64,000 bases of DNA from Parvularculaceae bacterium (GTDB lineage: Bacteria > Pseudomonadota > Alphaproteobacteria > Caulobacterales > Parvularculaceae), in the NCBI GenBank assembly GCA_041744115.1, contig JBGTLL010000181.1:120-64119 (forward strand). The letters are read 5' to 3'. Position numbers and translations under genes: made by a program. Below, piece after piece: positions 1 through 64,000 of this stretch (the first letter of the stretch is position 1; each line of letters starts with the position of its first letter). The notes below the pieces were generated by a model. It was given only the letters and a program-made list of their open reading frames with translations. It was not told where the DNA came from and made no database searches.

Positions 1-598
1 GCGCATGCGCCGCGCCGCAAAACTCCGTACACTGCCCGCGATAGACGCCGGGCGCATCCGCCTGCAACCGCAAGACATTGGTGCGGCCAGGAATCAGGTC
101 GAGTTTGCGCCCGAGCCGGGGGGCCCAGAAACTGTGAATGACGTCCGCGGACTCTAATGAGATCGCAACCGGGCGCCCGACCGGAATGCGGATTTCGTTC
201 GCCGTTTCAAACGCCGCCTGCCCGTCCTCTGAATAGGCAATCCGCCACCACCACATTTCTCCGACAACGCTGATCGCAAGATCGCCCGGCTCGGGCGACG
301 ACTGAACCCGCGCCGTTGTCCACAAGCCGTAGACAAGCGCGGCGCTGAGGACGATGACCGGAAACGCGAAGCCGAGGATCAGGACCATGCGGGCGCCGCC
401 CAAAAAGCGTTTGGCCCGGCCGCTGAAGAGGGCAAGGGCGAGGGCGGCGATGACGATGGCGAAGACAACGCCGGCCATGGCGAACATCGCCCACGATATT
501 TCGGCGAGCGGGGCGGCAAACGGCCCGGCGGGATCGAGCGCGGGCGGCGGCCAGGAATTCCCGCCTTCTGCAAGGTCCCGCAATCCCGAAGGCGCCAT
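1..598 (-). CDS. coxB: Cytochrome c oxidase subunit II (partial, runs off the left edge)
   Basis: Not in the ORF track; translated by hand from ATG 598. Two TM segments, then GEMWWW, SADVIHSFWAP and the CuA motif GQCTEFCGAAHA at the window edge. Confidence 0.93.
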   Translation of the reverse strand, partial: MAPSGLRDLAEGGNSWPPPALDPAGPFAAPLAEISWAMFAMAGVVFAIVIAALALALFSGRAKRFLGGARMVLILGFAFPVIVLSAALVYGLWTTARVQSSPEPGDLAISVVGEMWWWRIAYSEDGQAAFETANEIRIPVGRPVAISLESADVIHSFWAPRLGRKLDLIPGRTNVLRLQADAPGVYRGQCTEFCGAAHA

Positions 599-619
599 TG
601 TTGTCCCCTAAACCCGTCC

Positions 620-647
620 GGAACACATCGGCCGCAGCCGCTGTTCC
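620..647. promoter_or_regulatory. Palindromic bidirectional EcfG/sigmaT-like promoter
   Basis: GGAACA-N16-TGTTCC reads GGAAC-N17-TGTT on both strands, between divergent coxB and the c4 gene. ECF15 consensus is GGAAC-N16/17-CGTT. Confidence 0.6.
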
Positions 648-653
648 AGTTCG

Positions 654-1271
654 ATGGCGATGAACCCCATTGCGGCCGGGATCGTTCTGCTGCTCGCTTC
701 GTGCGGGGGCCCGGTGCGCGACCGCCCGTCTCCGTCGGGCGCGTTGATCGCCGTCGGCGGCGGGCCGGGCGGCCCGCAGGACGCCTGCTTTGCCTGCCAT
801 GGCTTTGCCGGCGAAGGCGAGGGGCTCACTCCACGGCTGGCGGGGCTCGGCCGCGGCTATCTTGCAAAACAGCTCCATGACTACGCCGAAGGCCGCCGGC
901 CCGATCCCGTCATGGGACCGATTGCCGAAAGACTGAGCGACGGCGACCGGCGGGCGGTTTCCGACTATTACGCCAGCCGCGACGCGCTTCGTCCGGCGGC
1001 CCTCGCGCAGCCGAACCGTCTCTATCATCAGGGCGACACGTCGCGCGGCATTCGGGCGTGTGCGGACTGTCACGGCGGCGCGGCGGAAGGCAAGGGGTCG
1101 TCCAATCCCGCGCTTGCTTTGCAGCCGGCCGCCTACACGGCGGAGCAATTGCGGCGCTGGAAACGGAGTGTCCGCCGCAACGATGCGCGCGATGTCATGG
1201 GCGCTTCGGCGCGCCGGTTGACCGACGCGGAAATCGAACGCCTCGCTGAATATCTGGAACAGAAGGGATGA
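654..1271 (+). CDS. Di-heme cytochrome c4/c553-type lipoprotein
   Basis: Two CxxCH motifs (CFACH, CADCH); lipobox-like LLLASC. Confidence 0.9.
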   Translation: MAMNPIAAGIVLLLASCGGPVRDRPSPSGALIAVGGGPGGPQDACFACHGFAGEGEGLTPRLAGLGRGYLAKQLHDYAEGRRPDPVMGPIAERLSDGDRRAVSDYYASRDALRPAALAQPNRLYHQGDTSRGIRACADCHGGAAEGKGSSNPALALQPAAYTAEQLRRWKRSVRRNDARDVMGASARRLTDAEIERLAEYLEQKG

Positions 1272-2212
1272 AATTTTTCCTGCTCTTGTTCCTGCTTCTT
1301 GCATTTGCAGGCAAAGCGTATGCGCATTCTACCGGATTGCCGGTCGGCCCGTTCGACATCTGGCATCACTGGAATTTCGACGCATGGATCGTCGCCCCTC
1401 TGATTTTACTGCATTGGCTGTACGGCAAAGGAGTCTTCCGCCTGTGGGCGCGCGCCGGCGCCGGGCGCGGCGTCGCGAGGTGGCGCGTTGCGAGTTTTGC
1501 GGCGGGCGAAATCATCCTCGCGACCGCACTCATCTCGCCGCTGGACGCGCTTGGCGAGTCGCTCCTCTCGGCGCACATGGTTCAGCATATTCTGCTGACG
1601 GCGGTCGCGCCGCCTTTGCTGGTCCTTGGCGCGCCGGTAACGGCGCTGACCTGGGCGCTGCCGCCCGCCTGGCGTTATGTCGCGCGGGCGCCGGCTCTGC
1701 AAATGTTGAACAAGCTATGGAGCGCGCTGACGCGGCCGCTGACCGCGACAGCGCTGCACGCGGCGGCGCTCTGGATCTGGCACGCGCCGGCGCCGTTCGA
1801 CGCGGCAATCCGCAACGAGACGCTGCACACGCTTGAACACGCCTGTTTTCTTGGAACGGCGCTGCTGTTCTGGTCGGCGATGCTTCGGCGCGCGACGGCG
1901 AAGGCGCTCGCCGCCTTTTTGGTCGCGATCATTTTCGTTCAAAGCGGCCTTCTCGGCGCGATTCTCACCCTTGCGCCCGCGCCGCTTTATCTCGCGTATG
2001 AAAATCGGAGCCTCCTATGGGGCGCAACAGCGCTGGAGGACCAGCAGCTCGCGGGGCTGTTCATGTGGGCGCCGGCAAGCCTTTGCTATATGGCCGCCTT
2101 CATTGTCTTTGCCTCGCGCGCGTTCAATGGCGGCGTGTCGGAACCATCACGCTCGTCGCGCGAGAGCCACGGAATCATCCGCCCGACGACGTTATCGCGA
2201 TCGATGAAATAA
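1268..2212 (+). CDS. caa3-type cytochrome c oxidase assembly protein (CtaG-like membrane protein)
   Basis: Multi-TM protein with SPLDALG, SAHMVQH, WIWH, LEH and DQQLAG motifs; ATGA overlap with the c4 gene. Confidence 0.85.
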   Translation: MKFFLLLFLLLAFAGKAYAHSTGLPVGPFDIWHHWNFDAWIVAPLILLHWLYGKGVFRLWARAGAGRGVARWRVASFAAGEIILATALISPLDALGESLLSAHMVQHILLTAVAPPLLVLGAPVTALTWALPPAWRYVARAPALQMLNKLWSALTRPLTATALHAAALWIWHAPAPFDAAIRNETLHTLEHACFLGTALLFWSAMLRRATAKALAAFLVAIIFVQSGLLGAILTLAPAPLYLAYENRSLLWGATALEDQQLAGLFMWAPASLCYMAAFIVFASRAFNGGVSEPSRSSRESHGIIRPTTLSRSMK

Positions 2213-2799
2213 TGTTTCAGCGCGGCGCCGACATGCATCGCGACGAGCGCCATCATCAGCCACACAAAGACAAGATGCGCAGTTTCGGCGGACTGTTCGA
2301 GCTCAGCGCGGTTGACGAATTCAAGGTCCGCGACATAAGGCAGTCGCGGCAACTGAAATCCCCACGGCAACGCAATCCCCGGACCCGGCGCCGCCGCCGA
2401 GAGCATCACCCAGCCGGACAAAGGCAAGGCGAACATCAGGACGTAAAGCCCGAGATGCGTCGCCTCCGCGGCGCGCTTTTGCCAGCCCGGCAAATCCTCC
2501 GGTTTTTCGAGATCGGGGAGAATGAACCGGGCGATGACACGCCAGCCCGCCCGCATGAACGCCAGCGCCATGATCGAAACCCCGATCAGCGCGTGAACGC
2601 CGTAGGCGTCGAGCTTGTCATGGCTCGGCGGCAAGGTCGAAATCCGCCATCCCCACCACAATTGCACGAAGACGAGCGCCGTCATCGACCAGTGAAACGC
2701 GATGCCGATCGGATGATAATGCGGCCTCGTTGCGCCCTCGTCTTTTGGCGCATCGAAGAGGCGCGCCAGGGCGCTGAAATTCATCGCGCTGAAATTCAT
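2086..2799 (-). CDS. Cytochrome b561-family di-heme membrane protein
   Basis: IAFHW, HALIG, THLGLY and HVGAALKH heme-His pattern. Start moved from the ORF-track 2952 to ATG 2799 (or 2784), downstream of an EcfG-like promoter. Confidence 0.85.
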   Translation of the reverse strand: MNFSAMNFSALARLFDAPKDEGATRPHYHPIGIAFHWSMTALVFVQLWWGWRISTLPPSHDKLDAYGVHALIGVSIMALAFMRAGWRVIARFILPDLEKPEDLPGWQKRAAEATHLGLYVLMFALPLSGWVMLSAAAPGPGIALPWGFQLPRLPYVADLEFVNRAELEQSAETAHLVFVWLMMALVAMHVGAALKHYFIDRDNVVGRMIPWLSRDERDGSDTPPLNAREAKTMKAAI

Positions 2800-2871
2800 C
2801 GATTGCGCCAAAGGGATCTCAAGTGAACACGGCTTCGCTAACCCGCCGCCGTTCGTCTTCGTCAGTGCGCC

Positions 2872-2896
2872 AACAGCCGCGGCGTGCGCCGGTTCC
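2872..2896 (-). promoter_or_regulatory. EcfG-like promoter for cytochrome b561
   Basis: Minus strand reads GGAAC-N16-TGTT. Confidence 0.5.
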
Positions 2897-2996
2897 TTTT
2901 TTTGCAGAACCGCCGCGCCCTGAAAATTTAATGGAGTCGATAGGCGAACCATCCCCGGCAGCGTGGGTTATCTCTTTGCCAACATAGGAGATTGGA

Positions 2997-3158
2997 ATGA
3001 CGGACCCGAAAAATCGCCAGAGTCAGGACCCGCAACGTCCGGACGGCCCGGAAGGCCGCAACAACAAACCCGATCAGGGCGGCAGACAGCGCGCCCAGGG
3101 CGAAGACAATCAGGACGATCATCGCCAAAAAGCGCCAGACGAAGATCTGGAAGAGTAG
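2997..3158 (+). CDS. Small 53-aa hydrophilic protein (MTDPKNRQSQDPQ...EDLEE)
   Basis: AGGAG RBS at 2986-2990, 6 nt before the ATG; below the ORF-track cutoff; polar/charged composition. Confidence 0.55.
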   Translation: MTDPKNRQSQDPQRPDGPEGRNNKPDQGGRQRAQGEDNQDDHRQKAPDEDLEE

Positions 3159-3394
3159 TGCAACGCGGCGAGGCGACGTGTTGATTGCGTCGCCACAGAT
3201 CGAGGGCAATCCGGATCAAGGTCCGGATTGTCTTCTTTCCGCCGGCCGCGACCCGCGGCCGGCAAGCCCGGCAGTCAGTTTGCGGATTTTCGTTTCCTGG
3301 ATCGTGCTGACGCTATGTCTCGTTGCCGCAGCCTCGCCGGCCTGGGGCTCGGCGTTCTTCGGCGCGGGGCCGACCTTTAATGATATTCTGATTC

Positions 3395-4612
3395 TCAATA
3401 TCTGCGGCTTTCCAAGGGCGAGGGCTTAAGGTCTTCACTCTGTAGCGGAGCGTTTCTGTCCAAAATGTCCGCCGAAATATCGGCGGCGCGGCTCACCCCC
3501 GTCAGCGCCATCGCGACTTTCATTTCTTCGCGGAAGGCGGCGAGAAGGCGTCTCAGCCCGCCTTCGCCGCGCGCGGCGATCGCCCACACCCAGGGGCGGC
3601 CGATCATCGCGAATTTCGCGCCGCGGGCGAGCGCCTTGACCACATCAAGCCCGCTTCTGACGCCGCCATCGACAATGATCTCGACGCGCGCGCCAACCGC
3701 TTCAGCGACGCGCGGCGTCATCGCGATCGACGAGCAGGCGCCGTCGAGCTGGCGCCCGCCATGGTTCGAGACGATGACGGCGTCGGCCCCGGCGTTCGCC
3801 GCGGCGATTGCGTCTTCCGGCGACAGCACGCCCTTGATGATGAGTTTGCCGCGCCACTCCCTTCGCAGCCATTCGATGTCTTTCCAGGTGACCCCGGGGT
3901 CGAACTGGCTATCGACCCAGGTCTTGAAATCGGCCGGCGTCGTCGCTTTTGGCACATACGCCGCGAGGTTCCCGAAGATGTGCGGCTTTCCTTCGACCCC
4001 GACATCGTAAGTCCAGGCAGGATGCAGGAGATAGGAGACCAGCCCGCCGCGAAGTTTGCCCCAGCGTCCGCCGCCGCCCGACATCCCGTTCCTGACATCG
4101 CGGTAGCGCGCGCCGACGACCGCGAGATCGACGGTAAAAACCAGAGTCGCGCAGCCGACGGCGGTTGCGCGCTTGAGCAGCTCGCTGACGGCGCCGCGAT
4201 CGCGCAGCATATAGAGCTGGAACCAGAACGGCCGCGTCGCCGCTTTGGCGACTTCTTCAAGCGAACAGATTGAAACAGTCGACAGGCAGAACGGAACGCC
4301 GGCCGCTTCGGCGGCTCTGACCGCCTGCGTTTCCGCCCTTCGCGCCATCATCCCGCCAAGGCCGATCGGCGCGAGGCCGACCGGCATTGCACATTTCTCG
4401 CCGAGAATTTCCGTCGCCAGGTCGAGTTTTGACACATCGCGCATGACGCGCTGCTTCAGCCGCAATTTCCTGAAATCGGCGACATTGGCGGCGAGCGTCG
4501 TCTCGTCACCGGCGCCGCCATCGACATAATCGAACAGAAAGCGCGGCAGCCGCCGCTCAGCGAGCCGCCGGTAATCCTCAGTTGACGCAGGCGCAAGACG
4601 CAGGGTCGGCAT
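3395..4612 (-). CDS. lldD: FMN-dependent L-lactate dehydrogenase (alpha-hydroxy acid dehydrogenase)
   Basis: FDYVDGGA, WFQLY, SNHGGRQLD and DGGVRSGLD motifs. Confidence 0.9.
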   Translation of the reverse strand: MPTLRLAPASTEDYRRLAERRLPRFLFDYVDGGAGDETTLAANVADFRKLRLKQRVMRDVSKLDLATEILGEKCAMPVGLAPIGLGGMMARRAETQAVRAAEAAGVPFCLSTVSICSLEEVAKAATRPFWFQLYMLRDRGAVSELLKRATAVGCATLVFTVDLAVVGARYRDVRNGMSGGGGRWGKLRGGLVSYLLHPAWTYDVGVEGKPHIFGNLAAYVPKATTPADFKTWVDSQFDPGVTWKDIEWLRREWRGKLIIKGVLSPEDAIAAANAGADAVIVSNHGGRQLDGACSSIAMTPRVAEAVGARVEIIVDGGVRSGLDVVKALARGAKFAMIGRPWVWAIAARGEGGLRRLLAAFREEMKVAMALTGVSRAADISADILDRNAPLQSEDLKPSPLESRRY

Positions 4613-4709
4613 CGCTCATCGGGATCGGGTCGCCTTGATTCATGTCAAGGCCGCCGTCCCCCTGTAAATCCGTCAGGCGGCGTTGCGCAACCCGCCGAGC
4701 GTTTGGGTG

Positions 4710-4744
4710 GCGGCGCCGTGTCGGGAAGGACGACAAGGCGCCGC
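4710..4744. terminator. GC-rich hairpin just downstream of TBDR1
   Basis: GCGGCGCC/GGCGCCGC stem with an inner TGTCG/CGACA pairing; no clear U-tract. Confidence 0.45.
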
Positions 4745-4760
4745 TCCTGGTTCAGGGCGG

Positions 4761-7055
4761 TCAGAAATCGTATCCGACGCTGAAGACAATCGAGCGCCCG
4801 AATATCGGTCTGCCGTTCGGCGCGGTCGGATTGCGCGGATCGCCCTCGGTGATGCCATGCGAGTCGTTCAGATTATCCGCGTGAACCTGGAAGAACAGGC
4901 CCGAGTCATGATTGAGGAGGAGGCCAAGATCGACCTTCTGATAGGCCGGCAAATCGACCGTGTTGGCATTGTCGCCGAAGCGATCGCCGACAAAAGTCGC
5001 CGCGCCGTAAAGCGTCGCCTCGAGAGAGCCGATCGTCGTGGTGTAGGCTGGCGATATCCTCGCCTGGAATCTCGGCTGGCGAAGCACCTGGTTGCCGATG
5101 TCCGTTATCGTCGTCGAATCGGTGATTTCCGCATCCTGCCATGTGCCGAGGAAACCGAGCGAGAACGGTCCGTAAGTGATCGCGCCGTCGAGTTCAACGC
5201 CATAGGCGCGTGTCGTGAAGGCGGACGCGGGAACGGCGCTGCCGACCACGGAATTGAAGGCGTCATTCGTGTTGTAGAAGAATGTCGCGTAGAGATTGAG
5301 CCACTCGCCGGCGTATTTGATCCCGCCTTCGGCCTGCCTGACGCCATCGACATTGGGCCGTCCTTCGCGAATGTCGTCAAAATGCGGGAACAGGAATCCC
5401 TTCGTATACCGCGCGAAGACGCCGAGATCGTCGGTCAGATCGTAATTGCCGGCGAACGTGTAGGCCCATTCGCTGCCCGAAACGTTTTGCGACGAATCGA
5501 GCACACCGTCTGCGAAACTTGTCCCCGGCGCGCTGAAGTCGACCAGATAGTCGAGGTGGATCCATTCGTGCCGCGCGCCGAGATCGAGCCGGAACCGGTC
5601 GGTCGCCTGCCATGAATCGGCGAGATAGATCGCTTCGGCGCGTGCGCCGCCGTCAGACTGAAGGCCAAACAAAAATCCCGCGTCGCCGCCGGCGGCGGCA
5701 ATATCGGCGGGCGTGATCGACGCATCAAGCGGCTCTCCGTTCTGGATATTCTGGACGGGAATCGGATTGCCGAGCAGCCAGAAATCGTCGGAAGACCATT
5801 TCGCCCGGTAATAGCCGAGGGTCACATCATGCGTATCAAAGAACGTCTTGTTAAGGCTGAGATCGTTGATCAGCGCATCGAGGTCTTTCTGGACGACCCA
5901 GTGCCCGTAGGTCTGCACGAAATCCGTCGGCGCGAGCGTCGCGCCGCTTGCGGTCATCACCGGTCCGCCGATGACGCCGCTGAGCGCCGCCGCCGTGATC
6001 GCGTTGCCGGACGGAACGAAGCCGTAAGTGTCGGCGTCGCCGGTCATATAGGTGAACTGGTCTCGGATCGTGACGCCGCCGCCCAAATCGTACTCGCCGC
6101 TGCCGCCGGCGACGACGCCCTTCCAGCCGCGGCCGTCCGCGAAATCGAACTCCGTGGTGGCGCCGCCCGGAGCGACCTGAAGCGTCCTGAACCTTGTCGC
6201 GTTGCCGAGCTGCGCGAATTCGCCGAGATCGTTGCCGGCATTGAGCGCCATCGGCAGGACCCATTGGCCGCTATCGTCAGTATAGCGACCATAGACGTTG
6301 ATCGTGCCGCGCTCCAGCTCCTTGGTCAGATTGGTCGTGATCTGCCAGCCCTCCTCGGACTTGAACTCAGTGTCGCGCAATCCGTCCGACTGCCGGTAAT
6401 ATCCGCCGACCATGTAGTAGAATTCATTGCCGAGGGGACCGCTGACGACGCCGTCGACGCGATGGGCGCCATAATCGCCATAGGAATATTTGGCGCGGCC
6501 TTCGGTCACGTCGCCGCCCTCCTTCAGATTGAAGTTGACGGTGAGGCCAGGCTCGCCCTTGCCGAATACCGAGTTCGGGCCGCCGCGAAGACCCTCGACG
6601 CTCGCAATCGTCTCATCGACGCGGAAGATCGAGGTTTGCTCGAAGAAGGACAGCATCTCGGTGCCGTAAATCGGCGAACCGTTGATCGCCAGGGTGACGA
6701 AAGGCGCGTCGCTTCCCCCGGGAAGTCCGCGCACGTCGATATTGGCGCCGGCGACGCCGGCCGAGCTTTCCGACCAGACGCCCGGAATCGCCTTCAGCAG
6801 ATCCGCCGTGCTCGCCGGCGAGAATTTGGTGATTTCTTCCGGGTCGATCGTTGTCACCGCGAAGCTGGCGTCCTGGCGATTGGCGCCGCCGCCGCCCGGC
6901 GTGCCGATGACGACGATTTCATCGACCGATTCGGCGGCCGCATCCGCGTCCTGCGCGGCGGCCGGAAATGCGCACAGCGCCGCGGCGCACGTTGCGCTGA
7001 AGAGTTGAAGGCGCAACGACGGCGCGGCGCTGCGGTAATTGGCTGATTTTTTCAT
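4761..7055 (-). CDS. TonB-dependent receptor (TBDR1)
   Basis: Signal peptide, TonB box DEIVVIG, plug motif VEGLRGGPNS, C-terminal GYDF. Start MKKSANY with GGAGG RBS. Confidence 0.95.
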   Translation of the reverse strand: MKKSANYRSAAPSLRLQLFSATCAAALCAFPAAAQDADAAAESVDEIVVIGTPGGGGANRQDASFAVTTIDPEEITKFSPASTADLLKAIPGVWSESSAGVAGANIDVRGLPGGSDAPFVTLAINGSPIYGTEMLSFFEQTSIFRVDETIASVEGLRGGPNSVFGKGEPGLTVNFNLKEGGDVTEGRAKYSYGDYGAHRVDGVVSGPLGNEFYYMVGGYYRQSDGLRDTEFKSEEGWQITTNLTKELERGTINVYGRYTDDSGQWVLPMALNAGNDLGEFAQLGNATRFRTLQVAPGGATTEFDFADGRGWKGVVAGGSGEYDLGGGVTIRDQFTYMTGDADTYGFVPSGNAITAAALSGVIGGPVMTASGATLAPTDFVQTYGHWVVQKDLDALINDLSLNKTFFDTHDVTLGYYRAKWSSDDFWLLGNPIPVQNIQNGEPLDASITPADIAAAGGDAGFLFGLQSDGGARAEAIYLADSWQATDRFRLDLGARHEWIHLDYLVDFSAPGTSFADGVLDSSQNVSGSEWAYTFAGNYDLTDDLGVFARYTKGFLFPHFDDIREGRPNVDGVRQAEGGIKYAGEWLNLYATFFYNTNDAFNSVVGSAVPASAFTTRAYGVELDGAITYGPFSLGFLGTWQDAEITDSTTITDIGNQVLRQPRFQARISPAYTTTIGSLEATLYGAATFVGDRFGDNANTVDLPAYQKVDLGLLLNHDSGLFFQVHADNLNDSHGITEGDPRNPTAPNGRPIFGRSIVFSVGYDF

Positions 7056-7153
7056 GTATTCCTCCCTTGGCGCGGTTTCTGTCTCCGGCTCCCTCGCAAG
7101 CGTTGGGCGGAGAGCAGCAGCGCCTGCGAGGATAGTCGCCCGACTCAAATTTA

Positions 7154-7170
7154 TGCGCAATCGATTGCCA
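7154..7170. promoter_or_regulatory. LacI-type operator upstream of TBDR1
   Basis: TGCGCAATCGATTGCCA contains the perfect palindrome GCAATCGATTGC with a central CG; identical copy at 9966-9982. Confidence 0.75.
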
Positions 7171-7216
7171 TGGAGTTTGCAGAAATTGGGCCCCCATGAT
7201 GTCGGATTGCAACGAT

Positions 7217-7253
7217 TCTTGCGCAGTCTTGCGCGTTCTTGCGCCTCTTGCGC
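7217..7253. repeat. Four TCTTGCGC direct repeats in helical phase
   Basis: Copies start at 7217, 7227, 7237 and 7246. Confidence 0.8.
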
Positions 7254-7261
7254 AACCTGCG

Positions 7262-8305
7262 TTACTGTTCGCCGCAAGAACGCCGCACGATCAGTTCCGT
7301 CGGCAAGGTGATGTCGCGCGCCGGCTCGCCGTTGATCAGCCTCAACAAGTTTTCGACCAGCGCCCTTCCGCCTTTTGTCGTATCCTGCCGGATCGTCGTC
7401 AGCGCCGGTGTTACATAGGCGCCAAGCGCGATGTCGTCATAGCCGATAACGGCGACGTCTTCCGGAACCCGGATGCCCAGATCGGCGAGCGCCTGCATGG
7501 CGGCGATGGCGAGGACGTCGCTTGCCGCGAAAAGCGCATCGTGTTTTGGCCCGGATTGAAAAAGGCCGTGTGCGGCCTGATACGCCGAGGCGCTGTCAAA
7601 CGGCATCGACAGGGTCAACGCTTCTCGCGACGGCTCGCCTGCTGCGGCGAGAGCTTCCAGGCAGCCGCGGCGGCGCAATCCGATTTCGACGTGGCGGATG
7701 TCGCCGAGAAAAATAAACCGCCGACGTCCTTGCGCCAGCAAGTGGCGGCCAGCGAGCCTCCCGCCGAGCAAATTGTTGCTGCCGACGACACAATAGGTGC
7801 GATCCGGTATCTGGGCGCCCCAGACCACCATGTTCTTGTGCAGCGCGCCATAACTTGCAAGCGCTTCTGGGTCGCGCCCCTGACCGATGATGATGACGCC
7901 GTCCGCGCGATTTGATGCGAGGGCGTCGGCGCCTTCCTCGTCGCTCCAGGGGCTGGCGCGCGAGAGCAGCATGTCAAAACCGCTCTCGGCGAGCGCATCG
8001 CCAATCGCCGCGATAATCTGGCTGAAAAACGGATCGGAGAAATGCTGGCGGTTTGTGTCCGAAATGGCGATGATGACCTCGATCGTCCGCGATTGTCTTG
8101 TCCGAAGGCTGCGCGCGCGCGTGTTGACGCGGTAACCGCTTTCCGAAACCAGTTGCCGGATTCTGGCCTTTGTTTCGGCCGAGACGCGATTGCTGCCGGC
8201 GAGCGCCCGCGACACTGTCGATTCGGCGACTCCCGCGAGTTTGGCGATTTCCGCCATGGTGCTGGCGCGGGCGCCTGGCGTCCCGCTGTCCTTCGGAACG
8301 GGCAT
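7262..8305 (-). CDS. LacI-family transcriptional regulator (PUL1)
   Basis: MAEIAKLAGVAESTVSRAL HTH, canonical hinge YRVNTRARSL, PALTTIRQD. Confidence 0.95.
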   Translation of the reverse strand: MPVPKDSGTPGARASTMAEIAKLAGVAESTVSRALAGSNRVSAETKARIRQLVSESGYRVNTRARSLRTRQSRTIEVIIAISDTNRQHFSDPFFSQIIAAIGDALAESGFDMLLSRASPWSDEEGADALASNRADGVIIIGQGRDPEALASYGALHKNMVVWGAQIPDRTYCVVGSNNLLGGRLAGRHLLAQGRRRFIFLGDIRHVEIGLRRRGCLEALAAAGEPSREALTLSMPFDSASAYQAAHGLFQSGPKHDALFAASDVLAIAAMQALADLGIRVPEDVAVIGYDDIALGAYVTPALTTIRQDTTKGGRALVENLLRLINGEPARDITLPTELIVRRSCGEQ

Positions 8306-8311
8306 CGGCGC

Positions 8312-9889
8312 TTACTCCTCAAGGACAACGCCGCCAAAGGGCGGCAAAACCGCCTCCCGGCCTTCCAGCGCGCCGTCGAGACCATAAGCGAGGAGGCGGC
8401 CGCCGGCGGGAAGCAATACCCGTTCCGGCCGCGACCCAAGATTGAACGCGCAAGTCAGGCGAACTTTCTCATCCATCCGCTGAAAGGCGAGAACCGGTTC
8501 CGGCGTGTCGATAAACCGGATCCGGCCCGTGCGGAGCGCCCTATGCCGCCGCCGGAAATCGATGAAGGCGCGCGTCCGGTTGAGCGTTGATCGCGGATCG
8601 CCCTCTTGTTTGTCGGCGGCAAGCGCATGATGGCGCCGATCGACCGGCAGCCATGGTTCGGCGTTCGAAAAACCGGCGTTCGGCGCCGCCGACATCCATG
8701 GCATCGGCGTTCGGCAGCCGTCGCGCCCAAGGCTGTCGGGCCAGAACCGTATGCCCTCGGGATCGCGCAGGCGGTCAAATGGCACGTCCGCCTGCGGCAG
8801 CCCCAATTCCTCGCCCTGATAAAGAAAAATGGTGCCGCGCAGGCACATCAAGACGCCCATCAGCATCCGGCAAAAGGCGTCGCCGGCTTCGCCGCCGCCC
8901 CAGCGGGTGCGCGAGCGGACGACATCATGATTGGAAAAGGACCAGCTCGGCCAGGCGGTGTCGCTCTCCCAGCTTTCTAGCGCCGTCCTGATGAGACTGG
9001 CGGTCAAAGGCCCGTTCTCAAGCAGAAGAAAATTATACGCCGTGTGCAATCGTCCGGGTTCGGTATATTCGATCGAGCGCGCGACATAGGAATCGCTGCC
9101 GATTTCGGCGACCGTCATCTTGTCTCCATACTGGTCGACGAGTTGGCGGAAGTCTTCCATGAACGCCAGATTGTCCGGCAGCGAGCGGTCGTAGAGATGG
9201 CGCTGATGCGCGTAAGGACGAGCAAACCCGCCCTCGGGGCGCTTCGCCGGATTATTGCGCAGCGCGCGATCGTGAAAATAGAAATTCGCAACGTCGAGAC
9301 GAAAGCCGTCGACGCCGCGGTCAAGCCAGAATTTCGCCGTATCGATAATCGCGGCGCGAACGTCTGGATTGTGGAAATTCAGGTCAGGCTGCTCAGCCAG
9401 AAAGTTGTGCATGTAATATTGGCGGCGGCGCGTATCCCACGACCACGCCTGGCCGCCAAACAGCGAAATCCAGTTGTTTGGCGGCGTTCCATCCGCGTTC
9501 GCATCGGCCCAGACATACCAGTCCGACCGCGGATTGTCGCGTGAAGCCCGGCTTTCCTGAAACCACGGGTGCTGGTCGGACGTGTGCGAATAGACCTGAT
9601 CGATGATCAGCTTCAATCTGGCCGCGTGGATCCCGGTCAACAGGGCGTCGAATTCCGCGTCGGCGCCAAAGATCGGATCGACCTTTTTGTAATCGGACAC
9701 ATCGTAGCCGAAGTCCTTCATCGGCGACCGGAAAAAAGGCGACAGCCACACGCCATCGACCCCAAGCTGCTTCACATACTCAATGCGCGACGCGATACCG
9801 CGAAGGTCGCCGACGCCGTCGCCGTTCGAGTCGCAAAAGCTGCGCGGGTAGATTTGATAAATCACGCCGCCGCGCCACCATTCAGTCAT
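8312..9889 (-). CDS. GH13 alpha-glucosidase (PUL1)
   Basis: WWRGGVIYQIYPRSF; catalytic GFRLD, AEIG and SNHD. Start MTEWW with GAGAGG RBS. Confidence 0.95.
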   Translation of the reverse strand: MTEWWRGGVIYQIYPRSFCDSNGDGVGDLRGIASRIEYVKQLGVDGVWLSPFFRSPMKDFGYDVSDYKKVDPIFGADAEFDALLTGIHAARLKLIIDQVYSHTSDQHPWFQESRASRDNPRSDWYVWADANADGTPPNNWISLFGGQAWSWDTRRRQYYMHNFLAEQPDLNFHNPDVRAAIIDTAKFWLDRGVDGFRLDVANFYFHDRALRNNPAKRPEGGFARPYAHQRHLYDRSLPDNLAFMEDFRQLVDQYGDKMTVAEIGSDSYVARSIEYTEPGRLHTAYNFLLLENGPLTASLIRTALESWESDTAWPSWSFSNHDVVRSRTRWGGGEAGDAFCRMLMGVLMCLRGTIFLYQGEELGLPQADVPFDRLRDPEGIRFWPDSLGRDGCRTPMPWMSAAPNAGFSNAEPWLPVDRRHHALAADKQEGDPRSTLNRTRAFIDFRRRHRALRTGRIRFIDTPEPVLAFQRMDEKVRLTCAFNLGSRPERVLLPAGGRLLAYGLDGALEGREAVLPPFGGVVLEE

Positions 9890-9965
9890 CAGCAATCGCC
9901 TCTCGGTGTTGCACGCGCCAGCGCGCCACAACGGAACGCGGAAGTATAGCGGTTGTCGCCTTGCT

Positions 9966-9982
9966 TGCGCAATCGATTGCCA
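9966..9982. promoter_or_regulatory. LacI-type operator between divergent GH13 and MFS genes
   Basis: 17-bp identity to 7154-7170. Confidence 0.75.
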
Positions 9983-10050
9983 GCGGCAATACTGCGCGAA
10001 ATACAGGCGTCGCGACCGCGCGCGTCGAAATGATCGAAAAGGCGGCCCGG

Positions 10051-11304
10051 ATGACGTCGATCGCCGTAAGGATTGCGTTGTTTTCCGCCTATTTCCTGTT
10101 CGCGGTGCTGCTGAACAGCGTCGGCGTCGTCATCTTGCAGTCGATCCAGACGTTCGGCGTGTCGAAAGAAGCGGCGAGTACGCTTGAAGCGTTCAAGGAT
10201 CTGCCGATTGCGGCGGTTTCGTTTATCGCGGCGTCATTTCTTCCAAGGATAGGCTACCGGCGCGCGATGGTCGCCGGCTTCGCGCTGGTCGCCGCCGCCT
10301 GCCTCGCGATGCCGCTGGCGCCCGGCTTTGCAACCACGAAAATGCTGTTCGTTGCGGTCGGCGTCAGCTTCGCCCTGGTCAAGATTTCCGTTTATTCGAC
10401 AATTGGGCTGCTGACGAAAGACAGCAATGAACACGCCAGCCTTCTCAACCTGATCGAGGGCTTTTTCATGATCGGCGTCCTATCCGGCTATTGGATGTTT
10501 GCGGCGTTCATTGACTCGGCGTCGCCGGCCTCTCCCGGTTGGCTCAACGTCTATTGGCTGCTTGCGGCTCTCGCCGCCGCCAATGTCGCGCTCCTGCTGT
10601 TGATCAAATTCCCCGCCGCGCCGCGCGCGGCCGAAGCGCGAGGGCCCGCCGGCGAATTCGCTGCGATGCTGGCGCTGTTGTGGCGGCCGGCGGTCGCCGT
10701 CTTCGTCGTTTCCGCGTTCCTTTACGTCTTGATCGAGCAAGGCATCGGGACCTGGCTTCCAACGTTCAACAATGAGATTCTCCACCTGCCGTCGGCAATG
10801 AGCGTTCAGGCGACCAGCATATTCGCCGCGGGGCTCGCCGTCGGACGCCTCGGCGCGGGCGTCATTTTGCGACGCCTCGACTGGTACTGGCTCCTGAATA
10901 TTTGCATCGTGGCGATGGGCGCGCTGATCCTCCTGACGCTTCCCCTGACCCGCAATTTCCTTCCGGACCCGCGCCTGACGTGGGCGAGCGCGCCGCTCGC
11001 GGCGTTCATCTTGCCGCTGATCGGTTTGTTCATGGCGCCGATCTACCCGGCCATCAATTCCGTGATCCTGAGCTCGCTGCCGCGCGAACGTCACGCCGCG
11101 ATGGCCGGGCTGATCGTTGTGTTCTCGGCGCTCGGCGGGACGACCGGATCGTTCATCACCGGCCGCACATTTGCCGCGTTCGGCGGCCAGACTGCGTTCT
11201 ATCTGTCTCTCATTCCGATGGTTGCGCTTCTCGTCTCGATTTTCGCGCTGAAGCGCTTTACCGGTGCCGGTCGTCAGCGGCTGGCGGCGGAAGTCGCGGG
11301 ATGA
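10051..11304 (+). CDS. MFS sugar transporter (FucP/glucose-galactose-like)
   Basis: About 12 hydrophobic segments; LEAFKDLPIA and YVLIEQGIGTW. Alternative start at 10030. Confidence 0.85.
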   Translation: MTSIAVRIALFSAYFLFAVLLNSVGVVILQSIQTFGVSKEAASTLEAFKDLPIAAVSFIAASFLPRIGYRRAMVAGFALVAAACLAMPLAPGFATTKMLFVAVGVSFALVKISVYSTIGLLTKDSNEHASLLNLIEGFFMIGVLSGYWMFAAFIDSASPASPGWLNVYWLLAALAAANVALLLLIKFPAAPRAAEARGPAGEFAAMLALLWRPAVAVFVVSAFLYVLIEQGIGTWLPTFNNEILHLPSAMSVQATSIFAAGLAVGRLGAGVILRRLDWYWLLNICIVAMGALILLTLPLTRNFLPDPRLTWASAPLAAFILPLIGLFMAPIYPAINSVILSSLPRERHAAMAGLIVVFSALGGTTGSFITGRTFAAFGGQTAFYLSLIPMVALLVSIFALKRFTGAGRQRLAAEVAG

Positions 11305-11351
11305 GGGTCCGATCGGGAGGTCGCCGGTCGGCCGACGAGGTGACCGCCTGA

Positions 11352-11662
11352 GGATTACTCCGCGAGGCGGGCCAGCGCGACGCCATCGACAAGGCGCTCG
11401 GCGTGTCGCGCGCAGACGAGTTCAAACTTCTCGAAGCGCTCGGCGGCGATGTCGCCGGCGCGCTGACGATTTGGCCGAAGGCGAGACACCGCCGTCGGGG
11501 ACTTACGACTTCGCGCCACGCACACTGAGCGATGACGAACTCGTCGATCTTCTCGATACGCTCCCGGTACGTCCCTTCCTCGCCGGAGATACAGGCCTGC
11601 GCCTTTCCCTTGCCGGCGCGCAATCGAAATCCCCGTCCTCGTGGTTGGTCGTGCTGGTTAAG
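11352..11662 (+). pseudogene. hipA: HipA toxin N-terminal fragment, frameshifted
   Basis: GLLREAGQRDAIDKALGVSRADEFKLLEALGGDVAGALTIWP, then a shift to ...PFLAGDTGLRLSLAGAQSK, then a shift to IPVLVVG. LSLAGAQxK is the HipA Gly-rich loop. Confidence 0.8.
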
Positions 11663-11670
11663 AGGCGCCA

Positions 11671-11695
11671 TGGCGCCCCAAGGGGCAGAATTGAA
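11671..11695 (-). repeat. Degenerate copy of the tRNA-Phe 3' end (att-like site 3)
   Basis: TGGCGCCCCAAGGGGCAGAATTGAA versus TGGTGCCCAGGGGCGGAATTGAA at 50694-50716, same orientation. Confidence 0.75.
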
Positions 11696-12054
11696 ACGCA
11701 AATCTAACCTGCTGATACCAAGCATTGCCTGATGCTCGGATACTGTCGATTTCACGCGCAATTCGAACTCTTTCCGGCGCGACTGATGGAAAGAAGCTGT
11801 GTGCTTCGCATGCGAAGCTTTTACGAATTGCCACATAACCGTCGGAAGCGTAACCGGATTGCGGACTGAATTGCTACCTTTTTCATTTGGTGAATGATCG
11901 CGCCCATGACCAAAAGCGTAGATCGTTGGTCGCGCGCTACGGCAAAGCATCTGATTAACAACGGAAAAAAGAAATCGACCGGGGCCGGAGCGTCAATTTA
12001 TCGGGAACCCATGTGACGAAGGCGGCGAGAAAACATCACTTTGCGCTGTATTTT

Positions 12055-12068
12055 TGCAAAGATTTGCA
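12055..12068. promoter_or_regulatory. Operator TGCAAAGATTTGCA upstream of the MFS-LacI operon
   Basis: One of five 14-bp TGYAA-N4-TTRCA-like sites in PUL2 intergenic DNA. Confidence 0.6.
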
Positions 12069-12104
12069 TAATCCTTCACCGCGCCGCGATTTGAGGATTT
12101 GCCA

Positions 12105-13658
12105 GTGCCAAAACCCGACCTGAGTTTCTGGCGCATCTGGAACATGTGTTTTGGATTTTTCGGAATCCAGATCGGTTTCGGCTTGCAGAACGCCAATGTC
12201 AGCCGAATATTCCAGACACTGGGCGCGGAAGTCGATAGCCTGCCAATTCTGTGGATCGCAGCGCCGCTGACCGGGCTGATCGTCCAACCCATCATCGGCC
12301 ATATGAGCGACAAGACTTGGGGCCGTCTCGGACGCCGCCGGCCCTACTTCTTTTTCGGCGCGCTCGCGACTACAGCCGCGCTTTTCGTGATGCCAAATTC
12401 TCCCGGTCTTTGGATCGCCGCCGGGATGCTGTGGATCATGGACGCCTCAATCAATGTGACCATGGAGCCCTTTCGCGCCCTCGTCGGCGACATGCTGCCA
12501 CATCGTCAGCGTACGCAAGGTTTTGCGACGCAGAGCTTCTTTATCGGCGCCGGCGCGGTGCTCGCTTCAGCAATGCCCTGGATGCTGTCGAACTGGCTGT
12601 CGATTGATAACACCGCGGCGCCGGGTGTTATTCCGGATTCTGTCAAATACGCCTTTTATGTCGGCGCATTCTTCGTACTCGTGTCAGTCATGTGGACGGT
12701 GTTCTCGACAACGGAATACCCGCCAGACCGATTGCGCGCTTTCGCACAATCGGAATCTGCCGAAAAAACTATCCAGCCTGAACTAGAGCCGCTGTCGCCA
12801 AACGCCGGCAGCTACTTTCGCAATGGCGGCGCCTGGCTTATTGCCGGCGGTGCTGCGACCTTTGCGATTGCGCAATTCGCCCTGCAAAAGGAATTGTTCG
12901 TCCTCAGCGTCGGCGGCGCCGTTTTCGGATTGATGCAGATTGCGGCCGGTATGCTGCGTCAGCAAGGCCGGGCGAATAATGCATTCTCTGAAATCCTCGA
13001 TGATCTTTTTTTGATGCCGCGAACCATGAAGCAATTGGCTGTTGTGCAGTTTTTCTCGTGGTTTTCCCTTTTTTCGATGTGGATCTACACAACGGCGGCG
13101 GTAACCGAGCGGCATTTCGGTACGACGGATGCGACGTCAGCTGCCTTCAATGAGGGCGCAGATTGGGTTGGCGTTCTATTCGCGATCTACAACGGCGTCG
13201 CTGCGATTGCTGCATTCGCCATACCGATTCTTGCGGCAAAGACCGATCGCGGCATCGCTCATGCGATTTGTTTATTGTTCGGCGCCGCGGGCTTTGCATC
13301 GTTCTTTTTTATCAGTAATCCCGGAATGCTTTGGATCGCCATGATCGGCGTCGGAATCGCTTGGGCGTCGATTTTGTCCGTGCCATATGCGATTCTCTCA
13401 GGTTCGCTGCCGGCGCACAAAATGGGGGTCTATATGGGCATCTTCAATTTCTTTATCGTCATTCCGCAATTGACAGCCGCGAGCATTCTCGGCGTTCTCG
13501 TGCGCGGCTTGTTTGATGGACAGGCGATCTATGCGCTGCTTTTAGGCGGCGCGAGCCTTGTTGTTGCCGCCGCGGCGACGCTTTTTGTGGATGACTTGCT
13601 TTCAGCGAGGGGTGGGAAGGGGCGGCAGCTGAAGCTGCTGCGTAGAATTGATGGATAG
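12105..13658 (+). CDS. MFS maltose/alpha-glucoside transporter (MalT/SLC45-like)
   Basis: MCFGFFGIQIGFGLQN and GRRRPY motifs; GTG start with GAGGA RBS (ORF-track start 12099). Confidence 0.9.
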   Translation: MPKPDLSFWRIWNMCFGFFGIQIGFGLQNANVSRIFQTLGAEVDSLPILWIAAPLTGLIVQPIIGHMSDKTWGRLGRRRPYFFFGALATTAALFVMPNSPGLWIAAGMLWIMDASINVTMEPFRALVGDMLPHRQRTQGFATQSFFIGAGAVLASAMPWMLSNWLSIDNTAAPGVIPDSVKYAFYVGAFFVLVSVMWTVFSTTEYPPDRLRAFAQSESAEKTIQPELEPLSPNAGSYFRNGGAWLIAGGAATFAIAQFALQKELFVLSVGGAVFGLMQIAAGMLRQQGRANNAFSEILDDLFLMPRTMKQLAVVQFFSWFSLFSMWIYTTAAVTERHFGTTDATSAAFNEGADWVGVLFAIYNGVAAIAAFAIPILAAKTDRGIAHAICLLFGAAGFASFFFISNPGMLWIAMIGVGIAWASILSVPYAILSGSLPAHKMGVYMGIFNFFIVIPQLTAASILGVLVRGLFDGQAIYALLLGGASLVVAAAATLFVDDLLSARGGKGRQLKLLRRIDG

Positions 13659-14679
13659 CCTTGGCGATAATCGGCGCGGGGCGCGCCTGGAGGATCTGGC
13701 GGCGCTCGCTGGCGTCTCGATTGCGACGGTTTCGCGCGCGTTGAACAACAGTCCCGCAGTCCGCGAAGATACAAAACGTCGCATCTGGAAGCTTGCGCGC
13801 GAACACAAATATCCCTTCAGACCGCATATGCCGGCGATCCTGTCGGGAGCTTCATCGACGATCGCCATCGTCATTCCGACACCGCAGGGGCGTCGGAGCA
13901 GCCTTGATGATCCATTTTACATGGAACTGATCGGAGGCGTCGGCGAGGCGGCGCGCGAGGCGGACTGCGACATTCTCATATCTCACGTCGCGCCGAAGAA
14001 TTTTGATGACTTGTCCGAATTGATGTCCTCAAGCCACGCCGGTGGCGTGATCTTTCTCGGTCAAAGTTTTCTGCATGAGCGCTTTAATCGGCTGGTTGCG
14101 GAACAGCACCGGTTTGTCGTTTGGGGGGCGGAGCTGCCAGGACAGCTGTATTGCTCGATCGGCAGCGATAACATCAAGGGCGGCAAACGCGCAACATCGC
14201 ATCTGTTGCGTCTCGGACGGAAGCGTGTCGCATTTTTTGGCGACACTGAAGCGCCCGAGGTTTTGCAACGCTACAACGGCTATCAGCAGGCGTTGCAAGA
14301 ATTGGGTCGCGCGCTTGACCCGGAACTCGTCGCGCCCGTTCATTTTCAGGTGGAATCGGCAGAAGACGCGGTCGAGCGCCTGATGTCCAAAGGCATCCAG
14401 TTTGACGCGATATTCGGCGCCAGCGACCTTATTGCGATCGGCGCGATACGCGGCCTTCTGCGCCGTGGCGTCAATGTCCCCGCGGACTGCTCGGTTGTCG
14501 GCTATGACGACATCATGCTTGCGCAATACAGCCATCCTTCGCTGACAACAATCTCGCAGGATATGGCGAAAGCCGGTCGGCTGCTCGTTTCGCGACTTCT
14601 AAGTTCGTCCGATGGAAAAGATAGTCGTTCCGAACGGCTTGCGACCGAACTCATTGTGCGGGAATCCTGCGGCGCGTGA
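13651..14679 (+). CDS. LacI-family regulator (PUL2) with a non-canonical hinge
   Basis: LEDLAALAGVSIATVSRAL HTH; hinge region YPFRPHMPAIL; PSLTTISQD. Confidence 0.93.
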   Translation: MDSLGDNRRGARLEDLAALAGVSIATVSRALNNSPAVREDTKRRIWKLAREHKYPFRPHMPAILSGASSTIAIVIPTPQGRRSSLDDPFYMELIGGVGEAAREADCDILISHVAPKNFDDLSELMSSSHAGGVIFLGQSFLHERFNRLVAEQHRFVVWGAELPGQLYCSIGSDNIKGGKRATSHLLRLGRKRVAFFGDTEAPEVLQRYNGYQQALQELGRALDPELVAPVHFQVESAEDAVERLMSKGIQFDAIFGASDLIAIGAIRGLLRRGVNVPADCSVVGYDDIMLAQYSHPSLTTISQDMAKAGRLLVSRLLSSSDGKDSRSERLATELIVRESCGA

Positions 14680-16338
14680 TCAATCGAGAAATCGAGCGAT
14701 GTAGCCGGAGCAGGCGGGCAGGGAAGCGGGCGGCCGCGCGCCCTCGTGGCCGGCTCCCGCGGACGCGATGATGCTAAGCCGGTTCAAATTCTCTCCTGCC
14801 CAGGATTGCTCATGTTCCTCTATATTGAAGACGCAGACAAGGCGCTCACTTTCAAATTCTCGCTGAAAGGCGATGACGCCCTGTGAATTTTTGTAGAATG
14901 AAATGGATCCAAGGCGCAGCGACTTTCTGGCGCGACGTACGGAAATCAGCTTGCGAACGAAATGCAGCATCGACCATTGGTTGGCTTCCTGCATGTCTAT
15001 CGCGATTCCATCATGACGCGGATCAACCGGAAGCCATGGCGCCCCCGTCGAAAAACCTGCATTGAGGTCGCCGCGCCGCCAGGGAATCGGCGTGCGCGCG
15101 CCATCCCGTCCGAACGTCAACGGCCAATTGGCGATGGCTTCTGGATCCTGCAACGACTCAAAAGGAATTTCAGCCTGAGGCAGTCCGAGTTCCTCCCCCT
15201 GATAAAGAAAGACGTTTCCGCGCAGGCTGAGCAGCAGCATCGCGTAAAGCTTCGCTGCGCGCTCAATCTGAGCGGCGCGCGCCCAGCGGCTGACGGCGCG
15301 CGGAGCGTCGTGATTTGAAAACGCCCATGACGGCCAGCCTTCGCCCTGGGCGCCGGTCCATGCCGTAAGCGATTTCTGGATAAGCTGCGCCGTCAGCTCG
15401 CCTGAATAGAGAAAATCAAAACTGTATGCGGAATTCAGTCGCTTGTTGTCGGCCGTGAACGCCTTCATCTCGGCGAGAGGATCCGGGCCGCCGATCTCCG
15501 CCACCGTGAAGACTTCCGGATACTGATCAAGAATGCCGCGTGCGCGCTCGAGAAAGCTGATGATATCGGGATGTGACTGATTGTAAATGTGAAGCTGATA
15601 GTCGAATGGACGAGTCAGCTTGCGCCCATCGCGCGGCGCCGGCGGATTGTCCCGGAGCTTCGGGTCATGCATTGAAAAATTCAACGCATCCAGCCGAAAG
15701 CCGTTGACCCCTCGATTCAGCCAGAAGCGCGCGACATCAAGAACTGCGTCCTGAACCGCCAGGTTGTGAAGATTGAGGTCCGGCTGGCTGCTCAGAAAAT
15801 TATGGAGATAATATTGCTGGCGGCGGCTGTCCCACGTCCATGCCGCCCCTCCGAAAACCGATTGCCAATTGTTCGGCGGCGAGCCGTCCTCTTTCGCATC
15901 CGCCCAGACGTACCAGTCAGCCTTTGAATTGTTGCGTCGCCCGCGGCTCTCGGCAAACCAAGCGTGCTGATCGGATGTATGCGAATATACCTGATCGATA
16001 ACGACTTTCAGGCCGAGGCGGTGGGCTTTGGCGACGAGCGCGTCGAAATCGGCGAGTGTCCCGAAAACCGGATCAACCCCGCGGAAATCCGATACGTCGT
16101 AACCGAAGTCGCGCATAGGCGACGTGAAGAATGGCGACAGCCATATCCCGTCGACGCCAAGGCTTCCGACATAGTCAAGGCCGTCAATGACACCTTTAAG
16201 GTCGCCAACGCCGTCGCCGTTCGAATCCCTGAAGCTGCGCGGATAGATCTGATAGATCACCGCGCCGCGCCACCATTCCAGTCGGGGCTCCGCGAGCTCG
16301 GCCGGGAAGGTCGCGGACTTCAAATCTCCTGCTGTCAT
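14680..16338 (-). CDS. GH13 alpha-glucosidase (PUL2)
   Basis: WWRGAVIYQIYPRSF, GFRLD, AEIG, SNHD. Confidence 0.95.
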   Translation of the reverse strand: MTAGDLKSATFPAELAEPRLEWWRGAVIYQIYPRSFRDSNGDGVGDLKGVIDGLDYVGSLGVDGIWLSPFFTSPMRDFGYDVSDFRGVDPVFGTLADFDALVAKAHRLGLKVVIDQVYSHTSDQHAWFAESRGRRNNSKADWYVWADAKEDGSPPNNWQSVFGGAAWTWDSRRQQYYLHNFLSSQPDLNLHNLAVQDAVLDVARFWLNRGVNGFRLDALNFSMHDPKLRDNPPAPRDGRKLTRPFDYQLHIYNQSHPDIISFLERARGILDQYPEVFTVAEIGGPDPLAEMKAFTADNKRLNSAYSFDFLYSGELTAQLIQKSLTAWTGAQGEGWPSWAFSNHDAPRAVSRWARAAQIERAAKLYAMLLLSLRGNVFLYQGEELGLPQAEIPFESLQDPEAIANWPLTFGRDGARTPIPWRRGDLNAGFSTGAPWLPVDPRHDGIAIDMQEANQWSMLHFVRKLISVRRARKSLRLGSISFYKNSQGVIAFQREFESERLVCVFNIEEHEQSWAGENLNRLSIIASAGAGHEGARPPASLPACSGYIARFLD

Positions 16339-18218
16339 TCAACAGGGTCCCATTCGTTCGATTTGCATATGATAAAGCCGACGGCCGGCACGGAAACCTT
16401 AACGCTTCCGGGGGCCATCGACTGCTTCTCGCATGCGCCATAAATTCGTTTCCACGAATCTGAGCGTGGATCAACTCCCACCTGGAGCGTGCGCGATTTG
16501 TTCGACGCATTGAAAGCGACGAGATACTCCCCGCCTTTGGGGAGTAGGCGCGAAATCGCTAAAACGCCGCCGTCCCTTTCCGCTTCGCGTACGACTTGCG
16601 CTCCTCCGCGGAGCGCCTCATGCGCCTTGTAGAGTTTCGCCATCGACGCGATGAACCGGTACAAAGGGTGATCGCGGCCAAAGTTCGACTGCGCGGTCGT
16701 GTCGTCTGTGCCAATTAAATCGTTGTCATTGTAAGAGGCGACCTTGCTTGGGAACATGTCTTCCCGGGCCGCTTGATCCTTGCCGTCGCCGTTGAAACCT
16801 TGCTCATCGCCCGCATAGATCACCGGCACGCCGCGCAGAAAAAAGAGCATCGCATGGGCCAGCTTCAGCCGCGCGAGCTTTTCCTTGTCGCTCGCCTCGG
16901 GGTTTCTCGCACTGATGAAAGTCGCAAACCGGCCCATGTCGTGATTGCCGAGGAAAACGGGCAGGAGACCGGCCGCGGATTCGCCCCCTTCGTACAAAGC
17001 ATCATACTCAAAGAGTTCGGCAAGACGCAGGGCAGGGGCGCCATTGACCACTACGTCCTGCACGGCGGACTGAAAAGCGAAGTCGAGAACCTGCGGAAGT
17101 TTATCGACGCGAGTAAATCTGGCGAGGCCGGCGGCGTTCGGATTATAGGCTTCGCCGAAAATGTAGAAATTAGGAATGCCGGCCGCGTTCGCGCGCGCGA
17201 GCATCGCCGCCGAAAAAGCAGCCCAGAATTCCGGAGCGACGTGGCGGGCCGTATCGATGCGAAAGCCGTCGATGCGGTATTTTTCAATCCAGTCGCCATA
17301 GATGGCGATAAAGCCGTCGAGAACGCGCGGGTCTTCTGTCAACAGATCATCAAGCCCGCTGAAGTCGCCATAAAGCGCGCTTTCGCCAATCCAGTTTGAA
17401 TCGCCGCGGTTGTGATAATACCGCGGATCATTCAGCCAGGAGGGCGTTTTCGCATTCTCTTCGGCGGCAGGCACATAAGGCGTGTACGCATAATCGTCAC
17501 GAACGAGCTTTTCAAAGTTTTCGACCGTTTGAAACGGCGGTTGGTCGCCGAGAAATCCCTTATTGATCGGCGCGCCGGCGACAGTCCCGCGCGTCGAATA
17601 GGGATAGTTCGCTTTGTCGCGATACGGGCAGCCGCCGGTCTCCCTGTCTGCGCCCGGGTATTCCCGGTCGTGACATTCGCGAAGCTTTATGACGTCAGCG
17701 GTGTGGTTGGTGATGATGTCGAGATAAACCTTGACGCCGCGTGCGTGCGCGGCATCGACGAACGCCTTCAGATCCGCATTCGATCCATAGTGGGGATCGA
17801 CCGTTGTGAAGTCCGTGATCCAGTAGCCGTGATAGCCGGCGGATTCATCGCCAGGCGGGCCCTGAACCGGCTTGTTCTTATAGATGGGGCCGAGCCAGAC
17901 GGCGGTGGCGCCCAGTTGCGTAATGTAGTCGAGGCGCGACTTAAGGCCTTTGAGATCGCCGCCATGGAAAAACCCTTTGTGCTCCGGATCAAAGCCGGTT
18001 TGCAGCCTGTCGCCTGATATGTCGCCTTTGTCATTGGAGAGGTCGCCGTTCTCAAACCGGTCGGGCAAGAGGAAATAGATAATTTCGTCTTGAGGCGGGC
18101 GGTGAATGTAGGAATCAACCGTCGCCGCATTCGCCGGCGCCGCGCTTGCGCCGGGCGCCAAGGATGCGAGAAGCGCAGCGCACGCCCCTGTCCTCAATCT
18201 TGAATGCAAGGCGGCCAT
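16335..18218 (-). CDS. Secreted GH13 alpha-amylase/cyclomaltodextrinase-like enzyme
   Basis: Signal peptide; YFLLPDRF, YHGYW, DIITNH, GFRIDTARH, FGEAY, GNHD. Confidence 0.92.
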   Translation of the reverse strand: MAALHSRLRTGACAALLASLAPGASAAPANAATVDSYIHRPPQDEIIYFLLPDRFENGDLSNDKGDISGDRLQTGFDPEHKGFFHGGDLKGLKSRLDYITQLGATAVWLGPIYKNKPVQGPPGDESAGYHGYWITDFTTVDPHYGSNADLKAFVDAAHARGVKVYLDIITNHTADVIKLRECHDREYPGADRETGGCPYRDKANYPYSTRGTVAGAPINKGFLGDQPPFQTVENFEKLVRDDYAYTPYVPAAEENAKTPSWLNDPRYYHNRGDSNWIGESALYGDFSGLDDLLTEDPRVLDGFIAIYGDWIEKYRIDGFRIDTARHVAPEFWAAFSAAMLARANAAGIPNFYIFGEAYNPNAAGLARFTRVDKLPQVLDFAFQSAVQDVVVNGAPALRLAELFEYDALYEGGESAAGLLPVFLGNHDMGRFATFISARNPEASDKEKLARLKLAHAMLFFLRGVPVIYAGDEQGFNGDGKDQAAREDMFPSKVASYNDNDLIGTDDTTAQSNFGRDHPLYRFIASMAKLYKAHEALRGGAQVVREAERDGGVLAISRLLPKGGEYLVAFNASNKSRTLQVGVDPRSDSWKRIYGACEKQSMAPGSVKVSVPAVGFIICKSNEWDPVE

Positions 18219-18284
18219 GCCTCCCCCTTTTGAATTTGACGATTCGCGAACGAGTGTTGCACCTTGCCATACCTCAGCCTGCTT

Positions 18285-18298
18285 TGCAATATTTTACA
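18285..18298. promoter_or_regulatory. Operator TGCAATATTTTACA
   Basis: Matches the PUL2 14-bp consensus; upstream of the amylase. Confidence 0.55.
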
Positions 18299-18463
18299 TT
18301 TTTGTCTGTGACCTGCGCGCAACAACGCCAAGGAGGTAAGGATCGTCAGAAAAGCCTAATGAAAACAACAAGTTCAGCGATCTAACCACGAATCTCAAGC
18401 CTGCTGGACCTTGGAGCAATTTTGCTGCAATGCGGTAATGCTTGAATTGCGCTTGCTTGTGAT

Positions 18464-18477
18464 TGCATTTTCTTACA
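18464..18477. promoter_or_regulatory. Operator-like TGCATTTTCTTACA
   Basis: One mismatch to the PUL2 consensus; upstream of TBDR2. Confidence 0.45.
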
Positions 18478-18622
18478 TTGTCGAAGCAGCGGGGATAGCT
18501 TGGTGTCGGCTTTCCGCGACCCGTTCCTCGGATAGGGTGAATCCGTAGAAATCCTGACGCTGAGAATACTTACCGGCGCGTCCGATCGCCGGGCGAAACG
18601 AAAGTCAAGGAGGGAAAGCGTT

Positions 18623-21442
18623 ATGGCGCGGAATGGTGCACGGTCTACGGTGTCATCTGCAAAATCGGTCCTGCTGGCGGGTGGCGCAGCGATTGCGATT
18701 TCGGTGGCGCCAGGGGTCTCCGGCGTGGCGTTCGCGCAAGATGAGGATGACGATGAGGGCGACGAAATCGTCGTCACAGGCTTTAAGTCCAGCCTTGAGA
18801 GTTCCGTGGCCGCGAAGCGCGACGCCAAATCAATCATCGAAGCAGTGTCGGCTGAAGAAATCGGCAAACTCCCTGACGTATCGATCGCCGAATCCTTGGG
18901 CCGCCTGCCGGGCCTCGCGACGCAGCGTCTTAACGGCCGTTCGAACGTGCTGTCGATACGCGGTCTTGGCCCGGATCTTTCGACCGCTCTGTTGAATGGT
19001 CGCGAGCAAGTGACAACCAGCGACAACCGCGGCGTCGAATTCGATCAGTATCCGGCCGAACTTCTCTCTCAGGCGGTTGTCTACAAGACACCCTATTCTG
19101 GCCTGATCGGCCAGGGCCTCGCCGGCACGGTCGATCTTCGCACTATCCGTCCGCTCGACCGGAGTGAGAGGGTGTTTGCAGTGAGCGGGCGCTATGAATT
19201 CAACGAGGACGGCTCGCTCAATCCAGACTCGCCGGGCGGCGGCTATCGCGCGACTGCGACTTTTATCGACCAGTTTGATGATGATCGCGTCGGCTTTGCG
19301 ATCGGTCTTGCGCTTCAGTCATCCCCCTCACAGCAGGAACAGTTCAATGCATGGGGTTATGCGAGCGATGTTTCAGGAAACCTTCTGATCGGCGGCGCCA
19401 AGCCGTTCGTCGCATCAAATGATCTCGACCGGATCGGCGGGTTTGCGACGATCGAATTCGCGCCGCGCGAAGATTTCAACTCGACGATCGACTTTTTCTA
19501 CTCCGACTTCAATGAAGACCAAAGGCTCCGCGGCATCGAATTGCCGTTGGGATTTGGCGGCGGATTCGGGGTGACGGCAGGCCCGACGACTGCGTCCAGC
19601 AATGGGTTTGCGACCGCGGGGTCTTTCGACAATGTGCGCGGCGTCGTTCGCAACGACCTCAACGTCCGGCGCGCGAGCTTGCTGTCAGCGGGCTGGAATG
19701 GGGAATGGGACAGCGACGGCTGGGGTGTCAATATGGACGTCAGCTATTCGCGCGCCAGACGGCACGATGATTTGATCGAATCCTATTCAGGCACCGGCTT
19801 CGGATCGACCGGCGGCGCGGCGGACACGATCTTTTTCACGCAGGATCCCGGCGGCGTTCCGCAATTCACCGGCTCGCTTGATTACGGCGATACCGGCCTC
19901 TTCGTATTGACCGACCCGCTCGGCTGGGGCGGCGGTGTCGATGTCGTGCAGGCGGGCTTCATCAACGCGCCGGAAACGACTGACGAACTCTGGCATCTTC
20001 GCGGCAGCGTCGATCGCGATTTCGACAGCTTTATCAGCAACATGGAAATCGGCGCCGACTTCGGCATGCGCGAAAAGTCGCGCAATATCGATCAACAGTT
20101 CCTGACGCTTTCCGGCGGGCCGCTATTCCTCTCGCAGGGCGCGGTGCAGACGGCGCCGATTCCCGCAGGGGCGCTGCTGAGCGAATCGACGGGGCTTTCC
20201 TTCCTCGGCCTGCCGAACCAGGTGACCTACGATCCGCTCTATCTTCTCGCCAATGGAATCTACACGCCCCTGTCGGTCGAGCTGTCGTCATTCTCGGTCG
20301 CGCAGGACTGGACCGTCAACGAAGATGTGTGGACGGGCTGGGTCAAGTTCGACCTCGACGGCAATCTTGGCTCGATCCCGGTCACCGGCAATATCGGCGT
20401 ACAGGTCGTCCATACCGATCAGACATCGGACGGTTTTCGTATTCCGACGAGCGGTGTCGTTTCGGGCACATTGGGCCAGTCCGCCCAGTCCGTGACGGAC
20501 GGCGTCAAATATACCGACTGGCTGCCGAGCCTGAACCTGATTTTCGAACTGGCGGAAAACACAAAGCTTCGACTCGGCGCGTCGCGGACCTTGGCGCGCG
20601 CCCGAATGGATCAGCTGAATTCAAGTCTCTCGCTTTCCACCAATGTAACGGGCGGCAGGCTTCAAAGCACTGATCCGTTCTTTTCGGTGTTTAGCGCAAA
20701 CGGCGGCAACGCCCGTCTGAAACCCTATATTTCTAATCAGGTTGATCTGTCGGTCGAACACTATTTCGGCAGTTCCGGCTATATTTCAATCGCGGGCTTC
20801 TACAAGGATCTCGATGACTTCATCAATCCGAATGACGGGTTCATCTTCGATTTCGCGGACTATGTAGGCGAGCTTTCGCCGTCGGATCAGGCCCAGCTTG
20901 GAACGACTCTCGGCTTCATTTCGGGGCCGACGAACAACGGCTTCGGCAAGATCAAGGGAGTCGAAGCGTCGCTGTCTCTGCCGTTCGAGAACATTTCGGA
21001 AAGCCTGTCGGCCTTCGGCCTGCTGACCAGCGCGTCTTTCACGGACAGCGAGGTCACCTGGTTCCTTGAAACTGATCCCTCCGTGAACATCACTGTTACG
21101 GTTCCGGGTCTCTCCAAATGGGTCGTCAACTCGACAGCCTATTTTGAAGCCGGCGGATTCGAAGCGCGAGTCAGCCATCGCTATCGCTCCATGTTCCTCG
21201 CGGAAGTGACGGCGATCAGCGCGACGCGGCAGTTTCGCGATGCGCAGAGCGAATCGATCATCGACGCCCAGATAGGCTATCAATTCCCGTCCGGCGCGCT
21301 GGAAGGCCTTCGAATCACCGCGCAAGGCCTCAATCTTACGGACGAGCCGTTCATCACGAATTCGTTTGGCGATACGCGTCAAATCATCGACCACCAGCGT
21401 TTCGGCCGCACCTATTTAATCGGCGCGTCCATGACTTTCTGA
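18623..21442 (+). CDS. TonB-dependent receptor (maltodextrin-type, TBDR2)
   Basis: DEIVVTG TonB box, AEEIGKLPDVSIAESLGRLPG plug, C-terminal F. Confidence 0.95.
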   Translation: MARNGARSTVSSAKSVLLAGGAAIAISVAPGVSGVAFAQDEDDDEGDEIVVTGFKSSLESSVAAKRDAKSIIEAVSAEEIGKLPDVSIAESLGRLPGLATQRLNGRSNVLSIRGLGPDLSTALLNGREQVTTSDNRGVEFDQYPAELLSQAVVYKTPYSGLIGQGLAGTVDLRTIRPLDRSERVFAVSGRYEFNEDGSLNPDSPGGGYRATATFIDQFDDDRVGFAIGLALQSSPSQQEQFNAWGYASDVSGNLLIGGAKPFVASNDLDRIGGFATIEFAPREDFNSTIDFFYSDFNEDQRLRGIELPLGFGGGFGVTAGPTTASSNGFATAGSFDNVRGVVRNDLNVRRASLLSAGWNGEWDSDGWGVNMDVSYSRARRHDDLIESYSGTGFGSTGGAADTIFFTQDPGGVPQFTGSLDYGDTGLFVLTDPLGWGGGVDVVQAGFINAPETTDELWHLRGSVDRDFDSFISNMEIGADFGMREKSRNIDQQFLTLSGGPLFLSQGAVQTAPIPAGALLSESTGLSFLGLPNQVTYDPLYLLANGIYTPLSVELSSFSVAQDWTVNEDVWTGWVKFDLDGNLGSIPVTGNIGVQVVHTDQTSDGFRIPTSGVVSGTLGQSAQSVTDGVKYTDWLPSLNLIFELAENTKLRLGASRTLARARMDQLNSSLSLSTNVTGGRLQSTDPFFSVFSANGGNARLKPYISNQVDLSVEHYFGSSGYISIAGFYKDLDDFINPNDGFIFDFADYVGELSPSDQAQLGTTLGFISGPTNNGFGKIKGVEASLSLPFENISESLSAFGLLTSASFTDSEVTWFLETDPSVNITVTVPGLSKWVVNSTAYFEAGGFEARVSHRYRSMFLAEVTAISATRQFRDAQSESIIDAQIGYQFPSGALEGLRITAQGLNLTDEPFITNSFGDTRQIIDHQRFGRTYLIGASMTF

Positions 21443-21466
21443 CGCTCACCTCCCGAGCGTATCTTG

Positions 21467-21502
21467 AGCCCCGCCGGGCATGCTGACTCGGCGGGGCTTT
21501 TT
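21467..21502 (+). terminator. Rho-independent terminator after TBDR2
   Basis: AGCCCCGCCGGG/CTCGGCGGGGCT stem followed by TTTT. Confidence 0.8.
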
Positions 21503-21579
21503 CATGCGCGATGTTGTAGCGCCCCGCCCGGCGGCCCTAATGTGGCGCGCCCATCACCAAATCGGCGCTCGCGGAAATC

Positions 21580-23091
21580 ATGAACGAACACGCCATCAGG
21601 AAAATTGTCATAGTCGGCGGCGGGACGGCCGGCTGGATGGCGGCGGCGGTCTTGTCCAAAGCGTTTGCGCCGCGGATTTCAATTACGGTCGTCGAATCTG
21701 ACGAAATCGGCATTGTCGGCGTCGGCGAGGCGACGATCCCGCAGATCCGGCATATCAACAATTTCCTCGGGATCGATGAAGACGATTTCCTGAAAGCGAC
21801 GCAAGGGACCTTCAAGCTCGGTATCGAATTCAACGGCTGGACCAGGCCCGGCGAACGTTACATCCACGCCTTTGGCGATATCGGCATGCTGATCGGACTG
21901 ACGCCGTTTCACCATTACTGGCTACGCGCGCGCGCGGGCGGCTCCCTCGATTCGCTCTGGGCCTTTTCAATTAACGCCGCGACCGCAGGCGAGAACCGGT
22001 TCGACCGGCTGGAGCGCGTTGGGTCGTCGCGCCTCTCCGGCGTCCGCCACGCCTTTCATTTTGACGCCTCGCTCTATGCGCGATATCTGCGCCGGCAGGC
22101 GGAAGCGCGCGGCGTCACGCGCATCGAAGGCAAGATCGTCGAGGTCGCCGCGAACGGCGAGAGCGGTCATATCCAGTCTGTGAAGCTCGAACGCGGCGGC
22201 GTCGAACAGGGCGATCTCTTTATCGACTGCTCCGGCTTCCGAGGACTGCTGATCGAGCAGTCGCTGAAGGCTGGCTACGAAGACTGGACGCATTGGCTCC
22301 CGTGCGACCGCGCGGTTGCGGTTCCCTGCAGGCAGGGCGCCGCCCTTCGCCCCTACACGCAAGCGACGGCGCAAAAGGCCGGCTGGCAATGGCGTATTCC
22401 GTTGCAGCACCGGGTCGGAAACGGCCACGTCTATTCGAGCGCCCATGTCGATGACGACGTGGCGCGCGCCATTCTTCTCGCCAATCTCGAGGGCGAGGCG
22501 CTCGCCGAACCGCGCTTCCTCCGATTCACGACTGGCATGCGCCGCCGGCACTGGGTCAAGAATTGCGTTGCGGTCGGCCTTGCAAGCGGTTTCATGGAGC
22601 CGCTTGAGTCGACGTCGATCCATCTCATCCAGTCAAGCCTTGCGCGGCTTGTCTCCATGTTTCCGGACAAGCGCTTCGATCCCAAGTTGACTGATGAATT
22701 CAACCGACAGACGCGATTCGACTTCGAGCGCATCCGCGATTTTCTGATCCTCCATTATCACGCAAATGAGCGCGAGGATTCCGACTTCTGGAAACAATGC
22801 CGGACAATGTCGGTCCCCGACGGCCTGCAGTCGAAGATCGATCTTTTCCGATCGTCAGGCCGGATCTATCGCGAGCATGAGGAGCTGTTCACCGAAGCCG
22901 CATGGTTGCAGGTTCTGCTCGGGCAGGGCGTTGCGCCCGAACGCTATCATCCGATGGCTGATATTCTGGAAGAGGGAAAACTGCGGCAGTTTCTTTCCGA
23001 CATAAAAATCCTCATCAATCGGACCGTTGACAGCATGCCGGCGCACGCGGCTTTCATTGAGCGACACTGCGCGGCGACAGAAAGAAGTTGA
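21580..23091 (+). CDS. Tryptophan halogenase-like flavin-dependent protein 1
   Basis: GGGTAG, GVGEAT, TFKLG (conserved Lys), WQWRIP, FMEPLEST. Confidence 0.92.
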   Translation: MNEHAIRKIVIVGGGTAGWMAAAVLSKAFAPRISITVVESDEIGIVGVGEATIPQIRHINNFLGIDEDDFLKATQGTFKLGIEFNGWTRPGERYIHAFGDIGMLIGLTPFHHYWLRARAGGSLDSLWAFSINAATAGENRFDRLERVGSSRLSGVRHAFHFDASLYARYLRRQAEARGVTRIEGKIVEVAANGESGHIQSVKLERGGVEQGDLFIDCSGFRGLLIEQSLKAGYEDWTHWLPCDRAVAVPCRQGAALRPYTQATAQKAGWQWRIPLQHRVGNGHVYSSAHVDDDVARAILLANLEGEALAEPRFLRFTTGMRRRHWVKNCVAVGLASGFMEPLESTSIHLIQSSLARLVSMFPDKRFDPKLTDEFNRQTRFDFERIRDFLILHYHANEREDSDFWKQCRTMSVPDGLQSKIDLFRSSGRIYREHEELFTEAAWLQVLLGQGVAPERYHPMADILEEGKLRQFLSDIKILINRTVDSMPAHAAFIERHCAATERS

Positions 23092-23758
23092 CGGTCAGCC
23101 GCCCGCGCCGCGGATCGGACGACAAAAGTTCCGGCGTTTTGATCGCGCTGCAATGGAGCGCTTTGCCACGATAGATCAGCATGCGGTTCGGCGCCGCCTC
23201 GAACTCCGCCGTCTTCCTGAAAAACGGTTCGCCATCGCCGATATAGGCTGCGGGCGGCAAGCCTTTACCGCGAACATCCGCCTCGAGCGCCTCTTTGAAC
23301 CGAGGAAAGCGCGACGCATTGACCGACTCAAAGCCGGTTGTGAGGTGACGATAAAAAGCAGTGCCGCCGAATTCAGGGCCGCAGAGGAAAAGCAGTGCGG
23401 CGAATCGTTCGTCCTCAACGCCGTCATAATGAGGGAACCGCTGAATCGGCGTAAGCCTTTCGGGCGGCGTCGTCGCCAGCGAATAATAACATTCAGTCGA
23501 CCAGTCGGGCGCGGTGACGCCGAGTTCCGCGGTGAGAAGGCTCGCGATCGCGTGCCGCGCGCTTTCGCGGAATTCTTCATCCAGCGCTGACCTGACGCCC
23601 GGATAATAGGGTCCGAGCGGCCCGAAGGCGCGCGCCGCCGCATCTTCGAGAAGCGCATCGGGATCCTCAGCCGCGTCGTCAATGACGATAACCGGCTCGG
23701 CCTCCGCGCCATGCCGGCGCGTTTCAATATGCGCGGCCGACGACAATGCGAATTTCAT
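23054..23758 (-). CDS. DUF6445-type protein
   Basis: PVIVIDD, YPGVR, PHYDG, GGTAFYRH, NRMLIYRG-LH and GRLTVN; typical halogenase neighbour. Confidence 0.75.
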   Translation of the reverse strand: MKFALSSAAHIETRRHGAEAEPVIVIDDAAEDPDALLEDAAARAFGPLGPYYPGVRSALDEEFRESARHAIASLLTAELGVTAPDWSTECYYSLATTPPERLTPIQRFPHYDGVEDERFAALLFLCGPEFGGTAFYRHLTTGFESVNASRFPRFKEALEADVRGKGLPPAAYIGDGEPFFRKTAEFEAAPNRMLIYRGKALHCSAIKTPELLSSDPRRGRLTVNFFLSPRSVAQ

Positions 23759-25263
23759 GCAACGGCGCTTTCAAGAACATCCCGGTGCGGACGGAAGTTC
23801 AGCGCGCAGCGTTCGACGAACTCATCAATGACGCTGATGTCGAAACGCTGCTCGGCCGGCGCCGGGGCCCGCAATTTCTGCGGGAAATGGCCATAGCCGC
23901 CAAGCATCGCCTGCCACGACATGTCGGTGTAATATTGTGCAATCGACTGTTTGCGGATTTCCCCACGCATGTCGCCTCCGGAAAACCAGCAATCTAGAAT
24001 CGACCGAAGGGAGTCTGACAGGGGTTCATTCGCTGCGTTCGCCCGCCAAAAGTCCGTGTCGGCGCGTCGGCTCATCCTATAGTGGCACACAATATAATCG
24101 CGCACGCCGTCGAAACGGGCGTTAATCGCCTTGTTGAAGGCCGCTTCATGCGTGTTCGTGAAGCCGCCTTTCTCGAAGTCGTCCATAAACGCCTCGACCG
24201 TCGCTTGAACAAGGTGAAGCGCTGTCGCTTCCAACGGTTCGATAAATCCTTGTGACAGGCCCACGGCGAGGCAATTTTTCGTCCAGTGCTTCTCGACGCG
24301 ACCGATTTTCATTTTAAGGTGTCGCGCCGCGATCTCGTTTTCAAGAAGGCCGAGCGCCGCGCGAAGTTCCGTTTCCGCGTCGTCGGGCGTACAGAAATCG
24401 CTCGAGTAGACATAACCGTTGCCGCTGCGATTGGTCAGAGGAATGTCCCACCGCCAGCCGAATTTCATCGCTATTGACCGAGTTTGCGAATTGAGCCCAG
24501 ACGCATCAGGCGGCGTCGGCATCACGACGGCGGAATCGTTGAAAAGATTTTCCTTATACGACTTGAACGGCGTCGCGAGCGCTTCTTGCAGAAGCAGGCC
24601 GCGGAACCCGGTCGAGTCAACGAAGAAATCCGCGTCCAGTTTTCGGCCGTCTTCAAGCGCCAATTGCTCAATAGCGCCCGATTGTCCGAACTCGGCGCCC
24701 GCGACCCTGCCCTTCAGATGATGGACGCCCTTCGACATTGCATGATCGCACAAGAACTGGCCGACGAGATGGGCGTCGAAATGATAGCCGTAGGCAAGTT
24801 CGAACGGGAAATTTTTGGCTGCGATCGGAGCCAGACGTTTTTCGGCGAGTTTGGCGGACAGGAAGAACCGGTCGGGGCTGGCGACGAGGTCGATGCCGCG
24901 CCGGCGAGCGTAACTGTTGTAATCAAAGGCTGGTGACGTGTGCGCGTCGATCACGGAAGGAAAGGGATGAAAATAAGATGCGCAGCCTGGCGCGTCCGAC
25001 CAACCGTGAAAGCTGATGCCGTTCTTGTACGTCGCATTGCATTTCGGCATCCATTCGTCCTCGGCAACGCCGAGCTTCCCGAAAAACGCTTTTAACTGCG
25101 GGGTCGACCCTTCGCCGACGCCGATGATGCCGGTTTCCGGCGATTCAATGACGCTGACTGACACATCGGGCCAGCGCCGCGCCATCAGATTGGCCGCCAT
25201 CCATCCGGCTGTTCCACCTCCGACGACGAGAATACGCAGGGGTTGTCCGGCTATTCGCGCCAC
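23755..25263 (-). CDS. Tryptophan halogenase-like flavin-dependent protein 2
   Basis: GGGTAG, GVGEGS, TYKNG, WRWDIP, FIEPLEAT. Confidence 0.92.
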   Translation of the reverse strand: MARIAGQPLRILVVGGGTAGWMAANLMARRWPDVSVSVIESPETGIIGVGEGSTPQLKAFFGKLGVAEDEWMPKCNATYKNGISFHGWSDAPGCASYFHPFPSVIDAHTSPAFDYNSYARRRGIDLVASPDRFFLSAKLAEKRLAPIAAKNFPFELAYGYHFDAHLVGQFLCDHAMSKGVHHLKGRVAGAEFGQSGAIEQLALEDGRKLDADFFVDSTGFRGLLLQEALATPFKSYKENLFNDSAVVMPTPPDASGLNSQTRSIAMKFGWRWDIPLTNRSGNGYVYSSDFCTPDDAETELRAALGLLENEIAARHLKMKIGRVEKHWTKNCLAVGLSQGFIEPLEATALHLVQATVEAFMDDFEKGGFTNTHEAAFNKAINARFDGVRDYIVCHYRMSRRADTDFWRANAANEPLSDSLRSILDCWFSGGDMRGEIRKQSIAQYYTDMSWQAMLGGYGHFPQKLRAPAPAEQRFDISVIDEFVERCALNFRPHRDVLESAVA

Positions 25264-25266
25264 AGT

Positions 25267-26676
25267 CTATTCTTTCGTGTAAACGCGATAACTCCACGGA
25301 GCCAGCTGCAATTCGCTCGCCGCATCGAACGTAATGTCGTCCCCGGAAAAGTAATCCACATATCTTCCGAAGTGACGCGCGTCCTTAAAAGATACAGTCT
25401 GTTCCGTCGGGGTGAAGTTGATCACGGTAAAGACGCCGTCTTCCTCGCCAAAACGTACGAAGCTTAAAACTTGTTTTGGCGCGCTATTGACGACGGACAT
25501 CATCCGCGCGCCGGCTGCGCCATTCCACAAAGCTTTCGTCCCATGTTTTAGCGCAGCCAGCGTGCCGAACAATTCATTGTTCGGATGCGCCCGCCAGCCG
25601 ATCGGATCTTTTTCGAAGAATTCCAGACGCTTGGGGTTACCCGCTTCCTGACCGTTGTAGATGAGCGGGATTCCTTCGCCGACAAACGTCAGGACAATCG
25701 CGGCGCCGAGCGCGTCGCCGTAAAGCTCGGTGTCCGTTCCGTGCCAGGAATTGTAATCGTGATTGCTGGTATACGCCATGCGATAGGCCTCGATCGGCCA
25801 TGCGCTTTCGTTTGCAGAATAATAGCCGAAGAGCGCGTCGATATCCGCTGTCCCATTTGCGAGGGACTGCATCGCGCCGCTTAGCGACCAGGCGTAAGTC
25901 GCGTCGAATGCTTCGGCATGGACGTCGCGTCCTTCATACTCCGCAAGCATGAAAACCGGCCGGACGCTATCGAGCTCTTTGCGGACATTGGTCCAGAAAT
26001 CGAGCGGAATATAGCCGGCGACATCGCAGCGAAATCCGTCAACGCCGACATTCTCAACCCAGTATTTCATCGCGCGCGTCATGTACTCACGCAATTCCGG
26101 CTGCGAATAATCAAGATCAATAATGTCGGACCAGTCCCACCAGGGCGTCGGGCGAAAGTCACCCTTCCAGCTGCGCTCGTACCAGTCGGGATGCTCCGTC
26201 ACGAGCGGATTGTCCCAGGCGGTATGATTGGCGACCCAGTCGAGAATGACGCGCAATCCCTGGGCGTGCGCTGCGTCGATAAAAGATTTCAGATCGTCGA
26301 GTGTCCCGAACTCCGGATTGACGCCGTAATAATCCCTGACGGAATAGGGGCTGCCGAGCGTTCCCTTGCGGTTTTTTTCGCCGATCGGGTGGATGGGCAT
26401 CAGCCAAACGATATCCGCGCCAAGGGCCTTTAGGCGCGGTAGCTGTTTTTCGGCCGCGGCAAACGTTCCTTCGGGCGTGAACTGACGTGTATTGAGCTGG
26501 TAAATAATCGCGTTGCGCGACCATTCCGGGTGGGCAAGCTTCACATAGGGCCGCGGCGTGTAGAGGGCCGCCGTTTCGCTGACAGGCGCCTCGTCAGCCG
26601 GCGTGGCCGGCTGCGTTGGTGACGCACACGAGGCAAGCATCGCCAGCGCTGTTCCGACTAGGCTAATTCGAAACAT
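25267..26676 (-). CDS. GH13 alpha-amylase-family lipoprotein
   Basis: Lipobox MLASC; DWVANH, GFRCDVAG, LAE, SNHD. Start MFRISL with GGAGGG RBS. Confidence 0.92.
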   Translation of the reverse strand: MFRISLVGTALAMLASCASPTQPATPADEAPVSETAALYTPRPYVKLAHPEWSRNAIIYQLNTRQFTPEGTFAAAEKQLPRLKALGADIVWLMPIHPIGEKNRKGTLGSPYSVRDYYGVNPEFGTLDDLKSFIDAAHAQGLRVILDWVANHTAWDNPLVTEHPDWYERSWKGDFRPTPWWDWSDIIDLDYSQPELREYMTRAMKYWVENVGVDGFRCDVAGYIPLDFWTNVRKELDSVRPVFMLAEYEGRDVHAEAFDATYAWSLSGAMQSLANGTADIDALFGYYSANESAWPIEAYRMAYTSNHDYNSWHGTDTELYGDALGAAIVLTFVGEGIPLIYNGQEAGNPKRLEFFEKDPIGWRAHPNNELFGTLAALKHGTKALWNGAAGARMMSVVNSAPKQVLSFVRFGEEDGVFTVINFTPTEQTVSFKDARHFGRYVDYFSGDDITFDAASELQLAPWSYRVYTKE

Positions 26677-26725
26677 CGTGTCCCTCCGTCGCAGTCCTGA
26701 GGAGCGTAGCAGACGGAGCGAGGAT

Positions 26726-26739
26726 TGCAAAAAGTTGCA
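26726..26739. promoter_or_regulatory. Operator TGCAAAAAGTTGCA
   Basis: PUL2 consensus; upstream of the GH13 lipoprotein. Confidence 0.6.
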
Positions 26740-26877
26740 TTCACGGATCTTCTTTGCGGATTGAACTCCGTGGCATTAGCATTGCGGAAAAACGGTATAA
26801 AAAACACATATATTTGTCATGAGTGCGACCTCAGAATTGCTGCGCTGCAAAAAAGTCGTTAGAGATGAGCGAAAAGT

Positions 26878-26891
26878 TGCAAGAATTTACA
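26878..26891. promoter_or_regulatory. Operator TGCAAGAATTTACA
   Basis: PUL2 consensus; upstream of GH97. Confidence 0.6.
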
Positions 26892-27004
26892 TAACAGTTT
26901 AAGGTCCGTTTTCTGTTTGGGATGGGGCTTACAAAACCGCCGCCGCGCAATTCCCGCCAGTCCCGTAATGCGTTTTATTGACAGATTAAGCGAGGCGCGT
27001 TGCC

Positions 27005-29083
27005 ATGAAAAATCTGCTCGTCCAAATTGCGCGCGGCGGCGGCGCTGCGCTTGCCATGGCCGCTGGCGCCGTCGCGCAGGCGGCGCTTGAACTTTCCTCG
27101 CCAGGCGGTGAAATTGTTGTGACCGTCAGTGATGAAGGCGGGAGAGCTGCTTACGCTGTTTCCTTCGGCGGCGAACAGGTGATCGCGCCGTCACGGCTCG
27201 GCGTACGCTTCAAGGACAGCACCGGTTTCGACAGCGATCTTGCAATTGATGCAAGCGTGACGACCTCGCAAGACGAGAAATGGGAACAGCCCTGGGGCGA
27301 GCGGCGCATCGTCCGCGACAGGCACAACGAACTCTACGTCGAGTTTGCGCCTTCTGGCGGACATGACCGGCGAATGGGTGTCCGCTTTCGGGCCTTTGAT
27401 GACGGCGTTGGTTTTCGCTATGAGTTTCCGCGCCAGAAGAAACTGAAATCCGACGCAATCGTCAATGAGCTGACGGAATTTGCGGTCGCGGATCAATCGA
27501 CTGTCTGGTGGATTCCGGCGCGCTACTGGAACCGGTACGAATATCTCTATCGGGAAAGCAGGGCGACCGAGGAACTGACGTCTCATACGCCGATGACCCT
27601 GAAGACGCCGTCCGGCGTCTATCTCAGCATTCACGAGGCGGCGCTGGTCGACTATGCCGGAATGTCGCTGCGCCAGATACGGGCGGGCCGGTTCAAGGCG
27701 GACCTGTCGCCATGGTCGGACGGCACGCTCGTAAAATTCAAGACGCCGTTCGTCAGCCCGTGGCGCACGATCCAGATTTCGCCCGACGCCAAAGGGCTTT
27801 TGAATTCGAGCCTTATCCTCAATCTCAATCAGCCCAACAAACTCGGCGACGTGTCGTGGGTCGAGCCGGGGAAATATGTCGGCGTCTGGTGGGAAATGCA
27901 TGTCCGCGATTCAAGCTGGGGCATGAACCCGCTGCATGGCGCCACCACCGCGAATGTAGAACGCTACATCGACTTTGCCGCCAAATATGGATTCAAAGGC
28001 GTTCTTGTCGAAGGCTGGAATGTCGGATGGGACGACGACTGGTTCGGCAACGGCAAAGTGTTCGACTTCACGAAAGCCTATCCGGACTTCGATCTCCCTC
28101 GACTTGCCGCGTATGCTCAAGAGAAAGGCGTCCGAATTATCGGTCATCATGAAACTGGCGGCGCCGCGACGCATTATGAGCGTCAGATGGAAGAGGCGTT
28201 CGCACTTTATGAAGATGCGGGCGTCAGGACCGTGAAAACCGGCTATGTCGCCGACGGCGGCGGCGTTCAGCGCCTCGATGAGGAGGGGATCGAACGGTTC
28301 GAATGGCATGACGGCCAGTTCATGGCGAACCATCACCTTAAAATTGTGAAAGCGGCGGCGAAGCACAAGATTGCGATCAACCCGCATGAGCCGATCAAGG
28401 ATACCGGCCTGCGTCGGACCTATCCGAACTGGATCTCACGGGAAGGCGCCCGCGGCCAAGAGTACAACGCCTGGGGCCAGCCGCCCAATCCGCCGGAGCA
28501 TGAGGCGATGATTGCGTTCACCCGGATGCTGTCGGGACCGATGGATTTTACGCCCGGCATATTTGATCTTGAACCGAATAAACGTGTCCCCGTGCGCGAG
28601 GACATGCCGCGTTCCGATCCAAAAATCCGGGTGGAAACAACGCTGGCGAAGCAGCTGGCGCTGTATGTCGTTCTTTATTCGCCGATCCAGATGGCGGCGG
28701 ATTTTCCGGAGAACTATGAGAAGCGTCGCGACGCCTTCCAGTTTATTGTCGACGTGCCGACCGATTGGGAGGAAAGCGTCGGGCTGGCCGGAGACATCGG
28801 CGATTATGTCGTGATGGCGCGCAAGGAGCGCGGCGGCGAAGACTGGTATATCGGCGCCATTACGGATGAGACGGCCCGCGATATTTCGCTTCCCCTGGAG
28901 TTTCTTGACGAGGGAAAATCCTACGTCGCTGAAATCTATCGGGACGGCGAAAAAGCGGACTGGAAAACGCGCCCCTATGACATCGTTATCGAGAAGCGGA
29001 GCGCAGCGAAGACAGAAACGCTGCGGATCAGGCTCGCGCCAGGCGGCGGCGCGGCGGTGCGCTTGCGCGCAATCAGCGAATAG
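27005..29083 (+). CDS. GH97 alpha-glucosidase (SusB-like)
   Basis: PGKYVGVWW, GVLVEGWN, GHHETG, REGARGQE, GPMDFTPG. Confidence 0.95.
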   Translation: MKNLLVQIARGGGAALAMAAGAVAQAALELSSPGGEIVVTVSDEGGRAAYAVSFGGEQVIAPSRLGVRFKDSTGFDSDLAIDASVTTSQDEKWEQPWGERRIVRDRHNELYVEFAPSGGHDRRMGVRFRAFDDGVGFRYEFPRQKKLKSDAIVNELTEFAVADQSTVWWIPARYWNRYEYLYRESRATEELTSHTPMTLKTPSGVYLSIHEAALVDYAGMSLRQIRAGRFKADLSPWSDGTLVKFKTPFVSPWRTIQISPDAKGLLNSSLILNLNQPNKLGDVSWVEPGKYVGVWWEMHVRDSSWGMNPLHGATTANVERYIDFAAKYGFKGVLVEGWNVGWDDDWFGNGKVFDFTKAYPDFDLPRLAAYAQEKGVRIIGHHETGGAATHYERQMEEAFALYEDAGVRTVKTGYVADGGGVQRLDEEGIERFEWHDGQFMANHHLKIVKAAAKHKIAINPHEPIKDTGLRRTYPNWISREGARGQEYNAWGQPPNPPEHEAMIAFTRMLSGPMDFTPGIFDLEPNKRVPVREDMPRSDPKIRVETTLAKQLALYVVLYSPIQMAADFPENYEKRRDAFQFIVDVPTDWEESVGLAGDIGDYVVMARKERGGEDWYIGAITDETARDISLPLEFLDEGKSYVAEIYRDGEKADWKTRPYDIVIEKRSAAKTETLRIRLAPGGGAAVRLRAISE

Positions 29084-29095
29084 GGGCGGCAACCG

Positions 29096-30658
29096 ATGTC
29101 GCTTGCGGCGATCGATATCGCCATTGTCATTGGCTACGCGCTTGCGCTGGTCGCCGTCGCAACGCTCGTTTCGCGGGAGAAAGCCGGCCACAAGAAAGAT
29201 ACCGCGGATTATTTCCTAGCGGGCAAGGCGTTGCCGTGGTGGGCGATCGGGGCGTCGCTGATCGCGGCGAACATTTCCGCCGAACAGATCATCGGCATGT
29301 CGGGGTCCGGATATGCGATCGGGTTGGCGATCGCTTCTTATGAATGGCTTGCGGCGATAACATTAATCATTGTCGGCAAGTTTTTCCTTCCAATCTTTCT
29401 GAAGCGCGGCATCTACACGATGCCGCAATTTCTTGAGCAGCGTTTCGGAACCGGCGTCAAATATGTGATGTCGGTATTTTGGCTTGGCATCTACACGCTT
29501 GTCAATCTGACCACGATCCTCTGGCTTGGCGCCACAGCCATCAACACGCTGACCGGCGCCGACATGATGATCGGCATGGTGGCGCTGGCGATCTTCGCCG
29601 CAGCCTATTCGCTCTATGGCGGGCTCAAGGCGGTTGCGCTTACGGACATCATCCAGGTCATTCTGCTGATTATCGGCGGCGCCCTGATTACCGGCGTAAC
29701 CCTCGGACAAGTCGGCGATGGTTCGATGATAGCGGGCTTTGCCAGGTTGACGACGGAGTTCCCCGAGCGCTTTGACATGATCTTGTCGAAAGACAATCCA
29801 CAATACAAAAATCTCCCCGGTTTAAGCGTCATTCTTGGCGGCATGTGGGTGATGCATTTCTCATACTGGGGCTTCAATCAATACATCATCCAGCGTGCGC
29901 TCGCCGCAAAAAGCGTGAAGGACGCGCAGACCGGGATCATGTTCGCGGCGGCGCTGAAAATCATGATGCCGTTTATCATCGTTTTGCCGGGCATCGCCGC
30001 CGTCGCTTTGGCGCCCGGCCTTGATAAGCCGGATCAGGCGTATCCTGAAATGTTGAAGCTCGTGCCCCCCGGCGTGCGCGGCGTCATCTTCGCCGCGCTT
30101 ATCGCGGCGATCGTATCCTCACTTGGATCGATGATGAACTCAATCGCGACAATCTTCACGATGGATCTTTACCGCCCGATTTTAGGAGTGAATAAATCAG
30201 AACGACAACTCGTCGGCGTTGGGCGCGCGACGAGCGTGACGGCGCTTGTCATTGCGCTTTTTGCGGCTCGTCCTCTGCTTGCCGGGGCCGATCAGGTTTT
30301 TCAGATTATCCAGGAATATACCGGGTTCTTCACGCCTGGAATCGTTGCCATCTTCCTGCTCGGCATGTTCATCAAGCGCGCCACCGAAATCGGCGCGGTT
30401 GGCGCGGTGATCGGCTCCTTTGCGCTGTCGCTGGCGTTCAAGTTTTTTCTGCCGGCGATGCCGTTCATCGACCGCGTCGGGATTGTCTTCTTGTCGTGCC
30501 TTGCGATCGGCGTTGGTCTCTCCTATCTGCAGCGCCCGGCGGGCGCGCAGCAGGTTGTCGATCTCGGAGGCGTTTCGTTCAAAACCGGACGGGGGTTCAA
30601 TATCGGCGCGGCGGCGATTGCTGCAATCCTGATTTTCCTTTACGCGATTTATTGGTGA
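29096..30658 (+). CDS. Sodium:sugar symporter (SGLT/SSS family)
   Basis: YFLAG-LPWWAIGASLIAANISAEQ and YWGFNQYIIQR. Confidence 0.93.
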   Translation: MSLAAIDIAIVIGYALALVAVATLVSREKAGHKKDTADYFLAGKALPWWAIGASLIAANISAEQIIGMSGSGYAIGLAIASYEWLAAITLIIVGKFFLPIFLKRGIYTMPQFLEQRFGTGVKYVMSVFWLGIYTLVNLTTILWLGATAINTLTGADMMIGMVALAIFAAAYSLYGGLKAVALTDIIQVILLIIGGALITGVTLGQVGDGSMIAGFARLTTEFPERFDMILSKDNPQYKNLPGLSVILGGMWVMHFSYWGFNQYIIQRALAAKSVKDAQTGIMFAAALKIMMPFIIVLPGIAAVALAPGLDKPDQAYPEMLKLVPPGVRGVIFAALIAAIVSSLGSMMNSIATIFTMDLYRPILGVNKSERQLVGVGRATSVTALVIALFAARPLLAGADQVFQIIQEYTGFFTPGIVAIFLLGMFIKRATEIGAVGAVIGSFALSLAFKFFLPAMPFIDRVGIVFLSCLAIGVGLSYLQRPAGAQQVVDLGGVSFKTGRGFNIGAAAIAAILIFLYAIYW

Positions 30659-30716
30659 TCGAAGAGCGCGGGTATCGAGGGCCTAAAAACAAAATAATTA
30701 ATGAAAACAATAGTTA

Positions 30717-30729
30717 TGGTGCCCAGGGG
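30717..30729 (-). repeat. Perfect 13-bp copy of the tRNA-Phe 3' end (att-like site 2)
   Basis: TGGTGCCCAGGGG is identical to 50694-50706; AT-rich flank on the left. Confidence 0.85.
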
Positions 30730-30765
30730 GAGCGCTTTGTCAGGAAAAACAAGAGCCTATTGAAA

Positions 30766-30822
30766 GGTGGGACACCGATTATTTCCGTTGCCTATTCATG
30801 TTTTTCGGACCCGTGTCCCACC
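30766..30822. repeat. Inverted repeat GGTGGGACAC...GTGTCCCACC (putative integrase arm sites)
   Basis: Perfect 10-bp IR; the same motif recurs at 33252-33293. Confidence 0.7.
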
Positions 30823-31136
30823 TCGAATTTGCCGCTATTTCGATTCTAGAAGCCGGATTTGAACAGGCTGCAATGCAAGCGCCGGGCGTCCAAACGATTC
30901 CTTCAGCTCAAATGGTGTTCCTATCCCTCCAAGAACACCCCGCGGCGCGCATGAATCGGACAGCGGCATCGCAACGCCGATCATGACGCCATTGATCATC
31001 CAAAGTCAAATTCGGCGCTTTCGCGCAGCTACCACATAGCTACCAAGAGGATTCCTAGTTCCGGACCAGTTCCGCCAATAATACTTCGGCGACAATTAAA
31101 TTGCATTGCGCAATGTGTGCCGCGGCGCGGGGGATA

Positions 31137-32280
31137 ATACCAACTTTCACTGATCAACATGCATTGGCCCAATCGCGGTTTTCCAATGGAGATGATGCGC
31201 CAGGGCTGCTCGACGAGTTTGTTCCATGCCTCGCAACAGAGGGCGACGATCTGGTCGTTGTTTTCGAAGACGCGATTTGAGAGCCAGTTGTCGCGCATGA
31301 ACTGCCAGACGTTTTCGACCGGGTTCAGTTCTGGCGCGCGCGGCGGCAATGGCAGGATCGAGATGTTTTCCGGCAGCCGCAGTTTCGGCGTCAGATGCCA
31401 GCCCGCCTGATCGACGACGAGGACGGCGTGCGATCCCTTGTCGACGGCGGCGCTGATCTCGAGGAGATGCGCGTTCATCGCGTGCGTATCACACCACGGC
31501 AGGACGAGGCCCGCGCCCTTGCCTTTGGCCGGGCAGAGCGCCGAAGATATAGGCCCATTGCGTGCGCTGATCTTTCGGCGCGCGGGGCCTTGTTCCGCGC
31601 GGGGCCCAGCGGCGGGTGATCTTGTTCTTTTGTCCGACGCGCGCTTCATCCTGGAACCAGATCTCGATTTCTACACCGGGATTAAGGCTCGCCTTGATTT
31701 CCGCCACCTTGGCGGCGAAGTTTTTTTAAAGGCTTCGACGGCCAGCTCGTTCTGCGCGTAATGGCGGGGGCGCGCCGACAATTTGCGAAACCCCAGCGCC
31801 CGCATCTCGCGGCTCATCGTCGGCTCGCTCAAGGAGACGCCGAACTCATCGCTCAGCCATTGCATGAGGTCGATGAGCCGCCAGCGAACGACGCCGTGAA
31901 CCGCCGGGATCGGGCCTTGCAGGGCGATCTCCTTCAAGCGCGAGCGCTGATCGTCGTTGAGCTTGGACGCGGCGCCCGGCGCCTTGCCGTCGATGAGGCC
32001 TCGGGACCGCGTTCTTTGAACCGCAACGCCCAGTCGCGAACCGTCTGCAAGGAGACATCCCCGATCTTCGCAGCCTCGCTCCGGGAGCCGTCGTCATAAA
32101 TCGCCGCCAGCGCCAGCAATCGCCGCGCTTGCGAGCCGTCCTTCGACCGCCGCGCCAATCCCCGCAGCGCTTTCCCGACCAAATCGTCCCGAAGATCAAT
32201 CGCGCGTCCCATGGCGTACCTCCATCATTCGCCACAACAGAATCAGCGTTCGGCGATAACTTGTGAAGGCGCCGTTTGCG
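31137..32280 (-). mobile_element. IS630-family element, degenerate
   Basis: HTH MGRAIDLRDD...RRLLALAAIYD; DDE segments WFQDEARVGQK, VVDQAGWH and PELNPVENVW. A7C slippery site at 31720-31727 plus extra single-base shifts near 32000, 31540 and 31185. One end (ATACCAACTTTCACTGATCA after TA) at 31137; the other end was not found. Confidence 0.9.
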
Positions 32281-32846
32281 AGCCTTTCATCGTCTTCAGC
32301 CCGGCGCAGATGATCGCGGCGATTTCAAACGGCGCCATCCGCGCCGCGCTGCCGGCCTTTGTCAGCCGGAACGCCGGCAAGCAATGGCGGAACTGGACGA
32401 CGTGCGACCAGGTAACGATCGATCGTCGCAGCGATGCGCCTTCAATTCTGGCGTTCGACGCGTTCGTCGACAATCCGGACCGGCGTTGGGCCAATCCCTA
32501 CCTCTTGGTCATGCACTCCAAGCTCCGCGCGATCGATCACGAACTTGCGTTAACTTTCACGAACTCGCAGCTTCATCGTGAAGCCGCCGCCGCGATGGCA
32601 AGCGGGTGCGCTCAATTGGTTGACGACGGGCGAGCAGAAAAATATTCTCGCGGCCCCCTTGCAGCGGCAGACGGCCTCGACTTTCATGCGGTTCACGACA
32701 CGTGGGCTGGGTTGTCTCACACCAATCTCGATGCGATCGTTGACGCACTGCCCGACTCGCGGATCAGCGGCCGCGCCGCTGGCGCAATCGGCGATCCAAC
32801 GCAAAGGAAGTCAGAAACAATATCGGCGCCGGCATCGCCGAACTGA
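32280..32846 (+). pseudogene. HipA-like (HipA_2-type) kinase, N-terminally truncated
   Basis: AFDAFVDNPDRRWANPYLLV...AIDHELA resembles the FD-N-DR-NPNLL-IDH kinase core; begins where the IS630 ends. Confidence 0.65.
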
Positions 32847-32889
32847 AACGGATTGTTCCAGGCCGCGATTGCGCGCTCCTTGATATTCA

Positions 32890-33175
32890 TGCTCCTCACG
32901 CGATCCGGGGACCTTACGTTCCTTGTCACCGAATTGGCCGACCGTTCACCAGCAAGCGTTGGCAATCGGTTCCGGAAAATGGTGCGACGAGGCGCGACTT
33001 CCGCAGTGCTCGGCGCATGGTCTCCGGAAGGACTCCGAATCACGGCTCGCCGAGCTCGGTTGCACCGAATTGGAGATCCTGTCCTACCGGCCATTCGACC
33101 TCCAAGAAGTCGAGCGCTAAACGCGCGCGGCCCGCCGACGCGTTCTCGCCAAGAGCGCGATGGCGAAATTCTCAA
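32890..33175 (+). pseudogene. Tyrosine recombinase (phage integrase) C-terminal relic
   Basis: GDLTFLVTE...GNRFRK, then a shift to WCDEARLPQCSAHGLRK...RLAELGCTELEI...QEVER*TRAA...LAKSAMAK. TAA at 33118-33120 sits at the catalytic Tyr position. Confidence 0.85.
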
Positions 33176-33251
33176 GCGGCCCAGACCCCGATCAAGAATA
33201 TGATTTTCTGCATCGTTGAGACGCGTGGTCGCGTACAAATTCGGAACAAAA

Positions 33252-33293
33252 GTGTCCCACTTTTCCCAAACGGCGGAAAAAAAGTGGGGACAC
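33252..33293. repeat. Inverted repeat GTGTCCCACTTTT...AAAAGTGGGGACAC
   Basis: Near-perfect IR between the integrase relic and the att-like site. Confidence 0.7.
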
Positions 33294-33327
33294 ATTTTTC
33301 AGCTGATTCAATTCAGAAATGAGTCGA

Positions 33328-33356
33328 GTGGCGGCGGCCCAAGGGCGGAATCCGAA
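33328..33356 (-). repeat. Degenerate copy of the tRNA-Phe 3' end (att-like site 1)
   Basis: GTGGCGGCGGCCCAAGGGCGGAATCCGAA versus GTGGTGGTGCCCAGGGGCGGAATTGAA at 50690-50716. Confidence 0.7.
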
Positions 33357-33435
33357 TTAAGTATTAAGATGCTGATATTATTGCATTTCTTATCGGATCT
33401 CCGCCTGTATCAACAACTTCTTCGGGACAGACCAT

Positions 33436-34110
33436 CTAACCTGCCACCGCAGCCTTCGCCCTGCCGAGAACCTTCGCCTTCAGCGCGTCTTCATTGCCGT
33501 GCAGGGTCATCAGCGAGTCCATTAATCCCTCGTCAGCGCTGGAGCATACGCCAAGAACTACCGCCTCGTCGCAGCCTTCCGAGGCGACATAGGCGTGGCC
33601 CATCTGGGAATCGATGTAGATCGATTCGCCCTTTGCGAGCGAAACCGGGTCATAGAACTCGGTATGAACTTCGATCGATCCCTCCAGGACGTAAATGTAT
33701 TCCTCACCCGGATGACGAACGAGGTCGCCGAATTCCTCGGCGCTTTTCGCCCGGATCCGCGTCAGCACCGGGATCATCCGCTTCCGGCGAAGCTCTGTGC
33801 ACAGATAATAGTAATCGTAGTTGGCGGTGTTCACTCTGACGGCGTGATCGACATGGCCGATGCTTCGCCGCGCGTTGATCATCGGCTCGGCGGCGCCGTC
33901 GGTTTCGACGAAAAGATCGGCCATGCGCATGCCGAGCCGCTGGCTCAACTGCAGCAATTTGTCATAGGTCAGGGTCAGGCGGTCATGCTCGACCTTCGAA
34001 AGGGTAGATACCGGAATGCCGCACCGGTCGCTCATTTCCTTGAGCGTCCAGCGGTTGCGCGTTCGCAACCCGCGCAAGAGCGTGCCGAGCGTGGGCTGGC
34101 CGATCTTCAT
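33436..34110 (-). CDS. XRE-family HTH-cupin transcriptional regulator
   Basis: WTLKEMSDRCGIPVSTLSKVE HTH; cupin RHPGEEYIYVLEG...DSQMGH; divergent from the hydrolase operon. Confidence 0.92.
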   Translation of the reverse strand: MKIGQPTLGTLLRGLRTRNRWTLKEMSDRCGIPVSTLSKVEHDRLTLTYDKLLQLSQRLGMRMADLFVETDGAAEPMINARRSIGHVDHAVRVNTANYDYYYLCTELRRKRMIPVLTRIRAKSAEEFGDLVRHPGEEYIYVLEGSIEVHTEFYDPVSLAKGESIYIDSQMGHAYVASEGCDEAVVLGVCSSADEGLMDSLMTLHGNEDALKAKVLGRAKAAVAG

Positions 34111-34265
34111 TCGCAGTGCGTCTCCGGGCAAATTCGTCCAGATTGACTTCTTTCCAATTAGGATCAATATATCCCGAACAGGACAAAAGTCTCTGGGTCA
34201 GCAATTATAACAGGGATCGCGCGGAAAGCAAACGGCGCTGAGCGCGGGTTGGAAAGGGGAGCGGA

Positions 34266-36269
34266 ATGCGGATTGCGTCTTTATTGGCTTCGATGCTTCT
34301 GTCAATTGCACAAGCAGCCGCCCAGGAAATACCGCCGCCCGACCCGATCCCCTCCCGCGATGGCGGTGACGCCGCAACGGTCCTGACGACATCCTCGCTG
34401 CAATCAAGCTCCGACCTGACTGCGGACGACGTTAACGCCTGGCTCGACGGATACATGCCTTACGCGCTGAAGACCGGCGACATCGCGGGCGCGGTCGTCG
34501 TCGTCGTCAAGGGCGGCGAGATTCTGACTCAGCGCGGCTACGGCTATTCGGATGTCGCTGAACGAAAACCGGTCGATCCGGCAACGACGCTCTTCAGGCC
34601 GGGGTCGGTCGCGAAACTCTTCACCTGGACGGCGGTGATGCAGCTTGTCGAACAGGGCAAGATCGATCTCGACGCCGACGTCAACATTTATCTCGACTTC
34701 AAAATTCCCGAGCGCGACGGCAAGCCGATCTCAATGCGCAATCTGCTGCAGCATACGCCCGGCTTTGAGGACCAAAGCAAAGACATCATGGCGTCCGACG
34801 GCGATGCGGTCCCGTCATACGAAGAAATTCTGAAACGCTGGACGCCCGCACGCATTTTTCCGCCCGGGGTCACGCCCGCTTATTCAAATTACGGCGCGTC
34901 GCTTGCCGGCTATATCGTCGAGCGCGTGTCGGGCGAGGCGTTTGACGACTACCTCGATCGTCACATCTTTGCGCCGCTCGCCATGGAGCATTCGACGTTC
35001 CGCCAGCCGCTGCCGGCGGCTCTCGAGGCTTTGATGTCCAAAGGATACGACGTCGCCTCGAACGAGCCGAAGGGATTTGAGTTCGTCGGGCCGGCGCCCG
35101 CGGGGTCGCTGTCGTCGACCGGCGAAGACATGGCGCGCTTCATGATCGCCCATCTCCAGAAGGGCGAATACGATGGAAATCGCATCCTCGAAGGGGCGAC
35201 GGCGGAAGAGATGCACGATTCCCCGTTGACGATCCTGCCGCCGCTCAACCGCATGCAGCTTGGTTTTTTTGAAACCAACGTCAACGGCCGCAAGGTCATC
35301 GCGCATCTGGGCGACACGCAGTGGTTTCATTCATCGCTGCATCTTTTCATCGAGGAGAATGTCGGATTCTTTGTCTCCTTCAACAGCCTCGGCAAGGGCG
35401 CCGCCGCCGGAGGGCTGCGCGGCGCGCTGTTTACCGATTTTGCCGAACGCTATTTCCCGGCGCTGCAATCGGACGATAATAGCGGCGCGCGCATCGACGC
35501 CGAGACCTCGGCTGAGCATGCGCGGCTGATGGCCGGCAACTGGATCGTGTCGCGCCGGTCGGCGACAAATTTCATGAGCGCTGCGGCTTTTTTGGGCCAG
35601 ATGAAGATTTCTGTCGGACCGGAAGGCTCTCTCAAAATTCCGCTGCCGGGCCTCAACGGGCAGCCGCAGGAATGGGTCGAAACTGCGCCTTTCGTCTGGC
35701 GCGAGGTCGGCGGCCACGAAAGGCTCGCCGCCAAGGTCGAAGATGGCGAAGTCGTCCGCTGGAGCATCGACGGCGTCTCGCCTTTCATGGTGTTCGACCG
35801 CGCGCCCTGGTATGCAAATGGCGCCTTGCTGCTTCCGATGTTCGGCGTCGCGATCGCCGTGCTGGCGATCAGTGTTGTGCTCTGGCCGGTCGGCGCGATC
35901 GTCCGCTGGCGCTATCGCGCGGCCTCTGGCCTTGATGCGCGGGCGCGGCGCGCGCGCCGCATCAGCCGGATCGCCGCGATTGCAATTCTCGGCGCAATCG
36001 CAGGCTGGGTAATGCTCTTTGTCATGATTTCGACGGATCTCAGCCATCTCAGCGCGAGCACGGATCTGTTGCTCCGTGCGCTGCAGATATTGGGCGCTGT
36101 GGCCTTTATCGGCGGATTTCTGCTGACGTCCTGGAATCTTTTTGTCGTGTGGTCGAAACGGCCGGGCTGGTTCGCCCGGCTGTGGAGCGTCGTGCTCTTT
36201 GCGTCGGCGGCCGCGATCTTGTGGGTCGCCTTCGTGGCAAAATTCATCAGCTTCGGGGTGAACTACTGA
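34266..36269 (+). CDS. Membrane-anchored serine hydrolase 1 (beta-lactamase/D-peptidase fold)
   Basis: Signal peptide, SVAK, YSN, HLGD; about 4 C-terminal TM helices ending FGVNY. Confidence 0.9.
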   Translation: MRIASLLASMLLSIAQAAAQEIPPPDPIPSRDGGDAATVLTTSSLQSSSDLTADDVNAWLDGYMPYALKTGDIAGAVVVVVKGGEILTQRGYGYSDVAERKPVDPATTLFRPGSVAKLFTWTAVMQLVEQGKIDLDADVNIYLDFKIPERDGKPISMRNLLQHTPGFEDQSKDIMASDGDAVPSYEEILKRWTPARIFPPGVTPAYSNYGASLAGYIVERVSGEAFDDYLDRHIFAPLAMEHSTFRQPLPAALEALMSKGYDVASNEPKGFEFVGPAPAGSLSSTGEDMARFMIAHLQKGEYDGNRILEGATAEEMHDSPLTILPPLNRMQLGFFETNVNGRKVIAHLGDTQWFHSSLHLFIEENVGFFVSFNSLGKGAAAGGLRGALFTDFAERYFPALQSDDNSGARIDAETSAEHARLMAGNWIVSRRSATNFMSAAAFLGQMKISVGPEGSLKIPLPGLNGQPQEWVETAPFVWREVGGHERLAAKVEDGEVVRWSIDGVSPFMVFDRAPWYANGALLLPMFGVAIAVLAISVVLWPVGAIVRWRYRAASGLDARARRARRISRIAAIAILGAIAGWVMLFVMISTDLSHLSASTDLLLRALQILGAVAFIGGFLLTSWNLFVVWSKRPGWFARLWSVVLFASAAAILWVAFVAKFISFGVNY

Positions 36270-36342
36270 TGGACTGGCCAACGGGGAGAGTCTCGGCCAA
36301 TTGCCGCCGGCGAAGGTTCGGCGACAAGCAAAGAGGGCGCTT

Positions 36343-38316
36343 GTGCGATCGATCCTTTCACTGACCATCGCAATGACGGCAATGGCCGCCGCGCCCCTCG
36401 CCGCGCAAGTGACCGCGCCGCTCGCAACGCCGGCCCCGATGGCTGTCGAGGCGCAATCGCGATCGGCGACGCCGCTGACCGCCGCCGACCTTGACGCCTG
36501 GCTCGACGGCTACATGCCGTATGCGCTGAAGACCGGCGATATCGCCGGCGCGCAACTTGTCGTCGTAAAGGACGGGGCAGTCTTGACCTCGCGGGGCTTT
36601 GGGTATTCGGACGCGGAAGCGCGCGAGCCTGTCGATCCGGCGATGACGCTGTTCCGGCTTGGCTCGGTTGGCAAATTGTTCACCTGGACCGCGGTGATGC
36701 AGCAGGTTGAGCAGGGCAAGATCGACCTCGACGCCGACATCAACGCCTATCTCGATTTCAAGATTCCCGAACGCGACGGCAAGCCTGTCACGATGCGAAA
36801 TCTGATGCAGCACACGCCGGGCTTTGAAGAATCGTTCCGGAATGGCGGGACGACCAATCCCGAAGCGGCGATTTCGACGGAACAATGGCTGAAGGACTGG
36901 ACGCCCAAACGCGTCTTCGAGGCCGGCGTGACGCCCGCCTATTCGAACTACGGCGCCTCGCTCGCCGGCTACATCGTCGAGCGCGTTTCCGGCGAGCCGT
37001 TCGATGATTATCTGGAGCGCCACATTTTCGGGCCGCTCGAAATGCGGCGATCGACCTTCCGCCAGCCGCTGCCGGATGATCTGGCGCCGTCGATGTCGAA
37101 GGGCTACGCGCTCGCTTCCGGCGATCCGAAAGACTTCGAGATATTCAATATGGCGCCGGCCGGCTCGATGTCATCGACCGCCGACGACATGGCGAAATTC
37201 ATGATCGCGTTTCTGCAGGATGGCGAGTTCAACGGCAAGCGCATACTTCGCCCGGAAACGGTCGAGATGATGCACAACAGCCCGTTGACATTGCTGCCGC
37301 CGCTCAACCGGATGGAGCTCGGGTTTTTCGAAACCGGCATCAACGGCCGCAAGATCACCGGGCATCACGGTGACACGCAGCTTTTTCACACCTCGCTGCA
37401 TCTCCTCAGAGACGAGGGCGTCGGCTTTTATGTCTCCTTCAACAGCACGGGCAAGGCCGGCGTCTCCGGCGACCTCCGCACCGCGCTGTTCGACGATTTT
37501 GCCGATCGCTATTTTCCAGGCGAAGGCGTTGACGGCCGCGTCGACGCCGGGACGGCGGCTGAACATGCGAAGATGATGGCGGGGAATTGGGTGCTGTCGC
37601 GGGGCTCGGCGTCGAACTTCATGAACGTGATTGAACTGTTTAGCCAGTTCACGATCAGCGTCGGGCCAGAGGGCGAACTTGTCGTGCCCTACCTCGGTCT
37701 GAACGGCAAGCCGCGCGACTGGGTCGAGATCGCGCCATTCGTCTGGCGCGATGTTGGCGGTCATCAGCGTCTCGCCGCGCAGGTCGAGGGTGGCAAGCCC
37801 GTGCGCTTCAGTTTCGATCTGGTATCCCCGTTCATGGTGTGGGACCGCGCGCCCTGGTACAAGAACACCGCAATCCTGCTGCCGCTGTTCGGCGCGAGCC
37901 TTGCAGCGCTGGCGCTCACCCTCATTCTATGGCCGGTCGTCGCAATCGTCCGCTGGCGTCATAAATCAAGCCTTGCGCTCGAGCCGCGTGCGCTTGGCGC
38001 CTATCGTCGTAGCCGGCTCGCGGCGCTCGCAATCATCCTCGGCATGGCAGGCTGGGTCGGCGCGCTCGCCGTGCTGACGCTCGACAGCGACGCCGCGAGT
38101 TCAGCCTCCGATCCGATGTTCTGGTTTGTCCAGATCTTCGGCGCTGTCGCCTTCATCGGCGGCGCTTTGCTGTTGCTGCGAAGTCTGCAAGTCGTGTGGA
38201 CGGGCAAACGGAGCTGGTTTGCGAAGCTGTGGAGCCTCGTGCTGGCGGCGTCCGCGCTCTCCGTTCTCTATGTGGCGTTCGCCTTCAAGCTGATCGGTTT
38301 CGGGGTGAATTATTGA
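36343..38316 (+). CDS. Membrane-anchored serine hydrolase 2 (paralog)
   Basis: SVGK, YSN, HHGD; same architecture, also ends FGVNY. GTG start inferred (ORF track 36301). Confidence 0.9.
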   Translation: MRSILSLTIAMTAMAAAPLAAQVTAPLATPAPMAVEAQSRSATPLTAADLDAWLDGYMPYALKTGDIAGAQLVVVKDGAVLTSRGFGYSDAEAREPVDPAMTLFRLGSVGKLFTWTAVMQQVEQGKIDLDADINAYLDFKIPERDGKPVTMRNLMQHTPGFEESFRNGGTTNPEAAISTEQWLKDWTPKRVFEAGVTPAYSNYGASLAGYIVERVSGEPFDDYLERHIFGPLEMRRSTFRQPLPDDLAPSMSKGYALASGDPKDFEIFNMAPAGSMSSTADDMAKFMIAFLQDGEFNGKRILRPETVEMMHNSPLTLLPPLNRMELGFFETGINGRKITGHHGDTQLFHTSLHLLRDEGVGFYVSFNSTGKAGVSGDLRTALFDDFADRYFPGEGVDGRVDAGTAAEHAKMMAGNWVLSRGSASNFMNVIELFSQFTISVGPEGELVVPYLGLNGKPRDWVEIAPFVWRDVGGHQRLAAQVEGGKPVRFSFDLVSPFMVWDRAPWYKNTAILLPLFGASLAALALTLILWPVVAIVRWRHKSSLALEPRALGAYRRSRLAALAIILGMAGWVGALAVLTLDSDAASSASDPMFWFVQIFGAVAFIGGALLLLRSLQVVWTGKRSWFAKLWSLVLAASALSVLYVAFAFKLIGFGVNY

Positions 38317-39326
38317 TGACCCGCCTTTCGATGACGGCGGCGGTCGAACGCTACCCGCTTGCCGCGCCTTTCCGCATCTCCGGCCTTGTGTTCGAGCGGC
38401 AGGACGTCGTCGTCGTGACGCTGAGCGACGGCGTCCACCAGGGACGCGGCGAGGCGGCAGGCGTCTACTATCTGGGCGAGGGAACGCCGGAGATGATCGC
38501 GGCGCTCGACTCCGTTCGCGCGGAAATCGAGGCGGGCGTTGATCGCGCGGCGCTGCAACGCCTCTTGCCGCCGGGCGGCGCGCGCAATGCGCTGGATTGC
38601 GCCTTGTGGGAGCTTGACGCGGCGCGCGCCGGCAAACCGGTTTGGGAACTGGCGGGTCTTGTTGCGCCGAAGGCCTTGTTGACGACATTTACGGTGGGCG
38701 CTGACGATCCCGACCGGATGGCGCAAGGCGCGCGCAGGTTTGCACAGGCGCGTTCGATAAAACTGAAACTTACCGGCGAGCTTGATCTTGACATTGAGCG
38801 CGTGCAGGCGGTGCGCGCAGCGCGCCCCGATGTGTGGATCGGCGCCGACGCCAATCAGGGTTTTGCCGTCTCCGATCTTGAGGCGCTCATCCGCGCATTG
38901 GTCGTCTCCGGCGTTTCCTTGCTCGAACAGCCGCTGGCGCGCGGACGCGAGGCCGATCTTGAAGGATTGAAATCGCCGATCCCGATCGCCGCCGACGAAA
39001 GCGTCCTGTCGCTGGCTGACATAGCAGGGCTGGTCGGGCGTTTTGCTGTCGTCAACATCAAGCTCGACAAATGCGGGGGTCTGACCGAAGGGCTGGCGAT
39101 GGCGGCGGAAGCGCGGCGCCTCGGACTCGGCGTCATGGTCGGCAACATGGTCGGCACCAGCCTCGCGATGGCGCCGGCGTTTGTGCTCGGCCAATTGTGC
39201 GACGTCGTTGACCTTGATGGACCGATTTTCCTCGCCAGGGACCGCTCTCCCGGCGTCACCTACGCCGACGGCGCGGTCTCTTGCGGCGAGGACGTCTGGG
39301 GAACGCCGAGATCCGCCGCGGCATGA
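38316..39326 (+). CDS. Enolase-superfamily dipeptide epimerase/N-acyl-amino-acid racemase (DgcA/YcjG-like)
   Basis: KLK, DANQ, EQP, DES, NIKLDKCGG and DLD; overlaps the stop of the previous gene. Confidence 0.9.
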   Translation: MTRLSMTAAVERYPLAAPFRISGLVFERQDVVVVTLSDGVHQGRGEAAGVYYLGEGTPEMIAALDSVRAEIEAGVDRAALQRLLPPGGARNALDCALWELDAARAGKPVWELAGLVAPKALLTTFTVGADDPDRMAQGARRFAQARSIKLKLTGELDLDIERVQAVRAARPDVWIGADANQGFAVSDLEALIRALVVSGVSLLEQPLARGREADLEGLKSPIPIAADESVLSLADIAGLVGRFAVVNIKLDKCGGLTEGLAMAAEARRLGLGVMVGNMVGTSLAMAPAFVLGQLCDVVDLDGPIFLARDRSPGVTYADGAVSCGEDVWGTPRSAAA

Positions 39327-40618
39327 CCGCGCCGCCGGAAACGACCTGGTTCGGCCATCCGCGCGGGCTGACGATTCTTTTTCTGACCGAGATGTGGGAG
39401 AAATTCTCCTACTACGGCATGCGCGCATTGCTGGTCTATTACATGACCAAGCAATTGCTGATCGGTCAGGAAAAAGCCTCCTACATCTACGGCGCCTACA
39501 CCGCCTTTGCCTATTTCACGCCGATCTTCGGCGGCGCGATCGCCGATCGCTGGCTTGGCAAACGACGCGCGGTGATCATCGGCGGCAGCGTGATGGCCGC
39601 CGGCCATTTCATGATGACATTCGAGCCGCTGTTTTATCCGGCGCTGGCGACAATCGCGTTCGGCAACGGCCTGTTCCTGCCGAGCCTGCCGAGCCAGATC
39701 AACGACCTTTATCCGGCGACGGATCGCCGGCGCGGCTCGGCGTATAATGTCTATTATGTCGGCATCAATGTCGGCGGATTTCTGGCGCCGCTTGTCTGCG
39801 GCACGCTCGGGGAACTCTACGGCTGGCATTGGGGGTTCGGCGCGGCCGGTATCGGGATGATCGCGGGACTCGCAATCTATATTTTCGGCGGCAGATATCT
39901 GCCCGACGCGGCGCGTCGCCAGCCGATGGCGCGCCGCCCCGCAATGGCGCCCGCAAATTATCGCTCGACCTTTTTTGTCCTCATCGGCGTCGGCCTTGCG
40001 GTGACGGTCTTTCGCGGCGCCTACGAACAGGTCGGCAACACGGTCGCCTTGTGGGCGGACGTCGGCGTCGACCGGGCGGCGGGAGCGATGACGATCCCGA
40101 TGACGTGGTTCCAGTCGCTGAACCCGCTCTTCGTCGTCATGATGACGCCGCTGCTGCTCGCCCATTGGCGGCGGCGGTCGGACAGGGGGCGCGAGCAGTC
40201 TTCGGCGCAAAAGATGGCGATCGGCGCGGCGATCGTCGCCGGCGCCTATCTGCTGCTGGCGGCGGCGTCGTATATTTCCGGCGATGGCGGCCGTTCACAC
40301 TGGCTGTGGCTCGCCGCGTTCTTTGCGATCCTCACCTTGGGCGAACTCTATATTCTGCCGACGGGGCTTGGCCTCTTCGCGCGCCTCGCCCCGGTCGGGT
40401 TCGGCGCAACGACGGTCGCCGCCTGGTTCTTGGCGATCTTTACCGGCAGCCTGACCGCCGGCGCCGTCGGCGCGTTGTGGAGCGATCTCAGTCATGCCGC
40501 GTACTTCGCCGTCCTCGCGGCGATTTCAATCGTCGCGGCCGGATTGCTTCTCGCACTCGACCCGTCCTCGCGGCGCGTCGAGGCGGCGCGAGCCAAAGAA
40601 ACCGAGGGAATGATATGA
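39323..40618 (+). CDS. POT/PTR2 proton-dependent di/tripeptide transporter
   Basis: GHPRGL...EMWEKFSYYGMRALL; FQSLNP. Confidence 0.93.
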   Translation: MTAPPETTWFGHPRGLTILFLTEMWEKFSYYGMRALLVYYMTKQLLIGQEKASYIYGAYTAFAYFTPIFGGAIADRWLGKRRAVIIGGSVMAAGHFMMTFEPLFYPALATIAFGNGLFLPSLPSQINDLYPATDRRRGSAYNVYYVGINVGGFLAPLVCGTLGELYGWHWGFGAAGIGMIAGLAIYIFGGRYLPDAARRQPMARRPAMAPANYRSTFFVLIGVGLAVTVFRGAYEQVGNTVALWADVGVDRAAGAMTIPMTWFQSLNPLFVVMMTPLLLAHWRRRSDRGREQSSAQKMAIGAAIVAGAYLLLAAASYISGDGGRSHWLWLAAFFAILTLGELYILPTGLGLFARLAPVGFGATTVAAWFLAIFTGSLTAGAVGALWSDLSHAAYFAVLAAISIVAAGLLLALDPSSRRVEAARAKETEGMI

Positions 40619-41922
40619 AAAATGTCGTCATCGCGGCGTTCCTCCTCGCCACGTCGCTTCTTGCAACCGCCAAGGCGCAGACCGAGGGCGCAGCGCCGGA
40701 GGCCAGTCCGGCGAAGCAATCCTATATCCACGCGGGCCGTCTGCTCGCCGATCCGGCGACGGGCCGTGTCAATAGCGAAAAGACAGTCGTGATCGCCGAA
40801 GGAAGGGTCGTCGAAATCCGCGACGGCTATGTCGGCGAGGGCGAGATCATCGATCTCAAAGACAGCTTCGTTCTGCCGGGACTGATCGACGCGCACGTGC
40901 ACCTCCTGTTTGAAAACGGCCCCGCCGCCGAACTCGAGGCGCTGAAGAAGACCAGCGCCGATCTCGTCATCGATGGCGTCGTCAATGCGCGGCGGACGCT
41001 GGACGCCGGATTTACGACCGTTATTGATCTCGGCGATGACAGCGACGCGATCTACGCGCTCCGCGACGGCGTCGCCGCGGGCCATATCGTTGGCCCACGG
41101 ATTATCGCTGCCGGCATCGTCGGCGCCCATGGGGGCCACGCCGACATCCACGGCTATCGCCCCGATATTGGCGCTCTCTTCAAGCATCCGGGCCTTTGTT
41201 CCGGCGCCGACGATTGCGCCCGCGCGACGCGCCAGGCGATCCAGCGCGGCGCCGACATCATCAAGACGGCCTCGACCGGCGGCGTCATGTCCAACACTGC
41301 GGCGGGCCTCGGCCAGCAGATGAGCGATGAAGAGCTTGCGGCGATCGTGACGACGGCGCACCGGCTAGGGCGACAGGTCGCCTGCCATGCGCACGGCGCG
41401 GACGGAGTCAATGCGGCGCTGCGGGCGGGCGTCGATTCGATCGAGCATGGAACATTTCTCGACGCCTTGTCGATCAAGCTCATGAAAGAGAGCGGCGCCT
41501 ATCTCGTGCCGACCCTCCTTGCCGGCGACACCGTGCGCCAGCAGGCCGAGACCGCCGAATGGATGCCGCAAGCGGTCCGCGACAAAGCGCGCGATGTCGG
41601 GCCCAGAATGATCGCCGCCGCCAGGCGCGCAAGAGAAGGCGGCGTCAAAGTCGCGTTCGGGACAGACTCTGCCGTATCAAAGCACGGCGACAACGCCCGC
41701 GAGTTTGCGCTGATGGTGACAGCAGGGTTCAGCCCGCTCGACGCAATTCGCTCGGCGACCGTGTGGGGCGCGGCGCATATTCGCCTCGAAGGCGAAATCG
41801 GCAGCATCGCGGCGGGCAAGGCGGCGGACATCATCGCCGTCAAAGGCGACCCGCTCGTCGATATCCGCGTGCTCGAACAGGTCGGATTTGTCATGCGGAG
41901 CGGCGAAATCGCGCGGCGCTAG
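40615..41922 (+). CDS. Secreted metal-dependent amidohydrolase (Xaa-Pro dipeptidase-like)
   Basis: Signal peptide; PGLIDAHVH, IIK, CHAHG, SIEHG, FGTD. The true start is 40615, not 39829. Confidence 0.9.
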   Translation: MKNVVIAAFLLATSLLATAKAQTEGAAPEASPAKQSYIHAGRLLADPATGRVNSEKTVVIAEGRVVEIRDGYVGEGEIIDLKDSFVLPGLIDAHVHLLFENGPAAELEALKKTSADLVIDGVVNARRTLDAGFTTVIDLGDDSDAIYALRDGVAAGHIVGPRIIAAGIVGAHGGHADIHGYRPDIGALFKHPGLCSGADDCARATRQAIQRGADIIKTASTGGVMSNTAAGLGQQMSDEELAAIVTTAHRLGRQVACHAHGADGVNAALRAGVDSIEHGTFLDALSIKLMKESGAYLVPTLLAGDTVRQQAETAEWMPQAVRDKARDVGPRMIAAARRAREGGVKVAFGTDSAVSKHGDNAREFALMVTAGFSPLDAIRSATVWGAAHIRLEGEIGSIAAGKAADIIAVKGDPLVDIRVLEQVGFVMRSGEIARR

Positions 41923-42018
41923 CACCGGCCGACCAGGATACAGCCCGCGATTTTGGTTGACTTTTCTCTGATCAGGACCGTATAGTCCTAAATTGGCTAT
42001 TATTGTCTGGAAGGGCGC

Positions 42019-43218
42019 ATGAGTCGCTGGCCGGTACCCGATCGCCGCAATCTGTTCAAAGGCGTCGCCGCCGGGGCGGTCGTCATGGCGGGCTTCGTTT
42101 TTCCGGCGGCCGGCATTCGCGCGGCGGCGCAAGGCAAAACTTATTCTCCGCGGGCCGTGGCGCTGGTCGAGAAATCGCTCGTCATCGACATGCTGGCGCC
42201 GCTGCGCCTCAACCTGACGCCGGAGGCATACACAAAGCCGCTGACGCGTGAGGAAATCGCCGACTTTCGCGCCTCCGGCGTCACTGGTTTCCACAGCGCG
42301 TTCGGCATCGGCGGACCGACCGCGCGCGAAGACGGGCTCAGCCTCCTTGCCGCGTGGCAGGGGTTTGTCGGCAGGCATTCCGATCTCTTTCTTCTGGTCG
42401 ATAGCGTCGCCGATCTCGACCGCGCGAAAAGCGAAAACAAGATCGCGATGATCAGCGGTATTCAGAACGCGGATCAGTTTGCCGACGCCGATGATGTCGA
42501 GTTTTTCCACGGGCTGGGTCTCAGGTGTGCGCAGCTCACTTACAACAGCCAGAATCTCTTGGGGTCCGGGGCGACGGACCGGGTCGATGGCGGGCTGTCG
42601 GATTACGGCGCCGAGATCGTTGCCGCGATGAACAAGGCCGGAATGCTGGTCGATGTCTCCCATAGCGGCGACAAGACGACCCTCGACGCCATCGCCGCCT
42701 CGGCGGGACCGATCGCGATCACCCATTCAAATTGCCGCGCCATCGTCAATCATCCGCGCGCCAAGACCAATGAAGCGATCAGGGCGCTCGCGAAAAAGGG
42801 CGGCGTGATGGGCGTCACCGGCGTCCGCAATTTTGTGCGCGACCGGGAACCGACGACGGTCGCGCATATTGTCGATCATATCGACCATATCGTGAAGCTC
42901 GTCGGCGTCGAGCATGTCGGCATCGGATCGGATTCCGACCTTTACGGCTACGACGACATGCCGGCCGATCAATATGAAGCGCTGAAGCAAAGCTACAAGG
43001 CGAGCTACGCCTTCCGCGATAAAATCGACGTCGACGGCTTCGATCATCCGCTGAGGATTTTCGATCTGACCGATGAGCTGATCCGGCGCAAATATTCCGA
43101 TGCGAACATCGCGCTGGTTCTCGGCGGCAATTTCCGCCGGCTGCTCGGTGAAACATGGAAACGAACAACAAAGGCGGTTCCGCAACTGGACGCCACAACG
43201 GGAGGGGCCAAACAATGA
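42019..43218 (+). CDS. Tat-exported membrane dipeptidase (M19)
   Basis: DRRNLFK twin-arginine signal; QLTYN, DVSH, THSN, HVGIGSD. Confidence 0.9.
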   Translation: MSRWPVPDRRNLFKGVAAGAVVMAGFVFPAAGIRAAAQGKTYSPRAVALVEKSLVIDMLAPLRLNLTPEAYTKPLTREEIADFRASGVTGFHSAFGIGGPTAREDGLSLLAAWQGFVGRHSDLFLLVDSVADLDRAKSENKIAMISGIQNADQFADADDVEFFHGLGLRCAQLTYNSQNLLGSGATDRVDGGLSDYGAEIVAAMNKAGMLVDVSHSGDKTTLDAIAASAGPIAITHSNCRAIVNHPRAKTNEAIRALAKKGGVMGVTGVRNFVRDREPTTVAHIVDHIDHIVKLVGVEHVGIGSDSDLYGYDDMPADQYEALKQSYKASYAFRDKIDVDGFDHPLRIFDLTDELIRRKYSDANIALVLGGNFRRLLGETWKRTTKAVPQLDATTGGAKQ

Positions 43219-45521
43219 CCATCAAGAAAATGTCAAAGCGCGCCGCGCTGATGGCGTCGGCGGGATTTTGGGTCGCCTTTAGCGGCATAGCGTGGGCGCA
43301 GGACGCATCACCGACGGAAGCAGACGACGAAGTCATCGTCACCGCGCAAAAGCGTGAGCAAAGCCTGATCGAGGTCCCTTTGTCGGTGACAGTCCTCGAC
43401 GGCGGCAATCTCGAGCTTCAGCAGGCCGATACTTTCCTCGATTATATCGGCCAGGTTCCAGGCCTCAGCATTGAACAAGCGACGCCCGGCGCGTCGCGTC
43501 TCATCTTGCGGGGCGTCAACACCGGGTCGATTGGTTCGACCTTGGGGATTTATGTCGATGAAACGCCGTTCGGGTCGAGCACCAGCCTCGGCAACGCCGC
43601 GATCCTCGCCGGCGACTTCGACACCTTCGATCTCGAACGGGTCGAGGTCTTGCGCGGGCCCCAAGGGACGCTTTACGGCGCGAACTCGCTCGGCGGCGTC
43701 CTGAAATTCGTCACGCAAGCCCCAAAACTCGGCGTTTATGAAGCGCGCGCCCAAATCGGCGCCGAATCGGTTAAGGGAGGCGACGATTTCGGCTATAACG
43801 CCAACGCCGTCGTCAACCTGCCGCTCGGCGACACGATCGCCGTGCGCGCCAGCGGATTTTACCGCGAGAACGACGGCTTCATCGACGCCACCGGCAGACC
43901 CGCCGAGGACATCAATGGCTCGGAAAGCTATGGCGGCCGGGCGTCCGCGCTGTTCGAGCCGACCGAAGCGCTATCAGTCCGGCTGACCGGAATTTACCAG
44001 AAGATCGCGGCCAACACTGGAACGCTGTTCGATGCCGATCCCCTCACGCTGGAACCACTCGCCAACGATCCTTTCACCATGGCGCCGCTGAATGGCCAAC
44101 TGACCTTCGCGCAGTTCTTTCCCGATTCGAGCGATGTCGAATACAAGCTCTACAACGGCACCGGCGATTGGGATTTAGGTTTCGCCAGCCTTACCTCCGC
44201 GACCAGCTATGGCGTCCTTCAGCAGGACATCGTCGCCGATGCCTCGTCAATCCTCACCGGCCTTGTAACGTTCCTTTACCAAACCTTTGGGGACCCCCTG
44301 ACGCCGCCGCTCGGCATCTTTGCCGACCAGAGCATTAGGCAGAAGAAGTTCACCCAGGAATTGCGGCTCGCGTCGCCAACGTCCGACACGTTCGAATGGC
44401 TGATCGGCGGCTATTTTACGCGCGAGACCGTCGCCCTCGCTCAGGACGCGCTTCCGTTTAACCTTGCGACGTTGGCGCTGACCAATCCGGCGCTCCTCGG
44501 GTTTGACGATTTCCAGACGGCGGCGCTCGATTCGAAATACAAGGAATATGCGGGATTCGCGAACGCCACCTGGCACATCTTGCCGCGGCTCGATCTTTCG
44601 GCCGGCGGCCGCTACAGCCACAACGACCAGAGTTCCGCCCAATTTCTCAATGGCGCGATCTTTCTCCTCTCGGGCGTGCCGGCGCCGATCGCGATCACGG
44701 GTGAATCGTCGGAAAACGTGTTCACCTGGTCGGTGTCGCCGCGCTTTGAACTGAGCGACAATGCGTCGATCTATGCGCGCGTCGCCAAAGGCTATCGACC
44801 GGGTGGTCCGAATGTGGTGCCGCCGGGCGCGGCGCCCGACTTTCCATTCGAATTCGACGCCGACACGCTAATCAGCTATGAGGCGGGCGTGAAGGCCCAA
44901 ACCGCCGACGGCGTCTTCGCGATCGACGCTGCGGGCTATTATCTCGACTGGAAAGACATTCTCGTCTTCGCGCAATTTCCGAGCGCCGTCGGACCGATTG
45001 GCGGCAACGACAACGGCCCCGGCGCGAAAAGCATCGGCGCCGAGGTGACGGTCTCCTTGCGACCGGTGGAAGGGTTGAGCGTTGTCGCCAACGGCGCGTA
45101 CAACGATGCCGAGCTGACCGCCGACACATCGGCGTTGGTTGGCGGTCTCGACGGCGACCAACTGCCGTTCGCGCCAAAATGGTCCGGCAACATCAGCGCC
45201 GATTATGAATGGACCCTTTCGGGCGACGCGACGGTCTTTGTCGGGGGCAATCTGCGGTTGGTCGGCGACCAGTCGGCCGATTTCGACCGGCTTACCGCGC
45301 CTTTTGCCGGTCTGAGACTGGGCTTGCCAAGCTATGAAGTCGTCGACCTGCGGACCGGCGTCACATTCGGCAATCTGTCGGTGACGGGGTATGTCCGGAA
45401 CCTCACCGATTCCGGCGGCCTCACTTCCGTCGGCGGCTTCGGTGGGAGACCCGGCACGGCCGTCGTGGCCTCGCCGATCCGTCCGCGGACTTATGGCGTA
45501 ACGATAGGCGCGTCGTTCTGA
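43215..45521 (+). CDS. TonB-dependent receptor (TBDR3)
   Basis: DEVIVTAQKREQSL and RVEVLRGPQGTLYG; C-terminal F. Confidence 0.95.
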   Translation: MTIKKMSKRAALMASAGFWVAFSGIAWAQDASPTEADDEVIVTAQKREQSLIEVPLSVTVLDGGNLELQQADTFLDYIGQVPGLSIEQATPGASRLILRGVNTGSIGSTLGIYVDETPFGSSTSLGNAAILAGDFDTFDLERVEVLRGPQGTLYGANSLGGVLKFVTQAPKLGVYEARAQIGAESVKGGDDFGYNANAVVNLPLGDTIAVRASGFYRENDGFIDATGRPAEDINGSESYGGRASALFEPTEALSVRLTGIYQKIAANTGTLFDADPLTLEPLANDPFTMAPLNGQLTFAQFFPDSSDVEYKLYNGTGDWDLGFASLTSATSYGVLQQDIVADASSILTGLVTFLYQTFGDPLTPPLGIFADQSIRQKKFTQELRLASPTSDTFEWLIGGYFTRETVALAQDALPFNLATLALTNPALLGFDDFQTAALDSKYKEYAGFANATWHILPRLDLSAGGRYSHNDQSSAQFLNGAIFLLSGVPAPIAITGESSENVFTWSVSPRFELSDNASIYARVAKGYRPGGPNVVPPGAAPDFPFEFDADTLISYEAGVKAQTADGVFAIDAAGYYLDWKDILVFAQFPSAVGPIGGNDNGPGAKSIGAEVTVSLRPVEGLSVVANGAYNDAELTADTSALVGGLDGDQLPFAPKWSGNISADYEWTLSGDATVFVGGNLRLVGDQSADFDRLTAPFAGLRLGLPSYEVVDLRTGVTFGNLSVTGYVRNLTDSGGLTSVGGFGGRPGTAVVASPIRPRTYGVTIGASF

Positions 45522-45535
45522 GCGATTCAGGGACA

Positions 45536-45567
45536 GGGCGCGGGGCAAGACAATCGGCGCCGCGCCC
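45536..45567. other. Intercistronic hairpin after TBDR3
   Basis: GGGCGCGG/CCGCGCCC stem, no U-tract. Confidence 0.45.
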
Positions 45568-45588
45568 GCGCCGCGAGGGAACGCCAAA

Positions 45589-46650
45589 GTGCACAATCTG
45601 TCGTTAGCCGATCTGGAACAGGAAAGCGCCGAGGGATCGGCGCTTGTTCTTCCCCGGCCCTATCTTCTGTTTCTCGGAGACGCGACGGACGCCGCCTACG
45701 CCAAGACCGCGTTCGGGCTTCGCGACTGGGCGCCCGAAAATTGCGTCGGCGAATTCGCCTGCGCCGGCGACAGGATCAGTCTCGGCCTGCCGTTCCTGAC
45801 GCCGGCGGAGGCGCGCGGCCTCGGCGCGCGCGCCATGGTCATCGGCGTCGCCAATACCGGCGGCGTCATTCTGGAAGCTTGGGTTCCCCTGCTGCTTGAG
45901 GCGCTGGCCGCCGGTCTCGATCTCGTCAGCGGCATGCACGACCGGCTGGAAAGCGTGCCCGCGCTCAAGGAAACCGCCAAGAAATATGGACGGCGCCTGA
46001 TCGATATCAGGACGCCCCCGGCATCAATCCCGATTGCAACCGGCCGCAAGCGCCTGGGCAAACGATTGCTCACCGTCGGCACCGACTGTGCGCTTGGGAA
46101 AAAATACACGGCGCTGGCGCTGGCGCGGGCTTTCAAGGCGCGCGGCCTCGACGCCGATTTTCGCGCGACCGGCCAGACCGGCATTCTGATCGCCGGCAGC
46201 GGCATACCGATCGACGCGGTGGTCTCCGATTTCGTCGCCGGCGCCGCCGAGATTTTGAGCCCGGACGCCGCGCCCGGTCACTGGGACGTAATCGAAGGCC
46301 AAGGTTCGGTGTTTCACCCGGCCTATGCGGGGGTCGCTCTCGGCCTGCTGCACGGAAGCCAGCCCGACGTCATTGTCGTCTGTCACGATCCTTGGCGCAA
46401 ATACGTGCTCGGCCATCCGGATTACAAGATCGTCAGCCTCGAAGAGACGATCGACCTCACCTTGCGGCTTGGAAAACGCACCAATCCGGCGATCCGCTGC
46501 GGCGGCGTCAGCCTCAACACGTCGAGCCTCGACGAAGCCGCGGCGCGCCGGCTGATCGCGAACGAGGCGGCCCGGCTGAACCTCCCGGTCGCCGATCCGA
46601 TCAGGGGCGGCCCGGAATTTGAATTGTTGGTGGACGGATGTATCGGCTGA
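45589..46650 (+). CDS. DUF1611 P-loop protein (DgcN-like D-glutamate N-acetyltransferase)
   Basis: PYLLFLGD, AKTAFG, VGTDCALGKKYT, FRATGQTG, IEGQGS. Confidence 0.88.
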   Translation: MHNLSLADLEQESAEGSALVLPRPYLLFLGDATDAAYAKTAFGLRDWAPENCVGEFACAGDRISLGLPFLTPAEARGLGARAMVIGVANTGGVILEAWVPLLLEALAAGLDLVSGMHDRLESVPALKETAKKYGRRLIDIRTPPASIPIATGRKRLGKRLLTVGTDCALGKKYTALALARAFKARGLDADFRATGQTGILIAGSGIPIDAVVSDFVAGAAEILSPDAAPGHWDVIEGQGSVFHPAYAGVALGLLHGSQPDVIVVCHDPWRKYVLGHPDYKIVSLEETIDLTLRLGKRTNPAIRCGGVSLNTSSLDEAAARRLIANEAARLNLPVADPIRGGPEFELLVDGCIG

Positions 46651-47624
46651 CGACTTTGCTGGCCGGTCTCGCGTTCATGCTGGCGGCGCCGGCGTTGGGC
46701 GCCGGGCCCGCGGATACATTGAAAGCGGAAATCGAACGGATCGCGGCGCCGGTCGGCGGCGTTGTCGGCGTCGCCGCCGGGCGGCTTGACGGCAACGGGC
46801 CGCGGATTTCGGTCAACGCCGAAACGCCGTTCCCGATGGCGAGCACGTTCAAGATCGCGGTCGCCGGAAAAATTCTCGCGCTGGTCGACAGCGGCGAGAT
46901 CAGCCTCGATCAGATGGTGAATGTCGATCCCGACCTCCACGTTGAATCGGAAGTGATCGCCGACCGCTTCATCCATCCGGGCGTCAGCCTCTCGGTGCAC
47001 AATCTGCTCGAACTGATGATAACGCAAAGCGACAACACCGCGACCGATGTGCTGACGGCGCTCGCCGGCGGGCCGGACGCGGTGACGGCGTGGGTTCGCG
47101 GCGAGGGCGTCGAGGGCTTGCGCGTCGATCGCGACACCGGCGGCCTCTTGCGTGATTTTTACGGACTGCCGGCGGGGGCCTTTCCGGATGCGCTTGCGGA
47201 GGCGTACGCGGCCAACCCGGATATCGTGGAAAAGAGCGATAAGCCCGATCCGGCTTTCGACAAGGATCCGCGCGACACCTCTACGCCGGCGGCGATGGCG
47301 CATCTCCTTGACCGCATCTTCAGCGGCGACGCGCTGGCAACAGAAACGACGCGGGAACTGATTGCGATGATGGAACGCAACCGCACCGGGGACGGACGGA
47401 TCAGGGCAAGGCTGCCGCCAGCGACAAAAGTCGCCGACAAAACCGGCACCGTCGGCGGGTCGCTCAACGATGTCGGCGTGATCACGCTTCCAGGGGGCGC
47501 AGGCGACATCGTCGTTGCGATTTTCATCAAGGAGAGCGCAGTTCCCTTTGCTGCGCGCGAAGCGGCGATCGCCGACATCGCGCGCGCGATTTACGATTTT
47601 TATCTGTTCGGCGCCAGGCGATGA
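46638..47624 (+). CDS. Class A beta-lactamase-fold serine hydrolase lacking the Glu166 equivalent
   Basis: STFK, SDN and KTG present; RVDRDT aligns to TEM RLDRWE; enlarged omega loop before DPRDTSTP. Confidence 0.85.
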   Translation: MYRLTTLLAGLAFMLAAPALGAGPADTLKAEIERIAAPVGGVVGVAAGRLDGNGPRISVNAETPFPMASTFKIAVAGKILALVDSGEISLDQMVNVDPDLHVESEVIADRFIHPGVSLSVHNLLELMITQSDNTATDVLTALAGGPDAVTAWVRGEGVEGLRVDRDTGGLLRDFYGLPAGAFPDALAEAYAANPDIVEKSDKPDPAFDKDPRDTSTPAAMAHLLDRIFSGDALATETTRELIAMMERNRTGDGRIRARLPPATKVADKTGTVGGSLNDVGVITLPGGAGDIVVAIFIKESAVPFAAREAAIADIARAIYDFYLFGARR

Positions 47625-47634
47625 CAGGTCGATT

Positions 47635-49209
47635 ATGATGAAACGCGTAATCTTCATGCTGGCGCTAGTTTGCGGCTCGCCGCTGAATGCGGCGCCTCCA
47701 GCAGAGTTCGACGCTCGCGTCGAAGCGTTTCGCGAGGACGTGGGCGTTCCCGGCGTATCGATCGCGATTGTCGAAAAGGGCGCAGTCACCCTCGCCAGGG
47801 GCTATGGCGTGAAGCGCCTCGGTTCGCCCGATCCCGCCGGCCCCGATACGCTTTTTTCAACCGGCTCGACCGGCAAGGCGGTCACGGTCGCCGCGCTGGC
47901 GATCCTCGTCGACGAGGGAAAGATCGGCTGGGACGACAAGGTCATCGATCATCTGAGCTGGTTCCGGATGTACGATCCGTGGGTCACGCGCGAGATAACG
48001 ATCCGCGACCTCCTGGTTCACCGCAGCGGTCTCGGGCTTGGCGCGGGCGATCTGCTGTTCGTTCCCGACGCCAAAGCGTCTCGCGCGGAAAGTGTGCGGC
48101 GGCTGCGCTCGATCAAGCCGGCGACCAGTTTTCGCAGCGGCTATGCCTATGACAACGTCCTCTACATGGTGGCCGGCCAGCTGATCGAGGAGGTGACCGG
48201 CAAGACGTGGGAGCACTATGTCGCCGACCGTGTGCTCAAGCCCGCCGGCATGCTGAATTCGACGACCGATGACGACATCCGCTTCACCAGAGCCGATCGC
48301 GCGCAGCCGCACGCACGGATGAATGGCGGATTTCGCGGCGTCGGCGATCAGGAGTTGCTGAACGAACGCGACGGCCTCGGCCGCAACGCCGCCCCGGCCG
48401 GCGGCCTTGCGGTCAGCGCCAACGACATGGCGCGCTGGCTTCTTGTCCAGCTCGCGCGCGGCAAACTTCCCGGCAGCGAAGAACGGCTGTTCAGCGAGGC
48501 CGCATCGACGGAGATGTGGACCCCCGTCGTCATTCAGCCGGTCGATCAGTTGCCGGCAGCGCTCGCCGACGCCGTGCCCGATTTTTATACCTATGCGCTC
48601 GGCTGGGACGTCCAAGACTACAAGGGCGCGAAGATCATCTGGCATGGCGGCGCTGTCTTCGGTTTCAAGGCCGCCGTCGTGCTTATTCCCGATCGCGATG
48701 TCGGGTTCTCGATTGTCATCAATTCCGAAGACGGCGAACTTACTTACGGCGTCATGTATGAACTGCTCGACCATTACCTTGGCGAGCCCAAGGGCGACTG
48801 GCCCGCGGCCTGGAAAAACTATAAAGCGCAACGCGTCGCCGAAGCCAACGAAGCGCTGAAGGTCCAGACCGGCAAACCGGCGGGTGTGGGTCCGTCGCTT
48901 GCGCTTTCGGGCTATGCCGGAAATTACGCCGACCCGTGGTACGGGCCGATCGTCATCACCGAGAGAAAGGGCAAGCTCGCCATTGATTTCATGCACACGC
49001 CGGGAATGAAAGGCAGCCTCGATCACTGGCAATATGAAACTTTCCAGACCCGCTTCGCCGACAAGACGATCGAACCCGCTTACGTCACGTTCGTGCTCGA
49101 CGCCGACGGAAAGGTCGAGCGGATCACGATGAAGCCGGTCTCGCCGGCGGCCGACTTCAGCTACGATTATCAGGACCTTGTGTTCACCCCGGTCAAGGGA
49201 CCGCAATGA
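47635..49209 (+). CDS. Secreted class C-like serine hydrolase with a C-terminal DUF3471-like domain
   Basis: STGK, YDN, HGG; C-terminal YAGNYADPWYG...LDHWQYETF. Confidence 0.88.
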   Translation: MMKRVIFMLALVCGSPLNAAPPAEFDARVEAFREDVGVPGVSIAIVEKGAVTLARGYGVKRLGSPDPAGPDTLFSTGSTGKAVTVAALAILVDEGKIGWDDKVIDHLSWFRMYDPWVTREITIRDLLVHRSGLGLGAGDLLFVPDAKASRAESVRRLRSIKPATSFRSGYAYDNVLYMVAGQLIEEVTGKTWEHYVADRVLKPAGMLNSTTDDDIRFTRADRAQPHARMNGGFRGVGDQELLNERDGLGRNAAPAGGLAVSANDMARWLLVQLARGKLPGSEERLFSEAASTEMWTPVVIQPVDQLPAALADAVPDFYTYALGWDVQDYKGAKIIWHGGAVFGFKAAVVLIPDRDVGFSIVINSEDGELTYGVMYELLDHYLGEPKGDWPAAWKNYKAQRVAEANEALKVQTGKPAGVGPSLALSGYAGNYADPWYGPIVITERKGKLAIDFMHTPGMKGSLDHWQYETFQTRFADKTIEPAYVTFVLDADGKVERITMKPVSPAADFSYDYQDLVFTPVKGPQ

Positions 49210-49282
49210 CCGGTCTCGCGGTCGCATTCTTTTCCGCCGCCGGCGCTGCGGCGATCCTCGTCCATCTCTTCGAGCGGCTGCG

Positions 49283-50380
49283 GTGACAGCCAGCACGTCA
49301 TTTTTCCAGCGCTTCCTGCTGCCCGGTCTCGTCTTCAAGGCGGTCGTCATCGGCGGCGGCTACGCCACCGGGCGCGAACTCGTCGAGTTTTTCTTGCCGG
49401 CGGGCCCCGCGGGCGGCGTATTGGGAATGTTGCTCGCGATGGCGATCTGGAGCGCGGTGTGCGCCGTCGGCTTCGCGTTCGCGCATTCGCTTTCGGTCCA
49501 CGACTACCGCGGTTTTTTCAGGTCGCTCCTCGGGCCGTTCTGGCGGCTGTTCGAGGTTGCGTATCTGTTGTTCCTTGTGCTGATACTCGCCGTCGTCTCG
49601 GCGGCGGCGGGCGCGATCGGCGCCGCCCTCTTCGGCTGGCCGGTCGTCGCCGGCACGCTGATCCTGATGGCCGCGGTCGCCGGTGTTGCAAGCTTTGGCA
49701 ATGCCGGCGTCGAACGCGTGTTTCCCTACACGTCGGCGCTCATCTATATCGTATATGCGTTGTTTCTGGCGCTGGCGCTGACCAACTTCGGCGACCGCAT
49801 TCCCTCAAGGCTTGCGCTCGACGTTCCGATCGGCGGCTGGGCGACCGGCGGCGTCGTCTACGCCAGTTACAATGTTGTCGCGATGATCGCGGTTCTGCCT
49901 TTTGTGCGCCATCTGACCAGCCGCCGCGACGCCTTGATCGCGGGCGCGCTATCGGGGCCTTTGGCCATGCTCCCGGCGCTGATGTTCTTTCTGTGCATGA
50001 TCGCCTTCTATCCCGAGATCGGCGCCGAGACGCTGCCATCCGATTTTCTGCTCCAGCGCATGAACGCGCCGTGGTTTCACATGCTGTTCCAGCTGATGAT
50101 CTTCATGGCGCTGCTCGAAACCGCGGTCGGAGTAATCAACGCGTTCAACGAAAGGATCGGGACGACGCTCAAGGCGCGGAACGTGCGCCTTTACTCCTTT
50201 CGCGCGCGCTTCCTGGTGGTTGCGGCGCTGCTCGTCGGATCGGGCTTTGTTGCGGCGCGCTTTGGCCTGGTGACCCTCATCGCCAAGGGTTACGGGGCGT
50301 TCGGATACGTCATGCTCGCAATCCTCGTGGCGCCGCTTTTAACGATCGGTACCTGGAAGCTCCTGAGAACCCGGCAGTAA
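49283..50380 (+). CDS. YkvI-family membrane protein (putative amino-acid permease)
   Basis: VVIGGGYATGRELVEFF; multi-TM. GTG start inferred. Confidence 0.82.
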   Translation: MTASTSFFQRFLLPGLVFKAVVIGGGYATGRELVEFFLPAGPAGGVLGMLLAMAIWSAVCAVGFAFAHSLSVHDYRGFFRSLLGPFWRLFEVAYLLFLVLILAVVSAAAGAIGAALFGWPVVAGTLILMAAVAGVASFGNAGVERVFPYTSALIYIVYALFLALALTNFGDRIPSRLALDVPIGGWATGGVVYASYNVVAMIAVLPFVRHLTSRRDALIAGALSGPLAMLPALMFFLCMIAFYPEIGAETLPSDFLLQRMNAPWFHMLFQLMIFMALLETAVGVINAFNERIGTTLKARNVRLYSFRARFLVVAALLVGSGFVAARFGLVTLIAKGYGAFGYVMLAILVAPLLTIGTWKLLRTRQ

Positions 50381-50399
50381 GCGCTAATTCAAGTGCAAG

Positions 50400-50560
50400 C
50401 GAAGGGCCCCGTCAGACTCCGAACGAAAGCATCTTCTTCACCAGATTCGCCAGTTTGCGACCCTCAACGCCGCGAACCATCCGCCGGCGCATATCAATCG
50501 AAACCGAATGTCCCATGGGTCACCTCCAAAGAGGGTGAATCAAGTTTCGCCGTCACCGCA
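50400..50560 (-). pseudogene. IS630-like N-terminal stub
   Basis: GGAGG RBS, then MGHSVSIDMRRRMVRGVEG, resembling IS630 OrfA N-termini, ending after about 34 codons. Confidence 0.45.
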
Positions 50561-50693
50561 AACAAAATTGATTCGGGTTATCCGCCCGACGCTCTGGTCG
50601 CGAACAAGAAGAGACGACCAGAGCCCTAAGACACTGAAGTTACGAATAAAAAAGCACGGAGGCGGATGATGGGGTCTAGTCGGAAACAGGTGG

Positions 50694-50769
<76 letters not shown>

Positions 50770-50950
50770 GCCGCCAGCGGATGTCCGCTTTCCGGAGCGG
50801 CGGCTTATATTGAAGGGCGGGGCGGTTGTCCATCAATCGGGGCGTTCTTCCAATCCCGACCGGGCGCGATCGGCCCTTGCGCTTTACGGCGCGCGCCGGC
50901 GCCGATACGACGAGCCGGCGAATGGGCGGCGAGCGATCGGGAGACGCGAA

Positions 50951-51478
50951 TTGGCGATCACGGAGCGGGCAAAGAAAAAATCGGCGGCGGACGCCCGCAA
51001 GCATCTGACGGCGCCGAAGGGCGAGGGCAGGCCGTCGCTGCGGCAGCTCGGGCGCGCTGTTGAACCCGCTGCCTCGCCAGCGGCGGCGCTGATTGAAACG
51101 GTTCCCAATCCGCAGGCGGACGCGCTCTATCTCGCAAGGTTCACGGCGCCGGAGTTTACCGCGCTCTGCCCGGTCACCGGACAGCCGGATTTTGCCCATC
51201 TCGTCATCGATTACGCGCCGGCAAAGCGCCTCGTCGAATCGAAGTCGCTGAAACTCTTTCTCGCCTCGTTCCGCAATCATGGCGCTTTTCATGAAGACTG
51301 CACATTGACGATCGCAAAACGCATTGTCGCCGCGGTCCGGCCGCGCTGGCTCCGGATCGCCGGCTATTGGTATCCGCGCGGCGGCATTCCGATCGACGTG
51401 TTTTACCAGACCGGCGAAGCGCCGGCGGGGCTCTGGATTCCCGAGACAGGCGTTCCAGCGTACCGGGGACGGGGATGA
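50951..51478 (+). CDS. queF: NADPH-dependent preQ0 reductase
   Basis: [31 protein letters not shown]. Start uncertain (TTG 50951 chosen). Confidence 0.93.
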
Positions 51479-51503
51479 CAGGAAAACACTGGAGAAAATC
51501 GTC

Positions 51504-52394
51504 ATGATGAATGCGCTCCGTACACTGATGGCTGCCGGCGTCGCTTCGAGTGTCGCGTCCCCGGCGCTCGCCGATGCCCTGGAAGGAAAGAAGGGCGCCG
51601 CCGAAATCCTGGCCGAGACGACGGCCGAGGACTGGCGCACAATTCCCGCCGAGGAACTTCTCGTGATCGAACTTGAACGCGGCAAGGTGACGGTTGCGCT
51701 GTCGCCGGCGCTCGCGCAAAATCACGTGAAACAGGTGAAAAAGCTGGCGCGCGAAGGGTTTTACGACGGACTTTCCTTCTATCGCGTCATCGACGGCTTC
51801 GTTGCGCAAGGGGGCGACCCTTTCAGCGAACGCAAAATCAAGAAAGCAAAAAAATCGATGAAGGCCGAGTTTGAAGGGTCAATCGACAATATCCCCTTCG
51901 CAGCGTTGAAAGACGCCGACGGCTTCGCGCCGGTTTCGGGATTTGTCGCAAGCCTTCCGGCCGGCCATGACGAGACGGTCGGAACCTTCTGGCACTTACA
52001 CTGCCTCGGCGCCTTCGCCTTCGGCCGCGAAGACGGGCCAGACACCGCATCGACCGAGTTCTACATCGCGCTGCAGCCGCAGCGTTATCTCGACCGCAAT
52101 ATGTCGGTCCTTGGCCGCGTCATCGACGGCATGCAGCATCTTCAGGGCTTGCGCCGCGTCGAGCCGCCGGACTCAAAGGAAGACGATATCGGCGAGACAA
52201 TCGTCTCGTTCCGCGTCGCCGCCGATATACCGGAAGCGGAGCGCGAGACGTTCGAGATTCTGGACAGCGCGCGGCCCGCTTTCACCGCCTACGCCGAAGC
52301 CCGCCGCAACCGGTCGGAAGCCTTCTTTCATTTTCGCGCCGATCATCTGGATGTGTGTCAATTGCCGGTGCCGGTGCGGAGGAAGACTTCGTGA
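51504..52394 (+). CDS. Secreted cyclophilin-type peptidylprolyl isomerase
   Basis: FYDGLSFYRVIDGFVAQGGD; signal peptide. Confidence 0.9.
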   Translation: MMNALRTLMAAGVASSVASPALADALEGKKGAAEILAETTAEDWRTIPAEELLVIELERGKVTVALSPALAQNHVKQVKKLAREGFYDGLSFYRVIDGFVAQGGDPFSERKIKKAKKSMKAEFEGSIDNIPFAALKDADGFAPVSGFVASLPAGHDETVGTFWHLHCLGAFAFGREDGPDTASTEFYIALQPQRYLDRNMSVLGRVIDGMQHLQGLRRVEPPDSKEDDIGETIVSFRVAADIPEAERETFEILDSARPAFTAYAEARRNRSEAFFHFRADHLDVCQLPVPVRRKTS

Positions 52395-52399
52395 AGGTA

Positions 52400-52477
52400 C
52401 GGCAATCGGCAATCGGAAATCGGCAATCGAAGATCAGGGATTTTTTCCGGTTGCCGGTTGCCGATTGCCGATTGCCG
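52400..52477. repeat. Inverted pair of heptamer tandem arrays (CGGCAAT x4 / GATTGCC-like x4)
   Basis: Directly visible; can fold into a long hairpin between the PPIase and NUDIX genes. Confidence 0.8.
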
Positions 52478-52491
52478 CGCGGTTGTTCGCC

Positions 52492-53100
52492 ATGACCGAC
52501 CGCGCCGGCCGCAAAATCGGTCCGTGGACGGTCCAATCGGAACACGCCGTCTATGACAATCCGTGGATTGCCGTCACCGATTGCAAGGTCCTGAGGCCGG
52601 ACGGCGCGCCGGGCCAGTACGGCGTCGTTCATTTCAAGAACGTCGCCGTCGGCGTTCTGCCGATCGGCGACGACGGGATGGTCGCGCTGGTCGGCCAGCA
52701 CCGCTTTCCGGCCGACGCCTATAGCTGGGAACTCCCTGAGGGCGGCGGCAAGCTCGACGAGGATCCGATGGCGGCCGCCAAACGCGAACTCGCCGAGGAG
52801 ACGGGGTTCAAAGCCCGGCACTGGCTCCGACTGCCGGAATTCGACCTTTCCAACTCGGTGACGGACGAAAAGGGCGTCTGTTTCCTCGCCTGGGGGCTGC
52901 AGGCGGGTCCGGCCGCGCCCGATGGCGACGAGATCCTTGCTCACAGGCGCGTCAGCTTTTCTGAGCTTCACGAAATGGTGCTGGCCGGAGACATTCGCGA
53001 TTCGCTGACTATGATCATGGTGCTGACGGCCAAGGCGCTGGCGGCGGCGGGGCGGTTGCCGGAAGAGGTGTCGCGCCTCATTCTGGACCCCCATGAATAA
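52492..53100 (+). CDS. NUDIX hydrolase (ADP-ribose pyrophosphatase-like)
   Basis: WELPEGGG...AAKRELAEETG Nudix box. Confidence 0.92.
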   Translation: MTDRAGRKIGPWTVQSEHAVYDNPWIAVTDCKVLRPDGAPGQYGVVHFKNVAVGVLPIGDDGMVALVGQHRFPADAYSWELPEGGGKLDEDPMAAAKRELAEETGFKARHWLRLPEFDLSNSVTDEKGVCFLAWGLQAGPAAPDGDEILAHRRVSFSELHEMVLAGDIRDSLTMIMVLTAKALAAAGRLPEEVSRLILDPHE

Positions 53101-53109
53101 GGAGCGTTC

Positions 53110-53908
53110 GATGAGCGTTTCGAAGGTGCTGAAGCTCGCCCGCGACCAGACCTGGCCGCGGATGCGGGTCGAGGCTGCGGCGGTCGCGGCGCGCGAGCCG
53201 GCGCTTGCAAGTTTCCTTCACGCCAACATCCTCAATCATCTCTCGTTCGAAGACGCGCTGTCCTACCGGATCGCGCAGAAAGTGTCCGACGCCGAGATGA
53301 ATGCGATGCTGTGGCGCGATGTCTGCCTTGAAGCCTATGGCGACGAACCGGCGATCGTCGAAGCCGGGCTTGCCGACATTCTGGCGGTCTATGAGCGCGA
53401 TCCCGCCTGCATCGAATATGTCCAGCCTTTCCTTTATTTCAAAGGCTATCTGTCGCTTCAGGCGCAGCGCGTCGCCAACTGGCTGTGGCGCCATGACCGC
53501 CGGCCGCTGGCGCTGTATCTGCAAAGCCGGATGTCGGAGCTGTTCCAGGTCGACATTCATCCGGCGACGACGATCGGCAAGGGCGTCTTCATCGATCATG
53601 CGACCGGCGTCGTCGTCGGCGAGACGGCGGTGATCGAAGATGACGTGTCGATCCTGCAGAACGTGACGCTTGGCGGCACCGGCAAGGAAACCGGCGACCG
53701 CCATCCGAAAATCCGCAAAGGGGCCCTGATCAGCGTCGGCGCCAAAGTCCTCGGCAATATCGAGATCGGCGAGAACGCCAAGGTCGCCGCGGGCAGCGTC
53801 GTCCTGCAATCGGTCAAGCCCGGCTGCACCGTCGCCGGCGTCCCGGCCAAACCGGTTGGCGACTGCGCCGGGCCGCCGGCGATGACGATGGATCAGGGCA
53901 TCGATTGA
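53110..53908 (+). CDS. cysE: Serine O-acetyltransferase
   Basis: VDIHPA, IDHATGVVVGETA, TLGGTGKETGDRHPK, AGVPAK. Confidence 0.96.
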
Positions 53909-54065
53909 GCGGTCAATAGTCCGTGTACGGACGTATGGTATCCTTCGACAGGCCCAGGATGAAGTGAAAGGCAACTCTTTTTGCGAAAGAATGGGGAATT
54001 CATCCGCCCTCTGGCGCAAGTCGATCGTGCAGCAACGCAACCCGATCTCCCCGACGTTCTCGTCA

Positions 54066-54707
54066 TCCGCCGAAATCGACCGTGTACGGCTATTTCGACC
54101 TTTGGACCTGGGACAGGACGCTCGACCGCATGCTCGCGGCGCTTTACGAAAAGTGTCGCGAGCAAGCCGGGCGCGAGGCCTCCCCGACCGCCGCCATCGT
54201 CGACAGCCAGAGCGTGAAAAGCGCTGAAAAAGGGGGCTTCATGACGCGCCGGGCTATGATGCCGGCAAGAAAATCAAGGGCAAGAAGCGGCACATTCTCG
54301 TCGATACGCAAGGCCTCCTGATGCACGCCATCGTGCATGCCGCCGATGTTCAAGATCGCGACGGCGGCGAACTTCTCATGGCGACCTTGTTCGGCCTCTA
54401 TCCGTTTCTCCTCAAGCTCTACGCCGATGGCGGTTATCAGGGGCCGGAGTTTCGCCGCGCCGTCGCCAAAATCTTCAAGAACGTCAACGTCGAAATCGTC
54501 AAGCGATCCGATCAAGCAAAGGGCTTCGTCGTTCTGCCCAAACGCTGGATCGTCGAACGCACTTTCGCCTGGCTCGGGCGTTGTCGGCGGCTCGCCAGGG
54601 ACTGGGAGAACCTCAACCACAAGGCGCTCGCCTTCTTGCGCCTCGCCTCCATCCGTCTGATGCTCAGAAAACTATGCAATCCCGCATGATGTTTCCGGAC
54701 AGACTCT
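54066..54707 (+). mobile_element. IS5-family element, 5'-truncated
   Basis: PPKSTVYGYF...AIVDSQSVK; GAAAAAGGGGG shift; GYDAGKKIKGKKRH...ADGGYQG...RWIVERTFAW. Right end TTTCCGGACAGACTCT at 54692-54707. Confidence 0.88.
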
Positions 54708-54735
54708 TAGAGTTTCTAATTGAAGCGCTCATACC

Positions 54736-55897
54736 CAGGGGAATCGCATATGATGGTTTTGCACTGAGGTCGAACAGGATTCCTGAAGGTCTTTCTGAAT
54801 TGGGAGGACCTGATGGAAAAGTTCGAGGTATTTTTTGGCGATGTTGCCGATCCGCGGGCGGGCAATGCGCGGCACACGCTTTTGGCGGTGATGTTCATCG
54901 CCTTGGCGGCGACTTTGTGCGGGGCGCAAAGCTGCGTCGACATGGCGTTGTTTGCGCGGTCGAAGCAGCGTTTTCTCCGCGGGATCGTGGAGATGGCGCA
55001 CGGGGCGCCGAGCCATGACACGTTCAGCCGGGTGTTCCGGCGGCTCGACCCCGAGGCGTTCGAGCGAGCGTTTGCCGCCTTCACGAAACGCTTCGCCGCC
55101 AAGCTTGAGGGCGTCGTTGCGATCGACGGCAAGGCGCTCAAGGGCGCGTATGCGCGCGAAGTCCTGTCCCTTGCATCTGGTCAATGTCTGGGCGGCCGAG
55201 GCGCGGTTCGTCGTCGCCCAGCGCATCGCGCCTGGCCGCAATGAAGTTCAGGGCGTTCTCGACGCTCTGGCGCTGCTCGATCTTGAAGACTGCATCGTCA
55301 CCGCCGACGCCTTGCATTGCCGCAAGGACGTGGCGGCGGCGATCCGCGAGAGCGGCGGCGATTATGCGCTCGCCGTCAAAGCCAACCAGCCTCTGCTCCT
55401 CGCCGAAGTCGAACGCCTTCTTGCGGCCGGGCCGGGCGAGCGGAGCGTCGGCGACGTCGAGGACAGGCATGATCGCGCGGAAATCCGCCGCGCAACGATC
55501 GTTTCGGCCCCTGATCTTGAACGCACCCACGGCTTTCCCGGCGCCCGCGCGGTCGCCAGCGTCGAAGCGGTCAGGCAGACCGCCGGCGGAGCCGAAACCA
55601 TCAGCACACGCCTTTTCATATTGTCCGCGCCGCTTTCCGCCGACAGGCTCGCCAGCGTCGTCCGCGCGCACTGGAGCATCGAAAACAATCTCCACTGGGT
55701 CCTCGACGTCGCCTTCAATGAAGACGCCGCCAGAATCGAAGCGGAAACGGTCCGCAAAACCTCTCCCTCCTGCGCAAGCTCGCCCTCAACATCCTCAAGG
55801 CCGACAACGACAAGGGTTCTCTCAAAGGCAAAATCAAACGCGCCGGATGGGACGAGGCTTTCCTCAGTAAGCTCCTTGCTCATATGCGATAGCCCTG
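54736..55897 (+). mobile_element. ISAs1-family element with intact ends and a frameshifted transposase
   Basis: 17-bp IRs CAGGGGAATCGCATATG/CATATGCGATAGCCCTG (15/17 match); perfect 10-bp TSD CGCTCATACC (54726-54735, 55898-55907). Motifs VPSHDT-like, IDGK, TADALH, HWSIEN. Shifts near 55155 and 55735. Confidence 0.95.
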
Positions 55898-56114
55898 CGC
55901 TCATACCGGGGCCGCTCGTCGCGAAGAAAGATGTTGTAAAGTTTTCCATGCCGTCGGACCTTACTGGGCCAATTGACCACATCTGCTTTGGCAGGGGGGG
56001 TGATATGCTCGATCTGAAGGCGCTGCGCGACGCCGCCCGCGCCATTGCGTCCAAGCTAAATGTCGCAAACCATTCTGTGCGGGCGGATCGACTGGTTTTT
56101 CCCGAAGTCTAACT

Positions 56115-56720
56115 ATGCCCGCCGCCAATATCGGACCTGAACTGCAGCGCCTCATCGATCTCCTCGCGAAAATGCCGGGGCTGGGGCCGCGTTCGGCCAA
56201 ACGCGCGGCGCTTTACCTCTTGAAAAAGCGCGAGCCGGTAATGCGTCCGCTCGCTTTTGCGCTCGCTGACGCCGCCGACAAGGTGAAGGCGTGCGCGATC
56301 TGCGGCAATTGGGATTCGATCGACCCGTGCGCGATCTGTTCGGACCCTTCCCGCGATCCGGCGATCTTGTGTGTCGTGCAGGATGTCGGCGATCTGTGGG
56401 CGCTTGAACGCGCCGGGGCGCACAAGGGGCGTTATCATGTCCTGGGCGGCCTGCTGTCGGCGCTTGACGGCATTGGCCCCGCCGATCTCCACATCGGCGG
56501 GCTTGTCGCGCGCGCGGCGGACGGCGTTGTCAGGGAAATCGTCCTCGCTTTGCCGGCGACCGTCGACGGCCAGACGACGTCGCATTACGTCATGGACCAG
56601 TTGCTGGCGATGAAAATCAGCGTGACGCGCCTGTCGCAGGGCGTGCCGGTCGGCGGCGAGCTTGATTATCTCGACGAGGGAACGCTCGCCGCGGCGATGA
56701 AAACGCGCCGGCCCGCATGA
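56115..56720 (+). CDS. recR: Recombination mediator RecR
   Basis: MPGLGPRSA HhH; C4 zinc finger; YHVLGG; [16 protein letters not shown]. Confidence 0.97.
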
Positions 56721-57763
56721 TGCCAGCACATTCCGCCTTTCTCGACGGTCTCTGGTATCTCGCCGCCGCCTCTTCGGACTTGAAACGGGGGCGAATGCTG
56801 CGCCGGATACTGTTTGGCGACCCGGTCGTCCTTGGAAGGACAAAATCGGGCGCGGCCTTCGCCTTGCGCGATGTCTGTCCGCATCGCGCAGCGCCCTTGT
56901 CCGGCGGCCGGCTTTGCGAGGCGGGCGCGGAGGCGGTGGTCGCGTGCCCGTATCACGCTTGGGCGTTCCGGATATCGGACGGGCGTTGCGCTTCGGTTCC
57001 AGCGCTTTGTTCGGACGACGGCCGCGACATTTCGACAATCGCGACGCCAGCCTACAGGCTCCGCGAATCGAACGGCCTTGTCTGGATTTACCGAGGCGAA
57101 GGCGAACCGGAGACGCCGGCGCCCGACATTGGTCTACCCGCCGCCTGGCGGCCAAAGACTGTCACCGTTGTCGAGGCGAGCGGCCCGTTCGACGAAGCGG
57201 TGATCGGCCTTGCCGATCCGGCGCATACGCCGACCGTGCACAAGCAATGGTGGTGGCGGGAAGGCGCGCCGCGACAGGACAAAGTGAAACGGTTCGAGCC
57301 GACGCCGCTCGGGTTCAAAATGCCGGCGCATGCGCCGTCATCGAATACGCGCATCTACAAATTTATCGGCGGGCCGACGACGGAGATCGAGTTCCGCCTG
57401 CCGGGTTTAAGGCTTGAGCACATCCGCAACGACAGGCGCCGCATCTTGAGTCTCACTGCGATGACGCCGGGCGAAGCGAATGCGACCCGGATCACCCATG
57501 TCATCTTCTGGGATTTCGCTCTGCTCGACCTGATGCGGCCCATCGCGCAAAGGATGGCGGACGACTTTCTCGGCCAGGACGGCGCGATCCTCAGCCTGCA
57601 AAATGAAAACCTCGCGCGGATCGATCACCGCCCGCTTTATCTCGGCGATCCGGACGAGCCGGCCAAGTGGTATCTCAGATTGAAGCGCGCCTGGGCCTCG
57701 CGCGAGGAAGAGGGCGGCTTCAGGAACCCGCTGGCGCCGTCGCTTTTGCGCTGGCGCACATGA
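56717..57763 (+). CDS. Rieske non-heme iron oxygenase alpha subunit (VanA-like)
   Basis: CPHR...CPYH Rieske motif; DPAHTPTVH and QD mononuclear iron ligands. Confidence 0.9.
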
Positions 57764-58976
57764 AATTGGCCGCCGGCAGCACACGCCGCGCGACGATCAG
57801 AAAGGCGACGAGGCCGCCAATCGCACAGGTCGGAATCGCCGGCGCGGCGCTCGCGCCGGGCATCTGCAATGGAATGATCCAGGCCGCGATCAGCGTCAGC
57901 CGCTCATACCGGAGCCAGCCGGTTTGGACGGCGCGCCTCGCGACAAGCATCATCGCCGGCGCCGCGATCACGATTTCATAATACAGCGCGTAGGGCGTTG
58001 CGAGAATCGCCGCAGTCGATAGCGCCGCGAGGCGCAGGTCCCAGTCCTTGACGCGCCGCCAGACCACCGCGACGTAGACTGCCAGCGCAATTGACGCCGC
58101 GATCTGCAAGCCGCTGGCAATCTCGCGCGGGGCGCCGAGCATCGTCGCGAAACCGAAAGGCGTGACGAGCTTGTTGTTGAGGAAGCCGGTCGTCCCGAGC
58201 AGCCCGCTATAGGCCGACAGGCTGTCGCCGAATGCGGCCCACGCCGCCGGGCCGTAAGCAAGGAGGCTCGCGAGCGCGAGCAGGGTCGCCGTCACGGCGG
58301 CGGCTGCAGCGGCGCGCCAGCATCCGCCCGCCAGAAAGGCGATCGGAATAAGGATGCCGAGCTGCGGCTTAATCGTCAGCAATCCAGCCGCGATCCCGGC
58401 AAGGAGCGGGCGCTTGTCGGCGAAGGCGCCGGCGACCATGATCAGTGTCGCCGTCAAGAACCCCGTCTGCCCGGTGATGAACGCCTGAAACACGGCGGGC
58501 GACGTCGCGACAAAATGGAGCGCCCATTTGTCCGGCCACAGACGGTAAAGCGTGAAAAAGAACGCGGTCCCGAACGCGGCGGCCCAGAGCGCGTAGCTCG
58601 CAAGATAGGATTGCAGCGCGAATGGCGAGATGACGAGCGACATTGTCGGCGGATACATCCAGCCGAAATTGAACGCGCCCCTGCCGGGATGGGCCGCCTC
58701 AAGCATCGCCTTCAGATTCGCCATTTCGTAGATGGCGAGCATTTCAGGCTTTCCGGCGACCCTGGCGGCGAAATGAAACACCATGAAATCGCCGCCGATA
58801 ATCGGACCGGCGGCGGTGAAAAGGTCATCCGATTCAATAATGGATTGCCCGAAAAACGACATCGGTATCAGTGAGAGAAGCGCGGCGAAAACCGCTAGCG
58901 ACATTTTAAGCCGTTTGGTCGCCAATTGATGAATGAGCGGAAGATTCTTCGCGAAGTACCCTGTGTCTGCCGTCAT
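57720..58976 (-). CDS. GT87/DUF2029 GT-C membrane glycosyltransferase 1
   Basis: GGDFMVF, WMYPP, GQTG, KPQLG. Confidence 0.85.
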   Translation of the reverse strand: MTADTGYFAKNLPLIHQLATKRLKMSLAVFAALLSLIPMSFFGQSIIESDDLFTAAGPIIGGDFMVFHFAARVAGKPEMLAIYEMANLKAMLEAAHPGRGAFNFGWMYPPTMSLVISPFALQSYLASYALWAAAFGTAFFFTLYRLWPDKWALHFVATSPAVFQAFITGQTGFLTATLIMVAGAFADKRPLLAGIAAGLLTIKPQLGILIPIAFLAGGCWRAAAAAAVTATLLALASLLAYGPAAWAAFGDSLSAYSGLLGTTGFLNNKLVTPFGFATMLGAPREIASGLQIAASIALAVYVAVVWRRVKDWDLRLAALSTAAILATPYALYYEIVIAAPAMMLVARRAVQTGWLRYERLTLIAAWIIPLQMPGASAAPAIPTCAIGGLVAFLIVARRVLPAANFMCASAKATAPAGS

Positions 58977-60247
58977 GCTGCTTTGTCAATGCAGAAAGGG
59001 AAACGGCGCGCGTCAGCACGTGTCAGGCTGACTCCCGCGGCCGGCAGTGCGCGCCTGGCGGCAATCACGAAGGCGGCGAGTGATATTGAAAAGGACACCG
59101 GGAAAGACGGGATCGTTTCTCTTCCGGGCAAAAAAAGCGTGGCAGCCCAGATGGCGATGAGCGACGAGCGCTCGCCTTTCATCCATCCGTTTTGCGACGC
59201 GTGCTTTGCAAGGACGAACAGCGGCGGAACGAGAAACGCCGCCTCGTAATAGAATGCATAGGGCGTCGCCAGCGGGGCCGCCGTTCCAAGAATGGCGAGA
59301 CGCAGGTCAATGTCACTGACGCGCCGCCAGATCAGCGCGACGAACGCGATAAGCGCGAACGAGGCGCAGGCCTGTAACAAAAGTGCGAAAGATTTTGGCG
59401 CGCCAAGAAGACTCGCCGCTCCAAAGGGGGTGATCAACTTGTGGGCCGGAAATCCGCCTTCCGCGCCCATCCGGTCGCCATGCGCGGCGATCGCGTGAAA
59501 GAACGCCTGCCAAGGATCGACGCCATGGGCGGCGATGCTGGCGCCGACAAGAAGCGCGATCACCAGCGCCGCAAAGCCGAACGCGCGCCAGCGGCCAGCC
59601 GCCGCGTAGGCGATTGGAATTAGGAGCCCCAATTGTGGCTTTACGGTCAGCAATGCGGCGGCCGTTCCGGCGACGGCCGGTCTGGTTGCGGCGAAATGGA
59701 TGCTAAGTGCGAACAAGCTTCCCGTCAGCAGTCCGGTCTGGCCAGTAATGATCGAATAAAAGACAGCCGGCGACCCGATCGCGAAGAAAATCGCAATCCG
59801 GTTTGGCCAAAGTTTCCAGAGCGTGGCAATGAAGAGGACGCCGAGCGCCAAAACCCACAGCGCAAAACTCCAAAGATATGGCGCCGCCGCGAGCGGCTTG
59901 ATGAGCAGCGACATCGTCGGCGGGTATTGCCAGCCGAACAGCATGTCGCCATGACCGGGATAGGCCTCTTTCAGGATCGCCGAGAATTTCGACATCTCGT
60001 AAATATTGACCATGTCGGGTCCGCCGGCGACCAGTGCGGCGCGGTAGAAGACGAAAAAATCAGCGCCGATGATCGGTCCGGCCAAGGTGAAAAGGCCGTC
60101 AGCGGATGATAGAAGCAGGGCGTACTGGCTCCAGGCGGTCAGGACGAAGACGGTTGCAAGAACGGCGAGCGAGAGTTTCAGGCGGTTGGTAAAGAGGCTC
60201 GCTATTAGCGGGAATCGCTGTGTGAATTTGTGGATGAGGCCGCTCAT
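58973..60247 (-). CDS. GT87/DUF2029 GT-C membrane glycosyltransferase 2
   Basis: GADFFVF, WQYPP, GQTG, KPQLG. Confidence 0.85.
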   Translation of the reverse strand: MSGLIHKFTQRFPLIASLFTNRLKLSLAVLATVFVLTAWSQYALLLSSADGLFTLAGPIIGADFFVFYRAALVAGGPDMVNIYEMSKFSAILKEAYPGHGDMLFGWQYPPTMSLLIKPLAAAPYLWSFALWVLALGVLFIATLWKLWPNRIAIFFAIGSPAVFYSIITGQTGLLTGSLFALSIHFAATRPAVAGTAAALLTVKPQLGLLIPIAYAAAGRWRAFGFAALVIALLVGASIAAHGVDPWQAFFHAIAAHGDRMGAEGGFPAHKLITPFGAASLLGAPKSFALLLQACASFALIAFVALIWRRVSDIDLRLAILGTAAPLATPYAFYYEAAFLVPPLFVLAKHASQNGWMKGERSSLIAIWAATLFLPGRETIPSFPVSFSISLAAFVIAARRALPAAGVSLTRADARRFPFCIDKAA

Positions 60248-60273
60248 ACCTTTCGTTTACCATGTGTTGATAA

Positions 60274-61341
60274 ATGAAATATTACCTGCGGATTGCAGCA
60301 CAAATGACGCCGAAGGTCGGTATGAACGCAGTAACGGCGACGCTCGGTTCGCCCCCCCCGACAAAGCGCGACCAGGCGCGACCGGAGCTGGTTTCTGTGG
60401 TATGCCCCGCATTCAATGAAGCGGAAAATCTCGTCGCTTTCCACTCGGCTGTCGACAGCGTTCTAACCCGAGTCCGCCAGCCCTATGAAATGGTCTTCGT
60501 CAACGACGGCAGCATCGACGCCACATTGAGCGTCATGCGCGCCCTAAAGGACCATCATCGCAACACTACAATCATCGATCTCAGCCGGAACTACGGCAAG
60601 GAAATCGCGATGAGCGCCGGGCTCGACCATGCGCGCGGCGACGCCGTCGTCATCATCGACGCCGATCTCCAGCATCCGCCGGGAACGATCCTCGCCATGC
60701 TCGACGGCTGGAAGGAAGGCTTCGATGTCGTCTACGGCGTGCGCCGCGACCGCGAGGGCGACACCTGGATTCGCCGCCGGACAGCGAAGGCGTTTTATCG
60801 GCTCGCAGGCCGCATCGGGCGCGTTCCAATTCCCGAAAACGCCGGCGACTTCCGGCTTCTGAGCCGCAAGGCGATTGACGCAATCCGGTCGATCCGCGAA
60901 CAGCACCGCTTCATGAAGGGCGTGTTCGCCTGGATCGGATTTCCGACCAAGGCGGTCATCTACGACATCGCGCCGCGTGCGGCGGGCGTCAGCAAGTTCG
61001 ACATCTGGAAATTGTGGAACTTCTCGATCGAGGGCCTGACATCGCATACTCTTGCGCCGTTGAAGGCTTCAACCTATTTGGGCGTCGCCGTCGCCTTTCT
61101 CGCGCTTGTCTATGGCGCCTTCGTCGTCGGCGAAACGCTGCTTCAGGGAAATCCCGTGCCCGGCTATCCGACGCTGGTGACGCTGATGCTTTTTCTGGGC
61201 GGCGTCCAGCTCATCGTCCTCGGCGTCATGGGCGAATATCTCGGCCGCGTTTTTAACGAGACGAAGAGCCGACCGCTCTATTTCGCAAATGACGTCTCGT
61301 TGTCCGACTCCCCGACGGACTCGCCGGGAAAAACTCAGTGA
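60274..61341 (+). CDS. GT2 polyprenyl-phosphate glycosyltransferase 1 (GtrB-like)
   Basis: VVCPAFNE, VNDGS, SRNYGKE, DADLQHPP, GDFRL, two C-terminal TMs. Start uncertain. Confidence 0.92.
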   Translation: MKYYLRIAAQMTPKVGMNAVTATLGSPPPTKRDQARPELVSVVCPAFNEAENLVAFHSAVDSVLTRVRQPYEMVFVNDGSIDATLSVMRALKDHHRNTTIIDLSRNYGKEIAMSAGLDHARGDAVVIIDADLQHPPGTILAMLDGWKEGFDVVYGVRRDREGDTWIRRRTAKAFYRLAGRIGRVPIPENAGDFRLLSRKAIDAIRSIREQHRFMKGVFAWIGFPTKAVIYDIAPRAAGVSKFDIWKLWNFSIEGLTSHTLAPLKASTYLGVAVAFLALVYGAFVVGETLLQGNPVPGYPTLVTLMLFLGGVQLIVLGVMGEYLGRVFNETKSRPLYFANDVSLSDSPTDSPGKTQ

Positions 61342-61778
61342 TCGCCCGATTGCGAAATCTCGCAACGGGCCACAGACGCGGCGCCTTTCTGTTCGGTCTT
61401 GTCGGATTTCTGAATTTCGCAACCGACTTCGCCGTATTCTTAGCCTTGATCTGGCTTGGCGTTCATCCCGCGATCGCCAACGTCATGTCGTTCGCCTGCG
61501 CGAATGTGCAAAGCTATCGCGTCAACGCAGCGGTGACTTTCCGGCGCGAAGGACGCTCGGCGCCGGTTTCACACAGGAGCTACGCAAAGTTCGCCGCCGC
61601 GCACGTCTTGGGCCTTGCGATATCGACGGCCTTCATTCTCGCGTTGTCGGACGCCATCGGTCCTTTCGCCGCGAAAGCGGTGTCGGTTATCTTTTCCGCC
61701 GGATCGAATTATTGCCTGAGCGCTCGATTTGTGTTCCGTCAAAAAAAGTTAACGAAGCCCGGCGCGGACGATCTTTGA
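61338..61778 (+). CDS. GtrA-family flippase 1
   Basis: Small 4-TM protein; FGLVG, AIAN, F-V-FR pattern. Confidence 0.85.
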   Translation: MIARLRNLATGHRRGAFLFGLVGFLNFATDFAVFLALIWLGVHPAIANVMSFACANVQSYRVNAAVTFRREGRSAPVSHRSYAKFAAAHVLGLAISTAFILALSDAIGPFAAKAVSVIFSAGSNYCLSARFVFRQKKLTKPGADDL

Positions 61779-61894
61779 AGCGCCAGCGGCGAGGCCGCGC
61801 AGCCGCGCTCGCTGCCCGGGCCATGGCAATCTGTTTACCATCGCGCAATAAACGAAGCGTTATCTGTTTCGGCAACGGATCCCGGAGGCGGCGG

Positions 61895-62914
61895 ATGGCA
61901 GGATCAACGGTCAGCCTGGCGGCGGTTGCGCCGCGCGCCGAGCCTTGCCCGCGGCTGCTGTCGGTCGTCTGTCCCGCCTACAATGAGGAAGACGCCCTCG
62001 ACGCCTTTGTCGCGGCGGTCGGCGCGGCCATGCGCGCGATCAGCCAGCCTTTCGAGATTATTTTCGTCAATGACGGCAGCAGCGACGCAACGCTTGACGC
62101 CATGACACGGCTGCGTTTGGCGCATGGCCGGATCGCCATTGTCGATCTCTCCCGCAATTTCGGCAAGGAGATCGCAACGACCGCGGGGCTGGACCAGGCG
62201 AAGGGCGACGCCGTCGTCGTCATCGACGCCGATTTGCAGGACCCGCCGGATGTCATAGGCGCCATGATCGATGGCTGGCGCGATGGATATGATGTAGTTT
62301 ATGCGCGCCGCCGCGAACGCCGCGGCGACGGTCCGTTCAAGCGCGTCACCGCCGCGATCTTCTACTGGATCATTCACCGCATCGGCGTCGTCAACGTACC
62401 GGAAAATGTCGGCGATTTCCGCCTGATGAGCCGCAAGGCCGTCGATGCTGTGTGTTCCATGCGCGAGCGTCACCGGTTCATGAAAGGGATATTCGCATGG
62501 ATCGGTTTTCCATCGAAGGAAGTGCTCTATGACCGCGCGCCGCGCGCCGTCGGAACGACCAAGTGGGATTACTGGCGGCTCTGGAATCTGTCTATCGAGG
62601 GGATCACTTCATCGACCCTCGCGCCGCTAAAGATCTCGACCTATTTCGGATTCCTGACCGCCTTTGTCGCCTTTCTCCTTGGCGCCTTATTCATTATCAA
62701 GACGCTTTTCTTTGGCGATCCGGTGCCCGGCTTTCCGACCCTTGTCGTCATTGTTCTCTTTCTCGGCGGCATTCAGCTGATGGTCCTCGGCGTGATCGGC
62801 GAATATCTTGGGCGCGTGTTCAATGAAACCAAACATCGGCCGCTATACTTTGCGACCGACGTTTATCCGTCAGGCGCCGAGAGCGTGCGGCCCGGCATTC
62901 GCAAGGCCATATGA
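61895..62914 (+). CDS. GT2 polyprenyl-phosphate glycosyltransferase 2 (GtrB-like)
   Basis: VVCPAYNEE, SRNFGKE, DADLQDPP, GDFRL; GGAGG RBS before ATG 61895. Confidence 0.92.
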   Translation: MAGSTVSLAAVAPRAEPCPRLLSVVCPAYNEEDALDAFVAAVGAAMRAISQPFEIIFVNDGSSDATLDAMTRLRLAHGRIAIVDLSRNFGKEIATTAGLDQAKGDAVVVIDADLQDPPDVIGAMIDGWRDGYDVVYARRRERRGDGPFKRVTAAIFYWIIHRIGVVNVPENVGDFRLMSRKAVDAVCSMRERHRFMKGIFAWIGFPSKEVLYDRAPRAVGTTKWDYWRLWNLSIEGITSSTLAPLKISTYFGFLTAFVAFLLGALFIIKTLFFGDPVPGFPTLVVIVLFLGGIQLMVLGVIGEYLGRVFNETKHRPLYFATDVYPSGAESVRPGIRKAI

Positions 62915-62915
62915 A

Positions 62916-63368
62916 ATGAACAATCCGCTATGGGCGTCGGCGACGCGGGTGCGGCGGCATTCCCGCGCGATGGCGCGATTCGGCGCGGTCGGCGTCGGCA
63001 ATCTGATCACCGAATTCGCGGTGTTCGGCCTGTTGATGCATGTCGGCTTCGCGCCCGTCGCGGCGAATGCATTCGGTTTTCTGTGCGCGAACATCCAGAG
63101 CTATGTCGTCAACGCGCATGTGACATTCCGCAAGGACGGCGCGCGGGCGCCGCTTCACTGGGCGGGCTATCGCCGGTTCTTCCTCGCCCATTGCCTGTCG
63201 CTGGCGATCTCGACCGCGTTCATCATCTGGCTCGGACCCCGGATCGGCCCGTTTCCCGCAAAAGCGGCGGCCGTCGGCTTTGGCTTTCTCGCCAATTACA
63301 CGATGAGCGCGCTGTTTGTCTTTCGTGATCAAGGCTCACGCGACAGCGGTTCCGAAGCGCCCCGCTGA
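62916..63368 (+). CDS. GtrA-family flippase 2
   Basis: RFGAVGVGN, AANAFG, NAHVTF. Confidence 0.85.
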   Translation: MNNPLWASATRVRRHSRAMARFGAVGVGNLITEFAVFGLLMHVGFAPVAANAFGFLCANIQSYVVNAHVTFRKDGARAPLHWAGYRRFFLAHCLSLAISTAFIIWLGPRIGPFPAKAAAVGFGFLANYTMSALFVFRDQGSRDSGSEAPR

Positions 63369-63481
63369 CGCGCTATGGTCTCGCCATGGCGCCACACGAG
63401 CGACCTTCCAGCGCCGAACCGGTCGCGGCGCTGCTTGAGTTCAACGCCGGCGATGAGACCGCCGAGGGGCCCGAATAGCGC

Positions 63482-64000
63482 CTATCGCAAGGGAAACGGC
63501 GGGCGCGCCGGGGTCGTACGCCGGGGTTCGTTCTCATACGGGCGGTGTTCGGCAAAACTTCCGACGTCGTGATCATCCGCATAAAGATCGCCATCGGGAT
63601 GGCCTGAATCATTGTCCGCCGCCGGTTGCGGAAGCCGGCGCGATCCGCCGGGTTGAAGGGCGGGGGCCGGGGCCGCGTCGATGTCCATTTCCGCGCGCCA
63701 TTCACTCTCGGCGGGCGCCGGCGCCCTTTCGCCCGCGATGTCGCGCACGGCTTCCCTTGGGGTCGGCCGCGAGCGCCCGAAGCTCATTTCAAGCGCCGCG
63801 ACCCGCTCGCGCAGACGTTCAACTTCGGCGAGTACGCGGTTTGCGTCATTCTCGGCCGAAAATGCGCTGTCCGCGGGGGCCGCATCCCGCATGACCGCGC
63901 TGATCGTATGCAATGTCGCCATCAGTGTCGTCGGCGAGACGATCCAAACGCGTGCGCGATAGCTGTCCTGCACGACTTCGGGGAAGCGCGCGTGAAATTC
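63482..64000 (-). CDS. rmuC: DNA recombination protein RmuC, C-terminal part
   Basis: FPEVVQDSYRARVWIVSPTTLMATL; low-complexity tail; runs off the right edge. Confidence 0.85.
   Translation of the reverse strand, partial: EFHARFPEVVQDSYRARVWIVSPTTLMATLHTISAVMRDAAPADSAFSAENDANRVLAEVERLRERVAALEMSFGRSRPTPREAVRDIAGERAPAPAESEWRAEMDIDAAPAPALQPGGSRRLPQPAADNDSGHPDGDLYADDHDVGSFAEHRPYENEPRRTTPARPPFPLR

Follow-up and report, generated by a model that had tools for sequence, protein, structure and literature searches.

A putative two-operon regulon for scavenging D-glutamate-containing peptides, built around DgcN/DgcA-type enzymes in a Parvularculaceae bacterium

Positions 33436–50380 of a 64,000-nucleotide stretch of DNA from a Parvularculaceae bacterium (the window; source, a hot-spring metagenome) hold 12 genes, i.e., one regulator gene on the minus strand, divergent from the first operon, and eleven co-oriented genes on the plus strand (Table 1). 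Direct reading of the sequence shows start/stop overlaps of 1–4 nt at four of the junctions, one of the TGATG type (38314–38318) and three of the ATGA type (39323–39326, where the dgcA-like and POT genes meet, 40615–40618, and 43215–43218); a 13-nt overlap between the DUF1611 gene and the class-A-fold gene (46638–46650) is counted separately. Four SxxK motifs (SVAK, SVGK, STFK, and STGK) are encoded. Every item listed in a preliminary description of the locus (a divergent XRE-cupin regulator, eleven co-oriented genes, overlapping start and stop codons) was found in place.

Table 1. Genes and putative promoter/operator blocks of the locus (window coordinates)
Feature	Coordinates	Strand	Evidence
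XRE-HTH + cupin transcription regulator	33436..34110	-	Pfam HTH_3/HTH_31 + Cupin_2; start ATG 34110
Promoter/operator P1 (putative)	34143..34198	+	TTGACT-N8-ATTAGGAT...; AGGAT-N6-ATCC across -10 region
S12TM_a, periplasmic S12 (PF00144) serine hydrolase + beta domain	34266..36269	+	Pfam 199 bits
S12TM_b, tandem paralogue of S12TM_a, four C-terminal TM helices	36301..38316	+	PF00144
DgcA-like enolase-superfamily racemase/epimerase on acyl-D-Glu (predicted), cytoplasmic	38316..39326	+	NCBIfam DgcA 375 bits
POT/PTR2 proton-coupled di/tripeptide permease	39323..40618	+	Pfam PTR2 157 bits; TIGR00924 280 bits (cutoff 130)
Secreted Amidohydro_1 metallo-carboxypeptidase/dipeptidase, Sec signal	40615..41922	+	Pfam 172 bits; signal peptide MKNVVIAAFLLATSLLATAKAQ
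Promoter/operator P2 (putative)	41957..42012	+	TTGACT-N8-ATCAGGAC; AGGAC-N6-GTCCT covering -10 TATAGT
Periplasmic M19 dipeptidase, Tat-type signal	42019..43218	+	Pfam Peptidase_M19 260 bits; RRNLFK twin-arginine motif
TonB-dependent outer-membrane receptor (TBDR)	43215..45521	+	Plug + barrel domains
DgcN-like D-glutamate N-acetyltransferase (DUF1611), cytoplasmic	45589..46650	+	Pfam DUF1611_N + DUF1611
Secreted class-A beta-lactamase-fold protein, accessory gene	46638..47624	+	STFK, SDN, KTG; NCBIfam class A 221 bits
Secreted S12 (PF00144) hydrolase, C-terminal DUF3471 domain (S12-DUF3471)	47635..49209	+	Pfam 206 + 93 bits
YkvI-family inner-membrane permease	49283..50380	+	~10 hydrophobic segments; homologues named YkvI family

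S12TM_a and S12TM_b are 63% identical over 622 aa and belong to a distinct, tightly conserved family of 640–690 aa (S12TM), present as a single copy in most related loci. In S12TM_a, which carries four TM helices as a C-terminal membrane anchor, the SxxK (S114/K117), YSN (206–208), and HxG (347–349) motifs are invariant, and the top Foldseek matches of its AF2 model (pLDDT 76) are Pab87 (2QMI), Lip3 DL-peptidase (9SN1), IS11, and SurE; the best sequence match of S12TM in the PDB is likewise Lip3, which cleaves lipopeptides. The best PDB relatives of S12-DUF3471 are ClbP (3O3V/7MDE), IS11, and Pab87. The nearest solved S12 relatives include D-specific peptidases (Lip3, Pab87/CubicO, alkaline D-peptidase, R61 DD-peptidase, and ClbP), with which, as with DAP, the S12 proteins have in common the SxxK/YxN/HxG motifs and the two-domain fold (catalytic plus beta domain), and ClbP is anchored by C-terminal TM helices, as S12TM is. 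However, S12TM has four such helices and is only 18–25% identical to these enzymes, and the S12 relatives also take in beta-lactamases and esterases (IS11, EH7), the latter equally near S12TM in fold space, which counts against a D-peptidase reading. By remote similarity, the four SxxK hydrolases may be D-stereospecific.

The amidohydrolase scores 355 bits with the NCBIfam model for a Caulobacter Xaa-Pro dipeptidase (cutoff 500), and its PDB relatives are 2QS8, 3MTW (Cc2672), and 3BE7; relatives of this enzyme cleave L-Xaa-L-Arg or L-Xaa-L-Pro, i.e., L-peptides, which also speaks against D-peptides as substrates. PDB relatives of the M19 dipeptidase are 2I5G and Sco3058 (3ID7, 3.6e-28). In the class-A-fold protein, residues 166–205 stand in place of the R-x-E166-x-x-L-N170 omega loop, and the same holds for 4/4 aligned homologues.

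As to transport, the TBDR is not SusC-like (TIGR04056 29 bits versus a cutoff of 368), and its sequence gives no clue to the ligand. The last gene of the locus has no match in Pfam, NCBIfam, or PDB; its homologues at 59–70% identity carry the name "YkvI family" in NCBI, UniRef, and JGI, and the permease is presumed to import D-Glu or amino acids. According to PMC13628549, D-allo-Ile co-induces a YkvI-family gene and a racemase in Pyrococcus horikoshii.

The DUF1611 protein, which the preliminary description had correctly listed along with an epimerase/racemase but not recognised further, is a member of the DgcN family (NCBIfam DgcN 452 bits) and aligns without gaps to PDB 7XRJ (2e-102, 50% identical over 318 aa), a structure that bioRxiv 10.1101/2024.10.14.618325 assigns to the D-glutamate acetyltransferase studied by Yu et al. 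2023. The best NCBIfam model for the racemase is DgcA (375 bits), followed by YcjG (240 bits, cutoff 343); it should be noted that both the DgcN and the DgcA score lie slightly below the NCBI equivalog cutoffs (480 and 400, respectively). The racemase matches 4GFI (1.4e-68) and YcjG 1JPD (7e-61) in the PDB and keeps all of the catalytic residues (KxK, D, E, D, K), is equidistant by pairwise identity from E. coli YcjG (39.5%) and canonical DgcA (42.7%), differs from both in its N-terminal substrate-capping loops, and forms a subclade of its own. By homology, the two proteins are the D-glutamate catabolic pair DgcN/DgcA, which is cited as a route of D-Glu catabolism in PMC10845958, PMC12363236, and PMC11747546. 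The 50% identity to 7XRJ and the ranking of the DgcA model point to acetylation of D-Glu followed by racemisation as the most likely D-to-L step, plain L-Ala-D-Glu epimerisation being less likely: the D-to-L conversion proposed earlier stands, while its assignment to a YcjG/YkfB-type epimerase gives way to the higher DgcA score. The locus is thus directed at D-Glu in particular rather than at D-amino acids generally; the D-amino-acid theme of the preliminary description holds and is narrowed to that extent by the identification of DgcN/DgcA.

The sequence TTGACW-N8-ATYRGGAY has two exact matches in the window (0.10 expected), at P1, which precedes the first S12 gene, and at P2, which precedes M19-TBDR and was also found independently by a generic sigma-70 scan (10/12 positions). 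Across 1.5 Mb of related loci, 81/81 sites lie directly upstream of S12TM, TBDR, M19, or DgcN genes, with 39 sites before S12TM and the P2-equivalent site before the TBDR in 36 cases and before M19-TBDR in 5, versus 1 site in 0.85 Mb of marine control loci. This shared block upholds the co-regulation of the cluster and argues that P1 and P2 head two co-regulated operons. The only PDB match of the regulator is the HppE cupin, and it has no characterised structural relative; we presume that it is sensor and repressor of both operons. Its probable binding sites are the ATYRGGAY boxes, which are conserved and overlap both core promoters, and a D-Glu-derived ligand in the cupin domain would make the regulator let go of both.

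Conservation was assessed around close relatives of DgcN, in 58 species whose loci have full flanks, and in a set of 82 loci. All six core genes (regulator, membrane-anchored S12, DgcA, TBDR, DgcN, and S12-DUF3471) are present in 35/58 and stand in the same order in 32 of those 35, which shows that the cluster is kept together as a unit, a point on which the preliminary description could have failed, and a rearranged Sphingomonas version retains the same families. Among the full-flank loci, DgcA is found in 90%, S12TM in 86%, S12-DUF3471 in 83%, a TBDR directly 5' of dgcN in 78% (but at only 33–50% identity), regulator orthologues of 64–78% identity in 74%, a YkvI-family gene 3' of dgcN in 69%, and the POT gene in 45%. 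An absent window gene is often replaced in kind: the amidohydrolase slot holds an Amidohydro_3 protein in at least 22 loci, 13 loci have a second M19 type, and 6 have another TBDR. Most of the replacements have signal peptides. Carriers include many soil and water Proteobacteria, among them the culturable Pseudoxanthomonas mexicana, Arenimonas daejeonensis, and Sphingopyxis indica, and since the same arrangement recurs in dozens of species it is far beyond chance. Characterised-type marine dgcN-dgcA loci lack all ten remaining gene families of the cluster (0/33), and the transport and peptidase genes are therefore an add-on specific to the window's clade.

The 12-gene cluster is probably a two-operon regulon and forms a self-contained unit, in line with the earlier proposal that one locus covers import through the outer membrane, cleavage in the periplasm, uptake through the inner membrane, and conversion from D to L. 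On the sequence evidence, its likely role is to scavenge D-glutamate-containing peptides, a reading favoured by the families and localisation signals assigned for all 12 genes; such peptides would most plausibly derive from the peptidoglycan of dead bacteria, as fragments of its stem peptides. The TBDR would carry such peptides through the outer membrane, and, judging from family relatives, the two anchored S12 proteins, S12-DUF3471, the class-A-fold protein, the M19 dipeptidase, and the amidohydrolase would trim them in the periplasm to di/tripeptides and free D-Glu, for uptake by the POT carrier and the YkvI-family permease, respectively. In the cytoplasm, by homology to characterised enzymes, DgcN would convert D-Glu to N-acetyl-D-Glu, and the DgcA-like enzyme would racemise this to N-acetyl-L-Glu. 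No N-acetyl-L-Glu deacetylase is encoded within the locus, and the product would be processed onward by a deacetylase encoded elsewhere or by arginine biosynthesis. The racemase may additionally epimerise imported L-Ala-D-Glu directly.

Uptake of free acidic D-amino acids or poly-gamma-glutamate (gamma-PGA) oligomers instead of peptidoglycan peptides, with hydrolases that cut chains of gamma-linked D-Glu or act in turnover of the cell's own wall, is unlikely. Free D-Glu (147 Da) would pass porins and make a TBDR unnecessary, a POT carrier together with as many as six peptidases in the periplasm favours peptide substrates, and gamma-PGA hydrolases are not known from the families in the locus. 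In favour of this reading, the only substrate-specific modules, DgcN/DgcA and the YkvI-family permease, point to D-Glu itself, no peptidoglycan-specific amidase, gamma-D-Glu-DAP cleavage (NlpC/P60, MpaA/M14), or muropeptide-handling genes recur in the clusters, and PMC12363236 describes dgcN as active toward acidic D-amino acids as well as the corresponding amides.

It is quite unlikely that the racemase is a YcjG/YkfB-type L-Ala-D/L-Glu epimerase acting on POT-imported dipeptides, with a separate role for DUF1611. The ATGA overlap translationally couples its gene to the POT gene, the identity to YcjG is appreciable with the DxD motif (DLD) kept, and 4GFI and 1JPD belong to the dipeptide-epimerase group; however, canonical DgcA also keeps DLD, and the motif therefore does not discriminate. 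The YcjG model scores 135 bits under the DgcA model and below its own cutoff, DgcN is 50% identical to a characterised D-Glu acetyltransferase, and racemase and DgcN co-occur in 90% of the full-flank loci and in 32/33 canonical loci, as expected if both enzymes act in sequence. Dual activity is plausible because N-acetyl-D-Glu and L-Ala-D-Glu are near-isosteric.

Lysobacter and its relatives share their habitat with peptide-antibiotic producers, Lip3 is the closest solved sequence to S12TM, and ClbP, closest to S12-DUF3471, cleaves an N-acyl-D-Asn prodrug motif. These points would fit defence against, or feeding on, nonribosomal peptide antibiotics and lipopeptides that contain D-residues, with the S12 proteins as D-stereospecific resistance peptidases (Lip3, BogQ, TriF-like) and DgcN/DgcA merely salvaging the D-Glu set free. 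We regard this as improbable: the Lip3/ClbP similarity is remote (E ~1e-22 to 1e-26, 18–22% identity in the fold alignment), resistance would not need a TBDR, two inner-membrane importers, and a D-Glu-specific catabolic pair under one regulator, and efflux or immunity genes are absent from the locus. A beta-lactam resistance or sensing cluster, suggested by four beta-lactamase-fold proteins (PF00144 in three, the other above the NCBI class A cutoff of 200 bits), is very improbable, given that the class-A-fold protein is without the Glu166/Asn170 loop needed for deacylation and its gene is found in only 5/82 loci, that the third S12 motif is HxG, not KTG, with class C models at 54–80 bits (cutoffs >=415), and that the S12 genes are co-regulated with D-Glu catabolism.

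The proposed scavenging of D-Glu peptides by this regulon can be set beside several known systems. Yu et al. (2023, ISME J 17:537) reportedly described the DgcN-DgcA(-DgcR) pathway by which Pseudoalteromonas sp. CF6-2 catabolises D-glutamate; there too, both enzyme families occur within one locus, and the presumed chemistry is the same. In characterised-type loci, the two genes are adjacent, in most cases with a class IV aminotransferase gene after them, and there are no TBDR, peptidase, POT, YkvI, or XRE-cupin genes, whereas in the window the pair is divided between two operons inside an uptake and hydrolysis system. Literature searches found no published description of the whole architecture, as supposed in the preliminary description, but the DgcN-DgcA catabolic core is already characterised.

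Murein-peptide salvage (B. subtilis dppABCDE-ykfABCD; E. coli mpaA-ycjG with MppA/Opp, where the ycjG-mpaA neighbourhood was observed) likewise provides dedicated uptake and catabolism of D-Glu cell-wall peptides, pairing a peptide transporter with a D-aminopeptidase and with an enolase-family epimerase that inverts the D-Glu centre. Import there runs through ABC transporters, cleavage relies on gamma-D-Glu-DAP peptidases of the NlpC/P60 or M14 type and on an LD-carboxypeptidase, and neither a TBDR nor DgcN is known from these loci; the present locus has none of these peptidase families and instead combines TonB-dependent import with S12, M19, and amidohydrolase enzymes. The mlr microcystin-degradation cluster, whose substrate is rich in D-residues including D-Glu, comes from Sphingomonadales, an order also represented among the carriers. 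For peptide catabolism it likewise combines a POT transporter (MlrD) with a serine peptidase of the penicillin-binding fold (MlrB, of S12 type), but it has a different first enzyme, MlrA, is not known to include TBDR, DgcN, DgcA, M19, or XRE-cupin genes, and has a narrow distribution. Proteobacterial CUT loci, Bacteroidota PULs, and RagAB of Porphyromonas gingivalis, by which TonB-dependent peptide import is known to exist, follow the same logic as the present locus, in which a TBDR is combined with degradative enzymes in the periplasm, a transporter in the inner membrane, and a regulator encoded nearby; here, however, peptides and D-amino acids would replace glycans as the substrate class, the TBDR has no SusD or RagB partner, and the pathway ends in stereo-inversion. 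Two further TBDR-centred nutrient loci, for alpha-glucans, lie within the same window.

Our analysis confirms the observed 12-gene cluster and partly supports, and sharpens, its preliminary interpretation: we read it as a DgcN-DgcA pathway built into a regulon for the TonB-dependent utilisation of peptides, the identity of which we infer. Gene calls were made from an ORF listing and family scans, with starts refined by homology onsets and ribosome-binding sites and junctions read per base, and every gene named in the preliminary description was found in its proposed place. DgcN and DgcA, so called by homology, are the DUF1611 protein and the enolase-superfamily racemase of the window; S12TM_a and S12TM_b are tandem PF00144 hydrolases with C-terminal transmembrane (TM) helices, 63% identical to each other, and S12-DUF3471 is a secreted hydrolase combining PF00144 with DUF3471. 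Start and stop codons overlap by 1-4 nt at four junctions (TGATG once, ATGA three times) and by 13 nt at a fifth. An ATGA at 49206-49209 ends S12-DUF3471, but the ATG within it does not share the reading frame of the permease. Six cluster proteins are predicted to be exported (signal peptide or twin-arginine motif), and neither signal was found in the sequences of the racemase and the DUF1611 protein.

Genes of the cluster, with coordinates in the window
Gene	Coordinates	Strand	Remark
Regulator (XRE-cupin)	33436-34110	-	
S12TM_a	34266-36269	+	
S12TM_b	36301-38316	+	
Racemase (DgcA-like)	38316-39326	+	
POT	39323-40618	+	
Amidohydrolase	40615-41922	+	
M19	42019-43218	+	
TBDR	43215-45521	+	
DUF1611 (DgcN-like)	45589-46650	+	
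Class-A-fold protein	46638-47624	+	
S12-DUF3471	47635-49209	+	
Permease	49283-50380	+	Public gene call starts at GTG 49283

The catabolic end of the locus is predicted to be the known, D-Glu-specific DgcN-DgcA pathway, because of NCBIfam matches, identity to PDB 7XRJ and papers that cite this route. The DUF1611 protein consists of a DUF1611_N Rossmann-like domain (78 bits) and a DUF1611 P-loop domain (242 bits; both Pfam), matches NCBIfam NF041892 (DgcN, D-glutamate N-acetyltransferase) over its full length (1-318 of 326) with 451.7 bits, below the equivalog cutoff of 480, and aligns gap-free with 7XRJ over 318 aa at 50% identity and 66% positives. According to a 2026 preprint (bioRxiv 10.1101/2024.10.14.618325), 7XRJ is the D-glutamate acetyltransferase reported by Yu et al. 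2023, and DgcN-DgcA is cited as a D-Glu catabolic route in PMC10845958, PMC12363236 and PMC11747546. For isolates, NCBI still labels close homologues "DUF1611 domain-containing protein"; exact-sequence look-ups of the window DgcN among contigs returned no match, and the window sequence is present in four hot-spring metagenome DNA runs only.

The racemase and its clade keep the catalytic residues of the MLE subgroup (KxK, metal-binding D/E/D, second K) in the motifs KLKL, DANQG, LEQP, ADES and NIKLDK. Its top-scoring family is DgcA, the N-acetyl-D-Glu racemase (NF042940; 375 bits, cutoff 400), 135 bits over YcjG, the YcjG/YkfB L-Ala-D/L-Glu epimerase model (NF011708) giving 239.7 bits against a cutoff of 343. 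Pairwise identity, tried as an arbiter between the two, does not discriminate (42.7% with canonical DgcA, 39.5% with YcjG of E. coli), and its capping loops are unlike both; YcjG and canonical DgcA are 47% identical, with capping-loop motifs common to both and absent from the window clade. Homology alone cannot decide whether the racemase would act on N-acetyl-D-Glu or on L-Ala-D-Glu. Linkage to DgcN favours N-acetyl-D-Glu, dgcA lying in the same locus as dgcN in 52 of 58 full-flank loci and next to it in 32 of the 33 canonical loci. A dual role of the enzyme would also be compatible with the pairings dgcA-POT and dgcN-YkvI. With either substrate, the stereocentre inverted is that of D-Glu. 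The preliminary description, which had cited YcjG/YkfB-type epimerases and listed a DUF1611 gene, had the D-to-L theme right and missed the DgcN/DgcA assignment (452 bits; 375 versus 240 bits; 50% to 7XRJ).

Related loci were collected by a one-genome-per-species scan with the window DgcN, which gave 80 loci from Lysobacterales, Steroidobacteraceae, Woeseiaceae, Sphingomonadales, Caulobacterales and Acetobacteraceae; the 12 window proteins were run against them by tblastn, and percentages were computed on those 58 loci whose 10-kb flanks were complete. DgcA is found in 90% of these 58 loci, S12TM in 86%, S12-DUF3471 in 83%, the TBDR in 78% (with a different TBDR in six more), the regulator in 74%, YkvI in 69%, POT in 45%, M19 in 16% (with a second type of M19 in 13 of the 82 related loci), Amidohydro_1 in 9% and the class-A-fold protein in 5%. 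All six core genes (regulator, S12TM, DgcA, TBDR, DgcN and S12-DUF3471) are present together in 35 of the 58, in the window gene order in 32, and the cluster is thus conserved as a unit, one of the outcomes on which the preliminary description had made its proposal depend. In a Sphingomonas arrangement the order is changed and the families are kept, and at least 22 loci encode a secreted Amidohydro_3 protein at the position following POT. Culturable carriers of the locus include Pseudoxanthomonas mexicana SDU_PSEU2, Arenimonas daejeonensis KACC 14631, Sphingopyxis indica DS15, Lysobacter dokdonensis DS-58 and Stenotrophomonas rhizophila. The window copy is the richest version seen, with all eleven families and the S12TM tandem duplication. 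In the related metagenome locus L001/L002, an IS110-family transposase gene (1761-2681 in L001, 1714-2634 in L002) separates the amidohydrolase gene from the M19 gene and lies immediately upstream of the conserved operator (at position 3198 of L001), an AA_permease takes the place of YkvI and an extra Peptidase_M15 gene lies downstream.

As a control, a metagenome scan with the 7XRJ sequence provided 80 marine/hypersaline loci, 33 of which, at least 12 kb long, were used. In these 33 loci, which represent the characterised (canonical) type, dgcN and dgcA are adjacent in 32 and none of the other ten window gene families was found; the front end for import and hydrolysis is thus specific to the window's clade. 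The usual neighbour is a gene for a class IV (D-amino-acid-type) aminotransferase, which follows the marine pair in 23 of 37 loci and suggests a three-gene D-amino-acid module in the marine/hypersaline setting.

The regulator-S12TM intergenic regions of 38 loci have a block in common (TTGACAATTcTCtgATtaGGAtcATtAT). The pattern TTGACW-N8-ATYRGGAY has two exact matches in the window, as against 0.10 expected, one at 34143 (candidate promoter/operator P1, 34143-34198) before S12TM_a and the other at 41957 (P2, 41957-42012) before M19-TBDR, the latter being also the top generic sigma-70 promoter match in the region. Across the 1.5 Mb of related loci, each of the 81 matches is found immediately upstream of a cluster gene, S12TM (39), TBDR (36), M19 (5) or DgcN (1), and the marine control loci hold a single match in 0.85 Mb. 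Because the promoter/operator is common to both sites and such sites are confined to positions upstream of cluster genes, the pattern shows the cluster to be organised as two putatively co-regulated transcription units, starting with S12TM_a and with M19-TBDR. Overlap of the boxes with the -10 region points to control by repression, and the XRE-cupin protein would be the factor that binds the candidate operator. An operator pattern made of two ATYRGGAY boxes with a spacing of 13 nt produced chance-level matches only, because box spacing varies, and it was the pattern anchored on the -35 box that worked; a universal palindrome was likewise dropped, since only 19 of 80 sites contain the strict inverted repeat AGGAY-N5-7-RTCCY. 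A terminator scan did no better than shuffles, and comparison of the regulator with PDB was uninformative (an HppE cupin match).

A Bacteroidota-type PUL requires an adjacent pair of SusC-like TBDR and SusD-like lipoprotein, whereas the window TBDR scores 29 bits against TIGR04056 (cutoff 368) and none of the 12 cluster genes is SusD-like. The cluster instead has the composition of a proteobacterial TBDR-centred utilisation locus (CUT-locus logic), in which TBDR, inner-membrane transporter, degradative enzymes and regulator are co-regulated. Comparison of the TBDR with PDB was uninformative (a FyuA match). The TBDR encoded just upstream of dgcN in the related loci L003-L082 is 33-36% identical to that of the window in Lysobacterales and 44-50% identical in Woeseiaceae, Steroidobacteraceae, Aurantiacibacter and Caulobacter, and an unrelated TBDR of 950 aa occurs in six of these loci; the receptor has been swapped, its position and operator being kept. 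NCBI, UniRef and JGI give the name YkvI family to homologues of the permease at 59-70% identity, and the permease itself has no match among Pfam, NCBIfam and PDB models.

On the PF00144 fold of S12TM, SxxK, YSN and HxG are invariant in 34 homologues, and the AlphaFold model (pLDDT 76) has a catalytic domain, a beta domain and four TM helices, with fold matches to Pab87, the Lip3 DL-peptidase (described in PMC12903863), IS11 and SurE. S12-DUF3471 carries STGK, YDN and HGG, its nearest relative being ClbP. Since the likeness of the S12 hydrolases to Lip3, ClbP, ADP, Pab87 and R61 is remote and esterases are equally near, their preference for D-configured residues is plausible but unproven. The class-A-fold protein has STFK, SDN and KTG (S70xxK, S130DN, K234TG) and, at 221 bits against NF033103 (cutoff 200), is likely to be miscalled as a resistance gene by automatic pipelines. 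The Glu166/Asn170 omega loop is nevertheless absent in 5/5 members, the alignment to class A enzymes breaking at residue 165 with a 40-aa insert in place of the loop, and all five have "DR-D/N-T" where "R-x-E" is expected. A beta-lactam resistance reading of the cluster was considered and rejected, in part because of this missing loop; the four beta-lactamase-fold genes are probably peptidases, not resistance genes. The amidohydrolase resembles Xaa-Pro and Xaa-Arg peptidases, and the M19 protein (Peptidase_M19, 259.9 bits, model coverage 2-318 of 319) resembles Sco3058-type dipeptidases; Sco3058 reportedly prefers L-Xaa-D-Xaa dipeptides.

The proposal of a TonB-dependent locus for D-amino-acid peptides thus holds for the gene set, its conservation as a unit and the coupling of import and hydrolysis to D-Glu inversion, and has to give way in that the catabolic core was already known. 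A search of the literature on TBDRs with D-Glu or DUF1611 architectures found no description of the whole architecture, in agreement with the statement that no characterised system has it. We tentatively suggest, at somewhat below even odds, that this is the first dedicated TonB-dependent uptake-catabolism regulon for D-amino-acid peptides (likely peptidoglycan stem peptides), widespread in Lysobacterales, Steroidobacteraceae, Woeseiaceae, Sphingomonadales and Caulobacterales, with a new D-Glu-responsive XRE-cupin regulator and a defined operator, a new membrane-anchored D-peptidase family, and a separate DgcA subclade whose substrates may include both N-acetyl-D-Glu and L-Ala-D-Glu. In soils and waters, the D-glutamate bound in peptidoglycan makes up a large store of organic nitrogen that is recycled slowly. 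To our knowledge, how Gram-negative bacteria capture the peptide part of peptidoglycan from the environment is poorly known, and the locus is a concrete, widely distributed candidate for such capture of D-Glu peptides; because its parts, taxa and cis-regulatory site are defined, the question is directly testable in culturable species. It would extend the recently described DgcN-DgcA pathway, known for free D-Glu in marine bacteria, to Proteobacteria of soil, freshwater and hot springs in a form coupled to import, and the logic of polysaccharide-utilisation loci to peptides.

The window is a stretch of TonB-dependent nutrient loci, because two TBDR-centred alpha-glucan loci (4761-30658) share it with the cluster. 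One comprises a TBDR gene (4761-7277), a LacI-like gene and a GH13 gene (8312-9931); the other, an MFS gene (12099-13658), a LacI-like gene, two GH13 genes, a gene for a 939-aa TBDR (18623-21442), two Trp_halogenase-family genes, a GH13 gene, a GH97 gene (27005-29083) and an SSF symporter gene (29096-30658). The cluster is flanked by fragments of a DDE_3 transposase (31029-31649) and a HipA-like gene (32211-32846) on one side and by tRNA-Phe (50694-50769, minus strand) on the other, and G+C rises on entry from about 0.58 to 0.61-0.65; the cluster may have been acquired as an island. Farther on, a GT87-family glycosyltransferase gene (57720-58976) and the adjoining gene (58973-60247), both on the minus strand, encode similar N-termini, and by eye the second looks like a paralogue of the first.

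What the first reader, a model, noticed from the sequence alone, without database searches (positions are those of the whole stretch)
38316..46650. DgcN-like and DgcA-like genes embedded in a peptide-import operon
Established: in marine Pseudoalteromonas a DUF1611 protein (DgcN) N-acetylates D-Glu, an enolase-superfamily enzyme (DgcA) racemises N-acetyl-D-Glu, and a deacetylase follows. Seen: both family members are here, about 6 kb apart, flanking the transporter, amidohydrolase, dipeptidase and TBDR genes. Inference: D-Glu released from imported peptides is salvaged this way. The only amidohydrolase present has a signal peptide, so the deacetylase step is unexplained or encoded elsewhere.
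Basis: partly seen in the sequence, partly recalled or inferred. Interest (0 to 1): 0.6.

Follow-up and report, generated by a model that had tools for sequence, protein, structure and literature searches.

The report
Divergent DgcN/DgcA-like D-amino-acid pair
Both genes are real, intact relatives of the enzymes that convert D-glutamate to L-glutamate, but they belong to a separate, widely shared sister lineage that sits inside a D-peptide uptake operon and lacks the arginines kept by all the glutamate-type relatives, so which D-amino acid they convert is still open.

Summary
Observation confirmed. 38316-39326 encodes an enolase-superfamily racemase and 45589-46650 a DUF1611 protein. They lie 6.26 kb apart on the same strand. 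The POT permease, a signal-peptide amidohydrolase, an M19 dipeptidase and a TonB-dependent receptor lie between them.

Interpretation partly supported. DgcA and DgcN are the best NCBIfam matches, but both scores fall below the equivalog cut-offs (375.6 vs 400; 451.7 vs 480). Trees place both proteins in a distinct clade I call "W". W members share 56-75% identity with the window proteins. They share only 38-54% with DgcN-adjacent pairs.

The W DUF1611 lacks Arg48 and Arg274, which are near-invariant in true DgcN. The W enolase replaces the 20s- and 50s-loop residues R..R and PYxR with G..F and GVYY. DgcA and E. coli L-Ala-D/L-Glu epimerase both keep those residues. All catalytic motifs are intact.

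The pairing holds when loci are seeded with the enolase: 46 of 50 full-length loci also carry a W-type DUF1611. These loci occur in Lysobacterales, Steroidobacteraceae, Sphingomonadales and Caulobacterales.

Best reading: an acylate-then-racemise salvage module for a D-amino acid that is probably not D-Glu, fed by the operon's peptidases. Candidate deacylases (ArgE and other M20 enzymes) are encoded elsewhere in the genome.

This scan has noted the same locus type on other DNA and read it as D-Glu recycling.

The parts
33436..34167 (-). Divergent XRE-type HTH plus cupin regulator, the likely operon regulator
   Evidence: Pfam HTH_3/HTH_31 plus Cupin_2. The same kind of regulator sits divergently upstream of W loci in Sphingomonas, Steroidobacteraceae, Arenimonas and Caulobacter. 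True DgcN pairs sampled instead had a LysR gene.
34266..36269 (+). S12 / class-C-beta-lactamase-fold serine hydrolase with an N-terminal signal and four C-terminal membrane helices (SerHydA)
   Evidence: Pfam PF00144, E 1e-58. Weak NCBIfam matches to AmpH and D-aminopeptidase.
36301..38316 (+). Paralogous S12 serine hydrolase (SerHydB), translationally coupled to the enolase gene
   Evidence: PF00144, E 5e-62. Its TGA stop overlaps the enolase ATG as TGATG. A hydrolase of this type lies immediately upstream of the enolase in 49 of 50 enolase-seeded loci.
38316..39326 (+). Enolase-superfamily racemase/epimerase of clade W (DgcA/YcjG-like)
   Evidence: NF042940 at 375.6 bits, below the 400 cut-off. 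Best PDB matches are 4gfi (235 bits) and 1jpd/YcjG (209 bits). The W clade has 100% SH-aLRT support. KxK, DAN, EQP, KxDK and DxD motifs are kept. Pocket residues are G23, F26, G49-V50-Y51-Y52, Q181, R209 and N277.
39323..40618 (+). POT-family di/tripeptide:H+ symporter
   Evidence: PF00854; TIGR00924 at 280 bits, above its cut-off. ATGA overlap with the enolase stop.
40615..41922 (+). Secreted COG1228-type amidohydrolase (a dipeptidase/carboxypeptidase family)
   Evidence: PF01979. NF051886 (Xaa-Pro dipeptidase, Caulobacter type) at 354.7 bits, below the 500 cut-off. Signal peptide read from the sequence. ATGA overlap with the POT stop.
42019..43218 (+). M19 membrane-dipeptidase-family enzyme with a Tat-type leader
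   Evidence: PF01244, E 4e-77. DRRNLFKG leader. A promoter-like site lies at 41957-41986.
43215..45521 (+). TonB-dependent outer-membrane receptor
   Evidence: Plug plus TonB_dep_Rec_b-barrel domains. ATGA overlap with the M19 stop.
45589..46650 (+). DUF1611 protein of clade W (DgcN-like acyltransferase candidate)
   Evidence: NF041892 at 451.7 bits, below the 480 cut-off. PDB 7xrj at 346 bits and about 48-50% identity. W clade has 95% SH-aLRT support inside the DgcN family. A48 and L274 stand where true DgcN has Arg.
46638..47624 (+). Class-A-beta-lactamase-fold protein with a signal peptide
   Evidence: PF13354; NF033103 at 221 bits. 13-nt overlap with the DUF1611 gene.
47635..49209 (+). Secreted S12 serine hydrolase with a C-terminal DUF3471 domain (SerHydC)
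   Evidence: PF00144 plus PF11954. Present in 49 of 58 DUF1611-seeded full-length loci.
49283..50380 (+). YkvI-family inner-membrane protein (putative amino-acid permease)
   Evidence: No Pfam or NCBIfam match. Close relatives are named 'YkvI family membrane protein' by NCBI, UniRef and JGI, and an identical 365-aa product is on record. It lies directly after the DUF1611 gene in 37 of 58 loci.

Best explanation
The two genes form a cytoplasmic 'acylate, then racemise' module with the same chemistry as DgcN/DgcA, but they come from a sister lineage (clade W) with a remodelled substrate pocket.

Proposed steps:
1. The receptor and the secreted or membrane-anchored S12, M19, class-A-fold and COG1228 hydrolases import D-amino-acid-containing peptides and cut them in the periplasm.
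2. The POT and YkvI carriers move the products into the cytoplasm.
3. The DUF1611 enzyme N-acylates a free D-amino acid using an acyl-CoA.
4. The enolase-type enzyme inverts the alpha-carbon of the N-acyl-D-amino acid by the two-lysine, Mg-dependent proton transfer of its superfamily. It may also do this for near-isosteric L-Xaa-D-Yaa dipeptides brought in by POT.
5. An L-specific deacylase or dipeptidase encoded elsewhere releases the L-amino acid.

The preferred D-residue is probably not D-glutamate. It is more likely a neutral or aromatic-compatible side chain.

Shown: gene identities, intact catalytic motifs, clade membership, residue differences, conserved linkage.
Inferred: acyl transfer, the identity of the substrate, the compartments, and the flow between steps.
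For: Family: DgcN and DgcA are the top NCBIfam matches. The DUF1611 protein aligns to the solved D-Glu acetyltransferase 7xrj over residues 22-342 (the identity of 7xrj is given in 10.1101/2024.10.14.618325).

Intactness: every near-invariant column is kept. KxK, EQP, KxDK and DxD are present in 61 of 61 W enolases and DAN in 60 of 61.

Linkage:
- 52 of 58 DUF1611-seeded full-length loci carry a W enolase.
- 46 of 50 enolase-seeded full-length loci carry a W DUF1611.
- In related non-W lineages of the same class the two genes are adjacent.

Separate lineage:
- The W DUF1611 clade has 95% support and the W enolase clade 100%.
- In a 301-genome sample, scores fall into bands: 499-571 bits for true DgcN, 434-472 bits for W and near-W, and about 155-177 bits for distant DUF1611.
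- One genome, G032, carries both a true adjacent pair and a W locus.

Pocket:
- True DgcN has R48 in 27 of 29 sequences and R274 in 28 of 29. W has A48 in 79 of 82 and L274 in 71 of 82. L274 lies in the conserved H266-x3-R270-x3-[R/L]-G motif.
- DgcA-adjacent enolases (28) and lone or YcjG enolases (13) share R, R/K and PYxR. W has G, F and GVYY.
- Across 231 DUF1611 genes in the loci held, 200 had an enolase in the same locus. Of 146 Arg-less DUF1611 genes with a partner, 145 have an enolase lacking all three cationic residues.

Context:
- 14 true pairs with 9-kb flanks have none of the W-locus genes.
- They instead sit next to a LysR regulator, a class IV aminotransferase or a GltP/DctA-type carrier.

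Deacylase candidates elsewhere in the genome: ArgE and a PRK07338-type M20 hydrolase.
Against: - No member of clade W, or of the wider GVxY class, has been assayed. Acyl transfer by a W DUF1611 is extrapolated from proteins about 50% identical.
- That the lost arginines contact the glutamate side chain is not shown here. For the enolase it rests on my recollection of the YkfB/YcjG literature (Arg24). The papers are not held. For DgcN it rests only on clade-specific conservation.
- The Arg274 / PYxR association is a single evolutionary event (one change on the tree). It is a clade trait and not repeated co-variation.
- W gains Arg209, two Tyr, Gln181 and Asn277. These could bind a carboxylate in another geometry.
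- Cell-wall peptides, the obvious food for such an operon, would yield D-Glu.
- The enolase gene is coupled to an S12 hydrolase gene and the POT gene, not to the DUF1611 gene. That arrangement also fits a plain dipeptide epimerase.
Confidence: 0.45

Rival explanations
1. The pair are functional orthologues of DgcN and DgcA. They acetylate D-Glu released from imported (cell-wall) peptides and racemise N-acetyl-D-Glu to N-acetyl-L-Glu. That product is deacetylated elsewhere or enters arginine synthesis.
For: - Top NCBIfam matches, only 24-28 bits under the cut-offs.
- The W DUF1611 lies inside the DgcN family relative to distant DUF1611 paralogues (96% support).
- The operon's S12, M19 and class-A-fold enzymes fit cell-wall peptide breakdown, which yields D-Glu.
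- This genome has no other DgcN or DgcA copy.
- ArgE is present and ArgJ was not found, so N-acetyl-L-Glu has a route onward.
- W gains Arg209, which might replace the lost arginines.
Against: - Arg48 and Arg274 of true DgcN are absent.
- R, R/K and PYxR, shared by both Glu-specific enzyme types, are replaced by G, F and GVYY in 61 of 61 W enolases.
- G032 keeps a true pair, with a GltP/DctA-type carrier, alongside a W locus. This suggests the two are not redundant.
- No acidic-amino-acid carrier is present in the W locus.
Confidence: 0.22
2. The enolase is simply a dipeptide epimerase, as NCBI names its close relatives. It acts on L-Xaa-D-Yaa dipeptides imported by the POT carrier so that ordinary dipeptidases can cleave them, as YcjG does for L-Ala-D-Glu in E. 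coli. The DUF1611 protein has a separate job, for example acylating or detoxifying a free D-amino acid taken up by YkvI.
For: - The enolase gene is coupled by TGATG to an S12 hydrolase gene and by ATGA to the POT gene. This S12-enolase order holds in 49 of 50 loci.
- The DUF1611 gene instead sits next to the receptor and YkvI genes.
- The DxD motif, which I recall binds the dipeptide ammonium group, is kept in 61 of 61 W enolases.
- E. coli YcjG nests among DgcN-adjacent DgcA, and no alignment column separates the two sets. So dipeptide and N-acyl activities are not distinguishable by sequence in this family.
- NCBI labels close relatives 'dipeptide epimerase'.
Against: - The DUF1611 and enolase genes co-occur in 46 of 50 and 52 of 58 loci.
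- They are directly adjacent in many related GVxY-class lineages. This points to one pathway.
- DgcA keeps the DxD motif too, so the motif does not discriminate.
Confidence: 0.2

Closest known systems
DgcN-DgcA D-glutamate catabolic pair (Yu et al. 2023, ISME J 17:537; EC 2.3.1.312 and 5.1.1.25; NCBIfam NF041892 and NF042940; PDB 7xrj)
   Same: - The same two protein families and a single copy of each.
- Both genes lie in one locus, and the catalytic and near-invariant residues are kept.
- The presumed logic of N-acylation followed by racemisation is the same.
- No dedicated deacylase is encoded beside them.
   Different: - Both scores are below the equivalog cut-offs.
- Both proteins fall in a separate clade.
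- The genes are 6.3 kb apart, not adjacent.
- DUF1611 has A48 and L274 where DgcN has R48 and R274.
- The enolase has G23, F26 and GVYY where DgcA has R, R/K and PYxR.
- The regulator is HTH-cupin, not LysR.
- The locus has receptor, peptidase, POT and YkvI genes, whereas true pairs sit alone or next to an amino-acid carrier or aminotransferase.
- The source is a hot-spring metagenome, not seawater.
L-Ala-D/L-Glu epimerase YcjG of E. coli (PDB 1jpd) with MpaA in murein-tripeptide recycling; YkfB of B. subtilis
   Same: - Same enolase subgroup and the same catalytic motifs, including DxD.
- 41% identity, equal to the distance from DgcA.
- A role downstream of peptide import and peptidases.
   Different: - YcjG keeps the Arg-rich 20s and 50s loops, and W does not.
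- YcjG has no DUF1611 partner.
- YcjG nests inside the DgcA side of the tree, away from W.
N-succinylamino-acid racemase pathway of Geobacillus kaustophilus (acyltransferase, NSAR, L-desuccinylase; Sakai et al. 2006, recalled and not checked here)
   Same: The same three-step logic for irreversible D-to-L conversion of neutral or hydrophobic amino acids, using an enolase-superfamily racemase on an N-acyl substrate.
   Different: There the acyltransferase is a GNAT, not a DUF1611 protein. The racemase belongs to the NSAR/OSBS branch. An M20 deacylase is encoded in the same operon.

Membership tests
DgcN, D-glutamate N-acetyltransferase (NF041892 equivalog) | Score at or above the curated equivalog cut-off (480 bits) | tested here: not met
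   451.7 bits. In the 301-genome sample, true members score 499-571 bits and W or near-W members 434-472 bits.
DgcN, D-glutamate N-acetyltransferase (NF041892 equivalog) | DUF1611_N plus DUF1611 P-loop architecture with the family-invariant residues | tested here: met
   Both Pfam domains present. All 73 near-invariant columns kept. Full-length alignment to 7xrj.
DgcN, D-glutamate N-acetyltransferase (NF041892 equivalog) | Membership of the clade that holds the characterised or over-cut-off proteins, marked by Arg at window positions 48 and 274 | tested here: not met
   The window has A48 and L274. True DgcN has R in 27 of 29 and 28 of 29 sequences. R274 changes once on the tree of 188 sequences. 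W is a separate clade with 95% support.
DgcN, D-glutamate N-acetyltransferase (NF041892 equivalog) | Gene directly adjacent to its racemase gene | tested here: not met
   All 28 over-cut-off DgcN genes have the enolase about 1 kb away. Here the gap is 6,262 bp within one operon.
DgcN, D-glutamate N-acetyltransferase (NF041892 equivalog) | Acetyl-CoA-dependent acetylation of D-Glu | not testable with these tools
   Needs an enzyme assay.
DgcA, N-acetyl-D-Glu racemase (NF042940 equivalog) | Score at or above the curated cut-off (400 bits) | tested here: not met
   375.6 bits.
DgcA, N-acetyl-D-Glu racemase (NF042940 equivalog) | Enolase-superfamily MLE-subgroup catalytic set (KxK, D, E, D metal ligands, second Lys) | tested here: met
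   KxK, DAN, EQP, ADE and KxDK are present in the window protein. KxK, EQP and KxDK occur in 61 of 61 W sequences, DAN in 60 of 61 and ADE in 54 of 61.
DgcA, N-acetyl-D-Glu racemase (NF042940 equivalog) | Capping-loop residues shared by all DgcN-adjacent members (R, R/K in the 20s loop; PYxR in the 50s loop) | tested here: not met
   The window has G23, F26 and G49-V50-Y51-Y52.
L-Ala-D/L-Glu epimerase (YcjG, NF011708) | Score at or above the cut-off (343 bits), and the 20s-loop Arg (Arg24 in 1jpd numbering) that by my recollection binds the Glu carboxylate | tested here: not met
   240.3 bits. The Arg24 equivalent is Gly23.
Dipeptide epimerases of the enolase superfamily (general) | DxD motif after the eighth strand plus the catalytic set. 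Activity on L-Xaa-D/L-Yaa dipeptides | tested here: inconclusive
   DxD is present in 61 of 61 W sequences, but DgcA keeps it as well. Activity cannot be tested here.

The most novel reading that the evidence does not exclude
The GVxY-type enolases and their Arg274-less DUF1611 partners, including clade W, form a large uncharacterised second class of DgcN/DgcA-like modules. This class converts non-acidic D-amino acids to L-forms, for example hydrophobic D-residues from cell-wall remodelling or from non-ribosomal peptides. It is the cytoplasmic end of a TonB-dependent utilisation locus for D-peptides that has spread horizontally among soil, freshwater and hot-spring Proteobacteria. Variation at the pocket positions (G/S/F/N and Y/F/D) would then mark different D-amino-acid specificities.
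Probability: 0.35. Interest if true: 0.7.

Novelty: new variant of a known kind. Interest (0 to 1): 0.5.

Why it matters
D-amino acids from cell walls and peptide antibiotics are a large, slowly degraded pool of organic nitrogen. Only one acylate-and-racemise route, for D-Glu, has been characterised in this enzyme pair.

Environmental surveys already count 'dgcN' genes as D-Glu catabolism (PMC12363236). If a large share of DgcN-like genes belongs to a class with a different pocket, those counts mix functions.

The work also shows that the DgcA equivalog model matches more than twice as many genomes as the DgcN model. It shows that E. coli's dipeptide epimerase nests among DgcA sequences. Annotation of both activities therefore needs experimental anchors.

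The W locus gives cultured carriers in which to test this, including Arenimonas daejeonensis, Sphingopyxis indica, Pseudoxanthomonas mexicana and Stenotrophomonas rhizophila.

Tried and rejected
- Papers not held. The original DgcN/DgcA paper (PMC10030869 and its DOI) is not held. I therefore could not take its catalytic or substrate-binding residues, its deacylase or its gene-cluster figure. Lukk 2012 and Kalyanaraman 2008 are also not held, and no held paper links the epimerase to Arg24. The Arg24 role is from memory.
- Searches for 'DUF1611' and for '7XRJ' found nothing about this locus.
- Sequencing runs: no RNA holder is listed. The stretch is held only by four DNA runs of one hot-springs study, one of which is probably the source.
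- A test for repeated co-variation between DUF1611 Arg274 and the enolase PYxR loop gave only one independent contrast. I do not claim co-evolution.
- A search for columns that separate DgcN-adjacent DgcA from lone or YcjG-type enzymes found none that is convincing.
- My GC3-based gene caller picked wrong-strand ORFs in some loci. I relied on tblastn matches instead.
- My first estimate of 57% identity to 7xrj was wrong. A count of the printed alignment gives about 48%.
- Structure prediction was not run. The tools return no coordinates, so residue-to-ligand distances could not be measured.
- Rejected as the missing deacetylase: the locus amidohydrolase and the M19 dipeptidase (both have export signals), and the two TIGR01891 M20 enzymes elsewhere in the genome (both also have signal peptides).

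Full report
WHAT IS THERE

The region is one + strand operon of about 16 kb (34266-50380), preceded by a divergent HTH-cupin regulator gene (33436-34167, minus strand). The genes run in this order:
- two S12 (class-C-beta-lactamase-fold) serine hydrolases with signal peptides and C-terminal membrane helices
- the enolase-superfamily gene (38316-39326)
- a POT peptide permease
- a secreted COG1228-type amidohydrolase
- a Tat-leader M19 dipeptidase
- a TonB-dependent receptor
- the DUF1611 gene (45589-46650)
- a class-A-fold protein
- a secreted S12 hydrolase with a DUF3471 domain
- a YkvI-family membrane protein

Several junctions are overlaps of the kind that goes with translational coupling:
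- TGATG between the second S12 gene and the enolase gene
- ATGA between enolase and POT, between POT and amidohydrolase, and between M19 and the receptor
- 13 nt between the DUF1611 gene and the class-A-fold gene

The two genes are 6,262 bp apart.

FAMILY ASSIGNMENT

DgcA (NF042940) and DgcN (NF041892) are the best NCBIfam matches, but both scores are below the equivalog cut-offs: 375.6 against 400 and 451.7 against 480. Each gene is single-copy in the 3.27-Mb, 97.7%-complete genome.

The DUF1611 protein aligns over its whole length to PDB 7xrj. GapMind 2026 identifies 7xrj as the D-glutamate acetyltransferase of Yu et al. 2023. Counting the printed alignment gives about 48% identity.

The best solved relatives of the enolase are 4gfi (235 bits) and E. 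coli YcjG, 1jpd (209 bits). NCBI names close relatives 'dipeptide epimerase', and JGI names them 'L-Ala-D/L-Glu epimerase / N-acetyl-D-glutamate racemase'.

A SEPARATE LINEAGE

I sampled 301 genomes of the phylum.
- DgcN scores fall into three bands: 499-571 bits in 28 genomes, 434-472 bits (the window and four other matches), and about 155-177 bits for distant DUF1611 paralogues.
- Every over-cut-off DgcN has its enolase partner about 1 kb away.
- The window proteins are 47-54% (DUF1611) and 38-46% (enolase) identical to those true pairs.
- They are 63-75% and 56-75% identical to a large set of relatives, which I call clade W. These come from Steroidobacteraceae, Woeseiaceae, Lysobacterales, Sphingomonadales and Caulobacterales.

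IQ-TREE (quick mode) recovers the W DUF1611 proteins as one clade with 95% SH-aLRT support. This clade lies inside the DgcN family relative to distant paralogues. The W enolases form one clade with 100% support. Alpha- and gammaproteobacterial sequences are interleaved within W, which suggests horizontal spread of the locus.

One sampled genome, G032, holds both a true adjacent pair and a complete W locus.

THE ENOLASE TREE IS INFORMATIVE IN ANOTHER WAY

E. coli YcjG is a characterised L-Ala-D/L-Glu epimerase. It nests with 99% support among gammaproteobacterial DgcA genes that are adjacent to DgcN.

The DgcA model exceeds its cut-off in 61 of 301 genomes, against 28 for the DgcN model. No alignment column cleanly separates DgcN-adjacent enzymes from lone ones.

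Homology therefore cannot tell N-acetyl-Glu racemase from Ala-Glu epimerase. The window enzyme is equally far from both: 41% identity to YcjG.

POCKET RESIDUES

Both Glu-specific enzyme types share an Arg and an Arg/Lys in the 20s loop and a PYxR motif in the 50s loop. This holds for 28 DgcN-adjacent and 13 lone sequences. Clade W (61 sequences) has Gly23, Phe26 and Gly49-Val50-Tyr51-Tyr52 at these positions. It also has Gln181, Arg209 and Asn277.

In 1jpd chain numbering the first Arg is Arg24. From my own recollection of the YkfB/YcjG literature, Arg24 binds the glutamate gamma-carboxylate, and its absence flagged a change of specificity in Thermotoga TM0006. Those papers are not held, so this point is unverified here.

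In the DUF1611 protein, true DgcN has Arg at window positions 48 and 274 (27 of 29 and 28 of 29 sequences). W has Ala and Leu. The distant DUF1611 structure 2obn also lacks both arginines. Position 274 lies in a conserved H-x3-R-x3-[R/L]-G motif.

I checked the association across the 231 DUF1611 genes in the loci held. Of these, 200 had an enolase in the same locus, and 146 of those 200 lack both arginines. In 145 of the 146, the partner enolase lacks all three cationic residues. Arg274 changes only once on the tree. This is therefore a clade trait and not repeated co-evolution, and I claim no statistical support for it.

A further scan was seeded with a non-W, Arg-less DUF1611 from G124. It shows that GVxY-type enolases adjacent to Arg274-less DUF1611 genes form a broad class. 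Members occur in Maricaulis, Kordiimonas, Parahaliea, Steroidobacteraceae and some Acidobacteriota. S12 hydrolases, receptors and YkvI-like genes are often nearby.

LINKAGE AND CONTEXT

- Seeded with the DUF1611 protein, 52 of 58 full-length loci contain a W enolase.
- Seeded with the enolase, an unbiased test of the pairing, 46 of 50 contain a W DUF1611.
- The tightest adjacencies are S12 hydrolase followed by enolase (49 of 50 loci) and DUF1611 followed by YkvI (37 of 58 loci).
- The HTH-cupin regulator recurs in four orders.
- Fourteen true DgcN-DgcA loci with 9-kb flanks contain none of the W-locus genes.
- Neighbours of true pairs that I annotated include a LysR regulator, a class IV aminotransferase and a GltP/DctA-type carrier.

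THE DEACYLASE QUESTION

The locus amidohydrolase and the M19 dipeptidase both carry export signals, so neither is a likely cytoplasmic deacylase.

Elsewhere the genome encodes at least nine M20 enzymes. Among them are a cytoplasmic ArgE (415 bits, above its cut-off), a PRK07338-type hydrolase, DapE, and two TIGR01891 amidohydrolases with signal peptides. ArgJ was not found. 'Encoded elsewhere' is therefore plausible.

SOURCE

The stretch is held only by DNA runs of one hot-springs metagenome study. The setting is not marine.

VERDICT

The genes are a real, intact DgcN/DgcA-like pair in a conserved operon for importing and breaking down D-peptides. They are not members of the characterised D-Glu families by score, by clade or by pocket residues. 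My estimates are:
- 0.45: an acylate-then-racemise module with altered, probably non-acidic, specificity. The enolase may also accept dipeptides.
- 0.20: a plain dipeptide epimerase with an independent DUF1611 function.
- The remainder: something else.

Earlier notes of this scan on other genomes (e1-4112307, e1-3915856) describe the same locus type and read it as D-Glu recycling. My residue and clade analysis questions that specific point and agrees with them on the conservation of the locus.

Noticed in passing
window 49206-49286: A 26-codon ORF (MTGLAVAFFSAAGAAAILVHLFERLR) starts in an ATGA overlap with the stop of the S12/DUF3471 gene and ends in a GTGA overlap with the GTG start of the YkvI gene. 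It has one hydrophobic helix. It could be a small membrane protein or only a coupling frame.
   Followed up: no
L133:4931-5896 (E. coli ycjG) and loci L083-L132: The NCBIfam DgcA equivalog exceeds its cut-off in 61 of 301 sampled genomes, but DgcN does so in only 28. E. coli YcjG nests among DgcN-adjacent DgcA sequences, and no alignment column separates the two sets. Either the model over-calls or these enzymes do both reactions.
   Followed up: partly
L113 and L114 (genome G032): One genome carries both a true adjacent DgcN-DgcA pair followed by a GltP/DctA-type carrier and a full W-type locus. The length of contig C1 equals that of a record named Qipengyuania sp. MTN3-11. It would be a natural test strain.
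   Followed up: partly
window 30700-34200: The operon begins just after a DDE_3 transposase remnant (31029-31649). The best matches of its proteins are gammaproteobacterial (73-75%), while the genome groups with an alphaproteobacterial class. Together with the interleaved trees, this suggests the locus was acquired horizontally.
   Followed up: partly
window 41957-41986: A promoter-like site (TTGACT-18-TATAGT, 10 of 12 matches) lies in the 96-bp gap before the M19 gene. The operon may therefore be two transcription units. The scan as a whole found no more sites than in shuffled sequence.
   Followed up: no
PDB 7xrj versus loci L083-L093: Three 8-9-residue strings of 7xrj printed occur only in loci of family f11 (GC 56-66%, same class as the window). 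None occurs in the low-GC family f55.
   Followed up: partly
L156:8268-9989, L113:11404-13119, L114:5533-7242: Amidohydrolases of the PRK09061 type occur in some W loci and next to a true pair, but not in this window. I recall this group as the N-acyl-D-amino-acid deacylase / L-Xaa-D-Xaa dipeptidase group.
   Followed up: no
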